Source: Mobula hypostoma
Taxonomy: Eukaryota
Direction of reading: 5' to 3'
Assembly: GCF_963921235.1 (NCBI RefSeq)
Contig: NC_086108.1
Location: forward strand, 24,056,001 to 24,120,000
DNA: 64,000 nt
Made by a program: the position numbers and the translations under genes. The stretch's first letter is position 1; each line of letters opens with the position of its first letter. The notes below the pieces were generated by a model, which did not search any database, was not told where the DNA came from, and saw only the letters and a program-made list of their open reading frames with translations. Below are positions 1 to 64,000 of this stretch, in pieces.

Positions 1-228
1 ACACCAATATCCTTCAATGGAAAATCGTATAAGAATTAGTGGGTACAGCTCAGTCTATCACAGGTACAGCCCTTCCCACCATTCAGCAGTTCAACAGAAA
101 ACGCTGTCACAGGAAAACAACATCCATCATCAGGGACTCCCCCCACCCGGGCCATGCTCTTTTATCACTGCTGCCATCAAGACTCACACCAACAGGTTCA
201 GCAACAGTTATTATCATTCAATTGTGAG
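1..228 (+). mobile_element. Rex1/Babar-type LINE 3' fragment (continues at ~1420-1700 after the CR1 insertion)
   Basis: Degenerate end-of-ORF2 peptide (TAQSITGTALP..IIRDSPHPGHALLSLLPS..RFSNSYY) is similar to the 3' ends at 30050-30260 and 60110-60335; an AT-rich 3' UTR with AATAAA resumes at 1420-1700. Confidence 0.65.
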
Positions 229-229
229 G

Positions 230-1418
230 TTCGATTTTCAAAAGGCTTTTGACAAGGTCCCACACAGGAGATTAGTGTGCAAACTTAAAGCACACTGTAT
301 TGGGGGTAAGGTATTGGTGTGGGTGGAGAATTGGTTAGCAGACAGGAAGCAAAGAGTGGGAATAAACGGGACCTTTTCAGAATGGCAGGCGGTGACTAGT
401 GGGGTACCACAAGGCTCAGTGCTGGGACCCCGGTTGTTTACAATATATATTAATGACTTGGATGAGGGAATTAAATGCAGCATCTCCAAGTTTGCGGATG
501 ACACGAAGCTGGGCGGCAGTGTTAGCAGTGAGGAGGATGCTAAGAGGATGCAGGGTGACTTGGATAGGTTGGGTGAGTGGGCAAACTCATGGCAGATGCA
601 ATTTAATGTGGATAAATGTGAAGTTATCCACTTTGGTGGCAAAAATAGGAAAACAGATTATTATCTGAATGGTGGCTGATTAGGAAAAGGGGAGGTGCAA
701 CGAGATCTGGGTGTCATTATACACCAGTCATTGAAAGTGGGCATGCAGGTACAGCAGGCGGTGAAAAAGGTGAATGGTATGCTGGCATTTATAGCGAGAG
801 GATTCGAGTACAGGAGCAGGGAGGTACTACTGCAGTTGTACAAGGCCTTGGTGAGACCACACCTGGAGTATTGTGTGCAGTTTTGGTCCCCTAATCTGAG
901 GAAAGACATCTTTGCCATAGAGGGAGTACAAAGAAGGTTCACCAGATTGATTCCTGGGATGGCAGGACTTTCATATGAAGAAAGACTGGATGAACTGGGC
1001 TTGTACTCGTTGGAATTTAGAAGATTGAGGGGGGATCTGATTGAAACGTATAAGATCCTAAAGGGATTGGACAGGCTAGATGCAGGAAGATTGTTCCCGA
1101 TGTTGGGGAAGTCCAGAACGAGGAGTCACAGTTTGAGGATAGAGGGGAAGCCTTTTAGGACCGAGATTAGGAAAAACTTCTTCACACAGAGAGTGGTGAA
1201 TCTGTGGAATTCTCTGCCACAGCATACTGTTGAGGCCAGTTCATTGGCTATGTTTAAGAGGGAGTTAGATATGGCCCTTGTGGCTACAGGGGTCAGGGGG
1301 TATGGAGGGAAGGCTGGGGCGGGGTTCTGAGTTGGATGATCAGCCATGATCATAATAAATGGCGGTGCAGGCTCGAAGGGCCGAATGGCCTACTCCTGCA
1401 CCTATTTTTCTATGTTTA
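230..1418 (+). mobile_element. CR1 LINE, 5'-truncated, RT domain + 3' UTR, one in-frame stop
   Basis: ORFs 17-679 and 695-1330 carry DFQKAFDKV, SGVPQGSVLGP, FADD, LVRPHLEYC and FFTQRVVNLWNSLP; TGA at 677-679; 3' hairpin region GGGCCGAATGGCCT and TTTCTATG tail. Confidence 0.95.
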
Positions 1419-2388
1419 TTCAGTCCATCACTGAACTGTTTCCATAACCTATTGACTCACTTTCAAGGACTCTTCATCTCACGTTTGCGATATTCATTGT
1501 TAATTTATTTATTATTATTAATATTTCAATTTTTTCTTTTGTATTTGCATAATTTGCCCTTTGCACACTAGTTGTCCACCCTGTTAATGCATTCTTTTAT
1601 TGATTCTATTATCGTTATTGGATTTATTGAATATACTCGCAAGAAAAGGAATCTTGGGGTTGTATATGGTGATATATATGCACTTTGAAAATAAATTTAC
1701 TTAAAACTTTGATTTATTTTTATTGCTTCTTGAGATGCTGGCAGTATAGTCAAAACAATATTCCTGAAACCAGTGTGCCTAATAACTTAAGAATCTCCCT
1801 AACTTAAACTAGTTAGCTCAAGGATTAGGGAAGGTTTCCTTTCTTGAGCTTTTTGTAACAATCTGTTCTTCCTGATGCTAGTTGATAAATTTATCCATTT
1901 ATATGCAGAATCTCCCATGATTTGAAGGGTAAGGCCTTTATAGATCAAAAATTTAATGTCATACTATCAACTTGGTGAGATAAAACAACCCAGTAATGAA
2001 TGTGACTTTCAAGGAGATGGGGAACGGAAAGGGTAGACCGGATTGCATAGAGCAATATGCATGCCTGAAGATATTCTTGAAGCACAATGATTCAAGTGGA
2101 ATAGTTGAAAGCTCCTGGAATAGAGGAGCCCACTTCGGTTACTCTTTAAGGGCTGAGGCAGTAATCTATATTCCCAGGGTGGATTAGAGCATCTGGCTGC
2201 AATAAAATTTTACCCAGCCCACTTGAAATTTAAATACAGATGAACTGGATATATTCAGTACTGAGGTTTATCTCTGAGGAACAACACCGCTGGGATTTGT
2301 TTCAGTAGTTTCCACTGAATTGTCTGAACATGTGAAGAGAGCAGTGATGCTAGAGATGATGATCTGAGCTTGTGCAGCCACCACATAC

Positions 2389-2440
2389 TGTTTGAAATGA
2401 ATAACATCATGCTTAAAAGGTTCTGTACAGCTCAAATGCA
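2389..2440 (-). CDS. Candidate exon of unidentified host gene (HLSCTEPFKHDVIHFK)
   Basis: Acceptor ttctgtttgtacag, donor gtatgt; open in only one frame, which is in phase with 2854-2920. Confidence 0.3.
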
Positions 2441-2853
2441 CTGTACAAACAGAATCAGCAGGGCTCAGGCACCGTTAACAGCACATTGTCAACACACTAA
2501 AGAAAGCCCATGGATCCTGCTGTCCCATCAATAGCCCATTAACACTGTAAAGATTTTAAAACTAAGACTTTGCAAGAGTCACAAAACAGAACAGGGAGTG
2601 TCTCTGCACATCCACCATTGGGAGGTTGCCAGACATCACAAATTGAGCAGTTTTTGCCAAGATTACTTGTTAAAATGGCTGTCCAGGGTTAATGAGGTGA
2701 ACCAGCAGTAAACGGGTAAAACTGTTATTATATTACTATTTAGTAAAGTAGCAAACAGTTTAATTGTTTCTAACCCTTTCCTCAGTCTGATCTCAAAGAC
2801 CTGGGCAACCAGAAGAAAACATATTTATCAATCAGTTGAAAAAGAATGTTCAC

Positions 2854-2920
2854 CTGACATTATGATGGCTATGGTTACAACAGAGTTTCCACGAGAGGTA
2901 CAGAACCATTCAAACTGTAC
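2854..2920 (-). CDS. Candidate exon of unidentified host gene (VQFEWFCTSRGNSVVTIAIIMS)
   Basis: Acceptor tgcatttgtatttag, donor CAG/gtgaac; phase 0 to 1. It lies only 38 nt from the 2959 donor, so the two cannot be simple neighbours. Confidence 0.3.
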
Positions 2921-2958
2921 CTAAATACAAATGCAATTCAGAACAATAATAGCTATAC

Positions 2959-3064
2959 CTCATTGAGGTCGACTTTTCTAATTGGTGTGTGGAGTAGAAG
3001 AATAATATCAAGGGTTGCCCACGTTTTCTTGCACACACCACGTTTATCCAGATTTGTTTGAGGA
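2959..3064 (-). CDS. Candidate exon of unidentified host gene (PQTNLDKRGVCKKTWATLDIILLLHTPIRKVDLNE; alternative frame LKQIWINV...)
   Basis: Acceptor ccagtttcag, donor GAG/gtatag; in phase with 6067-6124. Frame and donor are ambiguous. Confidence 0.35.
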
Positions 3065-3360
3065 CTGAAACTGGGTTATGTTCCTTGTTCTTAGTAGTTA
3101 AAGTTGACAAACAAGTTGCATGTGTAGTGGTCTATTCAAATCAAACACACAAAGTGTGTCCTTGTATTTCTCCATTTTTGTTGAACTGTCCAGGACAGAA
3201 ACATTGTGAATGCACCTTACAAACTGGCAATAAGGATGGAAGAGCAATAATATGTACTGATAGGACAACTAAACAAAATTAAGCCTTTAAATGAAGGTGA
3301 GAGTAAGGTGAATTCATGGAGCTGATTCTAGAGCTAGTAATTACTTGCCTTGCCTTAAGG

Positions 3361-3527
3361 AGACACAAGAGACTACAGATGCTGGAATTGAGAGCAATGC
3401 ATAAAAAATTGGAAGAACTCAGTGACTCAATCCGGATTAAGGATCTTGACCAAAACGTTGACTGTCCATTTCCCTCTATAGATACTGCCTAACCAACTAA
3501 GTTCTTCCAGCTTTTTGTGTTTCACTA
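3361..3527. repeat. Palindromic Penelope terminal-repeat (pLTR) remnant
   Basis: cagatgctggaat...gaagaactcag on the left and an inverted gttcttccagctttttgtgt on the right; decayed ribozyme region (aaaacgttgactg). Confidence 0.6.
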
Positions 3528-4489
3528 ACATTTGAACTCTTACTTTGAGCAGGTTCAAACCATAATAATCATACAGAAGCACCGAAGAAATAACAATATA
3601 TTTGCAGTTTGACCCAAATTGTGGCAATCTATGTAAGAGAGATACTCAGATTCAAGTGGTCTATATAGGAAGAATTTTTGTAAATGATTTCATAAGGCTT
3701 TTAGATCATCCATAAAACATACAGAATTTCTTTTAGAGCAACAAACAGAATGGAGACTGATGGCAAGAATATGCCAGCACAGAATGATGATAACCACATG
3801 GAAGTCATGTTTTTGAAATTGATGTGGGTTCTGTAACACACAATACAAAGTGGAATTTTTATTTTACATAATGGAATGCTAAAAGAATCTTTTGTTTAGC
3901 AAAGTAGTACGATATTGCATGTTTCAATCGTGAGGTGTATGAAATTGTGGAAAACTATATATTTCAAACTAGGAAGGAGAAGTAAGGACTTGTTTTGATA
4001 CTACAACTTTAGCAGCTTCTTATGATGTAACAGGATTGTGACTTAATTGACAAACAAATTCAGTCATGCGATGAATTATCACTCGAACACAAAACAAGCT
4101 TATGGAATGAAATTATCATTGAAGTTTCCCCAAACTACAAAGGCTTAGATGCCATAAGATAGAGATGATGAGTAATGTGATCAAGATAAAGTACAAATAG
4201 CCATGAGTACTGAAGAAGAAAATGTTTAAGTAAGTGACTTCATGGACATAAAGCATGAAAAAAGATGTTAGTGTTTATACAAAGTAGAAGTTACCTTGGG
4301 TATGAAACAGATGAAAATAGATTGCAAACACTAAAAAGTAGTAGCAATGGTGAAGACATGAAAACATTGTGGAACCTTGGCATTCCTTGACATGGTACAG
4401 CACAATGCTGGACTTTTTGCCAGATCTTGGAATAATACCAATGACATTACGTTAGTTACTGAAGAAAGATGAAAATAGAACTGGAGTAA

Positions 4490-5200
4490 AGAAAGTAAGA
4501 AATATGAGCAGGAGTGGGCTATTTGGCCTGCAAGCATGCTCCGCCATTTATCAGAATCATGGCTGATCTATCTCAGTGCCATTTCCAGTATCATCTCCAT
4601 ATCCCTTCAATCACTAAATACCTATCTTCCATAGGTTTATAGGGTAGAGAAATCCCAAGTTTCATTATCATCTGGCTGTAGAAATTTCTCTTCACCTCAA
4701 TCTTAACCAGCCTACTCCTTATTCTCAAATAATGCCCTATCAAGATGAGGTAAACATTCATCACCCTGCATTTAAGATGTCAACTCCTTAAAGAATTTTG
4801 AAAGTTTTGATGAGATCTCAAATCATCAACTAAGGACTACAGTCCCAGTTTACTCCATCATGCTCATGCGGAAAATGCCCCATTGAATCTTCACTACACT
4901 CATTCAGTAGCAAGTATATCCTTGCCAAGGAAGTATGTTTGTAATGATGTAATCCTGTAATCAAAACTTTTTCTAGCAAAAACTAACATACTATTTCCCT
5001 CCTAATTGCTTACTGAACTTGCATGATGGTCTGCATTGCCTTGTGCACAAGCACAACCACAATTCCTTGGCTATCAACACTTCCTGATTTCTCAGCAGTT
5101 AATAAATACCTTACCTTTTTATACAATATGCACCAAGGTGGGTGATCTTACATACGTCCTTTCTTTTGTCTGCCATGTTTTTATCCTCTCAGTCAGCTTG
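4490..5200 (-). mobile_element. Old CR1 3' fragment
   Basis: Reverse complement of a CR1 3' UTR (gagcaggagtgggctatttggcc...catggctgatct) followed by decayed ORF2 end. Confidence 0.7.
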
Positions 5201-6066
5201 GCAGACAATCTTATGAAAGACATGCCTAGGAGATAAGTCTTCAGTGGTTCACAATGAAGATCTAACCAGTTGTCTTAAATTTTTTAATGTCTAAAGATCA
5301 GTGATTTGGCACTTTATTCTCTCTTATTCTAAGGTATTGTATGTTTTGCCAATCAATTTCTCCACTCCACAAAGCTGAGATGAAAATTTTGGAAAGCATA
5401 AAAGAACCACAGTTGCTGGAAATCTGAAATACAAAAAAACTTAGCAGGTCAGGTGGTAACATATGGGAAGAAAAGGACATAGTATTTCAGGTCAATGATC
5501 CTTCATTAGACTGGATTCATTTGGAATCGGTGTTCAAAACCTCAGCATGGCTTCATTTCAAAGTGCACAGTGTCTTTGCAGGTTTGACTTTTGGGCATTT
5601 CTATATTCTCCGCATTTAGCACACAGCCAAAAAGAAGGTTATAATTCCAATCATACACTTCTAGAAAATCGATCAGTATTCAGAGAGCATAAATTTTGTA
5701 CGAGTGATAGCAATGCAGGCAACACATCACGTTGACATCAAATTACATTTTATGCAACCAATTTGATTGATTGATCTTATGCTTCATTCCTGAGCATTGC
5801 AACAGAGATAATTGTACAATAATCAGAAAGAGAAAGATTCAGTAATATTTCAGTGCACTTCAGGTGATAGTAAATTGATGCAGGCAGAGAACTGAAAGGA
5901 CACCTATGGTTTATCAAAAGAAATACTATTCGAACTTTTGTACCACAGTGTTGATCATCCCTCCAGTGTAATGAAAAATCTTTACCTAGTAAAGATTGGC
6001 AGAATGAAGCTGAAGCAATGTGGGAAGAGCTGAGTACAGAACTCAGCATGGAAATAGTTCACTTAC

Positions 6067-6124
6067 TGTCTGGAACTTGACAGGTCACCAAGTGAAAAGT
6101 GCACGCTTCCTATCTCAAGCACCT
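6067..6124 (-). CDS. Candidate exon of unidentified host gene (VLEIGSVHFSLGDLSSSR)
   Basis: Acceptor attttcatagtcag (alternative AG 4 nt upstream), donor gtaagt; only one open frame. Confidence 0.5.
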
Positions 6125-6397
6125 CTGACTATGAAAATGTACAGCTGACAGTAAAGAGTATGAAAGCCTTTTCATGTTAAAACCCCTTAGCAACTTAGGG
6201 TTTCTGAGGGCAGCTTCACCATCAGAAACCCCAATCCTTCAGTCTTAAAGTTACAGATGGAAATATGGCAAAGATTTTCCAGTAACTGGAACATTTCCAA
6301 ATATCCTTAATTTGATTGCACTGGTCAGGAAGTAAAAACTGTGAGATTACACTGAGTTGGGTTGCAGCTCTCAAGGAGCAACACTGCATGTGTAACA

Positions 6398-6630
6398 CAA
6401 GAACATAAGAATTAGAAGCAGGAGCAGGTCTTTCGGACCCTTGAGCCTAAACCACCATTCAACAATATCACTTTTCCCTGCATCATTCCCATATCCTGTA
6501 ATTCCTTTAATTTCCAGAAATAAATCTGTCTTGAATGCAAGAATTACTTAGTATCTACAACTCTGTAGGGTAGAGAATTACAGAGATTTATCTTCCCTTG
6601 AGTGAAGAAGTTTCTCATTTCAGTCCCTGA
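6398..6630 (-). mobile_element. Old CR1 3' end
   Basis: aagaacataagaattagaagcaggagcagg...gagtgaagaagtttctc is the reverse complement of a CR1 3' UTR. Confidence 0.7.
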
Positions 6631-7119
6631 TGGATCAAGCTGACAATTCTGTGGGTTCTTAGGGTATCTATATTTTAGATAAGTCACTAAACTGAAATAA
6701 CTCCTTTTTCCATTGTTGGAAATGTAAGATCATGTATCTCTGATAAAACAAATGAAGCAAACTCACTGGAGAAAGAACTACATTTCTTGCTCAAATTTCG
6801 CCTGACGTACTAGTTCAATAGTCATTGCTATTAAAAGATGAAAGGTTATCTTGACATTCAGTATAAGTATCCAGTTCAGATACTGAGATTGAATCTGTAT
6901 GCTACAACTAATGGCCAAACCATATACTTTATAAATAACTTGTTTCTGATAGAGACAGAACATAGTCAAGATTCAGGTAATTCTAAAAATCTATTGGTGC
7001 AAGTTCATCATCATTTGTCAATAGTTTGTAGGTAAAATTGATTGAAAGATTGAAAGGCATAAGGTGAAAAGGTGCTTATCCACTGTAATGAACAATTTAA
7101 GATGAGTCTAATTTCCCAT

Positions 7120-7810
7120 AAACTGATACTCTGCCTCCTGCACATAACTCCTATATTTTTTTCTACCTCTTGCCTGATTTCATTCCAGGTAAAACAAATC
7201 CTTTCTCCCCATAACTAAAACCTTGCAAATCAGGCAACATCCTGGTGAATTTCCTCTGCACCTCCTTCCTATAGTGAACTGTATACAATACTCCAAGTGT
7301 AGTCTAAACGGTAGTTCATAAGGTTGCAACATAATATCCCAATTTTGATATGTTCTGTCCTGATCTACGAAGGCAAACATGCCATATTCCTTACTTACCT
7401 TCGTATCTACCCATGTTGCCACTTTCAGGGTGACTATGGTCTTGAACCGCCTGGCTCCCTACCATTTACTGTGTATGTCCTATCTCACATTACATCCCAA
7501 GATACATCACATTGCAGTTGTTGGCATTAAATTCCATTTGTCAATACTCTTCCCAACATTCCGTCTGATCTATAACCTGCTGCAGCCTTAGACAACCTTC
7601 TTCACAATCTGTAACACCACCAATCTTATTGCCATCTGCAAACTTACAAATCAATCTTCCTAAATTGAAACCTGTTATTAATTTACATCAGCCAAAAAGT
7701 GTACCAGCACTGATCTCTGCAGTGTAACACTAGTTACAGACTTTCAATCATCATTTGCCTCCTTTCACCAAGCCAATTTTGGATCCAATGAGCCAGTTCA
7801 CCTTAGACCC
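7120..7810 (-). mobile_element. Degenerate CR1 RT fragment
   Basis: Minus-strand ORF 7180-7422 (GMFAFV...LHLEYCIQF); ccatctgcaaact corresponds to FADG. Confidence 0.75.
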
Positions 7811-7839
7811 TATATGCCTTAATCTCCCACTTTCTCATA

Positions 7840-8102
7840 GGGCGCAGTCCACCTAGAACGGAGATAAGGAAGAATTTTGTTAGCCAGAGAGTGGTGAATC
7901 TGTGGAATTCATTACCACAGGTGGCTGTGGAGGCCACGTGATTGGGTATATTTAAGGCAGATGTTGATAGATTAATCAAGGCATGATGGGATATGGGAAG
8001 AAGACAGGAGATTGGGGCTAAGAAGGAAATAGATCAGCCATGATGAAATGCCGAAGCAGACTTATGGGACAAATGGCTTAATTCTGCTCCTATACCTTAT
8101 AG
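7840..8102 (+). mobile_element. CR1 3' end
   Basis: cagagagtggtgaatctgtggaattc (QRVVNLWN) plus 3' UTR ending ctgctcctataccttat. Confidence 0.85.
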
Positions 8103-8704
8103 TTTCCATGCAGGATTTTGTTAAGTGTCTTACTTCGATCCATACAAATAACATCTACTGCAGTGCAGAGGGCATCAATTGGTTTCCAGTGGAATATTCA
8201 TCTGGACCATATGCAACTCCACATCTGGTGATGGTGTCCATCTATCATGTCTCTATTTCAGTTTCCATTGCAATACTTGTCCACATTGCCATATATTTTT
8301 AACTGTGTGTTAATGTCCAGCTAAATAATTCATAATTTGCAGCTTCTAGTCTGTTTGGAATCAAGTTTTATAGATTTACTGCAGCTTGGTCAGCAAGTGT
8401 ATCGGAATGTACCTAGTTTAACTTGTTAAATAGAGATTTGATCTAATAAACTGACCAAAACTCTCAGAGATATAAGGATTTGAAAGTAAACTTCTCTTCC
8501 TTTTGCAAAGGAAGAACAAACAGAAATCAGCTATTAAATCCCTGGGAGCTTTAGCCCAGATAGTGAAAGTTAATCTTTTAATAATTGATTTCATTATTCA
8601 ACTTTTTGAGCAGTTTCAAAGAATGTTTACTTTTTAAGAGTGCTGAAAACCTAGCACCAGCCTCCAAGCATTCACTCTTTTGGTCACTTCCACCAGTACC
8701 ACCA

Positions 8705-9338
8705 GGAGGGAGGAGAAGATGGTGGCGCGACGCAACGTGTGCGGCCATTCCGAATGATATCGGTATGTGTAACTAGGAGTGCCGTGCACAATCCGGATCT
8801 GATAGAGACAGCTGTGAGAAGCTCAGAGGAACATCTGGAGTAACTTCTGAAATGCCTGTTTAACTGCCGTTGCTACTGTGCGATCGAGAATCTCCGAAGG
8901 GGAAGGCCCCAAATCCTTGGCTTTGCGTATCGCCTGTTGCCGAGGCCGGGGTCGAAGCGCTCGGCAGAGATGGTGCTCGGTGCTCGGTGTCGCAAGGTGG
9001 TCGGAGGTGCGGAGTTTTTCAGAGGGACTCGGAGTCCGACTGTAGTCGAATGCTTCCAGGATGCTGCATCGGTGCTGGAGATTTACCATCTACGTGAGAT
9101 GATAGGACTTTTGAGAGACTTTGAGACTTTTACTGTGCCATGGTCTGTTCTTACCAAATTATGGTATTGCTTTGCACTGTTGTAACTATTTGTTATAATT
9201 ATGTGGTTTTTGTTAGTTTTTAAGTTGGTTTGTCATGTGTTTTCATGATACCATTCTGGAAAAACATTTTATCATTTCTTAATGCATGCATTACTAAATG
9301 ACAATAAAAGGAGACAGCATGTCCTCATAATCATCATC
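8705..9338 (+). mobile_element. ~630-bp non-coding retroposon-like element, copy 1 (YY1-like head, AATAAA + short-repeat tail)
   Basis: Colinear with 28580-29216; starts GGAGGAGAAGATGGTGGCG, ends catttcttaatgcatgcattactaaatgacAATAAA...cataatcatcatc. Confidence 0.75.
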
Positions 9339-9544
9339 AGTACACTTGTACTTGCTTTACACTTGGGAAAGCATTCAGCTGTCTAGATCAAAACTATATT
9401 GTTTGGTGACTTTGCACCCTGTGCCAGCGATCCTGTGGGATGCCTTCAGAAAAGAAAATTGTTGAAACTAAAATTATTCATGTATCTTCTACTGATAGCC
9501 AAATAATGTGGAGGACCACCCAATCTATGATGCTGAGGGCTGAG

Positions 9545-9875
9545 GTACATCCTAGGATGCACTGGGACACATCATCAGTGATGTAACCAGGGGTCATCAA
9601 GTGTTTCGGGTCTTTCAGTATCAGACACCCTTGCTCATTCAGCACAGCCAGGGTGGATCAGACCCCGACTTGTGTCCCAGCAGCATTGATCCACAGGTCA
9701 CACCTCTTGACCCATAGCCATCTGAAGGCCTATTCAGCATCCTCTGTGACAGTCCTGATGGCTCTTCTCTTTGCAGCCTCTGTAATGCAGAGGAGAAGTA
9801 GGTTTTGCAGAGGTAGCTGCCAGCAATACCTCTAGAACCTATCTCTATTGGCTCACATTGTGCCCTCTGCCCTTG
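9545..9875 (-). mobile_element. HERO/R2-like (restriction-like endonuclease) non-LTR retrotransposon 3' end
   Basis: Minus strand reads GQRAQCEPIEIGSRGIAG..(frameshift)..AAKRRAIRTVTEDAE*AFRWLWVKR, the PIEVGCRG...RWLW C-terminus of HERO-clade elements, followed by the 3' UTR. Confidence 0.75.
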
Positions 9876-10494
9876 TCACTGGGACTGGAATGCTTGGAAT
9901 TTGGCTGTAACCAGTGCCCACAAAAAGACAGTTCGGTCAATGCATGTACTACCAAGGAATCAAGTTGTCTCCACTACTGACACGCCAGAACATTCATAGC
10001 AGTGAGCTATAGCAATTGGAAAAAAGGATTCGTTCATTTCAATGTTGTGAAGATCAAAGTAGTTTCACCCTGCCCAGAAGTATACACTAATGGCAATTAT
10101 TTCTGCATTTATCTTAATTCAATGTCTCAATATCGCTAAGATTGGAATAATTTTCTTCTATGGAATACAAATTTTCAAACATTATTATTCATAAATCAAT
10201 GAAAAAAACACAAGACCTGATTGTGAACGGGAAGGTGTTAATAACTTCTGCCTTTTATCTCCCCAAATATCTCCAGATGCTTCTATAATGTCATGACCTT
10301 TCAACAAGTATAATGGTGCTCTGAGATTGGCAGTATCTTTTCCCATCAGCTTATTTTCCTTCCTTTTGTTGCATTGTCAAAGGCTTGTTTACATTATTAT
10401 AAAATAAATGGGAACTTCTATAGCCTTCCCCTTGCACAGAAATTTGTTCACTATCTGATAAGGTGTAGGTTGAGAGCCAAAATTTTTGATTATC

Positions 10495-10660
10495 AGAATC
10501 AGAATCAGGTTTATTATCACCAGCATGTATCGTGAAATTTGTTAACTTAGCAGCAGCAGTTCAATGTGATACATAACATAAGAAAAAAAACAAAACAAAA
10601 TAATAATTGTAATAACAACAATAATAAAATAAATAAATAAATTACAATATACAAATTAGA
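10495..10660 (-). mobile_element. Rex1/Babar-type 3' tail fragment
   Basis: (ATCAGA)n + ggtttattatc, the reverse complement of the aaacctgattctgatt tails at 27360-27380 and 37365-37382. Confidence 0.65.
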
Positions 10661-10900
10661 TTAACAGAATAAGATCAATGGTCATTTAAATTAGAAAACA
10701 TTAAAAATACATAGCATATGGCAGAGCGGATGGAAATATTATGGTTTGTACATACATAATATTGGAAAATGGGAATTATAAAGAAATATGAAGTTTCTCC
10801 CGAAGATTTTAGAAGATTAAGCAAGGTATGCAAGGCTAAAGATCTGCTGGTACAAAATAAGATATGATTTCACTGAACTCCATAAGGGTTAGGATTAACG

Positions 10901-11095
10901 ACATACACAAAATGCTGGAGGAACTCAGCAGGCCAGGTAGTATCTATAGACAAAAGTACAGTCGACATTTTGGGCTGAAGGGTCTTAGCCTGAAAGGTCG
11001 GCTGTACTTTTTTTTATAGATGTTGCCTGGCCTGATGAGTTCCTCCAGCATTTTGTGTGTGTTGCTTGGATTTCCAGCATCTGCAGATTTTCTCT
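10901..11095. repeat. Palindromic Penelope pLTR remnant (~75-bp inverted arms)
   Basis: 10901-10975 is an imperfect reverse complement of 10988-11062; similar to the Penelope 3' end at 42970-43057. Confidence 0.8.
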
Positions 11096-11281
11096 TCTCT
11101 GAAGATTATGATTAGATTTGGCAGTGAAACACAAGAATACTTGAAAAGCTAAAAACAACAAAAGCATAGATTAGCCATCGAAGAAAGAAACTGAGAAGGT
11201 TCCAGGATCCAATGGAAGCATGAAATAGACAATCTTTCTCCCCGAAAGTATGTGAATTGCAAAATAATAATCCACAATCCA

Positions 11282-11520
11282 GCCGCCACCTTGAAGGAGT
11301 TTGTATGTTCTCCCCGTGACCACGTGGCCTTCTTCTGGGTGCTCCGGTTTCCTCCCACAGTCCAAAGATGTACCGGTTGGTAGGTTAATTAGCGGTTGTA
11401 AATTGTCCCATGATTAGGCTGGGACTAAATCAGGGGATTGCTGGGTGGCACGGCTCAAAGGGCCAAAAGGGCTTCTTCCACTCTGTATCCTAATAAATAA
11501 GTAAACAAACAAATAAATAA
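11282..11520 (+). mobile_element. V-domain SINE (HE1-like)
   Basis: ggagtttgtatgttctccccgtgacc...gggtgctccggtttcctcccacagtccaaagat core; (TAAA)n tail. Confidence 0.85.
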
Positions 11521-11559
11521 ATAGAATCGACAGATTGCTCTATTTTAACACAGAAAGGT

Positions 11560-11972
11560 TTATATTTTGGAGGGTGAAGTGATACATTCATGCAGAATAA
11601 GAGACATGGTATAGAATGTGTAGTACTGCTCTGAAGAGTATCCAGGAATAGAGGAATCTGGATATACATGAAGATGACAGAGTCATGAAGAAAGCAGTTC
11701 GAAAAGCAAGTGGGATGGAAAATTAGATATGTAGGCTATTAAAATAGGAAGGTTGGGTTGAACAATTATCAAACACTGGATTCAGCACAACTGGAGACTA
11801 CATTACTTGTCCACATTCTAAGAAGAAATAATGGTCTGATAGAGGAGCTCTGCCAGAGGGAAGAGAAATTTCAGTAGTAAGATTAAACAGTAGGAGCTGG
11901 GATTGTTCTCTTTGGAGCAACTGAAATTGAAAGAAGGTTTGACAGAAATGGACAAAAATTAGATGGGAATGG
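11560..11972 (+). mobile_element. Old CR1 fragment, continues at 15120-15210
   Basis: Decayed ORF2 C-terminus (cagcacaactggagac..., ctgggattgttctctttggagc) interrupted by the hAT element. Confidence 0.6.
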
Positions 11973-11979
11973 TGTAGAT

Positions 11980-14900
11980 CAGGGGTAGGCAACCAAGATA
12001 GTGAACAGTAAAGATGTCAGGAAGGACAGGCAGGTGATGTGCGATAAAGTTGCAGAGGAATCAAAGCAAGAAGTACCAAATACTGGACTTAAGGTGTTAT
12101 ACTTAAATGCATGCAGCATAAAGAATAAAGTGGATGATCTTGTCGTACAACTACAGATTGGCAGGTATGATATTGTGGCCATCACTGAGACGTGGCTAAA
12201 GGATGCATGTCTCTGGGAGCTGAACATCCAAGGATACATGGTGTATTGGAAGGATAGGCAGGTAGGCAGAGGGGGAGGCGTGGCTTTATTGGTAAGAAAT
12301 GATGTTAAATCATTAGAAAGAGGTTACATAGGATCGGAAGGTACAGAATCTATATGGGTTGAGCTAAGAAATCGCAGGGGTAAAAGGACCCTGATGGCAG
12401 TTATATACAAGCCTTCTAACAGCTGCAGTGACGTGGACTACAAATTACAACAGGAAATAGAAAAGGCTTGTCAGAAGGGCAGTATTATGATAATTGTGGG
12501 GGATTTTAACATGCGAGTGGATTGGGAAAATTAGATCAGCACTGGGTCTCAAGAGAGAGAATTTGTAAAATGTCTACAAGATGGCTTTTTAGAACAGCTT
12601 GTTGTTGAGCAAACAAGAGGATCGGTTGTACTGGATTGGGTATTGTGTAATGAACCAGAAGTGATTAGAGAGATTGAGGTGAAGGAACCCTTAGGAGGCA
12701 GTGATCATAACATGATTGAGTTCACTGTGAAATTTGAGAAAAAGCCAAAATCCGATGTGTCGGTATTTCAGTGAAGTTAGGGAAATTACAGTGGCATGAG
12801 AGAGAAACTAACCAAAGTTGACTGGAAAGGGACACTAGCGGGAAGGATGGCAGAGTCAGCAGTGGCTGGAGTTTATGTGAGAAGTGAGGAAGGTGCAAAA
12901 CAGATATATTCCAAAAAAGTAGAAATTTTCAAATGGAAAAAGGATGCAACCGTGGCTGACAAGAGAAGTCAAAGCCAAAGTTAAAGCAAAGGAGAGGGCA
13001 TACAAGGAAGCAAAAATTAGTGGGAAGACAGAGGATTGAGAAGTTTTTAAAGCTTACAAAAGGAAATTAAGAAGGTCATTAAGAGGGAAAAGATGAATTA
13101 TGAAAGGAAGCTAGCAAATATTATCAAAGAGGATACTAAAAGCTTTTTCAAGTATATAAAGAGTAAAAGACAGGTGAGAGTAGATATAGGACCGATAGAA
13201 AATGATGCTGGGGAAATTGCAATGGGAGATAAGGAGATGGCAGAGGAACTGAACGAGTATTTTGCATCAGTCTTCACTGAGGAAGAACATCAGCAGTATA
13301 CCGGACACTCAAAGGTGTCAGGGAAGAGAAGTACGCGCAGTCACACTTATGACAGAGAAAGTACTCAGGAAGCTGAATAGACTAAGGGTAGATAAATCTC
13401 CCGGACCAGATGGAATGCACCCTCGTATTCGGAGGGAAGTAGCTGTGGAGATTGCAGAGGCATTAGCAATGATCTTCTAAAAGTCAACAGATTCTGGCTT
13501 GGTTCCAGAGGACTGGAAGATTGCAAATGTCACTCTACTATTTAAGAAGGGGGCAAGGAAGCAAAGAGGAAATTATAGACCTGTTAGCTTGACATCGGTG
13601 GTTGGGAAGTTGTTGCAGTCGATTGTCAAAGATAAGGTTACTGAGTACCTGGAAGCATATGACAAGATAGGCAGAACTCAGCATCATGGTTTCCTTAAAG
13701 GAAAATCCTGCCTGACAAACCTATTACAATTTTTTGAGGAAATTACAAGTACGCTAGACAAGGGAGATGCAGTGAATGTTGTGTATTTGGGTTTTCAGAA
13801 GGCCTTTGACAAGGTGCTGCACATGAAACCGCTAAACAAGATAAGAGCCCATGGAATTACGGGAAAGTTACATACGTGGATAGAGCGTTGGCTGATTGGC
13901 AGGAAACAGAGAGTGGGAATAAAGGGATCCCATTCTGGTTGGCAGCGGTTACCAGTGGTTTTCCACAGGGGTCCATGTTGGGGCCGCTTCTTTTTACGTT
14001 GTACATCAACGATTTGGATTATGGAATAGATGGCTTTGCGGCTAAGCATGCTGATGATGCAAAGATAGGTGGAGGGGCTGGTAGTGCTGAGGAAACAGAG
14101 TCTTCAGAGAGACTTGGATAGATTGGGAGAATGGGCAAAGAAGTGGCAAATGAAATACAATGTTGGAAAGTGTATGGTTATGCACTTTGGCAGAAGAAGT
14201 AAACAGGCAGACTATTATTTAAATGGGGAGAGAATTCAAAGTTCTGAGGTGCAACGGGACTTGGGAATCCTCGTACAGGATACCCTTAAGGTTAACCTCC
14301 AGGTTGAGTCGATGGTGAAGAAGGCAAATGCAATGTTGGCATTCATTTTTAGAGGAATAGAGTATAGGAGCAGGAATATGATGTAGAGGCTCTATAAGGC
14401 ACTGGTGAGACCTCACTTGGAGTACTGTGTGCAGTTTTGGTCTCCTTATTTAAGAAAGGATGTGCTGACGTTGGAGAGGATTCAGAGAAGATTCACTAGA
14501 ATGATTCCGGGAATGAGAGGGTTAACATATGAGGAACATTTGTCGGCTCTTGGACTGTACTCCTTGGAGTTTAGAAGAAAGAGGGGGAACCTTATAGAAA
14601 CATTTTGAATGTTGAAAGGCATGGACAGACTGGATGTGGCAAAGTTGTTTCCCATGGTGGGGGAGTCTAGTACGAGTGGGCATGACTTAAGGATTGAAGG
14701 GTGTCCATTCAGAACAGAGATGCGAATAAATTTTTTTAGCCGGAGGGTGGTGAATCTGTGGAATTTGTTGCCACAGTCAACAGTGGAGGTCAAGTCATTG
14801 GGTGTATTTAAGGCAGAGATTGATAGGTATCTGTGTAGTTGGGGCATCAAAGGTTATGGTGAGAAGGCGGGGTGTGGGACTAAATGGGAGAATGGATCAG

Positions 14901-15118
14901 CTCATGATAAAATGGCGGAGCAGACTCAATGGACTGAATGGCCGACTTCTGCTCCTTTGTCTTATGGTCTTATGGTCTTAATTTGAGGCAAAATGTAACT
15001 AGATGTATTTAAATGGATAATTCCCACATTTCAAAATTTTTATGGCATTTATCTGGCCCACCGTCTGCTCATTAATACGCGATCTGGACCACAGAGGCAA
15101 AAAGGTTGCTGACCCCTG
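11980..15118. mobile_element. hAT (Charlie-like) non-autonomous element split by a CR1 insertion
   Basis: TIRs CAGGGGTAGGCAACC (11980) and GGTTGCTGACCCCTG (ends 15118); flanking 8-mers gtgtagat / gtttagtt match 6/8 and resemble the NTCTAGAN target. Confidence 0.75.
11996..14980 (+). mobile_element. CR1 LINE with nearly complete but disrupted ORF2 (APE endonuclease + RT)
   Basis: LYLNACSIKNK, DIVAITETWL, GGGVAL, VGDFN, KSPGPDG, NYRPVSLTS, QGSMLGP, HADD and RPHLEYC motifs spread over several frames; (CTTATGGT)n tail. Confidence 0.95.
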
Positions 15119-15217
15119 GTTTAGTTGGAGAGAAGAAGAAAGTTACTCTCAATAGCAGATAATTCAAGAAAGTGGGGATACGGGTTTCGTGTGCCGGCCA
15201 AAAACACATGAGTAATG

Positions 15218-15990
15218 TAGAACATAGAACAGTACAGCAGAGTACAGGCCTTTTTGACCTACAATGCTATGTCGACTTTTTAATCTATCACCTCCCTCCC
15301 ACATAGCCCTCCAGTTTTAACATCATGTGCCTATCTAAGAGTTTCTTAAATGTTCCTAATGTACCTGCCTCTACCACCACCCCCAGCAGCAGTGCATTCC
15401 ATGCATTTACTCCTCTCTGCATAAAATAAACTACCTCTGATATCCCCGAGACTTTTTTCCAATCATCTTAAAATGATATCCTCTTGTATTAGTCAGCATC
15501 ACCCTAGGAAAGAGATGCTGGCTGTCCACTCTATCCATGCCTCTGATTATATACATCTCTATCTTCCTTCATTCAAAAGAGAAAAGCCAGAGCCTTCTCC
15601 ACCTTCACCAATAAGATGTGCTCTCTAATCCAGGCAGCATCCTGGCAAGTCCTTCTGCATCCTCCCTAAAGCTTCCAAATCTTTCCAATGATAAGGGGAC
15701 CAGAACTGAACAAAATACTTCACCTGTGGTCAACATTACCTTGTGGCTCATCATCTCAATGCTCTGAATAACACCATACACCTTCTTAATGATCCAATGA
15801 GGAATCTATGGACGTGGGCACCAAGATCCCTCTGTTCCTCCATACTGCAAAGAATCATGCCATTATCCTTGATCTTTACCTTCAAGTTCAACTTTCCAAA
15901 GTGTATCATTTCTCACTTTCCCAGATTGAACTCCATCTGCCACTTCTCAGCCCAGCTCTGCATCCTATGCTATCCTGTTGTAACCTAGGA
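15218..15990 (-). mobile_element. Old CR1 3' portion
   Basis: (TAGAACA)n tail then the reverse complement of the ORF2 end (gaccagaactgaacaaaatact; caactttccaaagtg). Confidence 0.75.
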
Positions 15991-16227
15991 AATTTCTTTA
16001 AAACACCAGGTGGAACTCACTGTCCAAGTGGGTAGTGAAAGTAGCGTCAATGCAGACTTTCCAAAAAGGGAATTCCATTGACACTTAAGGTACAATGCAA
16101 GAGGATGGATCTGAACAGAACGTTCTTCAGGGAGCCAACTTGGCCTGAATGGATCAAAGAGCTCTTCACATGCTCTAAAAATTCTCATAACTCTTTCACT
16201 CTCTATGATCACCACCACACATCCTCC

Positions 16228-16270
16228 AACACAAACACACGCACGCGTGCACACACACACACACCCACAA
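16228..16270. repeat. (CA)n-like microsatellite
   Basis: acacaaacacacgcacgcgtgcacacacacacacacccac. Confidence 0.8.
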
Positions 16271-16364
16271 AGTATCAACAATAGAGATTTCCTCTTTGGA
16301 ACTTCACCATTAAAGTGAAAGAATGCTGACAGAACACTACAATTCAAGTGACCTTTTTATCAGA

Positions 16365-17880
16365 GCAACAGTGTGCTGGAGAAACTTAGTTGATAATGTG
16401 CTATCCGTGGGAAGAACAAAATTGTTGATGTTTTGAGTCGAAATCTTGCATCAGGCTGAGAGTGGAGAGGTGAGATGGCCACTATAAAGAGGAGAGGTGA
16501 TAAGGGATTTTAGGGCGATTGGTGAACTGAGTAAGGGTGTGAGAGGACAGGCAGATGGTATGAGGTAGGGTAGTGAAGTTGGAAGGCAGGTGAATGATAG
16601 AAGAAGACAGGAAAAAAGGGAGGATAAAGAAATGACTACAGATGAGGCAAGAAGTTGGGGGGGGGGAAGGAAAGCACGTGAAGATAGATGACATTGCTGG
16701 AGGGAGATAGGCTGGGTCACCAAGTGTACCAGTAAAGAAGGTGAGATGAGAATGGGAACAATCACAGGAGAGGAGAACAGTAATTGATACCAGACAGAAG
16801 TGGGAGATTGTAAACCTATGTGTGAAATGGTTTAGAGTCACGAGAGGGAAGGCGATGGGTGAAAGAGGTTGGGAGCTGGTGGGAAAGTGGACAAAATGGG
16901 ACCAGAAGATCAGAAGGAAGGGGAAAGTTGGGGTTTGGGTAAAAAAGTACAAGGAGAGGGGTTACTTAAAAATGGAAAATTCATTACTTATACCAGCCAG
17001 AATATTAAGTGTTGCTTCTGCAACTTGTATTGGGCTTCATCCTGGTAGTAGAGATGGACAAGGATTGAGAAGGGAAGTTGAAATTGTTTGCAACTGGGAG
17101 CTTAGGATGGCCATTGCAAACTGAGTATAGGTATTCTGTGAAATGGTTTCTTGAATCAGCGCTTGGCCTCACCAAAGGCTGCAGTCAAGGTTAGAGGAGG
17201 CGCATCTTTGACTCACCTGGAAGGGCTGTTTAGGTCTCGTAATGGTGGTGAGGAAGGAGATGCAAAGACAAATGTTTCATTTACTGTGAGGGAGGGCGGA
17301 AAGGGATGGGGAGGACAAGATGTGGCTGGTGATGGGATCCTGCGGCAGCTTGCAGAACTGACAAAGCTCTCACTTCATACACAGGTTCCCCCAACAGTCC
17401 TTCAGCTCAATCCTTACAGTTCCCATTCTTACCTCCTTTGTTAATTAAAGTATTCATTTCAGGTAATGCTTTGAGTTCCTGCTTAATTCCCTCCAGTAGC
17501 TGTGTCCTATCCTCACATTCTCCTCCTCCCAACCACCACTTTACTCCACCTGTATTTTTGTTTCCTTTTTCTCCTCACTTTGTCAGTCTCATCTATCCAT
17601 CGCCTTCCAGAGTCTTCCATCTCCACCGCTGCTCAATTCCCTGACATGGCCCTACCTGCCTGTCATCTTACCACCTCAGTCTACCAATTGCTTCAGAATC
17701 TTTCCTGCCATTCCCCCACTCCTCTTCATATTGGCCATCTCCACTCTCCACTCTCAGTCTTGATGCAGAGCTTTGACCCAAAAAAACGACAATTTCTTCC
17801 CTCCCACAGATGCTGCCTGACCCGCTCACTTCCTGCTGCAGATTGTTTGCTGTTCCAAATTCCAGCACTGCAGTCTCGTG
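16365..17880. mobile_element. Degenerate Penelope remnants in inverted arrangement (minus 16365-17350, plus ~17480-17880)
   Basis: A purine-rich block is mirrored by a pyrimidine-rich block; decayed GIY-YIG region on minus (cgcttggcctcaccaa, gttgcaactggga); terminal motifs at both ends (gtgctggagaaactt; gatgctgcctgacc...ttccagcactgcag). Confidence 0.65.
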
Positions 17881-18185
17881 CCAACCTTGCAATTAGCCTA
17901 TCTTGAACTCCTCTTGGGAAGTATGAGGTTCATGACACTGTTGGTCAGTGCATGGCTACTAGTCCTGGAGCAGGGAACACTGCATCATGCTGAATCTCGA
18001 CCCAGAAAAGCAGAAAGTGCAAGTCAAGATTAGTAGGAGAGCAAAGGACAAGGCCATATGTGTCACTGATATGATTGAAAGGGGTCCAAAAAAAAAGCAG
18101 TGATGAAGTAGTAGGAAGTTTCTGAAGTTAATAAAAAAGTTATTTTCAGAATCACAGCTGTATGCAATTCTCAAACACCAATTAC

Positions 18186-18245
18186 CTTGTCCCAAGCCAC
18201 TTGCTCGGAGCTCTCTGGGATTCAGAATATAGAGTGTGAAAGCTT
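18186..18245 (-). CDS. Candidate exon (AFTLYILNPRELRASGLGQ)
   Basis: Acceptor ccatttctgatatacag, donor AAG/gtaatt; phase 1 to 1 fits both neighbours. Confidence 0.45.
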
Positions 18246-18773
18246 CTGTATATCAGAAATGGAGTCGGGTGAAATTTAGTCTATCAATCTGTTTTCATGT
18301 AACTTCCCTTTTCAGGCAAATGGTTAGATGTGAATTATGGAACCTGTACAAAATTTATCTTGTGATTTTTAAACGTTATTTCAGGTGCTTTATCACTGTA
18401 AATAATCTATAATCTTTTATAGTTGAGTACAGATTATGGGGCACCAGGGATAGACTGCAGTGTGAAGAATCTTCAACCACAATTAAACAAGCAAAAAAAA
18501 TTCAAGTTAGTGCAGAAGCTGATATGAATTCATTTAAAATTAAGCCGAGAGGACCTCCCGACAGGACTTCTTTCTGCTCTGTTAGTAATGGTGAAGAAAA
18601 CCAATTACAAAAAAATTCTTGTTTAACGAGCAACTCTCCTATGTAAAGGGTACATTGAACATCTTACATGAGCAGGAAGGAAAATCTAGTCTGGAAATTC
18701 ATTTAAAGTGCTTTAGAACTCCAGCAGATGCATACTTTTGAGATTTTAAGGCAAACATCATGTTAATTTGTAC

Positions 18774-18828
18774 CATTTGATTCATCTTTTGATGGGCCCA
18801 CACACAGGGCGGGAAGCCTTGAGCCCCA
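18774..18828 (-). CDS. Candidate exon (WGSRLPALCVGPSKDESN)
   Basis: Acceptor ctgctttgcctcatag, donor ATG/gtacaa; phase 0 to 1. Confidence 0.4.
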
Positions 18829-19170
18829 CTATGAGGCAAAGCAGCCCTAGCATGTAGAAATAGTCTCATTACCACCCCACTCAATTTTACTTTTCCAGCT
18901 GGCCAGCATTACTGCTGTTATCTGAGTATTACACAGATCATCTGATTAATCTTTTGCAGATGTATCTACAATGCCATAGGTGAATTCAGAAGCTATACTT
19001 ATATCATGATGTTAGAACACCGCAGAGAAATTGAAATGTTTTCATTGCCTCTTGGAGAGATGGTCTTCTGTGGAAGGGAGGGTATGCTTATGCAGAAAGT
19101 GTTCCATTCCACAATGTAAAGCAGACCCAAATCTGTAGTGATCCTATTCCATAAGTTGCATGCAGCTTAC

Positions 19171-19198
19171 CTGTGTTGGATCTATAGTGCTCTGCTCC
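19171..19198 (-). CDS. Candidate micro-exon (EQSTIDPTQ)
   Basis: Acceptor actgtattgcag, donor CAG/gtaagc; phase 2 to 0. Confidence 0.45.
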
Positions 19199-19374
19199 CT
19201 GCAATACAGTTATATAATTTCTACGCACTGAAATTCTGAGCATCGCCTCCTTCTCTAAAGTATATTTATTCTCAATCCAATCTAATTGCTCTAAATGTTC
19301 TGTCACATTTCCTCAGCAAGAGAAGCCTTTCTTCATGAGTGATCTTCATGATTCTTGAGTGATCTTTCTTCATG

Positions 19375-19856
19375 TGCTGAGAAGATCATTGGGGTCTCTC
19401 TATCACAGACATTTACACCACACACTGCATCTGCAAAGTAAACAGCATTATGAAGGACCCCATGCACCCCTCATACAAACTCTTCTCCCTCCTGCCATCT
19501 GGAAAAAGGCACCGAAGCATTTGGGCTCTCACGACCAGACTATGTAACAGTTTCTTCCCCCAAGCCATCAGACTTCTCAATACCCAGAGCCTGGACTGAC
19601 ACCAACCTGTTGTACCCTCTACTGTGCCTATTGTCTTGTTTATTATTTATTGTAGTGCCTGCACTGTTTTGTGCACTTTATGCAGTCCTGGATAGGTCTG
19701 TAGTCTAGTGTAGTTTTTGTGTTTTTTCTTACGTAGTTCAGTGTAGTTTCTTTCATGTAGCACCATGGTCCTGGAAAATATTGTTTCATTTTTACTATGT
19801 TCTGTACCAGCAATTATGATTGAAATGACAATAAAAACTGACTTGACTTGACTTGA
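19375..19856 (+). mobile_element. Rex1/Babar LINE 3' end
   Basis: HPSYKLFSLLPSG...NSFFPQAIRLLN peptide, 3' UTR, AATAAA and (GACTT)n tail. Confidence 0.85.
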
Positions 19857-20171
19857 ATTGCTATGACTAAGAGCATAGAATATCCTGGATGACTGTAGAA
19901 ATGTTGAAGTGGAAATGGATCCTGAATCACCATAGTATTATATTCCATCTTCGAACTTCTTGCCCACTCACTGAACCTAACTTTATTACTTTGCTCATAT
20001 GTACTGTATAGCTCTTTGCATCTTCTTCAAAACTTCACCTATCTTTGTTTCATCAACTTACTACAGTACATTTGATGAGTTCTTCACTGAGTTATTTAGA
20101 CTAGGTTTATCGAAGCGCCTACTTTGATCATGTGGCTGATTGCTGATCTGAATATAACCTATTTTTCCAGA

Positions 20172-20480
20172 TTCTCAGAACCAGAATCAGATTCAAGTTT
20201 AATACTACTGGTATATGTCATGAAATTTGTTGTCTCTGTAGCACAGTTCAATGCAATACATAAAAAGAGGGGGTAAACTGTAAATTACAGGAAGTAAACA
20301 GTTAATTATGTAGTGCAAAAATAAAAATAAAAATAAAGTGATGGATTCAATGCCCATTCAGAAATCAGATGACGGACAGGAAGAAACTGTTACTGAATCA
20401 CTGAGTGTGTGCCTTCAAGCTCCTGTACCTCCTTTCTGACAGTAACAATGAGAACAGAGCATATCCTGGGCAATGGGGTT
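20172..20480 (-). mobile_element. Rex1/Babar-type 3' fragment
   Basis: (CAGAAT) tail, cattcagaaatcagatgacggacaggaagaaactgtt, ctcctgtacctcc. Confidence 0.7.
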
Positions 20481-20679
20481 CTGTTATTCTTGCCAATTCC
20501 ATGTTTTTTTATCTTGTGCTGTATGTTTTGTTGTGTGACCCCTCATCAAATGCCTTCTGGAAATTCATTTTCACTACACCTACTGGTTCACCTTTATCTG
20601 CCTTGTTTCTTACAATAATATGGAAGTTTCACAGCTACTATTACATAGCTAGCTTTAAGTCCACATTCACTTTATGCAC

Positions 20680-20990
20680 ACGGTAGTGCAACTAGTGGAG
20701 CTGCTGCTTCACAATACCAATGACCCGAGTTTGATCTTGATCTCCAGTACCCCCTTGTGTGAAGCTTACACATTCTCTCTGCAACCGCATCAGGTTTCCC
20801 TGAGTGCTCTGCCATCCTTCCACATCCCAAAAGATATGCAGGTGAGTAGGTGAATTGGCTACTGTAAGTAACAAGTAACCACTAACATGCAGATTGCTAG
20901 TAGAATATGAAGGAAACTGATGTTATTGTGGGGAGAATAAAATGGGTTTAGTGTAGGATTAGTACTTACAGATGGTTGATGTGGACTCAC
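20680..20990 (+). mobile_element. tRNA-derived V-domain SINE
   Basis: cacggtagtgcaactagtggagctgctgcttcaca...ccgagtttgatc head; gtgctctgccatccttccacatcccaaaagat core. Confidence 0.75.
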
Positions 20991-21009
20991 TGAGACAAAG
21001 CAGCTGGCA

Positions 21010-21355
21010 TGTTGGGATATGAACTCGCTTGACAGGAGATACAGGAAGGTAGCTATACATAAAGTGCCGGACACAGGTAACTAACTGGGTGACCACCAGG
21101 AGAGGGAAAGGGGATGGTCAGCCAGTTTAGGGTACATTTCTGGCTGTTCCCCTTAATAACAAGTATATTGTTTTGGATCATCTGGGGGTGGGGGAGGGGG
21201 GATGACCTAGCAGAGGAAAGTCACATCAGTCAGGTCTCTGGCACTAATTCTGAATCTGTGACTCAGAAGGGAATGTGGAAGAAGAGGTGAACAGTAGTGA
21301 CAGGGGATTAATGGTTGGGGGAATTGACAGGAGGTACTATGGATGAGACAAGATT
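21010..21355 (+). mobile_element. CR1 ORF1 (SGNH esterase-like) remnant
   Basis: Decayed WVTTRRGKG...VPLNNKY...VVTGD*MVGGIDRR, matching the VIGDSIVRG esterase motif of CR1 ORF1. Confidence 0.6.
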
Positions 21356-22299
21356 TCCGGTTGTCAGCTCAGCTACTCTGCCACTTGACTCTAAGGTAGA
21401 CCATGGTAGAAGTGAAGAAGCTTTGTTGACAAGGCCAGTCATAGCTTGCGCTTTCAGTGGCTGATTCATGTTGAGCTGCAGATGTGAAGGGAAGCCAAAA
21501 CGCCACAAGTGCAGATATTCCATTACCAAAATCTTGGTGAATAAACAACTTTGATGTTGCTCTGTAAGAAGATGTACGGTCAAGGAAAGGAGATACTGCT
21601 TCTTTTCGATGAGTAGATGAGAGCACTGGCCTCCTAATGCAGTGGTGCATGTCATTTCAGGGTGGGTGATCCAGAAGTTAAGATGTTGGAGATCAGACTA
21701 AGAGGCCAAGTACATGTGCATGCTGTATAGATCTCCGGCAGCACTACCTCGCATCAACAGAGCTGCTGGGTTCATTTGTCCAAAGAGCAAATGCTAGCCA
21801 TGTGGATCCCGAGACATTTCTGGGGGCAGGTCTATGGACAAGAGCTCTTCCTCTCCCTCAACAACACCCCCATCCCCACCCTCAAGCACTCTGAGTGCAT
21901 ATGCCTTGCCTCAGGTCCCAGTTTTGTGCTTCTGGCCTGGGCAGCACACATGGTGGCACTTCCACACATGCAACTGAGGCATCGGGGAAATAACTAGCAC
22001 TGCTTTGATGATGTAGTCAGTGCCCACCTCACTGCCAAGTGGCAAGTAAAGTTCAAAGGAAGACCTTTGCCCTTTAGAGTGTTCATCCATCGCCATCAAA
22101 TTGTCATTCCCTATGAGTATTTCAAAAGGTTTCTGCAGCAACAAAATGTGACACTGTTTCATCTGCAAGCAATCTAAAAGAAGTCTGCATGGTGAATGAT
22201 GCTGTTATGTGTGCATCCAATGTGTCAAATATCTTGGGTTTGCAACAGTATTATTTACAAAGAATAACCTTGATTCTGATGGTTTATGCACAAAAGCAT

Positions 22300-22620
22300 A
22301 AAATTCAATCACAGAACTCCTTAGACAGCGTCTTCCAAACCCACAACCCCTACCAACTTGAGCACGGGCATCAACAGCATAGGAACAGTATTACTTAGAA
22401 GCTGCTCTCCAAGCCATGCACTATCCTGACTTGAAAATACATTGACGTGTCTTTACAGTTGCTGAGTCAAAGTCCTGTAACCCCCTCCCGAACAGCAGTA
22501 CGGGTAAACCCACAACTCAAGGACTGCTGCTATTCAAGCTGACAACTCATCATTGCCTTCTCAAGGGCAATTAGGGATGGGTGACTGAAAGTTGGCTCAG
22601 CCTGTGAAGCCCATATCCCT
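22300..22620 (+). mobile_element. Old CR1-like 3' end
   Basis: cttccaaacccacaacc...ctccaagccatgcactatcctgacttg...caagggcaattagggatggg. Confidence 0.55.
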
Positions 22621-22794
22621 AGCATAAATTAAAAATAAAACACAGTACTAAAGCACAGAGACTTGCACACCTGAGTGCCCAGGTGCCTGCTTCCATTGAT
22701 ACACTGAGTCTGTGCTGAATGGGAGACTGAAGTGCTTTTCCACAGTCTGTATTCCTGTCAGTGTTGTTAATGTAAAGTTCCTTATGACTGGTAC

Positions 22795-22839
22795 CGAGAA
22801 TCAAAATGCACTTTCCACACACACTTCCCACAGTGCATC
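22795..22839 (-). CDS. Candidate exon (MHCGKCVWKVHFDS)
   Basis: Acceptor tttttgctcatcagctcatag, donor TCG/gtacca (weak); phase 2 to 2 fits both neighbours. Confidence 0.35.
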
Positions 22840-23644
22840 CTATGAGCTGATGAGCAAAAATGCCATTTAACAGTGGGTTTCACATTCGATTAATCACTAA
22901 CTTAATGGATTTTACTTATTAATTGTCATTTAGAGATAGAGGCCATATCTTGATTTGTGTGTAATTCAATTAAGTAAGTCCGAATGAGTATAATTAAAAT
23001 GCTACTACTTAATCATGTCAGTGGAAGAGAAATGCCAAGCTCCATGTTTGGTGTTACCCAACATTATTTATGGTCAGCATACTTCCTTCATAAATTTATG
23101 AAGATACATGAATATTAATAAATACATTTTGTTGTAGAGAAACTATCTTTTGAAGACAACTATTATGGTACAATTGGCTATAAATGTCAATCATTTACAA
23201 TAGTACAGTGCAGCAACAAGCTCTTCGGCTCGCAATGTTATAATAAACTAATTAAACTAATGATGCCTGCACACGTTCCATATCTGTCCATTCTCAGTGT
23301 GTAGGTGTTTTGCTGGACTCTATAATTTTATCTATTGTAAGATCTCCTGTTTTAGAGGTAAATTCAATCAAAATGCTGAGTAATTTATTACCTACTTAGG
23401 GAACACATCCAATATAATTATTCCCTTTCTCTCTTTGCTTCAGACTAGATCAAAGTGTTTTGCACATCTTTTTCCTGAATAGCTTGAATGTAGAGTGAAC
23501 TAATGAGAAAGGTCTCACTGACAGAGAACAGAAGAGCAAAACAGAGATGAATCAAGGGTAAAATCAAACACTATGTAATTATTATCAACAAATCACCTGT
23601 AATAGCAGAGGAATTAACACACTGGACACTCTTACACTCTCACA

Positions 23645-25360
23645 CTCTTCACTAGGGAAGACACAAACAATCTCCCGGATGTAATAGTGGCCAAAGGACC
23701 TAGGGTAATGGATGAATTGAAGGAAATTTATATTAGGCAGGAAATGGTGTTGGATAGACTGTTGGGTCTGAAGGCTGATAAGTCCCCGGGACCTGATTGT
23801 CTGCATCCCAGGGTACTTAAGGAGGTGGCTTTATAAATCGTGGACGCATTGGAAATCATTTTCCAATGTTCTATAGATTCAGGATCAGTTCCTGTGGATT
23901 GGAAGGTAGCTAATGTTGTCCCTCTCTTCAAAAAGGGAGGAAGAGAGAAAACAGGGAATTATAGACCGGTTAGCCTGCTGTCGGTGGTGGGAAAGATGCT
24001 GGAGTCAATTATAAAAGATGAAGTTATGACACATCTGGATAGTAGTAACAGGATAGGTCTGAGTCAGCATGGATTTACGAAGGGGAAATCATGCTTGACT
24101 AATCTTCTGGAATTTTTTGAGGATGTAACTATGAAAATGGACAAGGGAGAGCCAGTGGATGTAGTGTTCCTGGACTTTCAGAAAGCTTTTGATAAAGTCC
24201 CACATAGGAGATTAGTGGGCAAAATTAGGGCACATGGTATTGGGGGCAGAGTACTGACATGGATTGAAAATTGGCTGGCTGACAGAAAACAAAGAGTAGC
24301 AATTAATGGGACCCTTTCGCAATTGCAGGCGGTGACCAGTGGGGTACCGCAGGGTTCAGTGCTGGGACCACAGCTGTTTACAATATATGTTAATGATTTA
24401 GATGAGGGAATTAAAAGTAACATTAGCAAATTTGCCGATGACACAAAGCTGAGTGGCAGTGTGAAATGTGAGGAGGATGTTATGAGAATGCAGGGTGACT
24501 TGGACAGGCTGGGTGAGTGGGCAGATGCATGGCAGATGCAGTTTAATGTGGATAAATGTGAGGTTATCTACTTTGGTGGTAAGAACGGAAAGGCAGATTA
24601 TTATCTAAATGGAGTCAAGTTAGGAAAAGAGGAAGCTCAATGAGATCTAGGTGTTCTTGTACATCAGTCACTGAAAGCAAGCATGCAAATACAGCAGGCA
24701 GTGAAGAAAGCTAATGGCATGCTGGCCTTCATAACAAGGGGAATTGAGTATAAGAGCAAAGAGGTCCTTCTGCAGCTGTACAGGGCCCTGGTGAGACCAC
24801 ACCTGGAGAACTGTGTGCAGTTTTGGTCTCCAAATTTGAGGAAGGACATTCTTGCTATTGAGGGAATGCAGCGTAGGTTCACAAGGTTAATTGCCGGAAT
24901 GGCGGGACTGTCATATGTTGAAAGATTGGAGCGACTGGGCTTGTATACTCTGGAATTTAGAAGGCTGAGAGGGGATCTTATTGAAACATATAAGATTATT
25001 AAGGGATTGGACACGCTGGAGGCAGGAAACATGTTCCCGCTGATGGGTGAGTCCAGAACCAGAGGCCAAAGTTTAAGAATAAGGGGTAGGCCATTTAGAA
25101 CGGAGTTGAGGAAAATCTTTTTCACCCAGAGAGTGGTGGATATATGGAATGCTCTGCCCCAGAAGGCTGTGGAGGCCAAGTCTCTGGATGCTTTCAAGAA
25201 AGAGATGGATAGAGCTCTTAAAGATAGCGGAATCAAAGGTTATGGGGATAAGGCAGGAACTGGATACTGATTGTGGATGACCAGCCATGATCACAGTGTA
25301 TGGCGGTGCTGGCTCGAAGGGCCGAAGGACCTACTCCTGCACCTATTGGCTATTGTCTAT
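23645..25360 (+). mobile_element. CR1 LINE, 5'-truncated, RT domain
   Basis: ORFs 23840-24643 and 24683-25270 with NYRPVSL, DFQKAFDKV, GVPQGSVLGP and FADD; stops at CpG-like codons; ctattg tail. Confidence 0.95.
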
Positions 25361-25379
25361 AATATCAAGAATGTCTAGC

Positions 25380-27381
25380 ATGCTATTCCATGTCTACACC
25401 GCAGCATCAGTAGTAAGGATCAAGAAGGTAAGGACCAGGGAGGCACAGGAGTGCCTACAGGACTGCTTCAAATCAGTGGACTGGACTGTGTTCAGGGACT
25501 TATCTTCAAACCTGGATGAGTACGCCACAGTTGTTACTGACTTCATTAAAACCTGTGTGGATGAGTGTGTGCCTGTGAAAACTTACTGTACATTCCCCAA
25601 CCAAAAGCTGTCGATAAACCAGGAAGTTTGTAGTCTCTGAGAGCTAGATCTATGACATTTAAGTCTGGCGACCCAGGTCTAAAAAAGAAAGCCAGGTATA
25701 ATTTGTGGAAGGTTATTTCAAGAGCCAAGAAACAATTCTGAGATAGCTTGGAGATGATATCAGATGCACATCAACTCTGGCAGGGTTTGCAATCTATTAT
25801 TTCCTACAAAGCAAAGCCAACATCATGAACGGCAGCAATGTTTCACTACCAGACAAGCTCAACATCTTTCATGCTCCTTTGACAGGGAGAATAAAACCAC
25901 AGCTATGAGGATCCCTGCAGCACCTGGTGACCCTGTAACCTCTGTCTCGGATGCCAATGTCCGGCTGTCTTTCAAGAGGGTAAACCATCACAAGGCGGCA
26001 GGGCCAATGGAGTACTTGGTAAGGTTCTGAAAACCTGTGCCAACCAACAGGCAGGGGTATTCAAAGACATCTCCAGTCTCTCATTGCTATGGTTGGAAGT
26101 TCCCACCTGCTTCAAAAGGGCAAGAATTTTACCAGTGCCCAAGAAGAGCAGTGTGAGCTGCCTTAACGACTATATTCCAGTAGCGCTCACATCTATGGTG
26201 ATGAAATGCTTTGAGAGGTTGGTCATGACTAGAATCAACAGCTGTCTCAGGAAGGACCTGGACCCACTGCAAGTTGCCTATCGCCACAATAAGTCTACAG
26301 CAGATGTGTTCTCAATAGCTCTGCACATGGCCTTGGATCACATGGATAATGCAAATACCTATGTCAGGATGCTGTTTATTGACTATAGCTCAGCATTTAA
26401 TACCATCATTCCTACAGTCCTGATCGAAAAACTACAGAACCTAGGCTTCTGTACCTCTCTCTGCAACTGCATCCTCAGCTTCCTAACCAGAAGACTACAA
26501 TCTGTGCGGATTGGAAATAACATCTCCACCTCACTGACAATCAACAATGGTGCACTACAAGGATGTGTGCTTAGCCCATTGCTCTACTCTCTCTACACCC
26601 ATGACTGTGTGGCTAGTTATAGGTCGAATGCCATCTATTAATTTGCTGATGATACAACCATTTTTGGGAAAATTTCAGATGGTGAGTGAGGGCATACAGG
26701 AGTGAGATATACCAGTTAGTTGCGTAGTGTCACAGCAACAACCTTGAACTCAACATCAGCAAGTCCAAAGAGCTGATGGTGGACTTCATAAAGGCTAAGA
26801 CAAGGGAGCCAAACCAATCCTCATAGAGTGATCAGAAGTGGAGAGGGTAAGCAATTGCAAATTTCTGGGTGTCAATATCTCTGAGGACCTAAGCTGAATG
26901 CAACATATTGTTGCGGCTAAGAAGAAGGAAAGATAGCAGCTCTATTTCATGAGGAGTTTGAGGAGTTTTGGCTTGTCAAATAAAACACTCGAAAACTTCT
27001 ACAAATGTATCATGGAGAGCATTCTGACTGGCTGTTTCACTGTCTAGTATGGGTGGGGTGAAGGCACTACTGCACGAGATCGAAATAAGTTGCAGAAGCT
27101 TGTAAAACTAGTCAGCTCCATCATGGGTACTAGCCTCCGTAGTATGCAAGAACATTTAAATGGACATTGAACCCTTGAGCATCACCTCACTACTTTTTTA
27201 TTTGTTTTTCTTTGCACGAATCATTTTAAAATATTAAATTTAGCTATCTAATAAATGTATATGCTTACAGTAATACAGTTTTTTCTCTGTATTTGGTTAT
27301 GATGTATTTCATTGTACTGCTGTCATAAAGTTAACAAGTTTCACAACATATGACAGTGATATTAAACCTGATTCTGATTCT
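25380..27381 (+). mobile_element. Rex1/Babar LINE, disrupted
   Basis: [65 protein letters not shown]; tail attaaacctgattctgattct. Confidence 0.93.
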
Positions 27382-27679
27382 AACCGGCAAGGAAATTGAG
27401 TCATCGTGCTTTACTGCTCAGTATGACTTTTGTTAGGGATGTGGTTATTTGCACAGAACTGTCATTATTGACTAATAAAGTGAAATTCACAAATACTGTA
27501 CAATGATAACTTAAGAACATAAGATAATAAGAACAGGAGTGAGCCACTCGGCCCATCAAGCCTATCCTGCCATTCCATATGATCATGGCTGATCTGCCAC
27601 AGGCCTCATATCCTTTTCTAAATCATTGTCAACTTCCTAATCCTTCAAAATAAAACTACTTCCTTTCAAAGATCCTCTT

Positions 27680-30310
27680 TGTCTGCCGAGGGAGATTTCT
27701 GCCATCGTTCAGGTCGTAGTGTACCATTTCAGGCCAACATTAGGCAGGCACAGGATGATCTGGGGTAACTAGCAAGCATGAAACTACACACTCTAATGCC
27801 TTCACTGTCATTGCGGGAGAACTCAACCAGGCCAGCTTGGAGAAGTCTCTGAACGATTACCATCAACATATCACCTGTGGAACCAAAGGAGCCAACACAC
27901 ATTGTCAGTGTTTTACCATCATCAAGAATGCTTACCGTACCATCCACAGTTACACTTTAGAAAGTCTAATCTCCTATCTGTACTTCTCTTCCCAGCATAC
28001 AGCAGAGACTAAAGACTGGAGCACCAGGTGGTGAGGACCAAGATGGTATGCTGGTATGCTCAAGGGCCGGGCGGGGGGCAGGGGGCGCGGTGGAGCACTT
28101 AAGGACTGCTTTGTGTCAGTGGGCAGGACAATGTTCAGCAATTCATTATCGAGTCTGAAGGAATACACCACAGCTGTCACCGACCTCATCAAGACCTGTG
28201 TGGATGAGTGTGTCCCTTCGAAAACTTACTGGACAAACCCAAACTTAATGCATTGGATGAACCAGGAGATCTGTAGTCTGCTGAGGGCTAGATCCAGAAC
28301 AAGAGTATATTAAGAGCAAGAAAACAATTCCAATTGAGGTTAGAAATGGAATCAGATGCATGTCAGCTCCGTCAGTGATTTAAGGTCATTACTTCCTACT
28401 ATGTGAATGGCTGTGATGCTTCACTCCCAGATAGGCTCAATGCTTTTATGCATGCTTTGAAATGGAGAATAAAATGACACCCTGCAGCATCGGGTGACAC
28501 TAAATTCTCTATCTCAGAAGCCGACGTCATAACACCTTCCAGAGGGTGAAACCTCGCAAGGCTTCGGGCACTGATGGAAGGAGGAGAAGATGGCAGAGTG
28601 CTGCGCGTGCGCAGCTCTCCGGAGAAAAATGATATCGTATCCGTTAAATAGGGGCCATGGACAATTCTGATTTGATGGAGAATGGACGTGAAAGCACAGA
28701 GGAGCATCTGGAGAAATTTCTGAAACGCCCATTCGCTGCTGCCATTACTGTGTGGTCGCGAATCTTTCGGAGGATAGGCCTCAAAACCCCCGGTCTTGCC
28801 TGCTTTTGGCGACCGAGAAGGAGGTCGAATCATACAGACAGAGATGGCGCTGAGTACTTGGTGTCGGAGAGCTGATCAGAGCTCGAAGTTTTCGGATGAC
28901 TCAGAGTCGGATTGTGGTCAACATGGCAGGGAGAGTTTTTCTTCCCTCTCTTGTCTGCGTGAGATGTGGGACATTTGGGAAACTTTGAACTTTACTGTAC
29001 TCACGGACTTCTTCATCAAGTTATGGTATTGTTACACTGTTATATGTGGTAATTATATGTGATAATTATGTGGTTTTGTCAGTTTTTTCAGTCTTGGTTT
29101 GTCCTGTGTTTCTGTGATATCACACCGGAGGAAATAATGTATCATTTCTTAATGCATGCATTACTAAATGACAATAAATGAGGACTAGGTGTCTTCATAA
29201 TCCTAATCCTAATCCTACCTAGTAAGATTCTGAAGCCCTGTGTCAACCAGCTGGTGGGAGTGATCAAAAGACATTTTCAGTCTCCCTCCACTGCAACTCA
29301 CTGTTCCCACTTGCTTCAAAACTTCAAAAGGATAACAACTATATTCGTGCCCAAGAAGAGCAGAGTGAGCTGCCTCAAGGACCATCGCCCAGTGGCACTC
29401 ACAACTACTATGGTGAAGGTCTTTGAGAGATTAATTACGGCCAGAATCAACTACTGTCTAAGCAAGGACCTGGACCCACCGCAATTTGCCTTCGCCACAG
29501 TAGATCTACAACAGATGCAATCTCACTGGCTCTCCACTCGGCCTTGGTTCACCTGGACAACAGTAAATCAAATCTAGTTGACAATCTCCAAACCCCGTGT
29601 CTCTATATCTTCCTCTGCAACTGGATCCTTGACTTCTTCACTGGGAGACCATTGTTGGTGTGGATCAGAAATAACATCTCCTCGCTGACAATCAACACTG
29701 GTCCACATCAATGATATGTGCTTAGTCCACTCCCCTTTTCTTTCTACACCCACGATTGTATGGCTATACAGCTCAAAGGCCATCTAATCCTCCAGAAGTG
29801 GAAAGGGTGAGCAGATTCAAGTCCTAGGCTTCAACATTTCTGATGATCTATTCTGAGCCCAACATATTTATGCAATTACAAAGAAGTTACAACAGTGGCT
29901 ATATTTCATTATGAGTTTGAAGAGAATTGATATGTCACCAAGGACACACTGATTTCTACAGCGGTTCCGTGGAGAGCATTCTAACTGGTTATATCTCTGT
30001 CTGGTATGGACTGGCTGCTGTACAGGATCAGGAAAACTTGGGGAAAGTCGTAAATTCAGCCAACTTCACGAGCACAAGCCTCACTTGTATCAGAGACACT
30101 TTCTAAAGGCGACGCCTCAAAAAGGTGACACCCATCATTAATTCACCATCACCCAGGGTGTGCCCTCTTCTCATTGCTACCATCAAGAAAGAGGTATAGA
30201 AGCCTGAGGACACACACTCAATGCTTCAGGAACAGATTCTTCCCCTCCATTACCAGATTTCTGAATGGTCAATGAACCCACAAACACTATCTCAATAGCC
30301 TTTTTCTCTC
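27680..30310 (+). mobile_element. Rex1/Babar LINE, degenerate (APE end + RT), carrying an insertion at 28580-29216
   Basis: LPREI, ALKDCFVSV, VPKKSRVSCLKDHRPVALT, DLDPPQFAF; 3' end with aacagattcttcccc. Confidence 0.88.
28580..29216 (+). mobile_element. ~630-bp non-coding retroposon-like element, copy 2
   Basis: Starts GGAGGAGAAGATGGCAG, same 3' block as 8705-9338, (AATCCT)n tail; cleanly interrupts the KAxGxDG codons of the host LINE. Confidence 0.8.
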
Positions 30311-30313
30311 TTT

Positions 30314-31153
30314 GAATTCTGGTTAATTGGCTTAGTGGTTAATTGGGGCAATTGCTTATTTAGGACAACTCTTAAAGAACAAAAACTAATTCAGAAAATA
30401 GCTGGCAGTCCTTTAATTTATTTGGGACACTTGTGCCATTTAATTGGGGCAAGGGAGTGTTGCCAAATAGTTTCTAACTAGCGTCACACCTGCGTAGTTG
30501 CACGGCTGTTAGATACAACACTGTGCTTAGAGTGAACAGTTTCTAAATAGCGTCAGTTGCGTGTGCTTGTGTTCAAGAAGCAGTGGTTTTTTGTCACTGA
30601 TAGTTGGTGAGCAATAAGTAGCAAGACAATTCTGAACTGGTTTGCTCACTGCAGTTTCAAGCATTCAGCCTTGGAGATGCTAGAAACGGCTGTGAGTGAA
30701 AATTAAACAATTTATCTATTAAAATAAGTCAGAAACTATGGAGAATTGTATCAATAATAGTCTTGAATGTTACAATGAAAGCGGAGATTTGGAGGATGCA
30801 ATTGTCGATGGCATTGTATGAATGCTGTCCATTATTTACACTAGATGTCTGCATGGATTTTGATCATTTAAAGTCAATTAAAAGAACACAACAGCGTACA
30901 GGTACACTGGTTTAATTCCTCTATCGATAACAATTAGGAACTAATACACAGTTTTAAGATACTGTAGTAGTACTGATAGCATTCTAATTTGTCTGTATTT
31001 CTGTTAAATACACTATTTGTTACTCAGTTCAATGGTAGTTTTTCTTTTTCATACCTTAGCTATTTCCAGGAAACTTCAGTTAATTGGGGCAGCTGCTTAA
31101 TTGTGCCAAAAAGTCCTGGTTCTGATGTGTCCCAATGAAGTGAAATCCACTGG
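30314..31153. mobile_element. Tigger/pogo-like non-autonomous DNA transposon remnant
   Basis: Ends attctggttaattgg ... cccaatgaagtgaaatccactg (decayed CAGTGGA-type TIR); internal ttaattgggg repeats; acidic transposase-tail remnant ECYNESGDLEDAIVD. Confidence 0.55.
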
Positions 31154-31699
31154 ATGTACTTCCTATTGTAATTTATAGATTTATTTTTAGGTATTGCAAT
31201 GCACTGCTGCTGCAAAACTGATACAGATCGCCAATGATTCAGCCTCAACAGAGTTCTTGGGAGAATTGCAGAGATGAACGAGAAGAGAGAGTGATGAGTA
31301 AACGTTATATAGATGTAAAAGTTTCAGTGCAACCTTCCATTCAAAATCTGGTGAACCACCCCAACTCAAATGTTATTCAGCTTTTCATCTTTTATATCCC
31401 TACCCTCTCAGCAATATCTTTCATTTGTCAGCCCATTTCAATTCTCAGTTTCCACACTGTGGCCCTGGAGATCGTGAGGGGGCTGCATGACTGATGAAAT
31501 TCCAGAGCTCTCAAGGCCTCCACTGCATGAGGACAGTGCATCCTATTGGTTCATATAGGAATGGGCAGTTACCCAAGTTGAGTACAAGAAGGGGAGTAAA
31601 TTAAGTTGTGCTGATAATCCCACCTCTCTGACTTCAGTATTATTTCATGTGACCCCAAAAGGAAGTTACTCAGGGTTGTTAGCCCTCAGCTCAGGACTG

Positions 31700-32190
31700 G
31701 ATTCTATTCATGGAATCCTTGTACAGGGCTGGAAGGCTGTGATTGCACTGGAGAAGGTGCAGAGAAGATCCCCAGGACCTAGCCTGGTATGAAAACACTG
31801 TATAGACTGTGCTTGTTTACTCAGAGTGGACAAGGCCAAGGAGGATCTGACAGAGGTATAGAGAATTATGAAGTGTACAGAAAGGATGCATTGTGAGAAA
31901 AGAAACATCTAAAACCAGAGTGCGTGGGTTAAAGATGACTCAATAAAAGGGGACCTGAAGATATATTGACTAAGGTTGGTGGATGCATTGTGAAACACAT
32001 TGCCTATGAAAATGGTGGAGGCAGAGACTCCCACAACATTTAAAAAAATATTTGGACAAGTACTTTTATCACCAAGGCATAAAAAGCTATGCACCAAGTG
32101 CTGATGAATGGAAAGAGCCTAGATGGCTACTTGACAGCATTTAGAGTAGGCAGGCTAAAGGCTCGTTCAGCGATGTATGACTCTGTGACA
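31700..32190 (+). mobile_element. Old CR1 3' fragment
   Basis: ALEKVQRR-like codons (gcactggagaaggtgcagagaaga), gatctgacagaggtata, 3' UTR. Confidence 0.7.
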
Positions 32191-32606
32191 CAAGAATGCA
32201 TCACCATCCAATAATATCACAGTTACCTTTTTTATCAGTGCCCCTTACCTTTAATAAGCCCACATCTCTCGATTCCCTCATCAATACAAAAATCTGTAGT
32301 GTGGCACTGAAGACTGTTTATTCTTACATGTCTGTATTAAATAACATTGCAGCTACAGTATAGGCCAATGTTTGTTGGATTATTACTTTTCCAAGCCAAA
32401 AATGTTCTTGCAGTTTCAATTGGTGCTGGTTTTACAGAAAAAAAACAGTAAGATTAAATCCAGAATGGGAAAAAAATCCTCATCTTTCAGTGTGCAATAC
32501 ATTTTCTCTCTGTTATCTGAAAGAAATTGTCGTTGCTCACGCAAGACAAACACTTGAGTCTGGAGAACATATTCCAGCCTTCCCTGTGCTGTTCAGTGCT
32601 CATCAC

Positions 32607-33310
32607 CAGACCAGATAAATCCGTAACCGAAGCTTTTTCTCTTCGTTTTGACCCTCCGTCCACACTGAAACGGCGTTTCCCTCCCCTGAAAACAGAGCTT
32701 TTCTAAAACGCTCTCCAGTGTGTGTCAATCTGAAAACGCCGGTTGGGCGGTGTAGTGTGTACAGGGCAACCGGAGCTTCGTAAAACCGCTGTCATGACGT
32801 GCCGGAGCAGATGGTGGCAGCAGCACGGCATTTCATTGTTTTCCTGAACGCAACCTCCAACACCACAACAACAATGCTAGATGGCTTCATACGTGTGTTC
32901 TTTATTTTATTGTCTACGTTAATAGCTTTGTAGTCATTTGTAACTCGCAGAAGCAGCTCGACTTCATCGTCTGTCCAAACGAAGAAGTCCTGTCTGCTTT
33001 TTCCAGTGGAGGTTTTCTTTGTATTCCTCGAACACGTTGTTGAAAACTTTCTTTTCCTGTTGCTGTAGGTACTCTAGTTTTTGACCAATGGAAATAGCAC
33101 AACGCCGCTGCGAAAATAGAAATCGTATACCATTTCCTCTTCGTTTGTTTTCTGTAGATGTGCCCTGCGCATGGCCAGTAGGAGGAGATTCTCTCAAATA
33201 CCCATTTTAATGTGGACGGAGGTATTTTCAAAAACGCCTGGTGTGGACGCCTATCGTTTTTACGCAAAACTGGCACTTTCAAAATTATCCGGTCTAGTGT
33301 GGATATAGCC
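32607..33310 (-). mobile_element. PIF/Harbinger non-autonomous element with Myb/SANT-protein remnant; one TIR missing
   Basis: Right end AGTGTGGATATAGCC followed by TTA; minus strand 32912-32995 reads RQDFFVWTDDEVELLLRVTNDYKAINVD; sub-terminal gtccacact/gtgtggac and aaaacgcc repeats. Confidence 0.8.
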
Positions 33311-33517
33311 TTAGTGTTAGTGAATGAAGTAAATCTTACTCCTGCACTGGCTGAAAACAGCTATCAGAAAAGGGATCTGGGTCCTGCCTCAACTTTTGGG
33401 TCAGTTATTTAGTAGATTGAGATGCTCAACAACAGTTCAAGTTTTCTATGTGAAGCATGGGCAGACTCAGCTGCCAATGATGTACACAGTTACAGATCAG
33501 ATCAATACGGCAACATG

Positions 33518-33687
33518 GCTCCGGTTACCCTGTACACACTACACCGCCCAACCGGCGTTTTCAGATTGACACACACTGGAGAGTGTTTTAGAAAAGCTCT
33601 GTTTTTAGGGGAGGAAAACGCCGTTTCAGTGTGGACGGAGGGTCAAAACGAAGAGAAAAAGCTTTGGTTACGGATTTATCTGGTCTG
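33518..33687. repeat. 170-bp inverted copy of 32607-32776
   Basis: Manual alignment shows 5 mismatches in 170 bp and no gaps. Confidence 0.9.
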
Positions 33688-33789
33688 ATGCTCCATGTCT
33701 GTGCTGACCATGATGACAATCTAAATTAATTCCCTTTGCCTGCCACATGGTAGACGTTTGATTAATTGCAAAAAATACAGAGCCTGGGA

Positions 33790-35160
33790 AGTAATCCCAA
33801 GATGCCATGCCCCAGCGGCCTCAATGACTACAGACCAGTGGCATTGACCTCCCACGTCATGAAGACCTTGGAGACACTTGTTCTGGAGCTGCTCCAGCCT
33901 ATGGTTAGGCCACACTTAGATCCTCTCCAGTTTGCCTACCAGCCCCAATTAGGAGTTGAGGATGCCATCGTCTACCTGCTGAACCGTGTCTACTCCCACC
34001 TGGACAAGCCAGCGAGCACTGTGTGGGTCATGTTTTTTGACTTCTCCAGTGCGTTCAACACCATCCGCCCTGCTCTGCTGGGGGAGAAGCTGACAACGAT
34101 GCAGGTGGATGCTTCCCCGGTATCATGGATTCTTGATTACCTGACTGGCAGACCACAGTACGTGTGCTTGCAACACTGTGTGTCCAACAGAGTGATCAGC
34201 AGCACTGGGACTCCACAGGGGACTGTCTTGTCTCCCTTTCTCTTCACCATTTACACCTCGGACTTCAACTACTGCACAGAGTCTTGTCATCTTCAGAAGT
34301 TTTCTGATGACTCTGCCATAGTTGGATGCATCAGCAAGGGAGATGAGGCTGAGTACAGGGCTACGGTAGGAAACTTTGTCACATGGTGTGAGCAGAATTA
34401 TCTGCAGCTTAATGTGAAAAAGACTAAGGAGCTGGTGGTAGACCTGAGGAGAGCTAAGGTACTGGAGACCCCTGTTTCCATCCAGGGGGTCAGTGTGGAC
34501 ATGGTGGAGGATTACAAATACCTGCGGATATGAGTTGACAATAAACTGGACTGGTCAAAGAACACTGAGGCTGTCTACAAGAAGGGTCAGAGCTGTCTCT
34601 ATTTCCTGAGGAGACTGAGGTCCTTTAACATCTGCCGGACGATGCTAAGGATGTTCTACGAGTCTGTGGTGGCCAGTGCTATCATGTTTGCTGTTGTGTG
34701 CTGGGGCAGCAGGCTGAGGGTAGTAGACACCAACAGAATCAACAAACTCATTTGTGAGGCCAGTGATGTTGTGGGATGGAACTGGGCTCTCTCACAGTGA
34801 TGTCTGAAAAGAGGACGCTGTCTAAGTTGCATGCCGTCTTGAACAATGTCTCCCATCCACTACATGATGTACTGGGTGGGCACAGGAATACATTCAGCCA
34901 GAGACTCATTTCACCGAGATGCAAAACAGAGCATCATAGGAAGTCATTCCTGCCTGTGGCCATCAAACTTTACAACTCCTCCCTTGGAAGGTCAGACACC
35001 TTGAGCCAATAGGCTGGTCCTGGACTTATTTCCTGGCATAATTTACATATTACTATTTAACTATTTATGGTTTTATTACTATTTATTATTTATGGTACAA
35101 CTGTAACGAAAACCAATTTCCCCCAGGATCAATAAAGTATGACTATGACTATGACTACTA
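33790..35160 (+). mobile_element. Young Rex1/Babar LINE, 5'-truncated
   Basis: ORF 33766-34533 with NDYRPVALTSHVMK, FFDFSSAFNTI, GTPQGTVLSPFLFTIY and FSDD; AATAAA + (ATGACT)n tail. Confidence 0.95.
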
Positions 35161-35218
35161 TGTAAACTTTCAGTACCGTGTCCTGCAAACAGAGAATAGA
35201 AACAAGGTATAAACTTAC

Positions 35219-35247
35219 AAAGGGTAGACTAATTGACTGGCAACCAA
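35219..35247 (-). CDS. Candidate micro-exon (LVASQLVYP)
   Basis: Acceptor gatttgtccttag, donor gtaagt; phase 0 to 2. Confidence 0.4.
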
Positions 35248-35889
35248 CTAAGGACAAATCTTCACACATCTCAGGGAGCACACTCAACATACTTTTCAAA
35301 AAATTCTTCTGATCTTGCTTTAAGAAACTGTCAGCAAGGATTTTGAAACCATGGTAACCCTTCAGATGCACTGAAAATGCTTCAGAATTTAACTGAAAAA
35401 TTGGAATGTTCTCTAGTGCATGTGCTCTCTAGAACACAACAAAAATCCATATGTGAGGCAATTAGAAAGTTTTAATGCTTAGACAATTAATGGAAGATAA
35501 TCTTGCCAAAAATAAGAAAGAACAAATAGCAATAAATAGTATAAGTTGTTCATGGTGATTAGAGATATTCCTTAGGCATTTTGGAACAGATGCCGTTTGA
35601 ACTATTCATGACTGATGCACACAGAAGCAGGAAAATAAAAGATAGACTTTCCTTCCCGTTATTTTTGGGCTGATGGGGACACATTCATTGCCTGGTAAAT
35701 TAGTTTATTCTTGTCACATGAACTGTGGCAGAATGAAAAGCGCATCTTGCACACTATTCATACATATCAATGCCTTACGACAATGCATTGAGGGAGTACA
35801 AATCAGAAAGGAATTAAAATCTGCATAACATCTAACTGGAATGAGTCAGCAACAGTGGAAGCAGACAAACTAGATGTCTTTGATCTTAC

Positions 35890-35959
35890 CATGTGGTCGA
35901 AGGAATGGAGGCTGCCATTTTGTGAACTGTACTGATCGGATATGGTTTGATCAGAAAAA
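35890..35959 (-). CDS. Candidate exon (FSDQTISDQYSSQNGSLHSFDHM)
   Basis: Acceptor ttgtgtctactttcag, donor ATG/gtaaga; phase 2 to 0 (a second frame is also open). Confidence 0.5.
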
Positions 35960-36499
35960 CTGAAAGTAGACACAATGAGGTCCCTACCAATAATCTGCCA
36001 CACAAAACATCGTTTCCAAATAAGGAGTAGTTTATTTAGTAATTGAGTCAAAGAGTAATTCAGCACAGATAAAGGTCCTTCGCTCCAATTGATCCATGCT
36101 TATTAGAAATGGTCCAGAAACATCAAGAAAAATGACAGAAAATCAGGGTGAACTAGAATCCATTCCTCTGCCTTCAATTTCTGTGATGGACAATTCATTT
36201 ATCTGCAGCTTATTGGTATGGCTTTTTAGCTTATAGGAATTGCACACGCCTTTTGGAAATCCTTTGTGTTTTAGAAATCATTTGTCATTTGGAAATCATC
36301 TATAAGATAGTAAACCTCTGTGAGTTTTAAATGGGTTTTAAGAATTTTATCTCAATTTAAATGTGTATCACTAAAAATGAACTGTGTTTAAGCTACTTTG
36401 CTAGCTGGAAGTATCTCCTCCTTGGTAGAGAGAAGGGACCCACCACTCAAATAATGGGTATTGTCAGCTGAACTCGCCATCAACAAATCCAAGACAACT

Positions 36500-37020
36500 A
36501 TACTCCACCATCACGCATCTGTTCCCTCCCATTTTGGACTCCCATCCCCTGAGGAAAAGACAATGACCATCCACCTTATCCTTATGATTTTATGAACTTC
36601 AGCTCGGTTACCCCTCATTCTCCAACACTTTAAGAAATAAAGATCGAGCAGAGCCAACCTCTCCCTATAACCCAGGCTTTCTTGTTCAGGCAGTATCCTC
36701 ATCTCTTGTGCACACTGTCCAGTTTGATAACCTGTTTTCTATAAAAGAGTGCTAAAACTGTACCAATAGTCTACGTCTCACCAATGATTTATGTATCTGC
36801 AGCATAATGTCTTTACATTTAAACTCGATGCGCTGACTGATGGAGGCCAGCATGCTGAATAACTTCTTCACACCCTATCTACTTGCATGGCTGCTTTCAG
36901 TGAACTGTGCACTTCTGCTCCCAGGTTCCTCTGTTCAACAACTCTTGTCAATGCCCTATCATTTACAGTATCAGTCCTGCCCCTGTCTGATTGTCCGAAA
37001 TGCATCATCTCACACTTAGC
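36500..37020 (-). mobile_element. Old CR1 fragment
   Basis: Minus ORF 36511-36702 (LGYRERLALLDLY...RMRGN..EVHKII). Confidence 0.75.
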
Positions 37021-37094
37021 AATTTGAAATACATTTCTCGCTCCCTAACTGATCAACATTTCTTCGTAATTCACTATAAGCTGCTTTACTATCA

Positions 37095-37382
37095 GCAAGG
37101 AGGAGGTACAGGTTCAGGTACAGGAGCCTGAAGACACTCAATATTTCAGGAACAGCTTCTTCTGCACCTTCACATTTCTGAAAGGACAGTGATCCTATAA
37201 ACACTATCACACTATTATTTTTCCCTCTTATTTTGCACTGCTTATTTAAATTAATTATATATGTACACACAAGTATATAGTCATAGAAATTTATTCCTTT
37301 TTATTATCTATTGCAATGTACTGCTGCCACAAAACAACACATTTCATGACATATGCCAGTGATATTAAACCTGATTCTGATT
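37095..37382 (+). mobile_element. Rex1/Babar 3' end
   Basis: ggaggaggtacagg...caggaacagcttctt; tail attaaacctgattctgatt. Confidence 0.75.
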
Positions 37383-37769
37383 ACTCCCTAACTCAGTAAA
37401 TCAACAAACTTGCTAATCAATCCATGTACACTCACATCCAAATCCTGTCAAGAAGGTGACAACGAACCATAGCGATGTGTTGCAGACTGCTTGCAAAACT
37501 TCTAAATATATTTCTTATGAACTACTCTCACTGCAATCAGTAGCCTGCAATTTCCCTTCAATCACGTATTTTTGAACTGTCTTAGCAAACTCGTGATTTA
37601 ATCATCTTCTGAAGGATTCGGTGAACTCAACTCTCAAGCATGGAGGTACGGCACATTTAAGTGGACCTTTCATAGCCAGAAGAGAGGGAGGAGAGGAGGA
37701 CTCCAAGCCAGACAGAAACAGAGGAATGAAAATTCCTGTACACAGCATTTTGTTAGCAAATGTACAGAT

Positions 37770-39140
37770 GCAGGAGAACTAGACTGAGGACCTAAGAGTA
37801 AGATTGCTGTATTGAAGGAAAATGAGGAATTGCTGCAGTCTTTGTTTCATGGAGACATGGCCCACTCTGGACACACCAAATATGTCGGTAAGACCAGAAG
37901 GCTTCTCAATACACTGAACAGATTGGACCGATGATTTGGAGAAGGTAAAAGCTGGGGGTCTGTGTTTCATGATAAGTTCTTTGTGGTGCTCGGACCCACT
38001 GGTCTTGTCATACTCTGGTCCCCTCAACCTGGCATATTTATTGACAAAGTGCCGACCGTTCAAGAGTATTCTCCTCCATGATGCTGACTGCAGTTTACAT
38101 ACCACCTAAAGCCATCATTCATCAGGCACTCAAGATATTTAATGCTGCCATCACCAAATGAGGAACAGCCTACCTCAATGCCTTTCATATCATAGTCAGG
38201 GACTTCAATCACAAACAAGAGAAAACCCGCAGATGCTGGAAATCGAAGCAACACACATAAAATGCAGGCTAGAATGAAGAAATCTCTGACAATTATCATC
38301 AGCATATACTCTGCAGCACCAGGGGTCCCAAAACACTTGAGCACTGCTATACTACAATTAGGAATGTGCACGGTTCCATGCTTAGACCACATTTTGGGAA
38401 ATCTGATCACTTGTCTGTCCTTCTACCTGAATACTGGCAGAGGAGAAACAGCGAGGCTTCAGAGATAAAATCAACAATGAGGTGGTCGCAGGAAGCAGAG
38501 AAGCAGCTTCGTGATTGCTTCAAGTTGAAGGACTGGGCTGTCTTGAAGGACTCGTCAGAGGATTTGAATGAACACATTATGTTTGTCATAGTCTTTATAA
38601 AAAAGTCCCCATAAAATCATTCAGAGTTTTCCTCAGCCAGAAGCCCTGCATAAACAATTTGCTGAGGGCCAGATCAGCGGCATTTAGGTCTGTTGACCAA
38701 GTAGGATGCAGGAGGTCCAAGTACAGTCTCTGGAAAACCACCTCACGTGCAAAGTGGCAATTCCAGACCAAACCTGAATTGCTGAAGGATGCTCAACAGC
38801 TGTGGCAGGGTTTGAAATGCTATCACCTCTTAAAAGTGAAACCAAGCAACGTATAGCTGACAACAAGGCTTCACTCCCAGATTACCTCAATGCCTTTTAT
38901 GCTCACTTTAACTGTCAAAACGTGGACGCATCTTCACGAGCACCCACAGCTCCTGATGACCCTGTGATTTCAGTCTCTGTGGGCGATGCAAGAGCATCCT
39001 TCAGGAAGGTACACCCACAAAAAGCATCTGTCCAGACGGTGTACCTAATTGAGTATGAAAGACCTGTGCTAATAAACTGGCTGGAGAATTCACTGATATA
39101 TTTAAACTCTCGCTTCGGCAGTCTGAGATATCTTCTTGCT
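37770..39140 (+). mobile_element. Rex1/Babar LINE, APE endonuclease and linker region, degenerate
   Basis: CFMETW, GDFN, HFGKSDH, LRDCF and LNAFYAHF motifs. Confidence 0.85.
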
Positions 39141-39579
39141 TCTAGGTATTGAGGGTGATTACTGCACCAAAGGTAAAGCAGTAACAGAGTGCAGAATAAA
39201 GTGTTACAGCTACAGAGAAAGTGCAGTTAAAGTACACAATAAAATGCAAGGTCATAATGAGTTATGAGGTAGATTGTGAAGTCAAGATTCCATCTTACAA
39301 AGGACCCATTCAATAGTCTCATACAGAAGGGTAGAATTTGTCCTTGTGACTGAAGGTATGTGCTTTCAAGGCTTTTATATCTTCTGTCTGATGGTGGGGT
39401 GTGTGGGGGAAGAGAGAATGTCCAGGGTAGGTCTGGTCTTTAACTAAGCTGGCTATATTACTAAAGTAAAATGTAAACAGTCCATGGAGGTGAGGCTGAT
39501 GTGTTGAGCTGTGTTCACAACTCCCTGCAGTTTCTTCTTGTCGTCATGGGCAAAGCAGCTGCCATACCAAACTGTGATA

Positions 39580-42500
39580 CTTCACTACTGTGAAGCCTCT
39601 TCCGGTGATGCCTACACCGAAGAAGTTTAGATCCTCTCTTCGACGGGAGTTCAGTGAAACCATCTCTCACTGCTCCCCATCTGTAATTTCTTCGGCTCTT
39701 CAACTTTTCGACCACACTTTGACTCAAACTCGCTATCACAGCCATATATCCTTTCTTGGAACGTGCCTCCGTCGCCAACTTACTCCAGTTGGCTTTAGGA
39801 TACGTTTCCAAGCCTCTCAATTTGGACCTTCTGAGGATCCCAGGTACTCACATTTTATTGACTCTGCCTCTCGCCGCTTCTCCCGTCAAGCTCTGAAGGC
39901 GACGCTCTCCGCCATGAGGAGGTACTTGGTGTCCCTATCCCAGACCCTTCCACACCTTCGGGACACTTTCTTCGCCGTCTGTAATGGTCCTACCCGCTAT
40001 TTCATCCTCCGTCGGATCCACGCCTGCAATCGCAGTTTCTTTGACTTTGTCATGTTAGGCAAAGATCGCAAGATCCTACATCTACGGACTCCAGAGCCTG
40101 CCGGCCCCGACGCTAGCAGGCATGAACTCAGATTGCGGCCCCTGCCATTGATCTCGGCGGCTCCAACACCTCAGGGCATATTCAAAACCCGGACTCCAGC
40201 AACGACCATGGACACCTCCACAGCGATTACGCAACCACCAACTGCAATTCCAGCCTTGAACTCCAGGCCGGGTCTTTATGTGCTGCTGTTGTGACTCCCG
40301 TCTCCCCTTCCCCCACCACCACTCTGCAACCCCGTCTCCCTCAGATCCCACCGTCAACTCCCGGGCCCTCAGAGGCTCCATCTTCCTCTCACCCCAACCC
40401 TCCCCTCTCCATTGACACCCCTAGCCTCCCCCTCCCCCCTCTGATCCCAGCTCTCATCCGTGCCGGGTCTTTACTATCCCCTCCGACCTTCAACTGTCGG
40501 AGGCAGAGCGCTCTGTTCTCAGTAAGGGCCTCACCTTTGTCCCCCTTCGCCCACACCTCAGTGAGTTCCGTGTTCGCCACGATGCGGAACTTTTCTTCCG
40601 CCGTCTCCGTCTCCGAGCCTACTTCTTCGGCAAGGACTCTTCCACCCCCACCGATGACCCCTTCTCCCGTCTTCAACCCTCCTCTTCTTCATGGACACCC
40701 TGCTCTGGTCTTCTGCCTGCTCTGGATCTCTTTATTGCCAACTGCCGACGGGACATCAACCGTCTCGACTTCACTGCACCTTGTCCCCATTCCAACCTCA
40801 CTCCTTCGGACTTCGGAACGCTCTGCTCTCCACTCCCTCCGCACTAATCCTAACCTTATTATTAAACCCGCTGATAAGGGGGGGTGCTGTTGTAGTCTGG
40901 CGTACTGACCTCTACCTTGCCGAGGCACAGCAACAACTCGCGGATACCTCCTCTTATTTACCCCTCGATCGTGACCCCACTAAGGAGCACCAGGCCATTG
41001 TCTCCCACACTATCACCGACTTTATCCGCTCAGGGGATCTCCCATCCACTGCTACCAACCTTATAGTTCCCACACCCCGCACTTCCCGTTTCTACCTCCT
41101 ACCCAAGATCCACAAACCTGCCTGTCCTGGCCGACCTATTGTCTCAGCTTGCTCCTGCCCCACCGAACTCGTTTCTGCATACCTCAACTCTGTTTTATCA
41201 CCCCTTGTTCAATCCCTTCCGACCTATGTTCGTGACACTTCTCACGCTCTTAAACTTTTCGATGATTTTAAGTTCCCTGGCCCCCACTGCTTTATTTTCA
41301 CCATGGATGTCCAGTCCTTATATACTTCCATCCCCCATCAGGAAGGTCTCAAAGCTCTACGCTTCTTTTTGGATTCCAGACCTAATCAGTTCCCCTCTAC
41401 CACCACTCTGCTCCGTCTAGCGGAATTAGTCCTTACTCTTACTAATTTTTCCTTTTGCTCCTCCCATTTCTTCCAAACTAAAGGTGTAGCTATGGGCACC
41501 CGTATGGGTCCTAGCTATGCCTGCCTTTTTGTTGGGTTTGTGGAACGATCTATGTTCCGTGCCTATTCTGGTATCTGTCCCCCACTTTTCCTTCGCTACA
41601 TCGACGACTGCATTGGCGCTGCTTCCTGTACGCATGCAGAACTCGTTGACTTTATTAACTTTGCCTCCAACTTTCACCCTGCCCTCAAGTTTACCTGGTC
41701 CATTTCCGACACCTCCCTCCCCTTTCTAGATCTTTCTGTCTCTGTCTCTGGAGACAGCTTATCCACTGATGTCTACTATAAGCCTACTGACTCTCACAGC
41801 TATCTGGACTATTCCTCTTCTCACCCTGTCTCTTGCAAAAACGCCATCCCCTTCTCGCAATTCCTCCGTCTCCGCCGCATCTGCTCTCAGGATGAGGCTT
41901 TTCATTCTAGGACGAGGGAGATGTCTTCATTTTTTAAAGAAAGGGGCTTCCTTTCCTCCACTATCAACTCTGCTCTTAAACGCATCTCCCCCATTTCACG
42001 TACATCTGCTCTCACTCCATCCTCCCACCACCCCACTAGGAATAGGGTTCCCCTGGTCCTCACCTACCACCCCACCAGCCTCCGGGTCCAACATATTATT
42101 CTCCGTAACTTCCGCCACCTCCAACGGGATCCCACCACTAAGCACATCTTTCCCTCCCCCCCTCTCTCTGCATTCCGCAGGGATCGCTCCCTACACAACT
42201 CCCTTGTCCATTCGTCCCCCCCATCCCTCCCCACTGATCTCCCTCCTGGCACTTATCCGTGTAAGCGGAACAAGTGCTACACATGCCCTTACACTTCCTC
42301 CCTTACCACCATTCAGGGCCCCAAACAGTCCTTCCAGGTGAGGCATCACTTCACCTGTGAGTCGACTGGGGTGATATACTGCGTCCGGTGCTCCCGATGT
42401 GGCCTTTTATATATTGGTGAGACCCGACGCAGACTGGGAGACCGCTTTGCTGAACATCTACGCTCTGTCCGCCAGAGAAAGCAGGATCTCCCAGTGGCCA

Positions 42501-43057
42501 CACATTTTAATTCCACATCCCATTCCCATTCTGACATGTCTATCCACGGCCTCCTCTACTGTAAAGATGAAGCCACACTCAGGTTGGAGGAACAACACCT
42601 TATATTCCGTCTGGGTAGCCTCCAACCTGATGGCATGAACATTGACTTCTCTAACTTCCGCTAAGGCCCCACCTCCCCCTCGTACCCCATCTGTTACTCA
42701 TTTTTATGCACACATTCTTTCTCTCACTCTCCTTTTTCTCCCTCTGTCCCTCTGAATATACCTCTTGCCCATCCTCTGGGTCACCCCCCCCCCTCGTCTT
42801 TCTTCCCGGACCTCCTGTCCCATGATCCTCTCGTATCCCCTTTTGCCTATCACCTGTCCAGCTCTCGGCTCTATCCCTCCCCCTCCTGTCTTCTCCTATC
42901 ATTTTGCATCTCCCCCTCCCCCTCCAGCTTTCAAATCCCTTACTCACTCTTCCTTCAGTTAGTCCTGATGAAGGGTCTCGGCCTGAAACGTCGACTGCGC
43001 CTCTTCCTATAGATGCTGCTTGGCCTGCTGCGTTCACCAGCAACTTTGATGTATGTT
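39580..43057 (+). mobile_element. Penelope-like element, near full length (N-terminal domain, RT, GIY-YIG endonuclease, 3' pLTR), frameshifted
   Basis: HISFLGTCLRRQLTPVG (39590-40294), LSEAERSVLSKGLTFVP (~40495), KPADKG, LPKIHK, GRPIVS, DVQSLYT, GVAMGTRMGP, RYIDD, YYKPT, VIYCVRCSRCGLLYIGET and PDGMN. Confidence 0.97.
42961..42996 (+). ncRNA. Minimal type I hammerhead ribozyme in the Penelope terminal repeat
   Basis: AGTC-CTGATGA-AGG-gtctcgg-CCT-GAAAC-GTC-GACT: helix I AGTC/GACT, intact CUGAUGA and GAAA cores, helix II AGG/CCT, palindromic ACGT helix III, GUC cleavage triplet. Confidence 0.88.
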
Positions 43058-43694
43058 ATATCAGGATAGATTGTTTTTTACCGAGCATCAATAAAAATTG
43101 AGGAGGGTCTAAGGGGACATACTAAATTTCTTTAGAATCCTGAGGATGTACAGACACCTATGACTTTCTTGGCTGTGGCATCAATGTCTTTGGATCAGAA
43201 CGGGCTATTGGTGATGTTCACACCAAGAAGCTTGAAACTCTCAATCCTCTCGACTTCAGTGCCATTGATGTGCACCACCCCCATTCCTGAAGTCCATGAC
43301 CATCTCCTTTGTTTTGCAGACACTGAGCAAAAGGTTGTCCTGACACCATGTCACTTGACTCTCTATCTCTTTCCTGTTCTCCAACTTATAATTATTTGAG
43401 ATACAGCTCACTACAGTGTATCATCTGTAAACATAGATGGAGTTCGAGAAAAACCTGGCCACATACTCATGAGTAGAGTCAAATGCTGAGGAAGCAACTT
43501 TGTGAGGCACCAATGTTGAGCATAATTGCTGCAGATGTGTTCCTTACTGATGGCTATCTGTTGGTCAGAATGTCAAGGATCCAGTTGCAGAAAGAGGTGT
43601 TGAGACCCTGGTCTAGGAGATTGAAAATAAGCTTACTTGGAAGTATAGTATTGAATGTAGAGCTGTAGTCAATAAACAACAGTTAATGATAGCT

Positions 43695-43815
43695 TAAGGG
43701 CCTCAGCACGAAACATCGACTGTTCATTCATTTCATGGGTGCTGCCTGACCTGCTGAATTCCTCCAGCATTTTGAGAGTGTTGCTTTTGATTTCTAGAAT
43801 CTGCAGAATGTCCCA
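43695..43815 (+). repeat. Penelope pLTR remnant inserted in the Rex element
   Basis: aagggcctcagcacgaaacatcgactg...gctgcctgacctgctgaattcctccagcatttt. Confidence 0.8.
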
Positions 43816-43957
43816 TGTTTTTAATAGTTTAACACAGTTATCTATACCATCAGATGCTACAAGCATAAGTGCAGGGCCAAGGAGATGGTGTCTGCTATAG
43901 ACCTGTTTTGTTGGTAGGCAAATTGCAGTGATTGACGTTGTCTGCAGTTAATGCATG

Positions 43958-44520
43958 TGTAACTCTCAGTTTGACTAGCAGCTTAATCTAAGTGAAGACA
44001 GCCCTTGGCCCGTCCAAACTTAAGAAATCTTGTTTGGGTGGATGCTACGTGATGTGTCCCCTATTACAAATCAATACCACAAAATAACCAATAGTACACA
44101 ATATGCGATATACGATTAAACGATTGAGCTTTATAATTCTTAATTTGACTATATGGTTAGTAAAGAAACAAAAAAAGAAAAGGGCCCATCCTCATAAAAC
44201 AGTCTAATGCACGACGTTGGAGTTCAAAATTCAGTCCACTGGTTTCCCATTGACCTTTTTCAAGCACAGCCAACCCACGGACCCTGGTTCCAAGTCCACT
44301 TTGTCTGGCGGTCTACCGACTTTCACCATTCACATTTTCTCTCCTCATCTCTCCCCAGCAAAAGACAGCAAAATCCCTGCTCCCAGACCCACAAGAAAGA
44401 ACAGCATTCCTCTCCTTGGATAGCCCACATTCCAAAGCCCTGTTATTTCTAATCATAACCCAAGCATTGTTGCTACGGAGAAACCATTACATTAGTAGCG
44501 AAACGTTACAGCGCATTACA
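43958..44520 (-). mobile_element. Solo LTR (563 bp), probably Ty3/Gypsy
   Basis: TGTAA...TTACA termini; exact 4-bp TSD CATG at 43954-43957 and 44521-44524; the host LINE sequence resumes across it. Strand inferred from U5-like composition. Confidence 0.85.
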
Positions 44521-45816
44521 CATGCTATGACCAGCCTTCAAAAGAAATTCATGATACTGGATGTCATAGCCACCAAGTGGTAGTCATTAAAGTAAATTAC
44601 TTGGTTGTTCTTTGGTACCAAGAAGATAGTGCCTTCTTAAGGTATGTGAGAAATTCAGATTGTAGCAGGGAGAGTTTAAAAATGTCTGCAAATACGCCTG
44701 GCAGCTGACCTGCACAGCCAGTGATACCATCAACCCAAATGCTTTCTACGTCTTCACTCTGTAGAAGGCTGATTTTAGGTCTGCAATGGTTCAGGTGCAC
44801 TGGAGACTGTTGGATTGGGTGGCGACAGACAAATCCTATTTGTTCAAAATGTGCATAGAATGAGCTGAGTTCATCAAAAGGGATATGCACTTGGTAGCAA
44901 TGCTGCCTCACTTTCTTACTGCATTAAACTCTGCTACAACTGACGGCTGGTCTGGGACTCGATTTCAGACTAGTATTCTCTCTGGTAACACTGGTAGCTT
45001 TAGAGGGGTCATATCTCAATCTTTTGGAAAGATCAGGGTCACCTGTTTTGAACACTGCAGTACTAGAGTTCAGCCGGTAGTGGTTCTCACCATTCAGAAA
45101 TCCAGATTGTCCTTGTTGGTGCAGAGTGCTCAATGTACTTACTGACAAAGTTTGTGATGATAGGGACATAGTCACCTAAGCTGACTGCTTAGTCTTTGAA
45201 CAAGGGTCAGTCTCCTGACTCAAAGTAGTCATGTGGAAGCTCATCTATTTCCTCAGACTAGAACTGTATGTCTTTTTGTTCGGATCCTCACATTTCAGCT
45301 TGTGTTTGTATGCAAGATGACACAGTCTGAAGGTCTAATTTACCAACACGTGGGCAGTGAGGGTGGTTGAGTAAACATTCCTGTTTGTACATACTCCACT
45401 GAAATACTATCTTTTGTGCCATATATAGCCTCAGATCCATCCCTTTCAGACATAGTGTTAAATAATCTACTCAAATCCCCAAAGCATACTCTATATCCCC
45501 TCTAAAGTATCAACACCACAGTGCTAGCAATCATAAACCCCTAGACAAGGCAAGAAAAATATCAAGCTTTAGTCATGTTTAGAAGACTCAGGGAAATTGC
45601 CTTCTGATCCCAGAGGCAAAGATACAGAAACTGTCATCTGTAATCCTAGCAGCCTTTTATCTAGAGTCACACTGCACTCAATACCACTTCCAGTTTTCTG
45701 TTGACAGGCAGCATGCCAGAAACTTTGTCAACTTATTCTCAAGGTTGTGAACTTCTGGTTGAAATACCAGTCTGCAGCTTTGTGCTGTATTTGCATTCAA
45801 GGTGCTTCTTACCAAT

Positions 45817-45858
45817 AACACAATAAAACATAATGCAAACACAATAAAACATAATGCA
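45817..45858. repeat. 21-bp tandem duplication
   Basis: aacacaataaaacataatgca x2. Confidence 0.85.
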
Positions 45859-46597
45859 AAGTTTTCAAAATAAGTAATGTTCAAAATTTAGTTCAATCAA
45901 ATAGATGGACTGAAAAGGAGAAGCTGGATCTTACCAATGTCAAATTAAAACAGCTGTCTAAACAGTAGGGGAGATAATGGGACGATGAGCAAATTTGGAA
46001 TGAAAATTATTGGCTGCTTGAACTTAAAAATCAGTGGTATGCAGGGAGAGTCACTGCAGAAGCAAAATTTAATACTCAAGGCCTGGAGAGTACAAAGAGA
46101 GATAGTGCAGACAGAACAATTTCAACATGGATGTGCTTGGTTTACAGAGTAGAAATTGATCTTGTTTGATCTTTTTTATTAAAGTATCAGAATACATTGA
46201 AAAAAATCATGAAACCAAAATCCTACACCCAAAAACAATCTCAATGATTGGATCCACCATGGAACACAGTCTGCCACATTACATACATGAACTTTTTTTC
46301 TCCAACCACTTGTTGAAATTGATTGCTGATTGGATGGTCCATTCCTCTAATGATTTAGTGGAGATCATTTTTCTAAACTTCCTGTTATTTCTATAAGATA
46401 TAAATCAGCTATCAGTTCTACAAAGTCTTGTTCCCCACACCTCTGTGATCAGCCTGCATCCACTACAGATTCCTTCCTAGACTTGTATTTAAGCTGCTGT
46501 CAGGACAGCAATTAACGGGTGGTCATCACTGGCACATGACAGCTAACAGTATAACACAATAAATTTTGAGGCAGTGGAGACTATAGGTGATGTGACC

Positions 46598-46792
46598 TGG
46601 AACAAAAAACAGACTGCTAGAAGAGCTCAGAGATCAGGCAGTATCTGTGGAGGCAGAGGGGTGGTCAACAATCTGGGCTGACGACTTGTTTCAGTCCAGA
46701 CACGTGGCTGTCCACCTAAATATTGATTGCATCTCCACAGATGCTGCCTGGTGCACAGAGTTCCGCCACTGGATTGTTTCCAGCTCCAGCAA
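46598..46792. repeat. Palindromic Penelope pLTR remnant
   Basis: caggcagtatctgtggagg and inverted ctccacagatgctgcctgg. Confidence 0.65.
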
Positions 46793-47099
46793 ATTCTGTG
46801 AGGAAGGCTGAGGACCAATTTCAGCCAGCCTCACGCTGAACCCTGCGCATCACTAACATTCCACTGGTCGTGGACTCAAAAGGTAGGATCCAATTTTCCA
46901 TCCTAAAGGGATGCTTCAAAATTCATTCTCAAAGGGCAATGGGTGCAAAGTTCAGTTCTTTCTTGAGTAGATCGAGCCAGTGGCTGATTCTGAATGAAAA
47001 CGCAGCAATCACGCAATTGGATAGGGCATTTCCGGTCATGATCCATCTGACTCCTGTGCAGCATCAGGTGTTGGTGCAATGACATCACATGTTTCATAC

Positions 47100-47132
47100 C
47101 TCACTACCCATTTACGAGCAAAACTGGAGTCC
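47100..47132 (-). CDS. Candidate micro-exon (DSSFARKWVV)
   Basis: Acceptor ttgttttcctcatacag, donor GAG/gtatga; only phase 2 is open and it matches the 50389 exon. Confidence 0.45.
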
Positions 47133-47457
47133 CTGTATGAGGAAAACAACTAGCATGTGACAGTCACATAAATCAGAAACACGGTGGCATAAGCCATTGA
47201 AATCCAATTATATTGATCACAACCTTAGATGTTGAAAATTTTGTTACTCTTTGGCACATCAATGTTTGCAGTATACTCATTTCAGTGCTAGACACTGCCA
47301 TCTCTGTTCTAATTATAGTGACAGCAAGCCAGAGCAGGCAATTGCAAAGGTGGTGTGGAGGGGGAGGGTCCATATTACCACAAGCTGAAGTGTGTCGTAC
47401 ATCCCCCCCTCCCTGTGTTTTCTCTCAGCTTCATTGTAGCCTGCATATAACTTCCAT

Positions 47458-47665
47458 GGGAGGAGAGAGAGAGAGAGAGAGAGAGGAGTGTAAAGGAGAG
47501 AGGAAGGAAGGGGGTGGGGGAGGAGAATGGGGAAAAGGGACGGGTGATGGGTTTGTGGGGGGAGGGAGAGGGGGAGTGGTTGAGGGAAAGGCAGAGAGGG
47601 AGAGAGCTGACAGAGGGAGCGGGGCACGGGAGAGTGGGAGGGAGGGGAGAGGGGGAGGGGGAGAT
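47458..47665 (+). repeat. Polypurine (GA)n / G-run tract
   Basis: About 200 nt of almost pure G/A with many GGG+ runs. Confidence 0.85.
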
Positions 47666-47720
47666 TTATTATATTATATAGAACTCTCCTATAACTGTTA
47701 CTAATCTCTATGCGGCTTAC

Positions 47721-47757
47721 TGCATTATGAAGTTTTGTATCTTCTACAGACCGAAAT
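47721..47757 (-). CDS. Alternative candidate exon (FRSVEDTKLHNA)
   Basis: Acceptor gtagtttctacag, donor gtaagc; in phase with the 50389 exon but not with 47100-47132. Confidence 0.3.
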
Positions 47758-49057
47758 CTGTAGAAACTACTTATCCAGGTCAGTTATATTTAACAAGTAA
47801 AACAATTTTACAAGCCTAGTGCTGGAGCATGAAGGGAAACAATACTTAACACAGTTGTTCTGATTGTTGATGAGTAATTAAAGGTAATTTTGGCTATTTA
47901 TAAGGAACTGCTCTGAATTATAAGAAGCCTTAGCTGCTGTGATGTATTTAGCCCAGATGAATCCTGTTTTAGCCCGGTGTGTGGGCGTGGTTGCCGTTCT
48001 TCAGCATATCGCTGGAAGTCAGTTAATGGATATTCACAAGGTTGCATTGCTATGACAGCTTGAGATTGACATACAGTTCAGTGGCAAATGTTGTTCAGTG
48101 TCACGAAAATAGGGAAAAGGCAATCTGGACAGGTATTGCTAGATTGTGAGACAGATGTACCATGTGAATCACTGTAATGATCAACTCTGGGTAAGAAGAG
48201 TGAGAATTATAAATCTGTAAATGTTCTAAATTATTCCAGCCTACCAGAGGAATCAGGAACTGTTTTGGAATGTGGCTAGAAAAATCATTACTCTTTTTTT
48301 CTACTCTACACTTATTGAAAACTTAAACTTATGCCTGCTTAACCACAGCACTTTGACATGGCATGATCTCTTACATTCTTTTTAAACTTAATGATGAATG
48401 GTAACTAGGAGGCACAGCCGATCACAGGTTTACAACTTGCCCGTGTATCTTGTCGACCAGGGCAAACTGCCTCAGCTTAGATCTGTCTACTCTAGAAGTT
48501 ATGGGCAGGGGAGAGGACAAGTGGTATATTGTTTCCACACAGTCAGGAGATGCCGTGTGTGGTGCAATGGGGTCATGCCCATGGCCAGAATTTTGTCCTG
48601 CAGCAGCTATGAGAGGATAATGAAGGATCCAGTGGGATGAGCCCATGGGTTTCCAAAGGACTGCTCTTGGCATAACTGTCCAGGGTACAGAAAGCCACTG
48701 TCCCTGCCTTGTGTATTTTTAATTCAGTTAGTGTTATTGTCAAAAGAAAATGCTTTATATTTGAATCATTCTTCTAGCTCTGCTGAATTTTAATATCTCT
48801 GCTCCCCTACTCTGGAGGTTCTCTTTTAATTTCCCCATCAGTGGTGGAGAACCTCTGAGCAACTTTCTTCCACCTATTTAACATCTTTCTTTCTGACCAA
48901 GGGTTCTGCCAGCTGCTCTGATAGATGTGATTCATGTCACATTAGAGAGTGACAGAGATGCAGTACATAAAACAGGCACTTTGGCCCACCAAGTTTGGGC
49001 TCACCATTAATCACCCACTCACACTAATCCTAGTTTTTTCCATCTTCATCAATGTGG

Positions 49058-49305
49058 GGGCTGCACATTAGCATAGTGGTTAGTAAAATGGTTTACAGTA
49101 TCAGCGACCTGGGTTCAATTCCCGCCACTGCCTGTAAGGCATTTGTATGCTTTCACTGTGGGTTTCCTCCAGATGCTCCAGTTAATTAGTTATTGTAAAT
49201 TGTCCAATGATTAGGCTAGGATTAAATTGGGGAATTGCTGAGCGGCAAGGCTTGAAGGGTCAGAAAGACCTATTCCACGCTGTATCCCAATAAGTAAATA
49301 AATAA
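49058..49305 (+). mobile_element. tRNA-derived V-domain SINE
   Basis: A-box-like tagcatagtggtt, B-box GGTTCAATTCC, V core, (TAAA)n tail. Confidence 0.85.
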
Positions 49306-49319
49306 GCTTCTCCCTGATT

Positions 49320-49545
49320 CTATCATTCACCAGACATACTATGGTCAATTTATGGCAGGCAACTAACTCTCAAACCCACATGTCTGGTCTGTGGGAAAGA
49401 TTTGGACCACTTGAAGGAAATCCACAGAGTCGCATTGAGAGCGTGCCAAATCCATTCAGGTAGCACCCAACATCAAGACGGAAATGGATCTTGGTGATGT
49501 GAGGCAGTGGATCTTTTCTCTGTACCACATAAACTGTGCTGTCCA
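49320..49545 (-). mobile_element. Older V-domain SINE
   Basis: Reverse-complement core (acccacatgtctggtctgtgggaaag...gaaatccacagagtc). Confidence 0.55.
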
Positions 49546-50388
49546 TAATAGATTCTGCTCCTGTGAAGTACACTGGGTCCCTTAGCTATGTGAAAGACTC
49601 ATTATAACTGGAAGATGCCGTCACTGTTAGGTAAAATAGGAAACTGCTAAAAGCTTGAAGTATGAAATATGAACTAGTGCATGAATTTACACGATAATCT
49701 GCTGGGTGAGGCCAATGGAATCAATAATTAGGTGATTTTAGAGCTGAATCTAGGGAAAGTGGCTGTGCACTCAGAGACTGTATTCATCAGTCTGCCCCGT
49801 CACTGGAGTCCAGAGCAGGGGGCTCAAACTCAAGAAAGATTTGGACTTTTCTAAGCAGTCATGAGATGGATGATAATTCCTAAATTATGCTGTGAATTAG
49901 TGATAATTTCCTTCTCGTGGCAATTTATCCTCTGTCCACACCACAGCTGCAGGGAAGGTAGTGCCAGGCATCTGCCTGGATGTTATTTTGTGAGGTCCAC
50001 TTTCGGAGACAGGTAAGACAAGTTGACTTACTAATGACTAATAGCCCAGCAAGTTAAGAATGGCATCAGTGAACCTGCTGGATTTTTGACATAATGCGAC
50101 AACATTTTTATTGCCACCAGCTTACTTTCAGGAATCAAATGTTTTTAAAAATCAAAGGCCAATTCTGAACCTGCAGTGAAAAGAGTTAAACAGGCATATG
50201 GCTCCAATTTAATTATTAGTCTGTTATTGTAGGTCCTTACAACTCTAGCAGATGCACAGAACAAAGCATGTCTAAAAATCAGCAGGAATCACACTGGGAT
50301 GTTGGAAAGTTTATGAGAGTGCCCTTTGATTACATTACAACAAAGGACAAGTGGCAGATATGAATATTTCAATATCAAGATAACTTAC

Positions 50389-50408
50389 ATTGGATTTTTC
50401 AATGGAAC
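50389..50408 (-). CDS. Candidate 20-nt micro-exon (VPLKNP)
   Basis: Acceptor atatttagttttgcag, donor gtaagt; phase 0 to 2. Confidence 0.5.
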
Positions 50409-51656
50409 CTGCAAAACTAAATATTACTACTATGGAGATGAAGATCTATCAACATTGCAAAATTTGAGGTACACCATCTTTCACTCTATTTTCCTTTGTT
50501 TATTTCACATCAGTGAAGCTGGACATTTCTTTTGTTTCTTTCTGTCTAATATATAGTTCTTAAAAATCCGAACTTGATCTTGCCCAACCACATCGCTTTG
50601 TCATAGCACCATCACTCACACTCTTTCAAGTTTGGTGGTGCACTGCATCTAGGAGTATCAGCCCATCCTTGAGGTTTACAATTGAAATGACACATTTACT
50701 GAATTAATCATCTTTGTGTCCAGTAACACTGTTTAACCCAGGGCCTGTAGCAGCATTTCTTTCACAGTAATCTCCAGTGATATCTTAAGATGGCATTGAT
50801 AAATAGAAGCTTGCAGATCCATTGCAAACTTCAATGCTGCAAACTGACTGACCAAATCCTAAGGCACTGTTTGATTTGAACAGGAGATTCTGAAAGAAAA
50901 TAACTTCTGTCAAATAGGTTTCTTTGGACAGAATACACACATTCCCATGAGAGCCTGGGGAAAAAAATCTTCCATTATATTGGACCTATGTGAGCTGAGC
51001 TGCTGATGATCACATGAAATGCTGTTTCTCATTAAATAAGTTAAATACAATTTCCAAACACTGGCCATTTTTGGAAATCAGTGGAGACTCTGGAGCCTAA
51101 TAAGTTGGTCTGTCTGTCCATTGCTATCTCTTTTCAATGCTATCTCATCAAAAAGATTAAAAGGCTATGTGGACAGCGTGTTTGAGAAATGCCTGTGGGG
51201 TTCCTCACCAGAAGCTTCCCGACGTTATACTTGCACAGTCACCAGAAACTGCAGGTTGTATTGCTGTGAATTTGACAGAGCAAAACAATAGACGCTGTCA
51301 AGCTCCCAGCGCAAGATTGAGGGGGTAGTGTATAGGCTATGCACATACAATAAATAAAGAGCCTACAAAATGCGGGACATTACATCGTGCAGCTAATTAC
51401 TGTGTGACCTAGTAAAACAAGTTAAAACAAATTACAAATACATCCCTTGCAAACATTAAGAATAATTAATGATACCATCAAATTCCAGCCAAACCAGTGA
51501 AGAATGCTTTTAAAATTCAAAGATGAACAGGTAAATGGGCTCTTTAACCTCAGTGGATTTTATGAGCCTGCAAAAGTGCTGACTTGGTGACAAACAGACT
51601 GACCAGAGCAATGATGTAATTAATTTTGTGGAGCTGTCAAGGGTAAATGCACTCAC

Positions 51657-51708
51657 CACGAGCCCCATTCCGTCAGACAACTCAACAAACTCGACTCCCA
51701 AGTTCTGC
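51657..51708 (-). CDS. Candidate exon (QNLGVEFVELSDGMGLV)
   Basis: Donor GTG/gtgagt, acceptor aattgcag (weak pyrimidine tract); phase 2 to 0. Confidence 0.5.
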
Positions 51709-51943
51709 CTGCAATTCCTATATGGCCCGGCCTGCTCATCAAATGGACTCATTTGTATGTCTTAATTGACAGGGAATATAATGTGTGGCGAATTGTGTCA
51801 TTGTCCAGCTGGCTTGATCGGGCACTGTGCCGAGCATTAGACTCATTCTGTGCTCTGCTGGGAGATGCTTCCAGTTTCATTGGATGGTTCAACAATTTGT
51901 CCTCAGAAAGATGCTGGCAGGTGAACAATCTGCAAACACTTAC

Positions 51944-51992
51944 CTCCACAGCTTCTGCAGTTTGCTTGAAGAAAGGGTGGGGATTAGATCAT
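51944..51992 (-). CDS. Candidate exon (DLIPTLSSSKLQKLW)
   Basis: Donor GAG/gtaagt; acceptor ctttatctttgttgaaagtcacag (in-frame alternative AG at 51998); phase 1 to 2. Confidence 0.55.
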
Positions 51993-52319
51993 CTGTGACT
52001 TTCAACAAAGATAAAGGCCAATTAGCATGCTCTAATTAGCACAGTTAGAATTTTTAAACGGAAGATTAAAAGAAAATAAGTGAGTTAGTGACCTAGTGAT
52101 GGATCAATAGCTTCGGTCTTCACATGGCCCTGCACTGATTTCAATCCATAGCTACGCACTAAGACTTCCTCTCCTTCATAATGCCAACAAGTACTTTCTT
52201 CACTTCTGCCTCCAAACCGGTGATTTCTGCAGTGAAATGTTAATATATTTCGAATTGGTATGATAGATTTTACTTTGAGATCCTGCAGAATATTTCACTG
52301 AGAACAACAACAGTTGGTT

Positions 52320-52545
52320 GGCACAGAAGCAGAGTGGTTAGTGTAACACTAGTAAAGTGCCAGGGACAGATTCATTTCTGCCACTGTCTGTAAGGAGTTT
52401 GTGTGTTCTCCTGGTGATCATGTGTGTTTCCTCTGGGTGCCTCAATTTCCTCCCACATCCCAAAGACACATGTTATTTGGTCACACGGCTGCAGGCTTGT
52501 TGGGCCAGAAGCGCCTGTTACCGTGCTGAGTCACTAAATAATTAA
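52320..52545 (+). mobile_element. V-domain SINE
   Basis: taaggagtttgtgtgttctcc...tttcctcccacatcccaaagac. Confidence 0.75.
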
Positions 52546-52549
52546 TGGA

Positions 52550-52870
52550 GACATGAGACATGGCAGATGCTGGAATGTGGAGCTAAATTGAAACAGACTA
52601 CTGGAGGCACTCAATGAGTCAAGCAGCAGCTGGATCAGATTTTAGAGTTGTTTTGCGTTCAATCTAAATGCGAGAAAATCTGCAGATGCTGGAAATCCAG
52701 AGCAACATGCACAAGTGTTGGAAGAACTCAGCAGGTCAGGCAGCATCTATGGAGCTGAATAAACAGTCGATGATTCAGGTAGGGTCTCACCCGAAATGTT
52801 GCTGTTGATTTATTTCCATAGATGCTGCCTGACTTGTTGATTTCCTCCAGCATTTTGTGTGTGTTGCTTT
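52550..52870. repeat. Penelope pLTR remnants including a palindrome at ~52700-52868
   Basis: agcaacatgcacaagtgttggaagaactcagcaggtcaggcagcatctatgga and inverted tccatagatgctgcctgacttgttgatttcctccagcattttgtgtgtgttgct. Confidence 0.8.
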
Positions 52871-52914
52871 ATATTTTTTATTTTGGTACTTGGTCTCACT
52901 GGCACTCACCTTCA

Positions 52915-53160
52915 GAATACGATTCAGAATCAATCTTAATATCATTAACATATTTCGTGAAATTTGTTGCTTTGCGACAACAGAACATAATAAAAAGACT
53001 AAATTGCAATAAGAAATACATTGAAACATTAAATTAAATGAGTAGTACAAAAAGGGAGCAAAATAAAACACTGAGGTATTGTACGTGGGTTCAATGTTCA
53101 TTCAGAAATCTGATGGCAGAGGGGAAGAATCCGTTCCTGAAACATTGATTGTATGTTCCT
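52915..53160 (-). mobile_element. Rex1/Babar 3' end
   Basis: cagaatc tail; cattcagaaatctgatggcagaggggaagaatccgttcctgaa is the reverse complement of FRNGFFPSAIRFLN. Confidence 0.75.
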
Positions 53161-53199
53161 AAAGTCCCCCGAAAAGGTAAGCTGTCCTCAATCTACTTA

Positions 53200-54330
53200 A
53201 GTCCTTTTGGTGAAGGTACTCCCACAGAGCTGCTGAAAAGTAGTTCTAAATTTTGACCCAGTAAAAGATAAATGCCATTCCGGATGGTGTATATGACCTA
53301 GAAAGGAAATTGTAGATAGTCCACGTGTGGCTTCTGTCCTGGTTCTTTTTGGTGGAAGGTGCTGTCAAGTAGTCTGGACTAGTAACTGCACTATATGCTG
53401 ATCGTGGAGAAGCTGTGCATCCGGTGGTAAATAGGAAACCCTAATGCAAACTGCTTCACCTGGTTGATGTAGATTTTGCTGAGTACTGATGAAACTTCTT
53501 TCATCACTCTCTTGACATGAGATGTACAAATAGTGAATGATTTTGGCTCCCCAGGAAGCAAATCCCATGCTACTTTCAGTCTTACAGACACCACAGTTTT
53601 GAAACTGGTGCAGTTCAGTTTCTGGTGAATGGTGAGCCTTGGCGCTGCATCATCCCCCTCCCCTTTACAAGGGGGTAGTGGAGGTACAATTTGTCCATCT
53701 GTGCTGATCACCCCATCCTTGACTAAGCTGTTCCACCGTGAACACGATCTGTTATGACTCAATATGATGCTTTCAGATCAGGTCATGCATAGCACATACC
53801 TCCGCCGCTCTGCTCAGGTGTGTTTCTGGGGTACAGGGGCTAGCGACCCTTGTGCCTGTTCTATGTACTTGACATATGATTTTTTTTGTGTTCTATTGCT
53901 GAGCAGCAGTGAACCATCTGATTGGCCTATCAGAGTTCTCTTTGGGAACTAGTTGACTTGATCAGCATTTCTGATCTGGCTATTGTTCACGATTGCACTT
54001 AATAAAAAAAAAGACTTATAATATCAGTGCAACTGACTGGCAAGCGTGGTGATTAGACTCCATCCTGATGGAAGTGCTCACTGCCTACCATCTGTGTAGC
54101 AGAAATGCTATAAGCCACTCATCAGCTCATGCTTGAACGATGTCTTGTTCTGGGCATGGACTGCATCATTTACCAAAGTATTGTGAATGAGGCTGAACAT
54201 TGTTCAATCGTAAGTAAACATTAACATTTCTGTCTTTATGATGTCATTGATGTAGCAGCTGAAACTCCTCCCCTGGGGCTGGAACGACAGGGCACCGGCA
54301 AGCACAACCCCCACCTTTGTGTGTGTAAGG
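53200..54330 (-). mobile_element. Very old CR1-like RT remnants
   Basis: gtcattgatgtagcagctgaa (reverse of FSCYIND) and ctgaacattgttcaatcgtaagtaaac (decayed FADD region). Confidence 0.45.
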
Positions 54331-54624
54331 TGCAATGCTAATAATTGGTACACTTTCACATTGCTCTCATTACAATGCTACCATTTATTTAGTAAAAAAA
54401 TAAGTTCCATACATAACAATGAGCACAGCAAACAATAACCAATGTGTTTGGAGGATGACTGGTACCTGTAGAATTGTACAGAAGCAGTCACCACCATTGT
54501 TAAATTAAGTATAACAAGCTGGTTGCAGGGAGGGAATTCCCTCTGCAAATAAAGGTTCGATCACCAAGGTCGGGAGAGATTAAACTGACAGCTGCCAAGA
54601 TACCAGAATTTGAAGAGCCCAGAC

Positions 54625-54812
54625 CATAAGACATAGGAGTACAATTGGGGTGTTCAGCCCATCGAGCTTGCTCCATCATTCCATATTGGCTGATTCATTA
54701 TCACTCTCAACCACATTCTCTTCTCTTCTCCCCCTAATCTTTGACACCCTTAGTAATCAGGAGCCTATCAACTACCACTTCAAATGTACCCAATGACTCC
54801 ACCTCCACAGCT
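54625..54812 (-). mobile_element. CR1 3' end
   Basis: accataagacataggag...cagcccatcgag. Confidence 0.75.
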
Positions 54813-55765
54813 GCATCCCAGAGGATTACAGAGTTATAGGTGAATAGAGAGAAAGAGTGCCAAGACAAAAGGAGGATTTGAATACAATAACAATCTTAAA
54901 CTTGAGTGATTTATCAACCAAGACCCATCAGCAAACAGTCAGGACCAGTGAGGTTAGAACACTATCAACAAAGATATAGATGGCCACAAGGTTCGAGGGA
55001 TTAGAAAAGGTGCCAACCTGACCTGCTGTGGAATAGTTAGGTGACGAAGCAATAAATCCACAGCTACATTTATTATCTTCTTGTCAGAGAGAGAGAATGC
55101 TGTGAGGGAAAGTGGAGACTAATCTTTTGATTTGCGCATTTTTTTAAAGGAGGTATTTGGTCACCCTCAATTCCATGGACTGGGAGCACACAGAAGACAA
55201 ATGTAAGTAGCAGAAGGAGTACACCACCACAATACCATCCATCTACTCACCCTGTCAGATACCTCCACTCCCAACTATGGAGGAGCCCAGAGTCTCTACG
55301 TTAACCTCAGAACGCCCAAAACAGAGTGAAATGAAGCTATCATTGACCCTGAAGGACAGTCTAAGAGCTATGAGGCCAAATCCATTAGCAGTCTGAATGT
55401 GTTTTGAAATTGTAGAAACAAACAATGAATATGTTCTTCAAGCTTCAAGCTGTGAACTTGTGGACAGTCAGTCAGATATACAGGGAAGGGGATGCAGGCT
55501 TGTATTTTCATGCTTGCTCTTATAATTGTTCCTGTACAGTCTTCTAGTGTGTCAAAGAGAACATGTTTAAGTGGAAGCTGGTTTTGTTTATGTTAACATT
55601 GTCCAGGGTACAGCTCTTTCCTGTAGGGTAGAGAAGGCTAAAGAGCAACTTTTCTGAGGTCTTTAACAAGTGGAAGGTTTTAAAAGGGTTAATACAAAGA
55701 AGGCGAGTTTGAAATTCCTCCAGGTGAATAGTGTGGATAGCTAGTGCATCAAATCCTGCACGTAC

Positions 55766-55800
55766 CTTCCTGTACAGCCTCCCCACTGTCCTCCAACCAC
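55766..55800 (-). CDS. Candidate micro-exon (WLEDSGEAVQE)
   Basis: Acceptor tcttgttttggaataag, donor AAG/gtacgt; phase 2 to 1 fits both neighbours. Confidence 0.5.
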
Positions 55801-56949
55801 CTTATTCCAAAACAAGATAGACCCACTAAAGCAATAAAGCAATCGCGACTGTGAGCTCCAGTTTAATTCACTCCAGACCTGAAGTAGCCATGGTGCCAGT
55901 TTCTATGTTTTCCTGTAAATATCAGGAGGAAGAGATCAACAGCAGTTTAATTATAGCCGAGAACTAGAGCTTCACCACCGTCAAAGTCTGCAGTGGCAGA
56001 CCCACGTCAGAGATGGTAATAGGTACATTGTGTGCAGCCATTGTGCACCAGCCTCATACTTTCAGCTGTATAAGTATCTACTAACAAATGCAAAATGAAT
56101 CCAAGCAAAATGCTTTTGGCTCAGAGGTGAACAGGCTATCAAACTCACTGGCACAGCAAGTAGTAATAGCATTAGATGCATTCAAAAGGAACCAAGATAG
56201 CAAGGAGGGAGAAAGTCACAAATACGGTGATGGAATCAGTTTGGTTTTGGGACAGGTTAGAGGCTCATGGGGAATGTAGGGATAGCAAATACGTTCAAGT
56301 CTGAATGGGCAATAATAAAAATACCAGATCATGCTTTGTATAATTTTTATTTTGAAAAACCACACAAATTGTCTCCGCACAGAACACAATAATGAAAATT
56401 CCAGTAAGAAAGGAAGCAGTCACTTTGAAATAAGTTCTTCACACACATCTGCAAGAAACTCAGAAGCAGTGTAAGATATGGTGCAACAGGGATTCATTAG
56501 AGAGATTCCAAGGATGAACGAAATAGGCTACAGCCTCTGGTGCTTGCAACAATGAGCAATGGTCTCAGTGAAGAATATGAGATTCCAAGGGGCTTCACAG
56601 TGTAGATGCTATGGTATTATTCTCAAAGAGAAAAAGTTTAAAACCAGAGAATGAGACATTTCTTTTTTCAGAAGAATGTCTATCTTCAAAATTCTCTACA
56701 GAAAACCAGGGGTGAAGGCTGAATCACTGAATATCAGCCTAGTTTATTATTGTCACATGTACCCAGACTCAGCAAAAAGCTTTTGTTTGACTGACATCCA
56801 GGCAGAACTTGCCATACACAAGTACGTTGAACTTGTGAAAATAAAAACAGAATACAGAATGTTGCAGCTACAGAGAAATCGTAGTGCAAATAAATAAGTA
56901 AAAAGCAAATTCACATCTGAGATGCACAGTTTTTGGACCAAGTGGACAA

Positions 56950-57590
56950 GTATGCTGGCATTTATAGCGAGAGGATTCGAGTACAGGAGCAGGGAGGTAC
57001 TACTGCAGTTGTACAAGGCCTTGGTGAGACCACACCTGGAGTATTGTGTGCAGTTTTGGTCCCCTAATCTGAGGAAAGACATTCTTGCCATAGAGGGAGT
57101 ACAAAGAAGGTTCACCAGATTGATTCCTGGGATGGCAGGACTTTCATATGATGAAGGACTGGATTGACAAGGCTTATACTCGCTGGAATTTAGAGATTGA
57201 GGGGGTATCTTATTGAAACATATAAAATCCTAAAAGGATTGGATAGGCTAGATGCAGGAAGATTGTTCCTGATGTTGGGGAAGTCCAGAACGAAGGGTCA
57301 CAGTTTAAGGATAAAGGGGAAGCCTTTTAGGACCAAGATGAGGAAAAACTTCTTCACACAGAGAGTGGTGAATCTGTGGAATTCTCTGCCACAGGAAACA
57401 GTCGAGTCCAGTTCATTAGCTATATTTAAGAGGAAGCTAGATATGGCCCTTGTGGCTAAAGGGATCAGGGGATATGGAGAGAAGGCAGGTACAAGGTTCT
57501 GAATTGGATGATTAGCCATGATCATACTGAATGGTGGTGCAGGCTCGAAGGGCCGAATGGCCTACTCCCGCATCTATTTTCTATGTTTCT
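56950..57590 (+). mobile_element. CR1 3' portion, same subfamily as 230-1418
   Basis: Long near-identity with 777-1418; TTTCTATG tail. Confidence 0.95.
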
Positions 57591-57619
57591 AAATGTTATG
57601 AGAATATAGAGGACTAGAA

Positions 57620-58120
57620 ACACACTTCAGGGATGCCTGCTTAGTCCAGTGCTCTACTCTCTGCATTCATGATAGTGTGGCTAGGCACAGCCCAAATACC
57701 ATCTATAAAGTTGCTGATGACACCATAGTTGTATGTAGAATCTCAGATGATGATGAGGAGGCATTTAGGAACAGGATAGATCTGTGGTTGAATGGTGTTG
57801 CAACAACAAACCTTGCACTCATTGTCAGAATGATCAAGGATTTGACGTGAACTTCAGAAAAGCAAGGTCAGGGAATGACCAGTCCTCATTGAGGGGTCAA
57901 CGGTGGAAGGGTGAATAGCTTCAAATTGGTGGGCATCAGCATTACCGAGGATCTATCCTGGGTCGAACATATTGATGCAGTCACAAAGAAGGCACACCAG
58001 AGGCTACACTTCATTATGAGTTTGAGGAGATTTAGTATGTCATCAAAGACTAACAAATTTCTACAGATGTATCGTGGAGAACATTCTAACTGGTTGCATC
58101 ACCATCCAGTGTGGAGGATG
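57620..58120 (+). mobile_element. Degenerate Rex1/Babar RT fragment
   Basis: QGCLLSPVLYSL, KVADD, ITEDLSW..HIDAVTKKAHQRLHF. Confidence 0.8.
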
Positions 58121-58407
58121 GTAATAAGAGCTACACTCTTGATATTTCTTCTCCATTTTCTATTTGTCTCATCTCTTAAATTGCAGTTACTGTTGGTGTA
58201 ATTGTAATGCTTTCATTATCACATCAAATTGCTGGGAAGTATATGTCCAATGATTTACTAACCTAATGTAACAAAGTCATTTATTAAAAGTTGGGCCTCC
58301 TTAGTCCATGAATTCTAATGCTGCACTCCACAAGACAGTTATTTGCTTAATCACAGCAATCGTTCAGCTTTATAAACATGAAGCACCATTTGGCCAAACA
58401 CACTTAC

Positions 58408-58485
58408 CTCTTCAAAGCATTGGCTTTCCCTTGAGGAGCATGCTTAGTATTTGTGGGACTCAGCCAAATTTTGTTAATTGCAGTG
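58408..58485 (-). CDS. Candidate exon (TAINKIWLSPTNTKHAPQGKANALK)
   Basis: Strong acceptor tttttatattaatttacag, donor GAG/gtaagt; 78 nt with only one open frame (phase 2 to 2). Confidence 0.6.
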
Positions 58486-58849
58486 CTGTAAATTAATATA
58501 AAAAGTAGATGATGGGAGGAAAAAGTTTGGAGATTTGGAGATGAGTACTAAAGCAACATGTGCGATGAAATGTTGTACGGGGTGGAAGAGGAAGTGGGTC
58601 TCTGGCGGTGTCTGGAAGTTAGAAGCCTCACAAAATGTGTTCACTGCCAGATTTAACAGAGGAGTTCCTCTAAATGAAACATGTAACATATTAACTGTAA
58701 CAGATAAGTACCCACAGCATCTCTTATCAAAAGGATGACAGAAAGTGTGCTTCACAAGGCTGCGGCCTAGGGAAGAAGCAAGCTGGTGAGGGAACAAGAA
58801 AGATTAAGGAGATGGACATTGGTCAGAATAGCTTCTGTTCCTTTCCCTT

Positions 58850-58987
58850 CTAGCCCTGATGAAGGGTCTCAGCTCAAAACATGGACTGTTTATTTCCCTC
58901 CATTGATGCTGCTCCAGTTGCTGATTTCTTTCAGCATTTTGTGTGGGCTGCTCAAGATTTATAGTTTCTGCAGAATCTCTTGTGTCT
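58850..58987 (+). repeat. Penelope pLTR remnant with decayed hammerhead
   Basis: agccctgatgaagggtctcagctcaaaacatggact: the CUGAUGA core is kept, GAAA and GUC are lost. Confidence 0.75.
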
Positions 58988-59319
58988 AAAAGCAGAGGTG
59001 GATTAGATTGATAGTGCTCAGGGAGAAACAGACTGCGCTGGGGTTAAACTGATCTGATGGTAACCAGAAATCAAATAATACATGTTGTGTAGGCGGAGAG
59101 CGTCATTAAGATATTTCATTGATGAAGATGCCGTCTGTGTGTGGGTTACCATTTGCCTCCCAAACAGAAGTGAATGGATTGAGTTGTAAAGAGTAAAGAT
59201 TAGCTTTATTTGTCAGGTACATCAAAACATACAGTGAAATGCATAGTTTGCATCAAATCAAACCAGCAAAGATTGTGCAAGTGTCACGATGCTTCTGACA
59301 TCAATATAGCATGCCTACA

Positions 59320-59488
59320 ACTTATTAACCGTAACCTGTACATCTTTGGAATACGGGAGGGAGGAAACCAGAGCACTCTGAGGAAACCCACATGGTCAAG
59401 GGCTGAACGTACAAACTCCTTACAGGCAGCAGTGGAAATTGAACTGTGTTCTTACTTGCAGTGATGTAAAGCATTGTGCTAACTTTAC
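59320..59488 (-). mobile_element. V-domain SINE (5' end apparently split by the Rex insertion)
   Basis: acatctttgga...ggaaaccagagcactctgaggaaaccca...acaaactccttacaggcagc. Confidence 0.8.
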
Positions 59489-59489
59489 C

Positions 59490-60553
59490 AGCCTTCAACT
59501 TCCTCACAGACAGGACCCAGGCTGTCAAAATAGGGGACAAGCTCTCCTCTACAATCACTCTGAGCACCAGTGCCCCACAAGGCTGTGTACTCAGCCCCCT
59601 GCTGTACTCACTGTACACCCGTGATTGTGCAGCCAAGTTTCCATCGAACTCAATATATAAGTTTGCTGATGATAGAACAATTGTAGGCCGTATCTCAGGT
59701 AATGATGAGTTTGAGTACAGAGAGGAAATTAAGAACCTGGTGGTATGGTGCGAAGACAATAACCTATCCCTTAACGTCAGCAAGACGAAGGAATTGGTTG
59801 TTGACTTCAGAAGGAGTAGTGGACCGCACGACCCAATTTACATCGGTGGTGCGCAAGTGGAACAGGTCAAAAGCTTTAAGATCCTCGGGATCAATATCAC
59901 AAATGACTTGACTTGGTCAAACCAAGCAGAATCCACTGCCAAGAAGGCCCACCAGCGCCTTTACTTCCTGAGAAAACTAAAGAAATTTGGTCTGTCCCCT
60001 AAAACCTTCACTAATTTTTATAGATTCACCGTAGAAAGCATTCTTCTAGGGTGCATCACAACCTGGTATGGTCCTGTCCAAGTCCGGAAGAAGCTGCAGA
60101 AAATCGTGAACACAGCACAGCGCATCACACAAACCAATCTTCTGTCCTTGGACTCACTTTACACCATACGCTGTCGGAGCAGTGCTGCTTGGTAATCAAA
60201 GACACGACCCACCCAGCCAACACACTTTTCGTCCCTCTTCCCTTCAGGACAAGGTTCAGGAGCTTGAAGACTCGTATGGCCAGATTTGAGAACAGCTTCT
60301 TTCCAACTGTGATAAGACTGCTGAACGGATCCTGACTCGGATCTGGGCCGTACCCTCCAAATATCCGGACCTGCCTCTCGGTTTTTTTGCACTACCTTAC
60401 TTTCCCTTTTTCTATTTTCTATTTATGATTTATAATTTAAATGTTTACTATCGATTTGTAATCCAGGGAGCGGGAAGCGCAGAATCAAATATCGCTGTGA
60501 TGATTGTACGTTCTAGTATCAATTGTTTGGCGACAATAAAGTATAAAGTATAA
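59490..60553 (+). mobile_element. Young Rex1/Babar LINE, 5'-truncated
   Basis: [50 protein letters not shown](GTATAAA)n tail. Confidence 0.95.
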
Positions 60554-60989
60554 CTTGCTGTGCTATCGAACAACTTCTGACACAAACGCCAATCCACCTG
60601 GTTTTCGGGAGTTCGTACTTGAGACTACATTTCTACACCACAATATGCAACTTTGCTACTAATTGGACTAAATGTAAGAGCCATCACATCGAATGAGATT
60701 GACAGACTTCCTCATTCAACCTGTCCACTTGTTTATAAGCAAGTTGATAACAATGTGGATCTCTACTTGGCTGCCCCTGGCTATCTGTTCATGCATGTAC
60801 AGTTACTATAAGATCTCCAACAGTGAAGCCCCAGAATGCACTTTACTCAAATGTCTTTCAGAAGTGGTAAAGTTACAAAAATCTTTGGCATGAGATATTA
60901 GTCACTAATCATGTTCCTGAGATATTAACATTTTAAAAAATAGGTATCTGCAGAGACTTAGTGAGTGCTGTTTAGTTAATTACTGCTCT

Positions 60990-62635
60990 TATAACTCTCA
61001 TGGGCTTAAGGAGTGCAGAACTATACTGTGGAAATCAGAAGGGCAAAAAGAGAGTATAAGATGGATCTGGCAGGCAAGGTTAAGGAAAATCACAAGAGAT
61101 TCTACAAGTTTATTAAGAGTAGGAGCATGGCCAGAGAAAGAATATATCCCTAAAAGACTATAATTGCTGACTTTGTGCGGCGCCACAGGAGATGGGTGAG
61201 ATTTTAATCAATATTTTTCATAATTTTTTTACAGTGGAGAAGATTGGGAACCTAAAAAAATTGAGGCAAATGCATTGTGATGTTTTGGACCAAATATAAA
61301 GGGCAAGTTATTGGCAGTCTTAAAGCACATTCAGGTGGATAAATCTCATGGCCTGACCAAGTGCATTTTTGGACCTTTTGGGAAACTAACGAAGAAATTG
61401 CTGAGGTCCTTACAGCAACACTTGCACTATTGTTAGCTATGGATGAAATTGCTGAAGGCTGGAAGGTGAATTCATGTTGTATTGTTAATTTGGAAGGGCA
61501 GCAAAGGCAAGCTTGGGAACTATAAGCCAGCGAAGATGACATCAATGGTAAGTGGAATGGGATCTATCAGCATTTTGATAAACAAGGTTTGATTGTGTCA
61601 TAATTCTGCTGAAGATTTTTTGAACAGGACTGATGACGGTAGAGCAGTGGATGTTGTCTGTAGCCACTTTAACAAGACTTTTGACAGTCTCCATATATAA
61701 GGCTAGATTGGATGGTTAGATAACATGAGATCCAGAAGAACTATTTATTTACTTATTAAGATAAAGCACAGAATTGGCCTTTCAAACTCATGGAGCCAAG
61801 CTGCCGAGCAATGCGCCAAAATTTACTCCTAGCCTAATCACAGGACAATTTACAATGACCAATTAATCTACCAACCGGTACATCTTTGGACTGTGGGAGG
61901 AAACCAGAGCACCCGAAAAAAATCCACAAAGTCATGGGGAGAACGTACAAACTCCTTACAGACAGCTGTCGGAATTGAACCTGGGTCTCCGGTACTGTAA
62001 GGAGTTGCGCTAACCACTACACTACCATGCTGATAAGTAGCTAAGTAGATATTTAATAGACTTGATTATCAGAAACAGTGATACAGAACATTATCTGTCT
62101 GACTGGAGGCCTGTGACTTGTAGTGTGCCACAGGGACAGATATTGGCCCTATGTTGTTCATTTATAGAAACAACTTGGATGTATATGTACAAGGTGTGGT
62201 TATTAATATTGCAGAAGACACTAAAATAGCTAGTATTGTAGACAGTGAAGAAGGATATCAAAAAAAAAGGGATCTTTTTCAGCCGGGTAGGTGGCTGGGG
62301 ATTAGCAAGTGACTTTCAATTCAGATAAGTGTGAGGTGTTTAGAACGCACACAGTCTGTTCTCAGAGAAAGGAAATCAAAAACTGGAGGGCTTAGGTTTA
62401 AGGTGAGAAGGAAAGATTTAATAGGAAACTGAAGGGCAAATTTTTCACCCAAAATGGTAGGCTTACAGAATAAGCTGCCAGAGGATTCAACTGAGGCAGG
62501 CAGAATAACAACTTAAAGCTTGGATAGGTACGTAGAGAGAAAAGGTTTAGAGGGATCTAGGCCAAATGTGGAAAAATTGGGACAGTATGGACAATTTGGG
62601 CTGATTAGCCTGTTTCTGTGCTATATTACTCTGAC
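60990..62635 (+). mobile_element. Old, heavily decayed CR1 (with a SINE inserted at 61810-62030)
   Basis: gtggataaatctcatggcctgacc (DKS.GPD), aactataagccag (NY.P), gtgccacagggacag (VPQG), tttttcacccaaa. Confidence 0.75.
61810..62030 (-). mobile_element. V-domain SINE
   Basis: tacatctttggactgtgggaggaaaccagagcacc...ggaattgaacc (B box reversed)...ctaaccactacactacc. Confidence 0.88.
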
Positions 62636-62649
62636 TCAGCAAAAGAGAA

Positions 62650-63430
62650 GCATACTGCACAGAAACAGGCCCTTTGGCCCAACTCATCCATGCCACCATA
62701 AAATACCTCTCCATACCAATCCTTTTTACCAGCATAGTTGATAGCTCACTGTGCCTTGGTGATTCAAGTTCTTGTCCAGATGTTTCTTAAATGCTGTGAG
62801 AGTACCTGCCTCCACCATCTTCTGAGTCATAACATTCTAGATTACAAACTCTCTGAATGATTTAAAAAAATCCTTCTCGAATAGAAACCTTTCCCTATCA
62901 CTTTAAACCTACACTCTGATCTGAGAAGCTTGTCACAGGGAAATGTTTCATACTATTGTTCCTACTCATGTCGCTCACAACATTTATGGGTTTATCAGAT
63001 TCCTCTTCCCAGGAAATCAAACCCAACTTATCCTGACTCTCCTCATAATTAAAATACTCAATCTAAGGACACATCTTTGTGAATCTCCTCGGCACCCTCT
63101 TGAGTGCAGTCATGTCCTTCCTATCATGCGCTGACTAAAGTGTACACAGTATCCCATCCATTGCCTAACTATGGATTTTAAATTTCTTCACTCTTATTTT
63201 GTAGTCTTGCACATTTGCAAATGCAGACAAGCATCCTGAGTGCCTTATCAATACTCTTTAGGGTCCTGAAACTCATTTTATGACTTACATTATTATATTT
63301 CTCTCAAAGTGCATCACCTCAGTCTTATCAAGATTAAATTCTATTTGCCATTGCACTGACCAATTTACAAACTGAACAATATCGTTCTGTAGCCTAAGAC
63401 TATACACCTCACTGTCAGTAATAAAACCAA
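62650..63430 (-). mobile_element. Old CR1 3' portion
   Basis: gaaacaggccctttggccc...gtacctgcctccacc...gtacacagtatccc. Confidence 0.65.
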
Positions 63431-63499
63431 AGAGCAATCTCCCAACTGATATGAACTGTGTGATATGAAATGCTTTCTCTTTTTCGCTTTGTCTGATCT

Positions 63500-63995
63500 C
63501 TCATGTGCCTGGCCTGACAAAGTTGAGGAGACAGTGGGACTGTGGTATGTTTAGTGCATGTGTGGGACTGGGTTCCTCACCACTGAGGAAGCAGGATCCT
63601 CTGCTCCATCAGTTACGATGCTTTGGGTGGAAATCCATCAGAGTACATCTACAAGAATCGTTGTCTCATCCACAATTAAGAACCCCCACTCTACTTCTCA
63701 TTGCTGCCGTCAGGTAGAAGGTACCAGAACCTAAAGAATCACACCTTAAGGTTTAACAACAGCTTTTGCCCATTACCGTTAGCTTTTTTGACTTGAGCTG
63801 AAAACCAATAATCCCACTATGAACTACATTTCCCTCAACTTGCACTAATGACATTATGTTTATTTTTATTTATTTTCTCACACAAATTCTATATAATTTA
63901 TGTTAAATTAAGTTTCTGTAATTTATGATTGCTATGTACTGTGCTGCAGCTACATAAAGTAATACCCTGGCTGTGTATGCCCATGAAAATAAACA
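63500..63995 (+). mobile_element. Rex1/Babar-type 3' fragment
   Basis: ttctcattgctgccgtcaggtagaaggtac...aacaacagcttt; AT-rich UTR and AATAAA at the window end. Confidence 0.6.
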
Positions 63996-64000
63996 AACTG

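Follow-up and report, generated by a model that had tools for sequence, protein, structure and literature searches.

Fourteen short segments on the minus strand of the window (the whole 64,000-nt stretch of Mobula hypostoma DNA analysed here) were judged, with moderate confidence, to be the 3' exons of a real, constitutively spliced protein-coding gene; most of them are taken to be correct, and the junctions are predicted. The initial annotation had proposed an intron-rich minus-strand gene. This was still the most likely reading in light of a GC step at the exon edges, the antisense orientation of the retroelements and a T>A strand skew, although the length of the chain was reproduced by controls. 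The present status of the chain is that of a candidate annotation lead, not new biology.

The chain of candidate exons

The window has a GC content of 42% and zero N, with LINE-type reverse-transcriptase (RT) frames predominating in it. As initially annotated, its minus strand carried all 14 segments (Table 1), with AG directly before and GT directly after every one. Their summed length was 718 nt, with a mean of 51.3 nt, and the in-phase join was confirmed. Frame 2 of the joined segments was open for 239 codons and matched the peptide first given, with stops in the other two frames; this is a weak criterion for coding, because the segments had been selected for phase fit. The location in non-repeat DNA was also upheld, since the repeat mask missed 14/14 segments. 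Several segments were indeed open in only the required frame, for example exons 6 and 13. Candidate exons 1 to 7 joined directly in frame, and three of these were open in only the needed frame. The candidate introns spanned 235 to 12,379 nt. The label "micro-exon" was overstated, with 7/14 segments at or below 51 nt and 3/14 at or below 30 nt. Length was divisible by three in four segments and not in the other ten.

Table 1 Candidate exons of the minus-strand chain and the main retroelements within its introns. Phases are given as start->end; ranks are among local sites.
Feature	Position	Strand	Length (nt)	Phases	Remarks
Exon 1	58408..58485	-	78	2->2	best acceptor of 6, best donor of 9
Exon 2	55766..55800	-	35	2->1	donor top 0.4%; exact blind-search recovery; all three frames open
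Exon 3	51944..51992	-	49	1->2	donor top 0.1%; acceptor rank 2/6
Exon 4	51657..51708	-	52	2->0	donor top 0.4%; acceptor rank 3/10
Exon 5	50389..50408	-	20	0->2	smallest of the chain; best acceptor of 12, best donor of 9
Exon 6	47100..47132	-	33	2->2	best acceptor of 6, best donor of 9; only the needed frame open
Exon 7	35890..35959	-	70	2->0	acceptor and donor locally best; blind-search recovery
Exon 8 (weak member)	35219..35247	-	29	0->2	acceptor rank 6/12; composite -1.3
Exon 9 (weak donor)	22795..22839	-	45	2->2	donor rank 4/11; composite -2.2
Exon 10	19171..19198	-	28	2->0	best acceptor of 17; donor top 0.2%; blind-search recovery
Exon 11 (weak member)	18774..18828	-	55	0->1	GC contrast +0.18
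Exon 12	18186..18245	-	60	1->1	donor top 0.9%; composite 10.1
Exon 13	6067..6124	-	58	1->2	best donor of 9, acceptor 2/12; only the needed frame open
Exon 14 (candidate last coding exon)	2953..3064	-			original segment 2959-3064 extended to TAG; acceptor and donor weak
Long LINE-type element	11989..14986	+			endonuclease- and RT-like frames; antisense, candidate intron 12
Three LINE-type RT fragments, one block	23837..30105	+			antisense, candidate intron 8
Retroelement	39578..42664	+			668-aa open RT frame; antisense, candidate intron 6

Segment 14 continues for one more codon beyond its donor and then reaches a TAG at 2953-2955. Poly(A)-type hexamers follow 3' of it at 2764, 1957, 1724, 1718, 1628, 1601, 1513 and 1420; part of these may be repeat-derived. 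Because the frame reaches this stop and hexamers lie downstream, segment 14 is better read as the last coding exon, and its donor is probably unused. Exons upstream of exon 1 would probably sit further 5', outside the window.

About ten of the 14 exons are probably correct. Exons 8, 9, 11 and 14, which have weak splice signals, may be wrong, as may the acceptors of exons 3 and 4. The rival acceptor of exon 3 would give a 21-nt form (51944-51964), which was the form chosen by the blind search described below, and that of exon 4 a 75-nt form (51657-51731). For exon 11, the splice score ranked 5/22 among the phase-compatible fillers of its slot.

Splice signals and chance controls

Splice sites were scored with vertebrate matrices, and the best in-phase chains were assembled by dynamic programming on both strands. 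The best plus-strand chain comprised 26 exons and 1,884 nt (score 65.5), and the best minus-strand chain 31 exons and 2,200 nt (score 62.0). Equally long chains, which the initial annotation had named as evidence against the gene, were therefore obtainable from the plus strand, and the argument from phase that the chain exceeds chance did not hold. Reciprocal-best splice candidates likewise gave comparable chains from either strand. When a coding term was added to the splice score in a blind search, the minus strand scored 39.1 vs 17.6 for the plus strand, a value inside the range of 12 shuffles (28.0 ± 11.2, maximum 47.5). This minus-strand search recovered four exons exactly and seven donors. 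Exon 1 was among the exact recoveries and, at 14.3, had the top composite in the chain, whereas segments 8, 9, 11 and 14 had composites below zero.

Eight of the 14 chain donors fell within the top 1.1% of 3,590 GT sites, and four were weak (at 35219, 22795, 18774 and 2959). Strong donors in non-repeat DNA (score of at least 4) showed no minus-strand excess, with 26 on the minus and 28 on the plus strand. At a score of at least 7, there were six on the minus and two on the plus strand, and the chain holds three of the six. An AG-exclusion zone was not significant (p = 0.12).

These controls bear on the possibility that the chain is a chance product, phase-compatible by accident and assembled, in intergenic or intronic DNA, from cryptic AG/GT sites. 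They are what speaks for it: plus-strand and shuffled sequences reached an equal length or score, and strong donors were equally frequent on both strands. The base composition around the segments and the strand features of the window, given in the next two sections, speak against it.

GC step and amino-acid composition

The exon-flank GC contrast was positive in 14/14 segments (+0.10 vs 0.013 ± 0.023 in a null of 3,170 open AG..GT candidate segments, p = 0.0003), and the amino-acid make-up of the chain scored 4.9 bits vs -15.5 ± 8.3 for open intronic stretches (p = 0.006) and was thus more protein-like; both p-values are optimistic if the choice of segments by eye favoured GC-rich, coding-looking pieces. 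A stronger test does without the acceptor and compares the 25 nt before each donor with the DNA after it. By this measure, the eight strong donors of the chain had a GC step of +0.148, compared with -0.004 at 44 other strong donors. With a lower donor cut the values were +0.121 for the chain (n = 10) and -0.008 for the others (n = 105).

Exon-defined exons in long introns have a "differential architecture" with a GC step at their edges, according to the accessible part of PMC9225289. Because the pattern is the same, the step at the chain donors was counted in favour of real exons. A chance origin of the chain does not sit well with strong donors whose GC step is so sharply unlike that of equally strong others, nor with a contrast that is positive throughout.

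Retroelement orientation and strand skew

The element at 11989..14986 is presumably CR1-like, and the one at 39578..42664 we take to be Penelope-like. All ten RT fragments with an open frame of at least 100 aa (nine elements) ran along the plus strand, opposite in sense to the chain, in a count whose queries were drawn from plus-strand ORFs and whose 100-aa cut was chosen post hoc. The minus strand held eight RT fragments, all decayed, with a remnant of 108 aa at 44597-44923. When all 20 merged RT fragments were counted, 12 were on the plus and eight on the minus strand (p = 0.25). An antisense bias of retroelements is reported for human genes and introns in the accessible part of PMC3517506, where elasmobranchs are not covered.

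In non-repeat DNA, the minus strand showed a T>A skew of 0.031 ± 0.012; a G>C skew was absent (-0.011 ± 0.015). For mammals and bony fish, the part of PMC2927911 available to us describes TA skews as positive along genes; elasmobranchs are not covered in that part. Neither the orientation of the retroelements nor the T>A skew depends on how the segments were chosen, and both point to a minus-strand unit. With these two signals added to the GC step, a chance chain is quite improbable, and a real minus-strand gene is preferred.

Predicted product and homology searches

The spliced product has 240 aa and is near-neutral in charge (25 K+R vs 27 D+E), with four cysteines. It contains no 19-residue hydrophobic stretch (maximum 1.01) and thus no transmembrane-like segment. 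Self-alignment gave no internal protein repeat (24 vs a null of 28 ± 5), and exon duplication was not supported at the DNA level, against a null inflated by overlapping draws.

Homology queries were single-exon frames of 20-40 residues, which a diverged relative or a protein of more than 2,000 aa would escape; exon 14, one of the queries, also belongs to the weak members of the chain. Against proteins of 71-2,000 aa, the exon 14 frame gave two candidates and the exon 1 frame seven, with zero matches for either. The protein collection searched includes elasmobranch entries, as skate SHIP1 surfaced in it. The sole HMMER match to exon 14 (1.84 billion representatives), P0001, was rejected as a one-member tandem-repeat ORF that summed weak matches. 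Pfam searches with 12 and then nine exon frames returned nothing above the cut-off. For PDB sequences, five of six queries were blank and one had matches with E values of at least 1.4 only. Two ESM Atlas queries gave no usable match (best 0.78), and Rfam gave zero matches. A literature search did not find such a gene; it was a weak search, made with no gene name to go on and with supplements outside its scope. The statement in the initial annotation that the protein family was not recognised therefore stands, as none was identified, but the word "uncharacterised" rests on short single-exon queries.

A second alternative accepts a real minus-strand unit and holds that its frame was partly constructed, the unit being a non-coding RNA that is spliced, a pseudogene in decay, or a gene whose true exons differ so far that another protein results. 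In its favour are the failure of single-exon queries to find a protein relative, the weak members 8, 9, 11 and 14, which are needed to carry the frame, and the rival acceptors of exons 3 and 4. The direct in-frame join of exons 1-7, three of which have no other open frame, and the protein-like amino-acid make-up are harder to reconcile with it, and we regard it as unlikely. The coding reading was retained.

Family candidates

By eye, the C-terminal half looks rich in beta-strands, and our guess is a membrane- or protein-binding, sandwich-like structure; profiles did not support this. Three families were compared with the spliced product. For PI-PLC (Y box and C2), a profile of 21 proteins scored -2.1 bits, and sub-profiles and hhalign did no better; the 21 came from 118 loci, the others having too short an open frame. 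For SHIP1/SHIP2 (INPP5D/INPPL1), the comparison was with the phosphatase C-terminus and second C2 of two proteins, skate SHIP1 and one similar to SHIP2 (P0003 and P0004), whose domains Pfam confirmed; z values were 0.3-0.4 and semi-global p values 0.3-0.8. Background on the SHIP2 phosphatase-C2 module was taken from the accessible portion of PMC5550278. For the hotdog thioesterases (PF03061), profiles seeded with four, 11 and 12 proteins all scored below zero, and 16-28% of shuffles matched the chain. One further protein, P0006, reached z 5.5 among nine pairwise targets; its alignment was scattered and gappy and was taken as chance.

The chain scored -0.7 bits, a value reached by 16% of shuffles, with a broad C2 profile built from 31 domains of bacterial origin and 11 from PLC; this profile also missed the true SHIP C2 domains (-0.6 and -1.3). 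Very divergent C2 folds are thus possible. That the product is a degenerate member of the PI-PLC Y-C2, SHIP 5-phosphatase-C2 or hotdog thioesterase families is nevertheless highly improbable given the scores of all three, the resemblance having been noticed by eye only.

Transcript data

Contigs of four runs, whose RNA status was guessed, were compared with 2900-22899, that is 20 kb of the 55.5-kb span. No joint listed there coincided with a proposed junction, and all listed joints were repeat-derived, repeats swamping the listings. The bin with exon 13 had zero cover in 4/4 runs, again of guessed RNA status. For 46000-52300, no RNA source was listed; six runs, the four above among them, were chosen by sample or species label, their RNA status also being guessed, and the share was 0.00 in each. 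Both outcomes were taken as neutral with regard to the chain. Our guess is that expression is low or confined to few tissues. Together with the small exons, this would account for a gene missed in annotation.

Proposed gene organisation and significance

In the gene as we picture it, transcription would start upstream of the window and the coding region would end at the stop at 2953-2955. By exon definition, the major spliceosome would select the small exons from introns of 0.2-12 kb, aided by the strong donors and the GC step. All exons would be included together, because 10/14 lengths are not multiples of three, and would yield one soluble globular C-terminal region rather than skip variants.

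A bolder version of this proposal is somewhat unlikely. It would make the product part of a family that only cartilaginous fishes have or that the well-studied vertebrates have lost. The fold would escape current profiles, and the protein would be encoded by at least 14 constitutive, phase-mixed exons of ~51 nt that are invisible to annotation.

If real, the gene would be one hidden from ORF- and homology-based annotation. A protein of an unrecognised family would then be added to the gene set of cartilaginous fishes, from which ancestral jawed-vertebrate content is inferred. Such a run of tiny, mostly frame-shifting exons over 55 kb would also make a good natural test case for exon definition.

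Comparison with known systems

The C-terminal half resembles the SHIP1/SHIP2 and PI-PLC Y-C2 modules in strand pattern, as judged by eye, with no significant similarity in the direct tests. SCPP-like amplified micro-exon genes consist of repeated acidic, Ser-rich exon units. The chain is unlike them, having no internal repeat and 27 D+E against 25 K+R. Most vertebrate genes have exons larger than a mean of 51 nt over 14 consecutive exons, and in this respect the candidate exons are smaller. The chain is like exon-defined vertebrate genes, as described in the accessible text of PMC9225289, in its GT-AG borders, long AT-richer introns, GC step and mixed phases. With the schistosome micro-exon genes (MEGs), as presented in the part of PMC7263636 available to us, it shares a coding region made mostly of short exons. 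Exon lengths in the MEGs are multiples of three (PMC7263636, same part), whereas only 4/14 are so in the chain, and skipping most of its exons would cause a frameshift. For this reason, the candidate gene is not read as a skippable micro-exon cassette gene.

Splice sites and repeats in the window

Four minus-strand AG..GT segments outside the 14-segment chain of candidate exons scored well, and they could be missed or alternative exons. An acceptor between candidate exons 11 and 12 had a TACTAAC-type branch-like motif immediately 5' of its AG; it is possibly an alternative exon or a cryptic site. On the same strand, the acceptor regions of candidate exons 6 (47100-47160) and 11 (18790-18860) shared a 38-nt look-alike stretch, a likeness without significance against a null that was itself inflated by overlapping draws.

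The retroelement in candidate intron 6 is apparently young and presumably Penelope-like, with a putative GIY-YIG-type C-terminus. The inverted-repeat pair is likely a young non-autonomous DNA transposon. A LINE 3' end was present as two copies in the same orientation.

Features of the window outside the chain of candidate exons
Feature	Position	Strand	Details
AG..GT segment	53800-53825	-	
AG..GT segment	32249-32293	-	
AG..GT segment	22028-22132	-	
AG..GT segment	9704-9779	-	
Acceptor	18563-18590	-	
Retroelement	39578-42664	+	668-aa open RT frame, more frames upstream of it
Inverted repeats	32604-32776 / 33518-33690		173 bp each, 96.5% identity, ~740 bp between
LINE 3' ends	218-1417 / 56950-57599		92% identical over 641 bp

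C2 domains and an inositol 5-phosphatase motif in bacteria and viruses

Pfam C2 domains (PF00168) were found in 67 of the 401 genomes sampled from one bacterial phylum, and in none of the 301 sampled from a second. An inositol 5-phosphatase motif was matched in ten viral contigs (L125-L134), mostly labelled as giant-virus MAGs, and lay within an open frame in nine of them.
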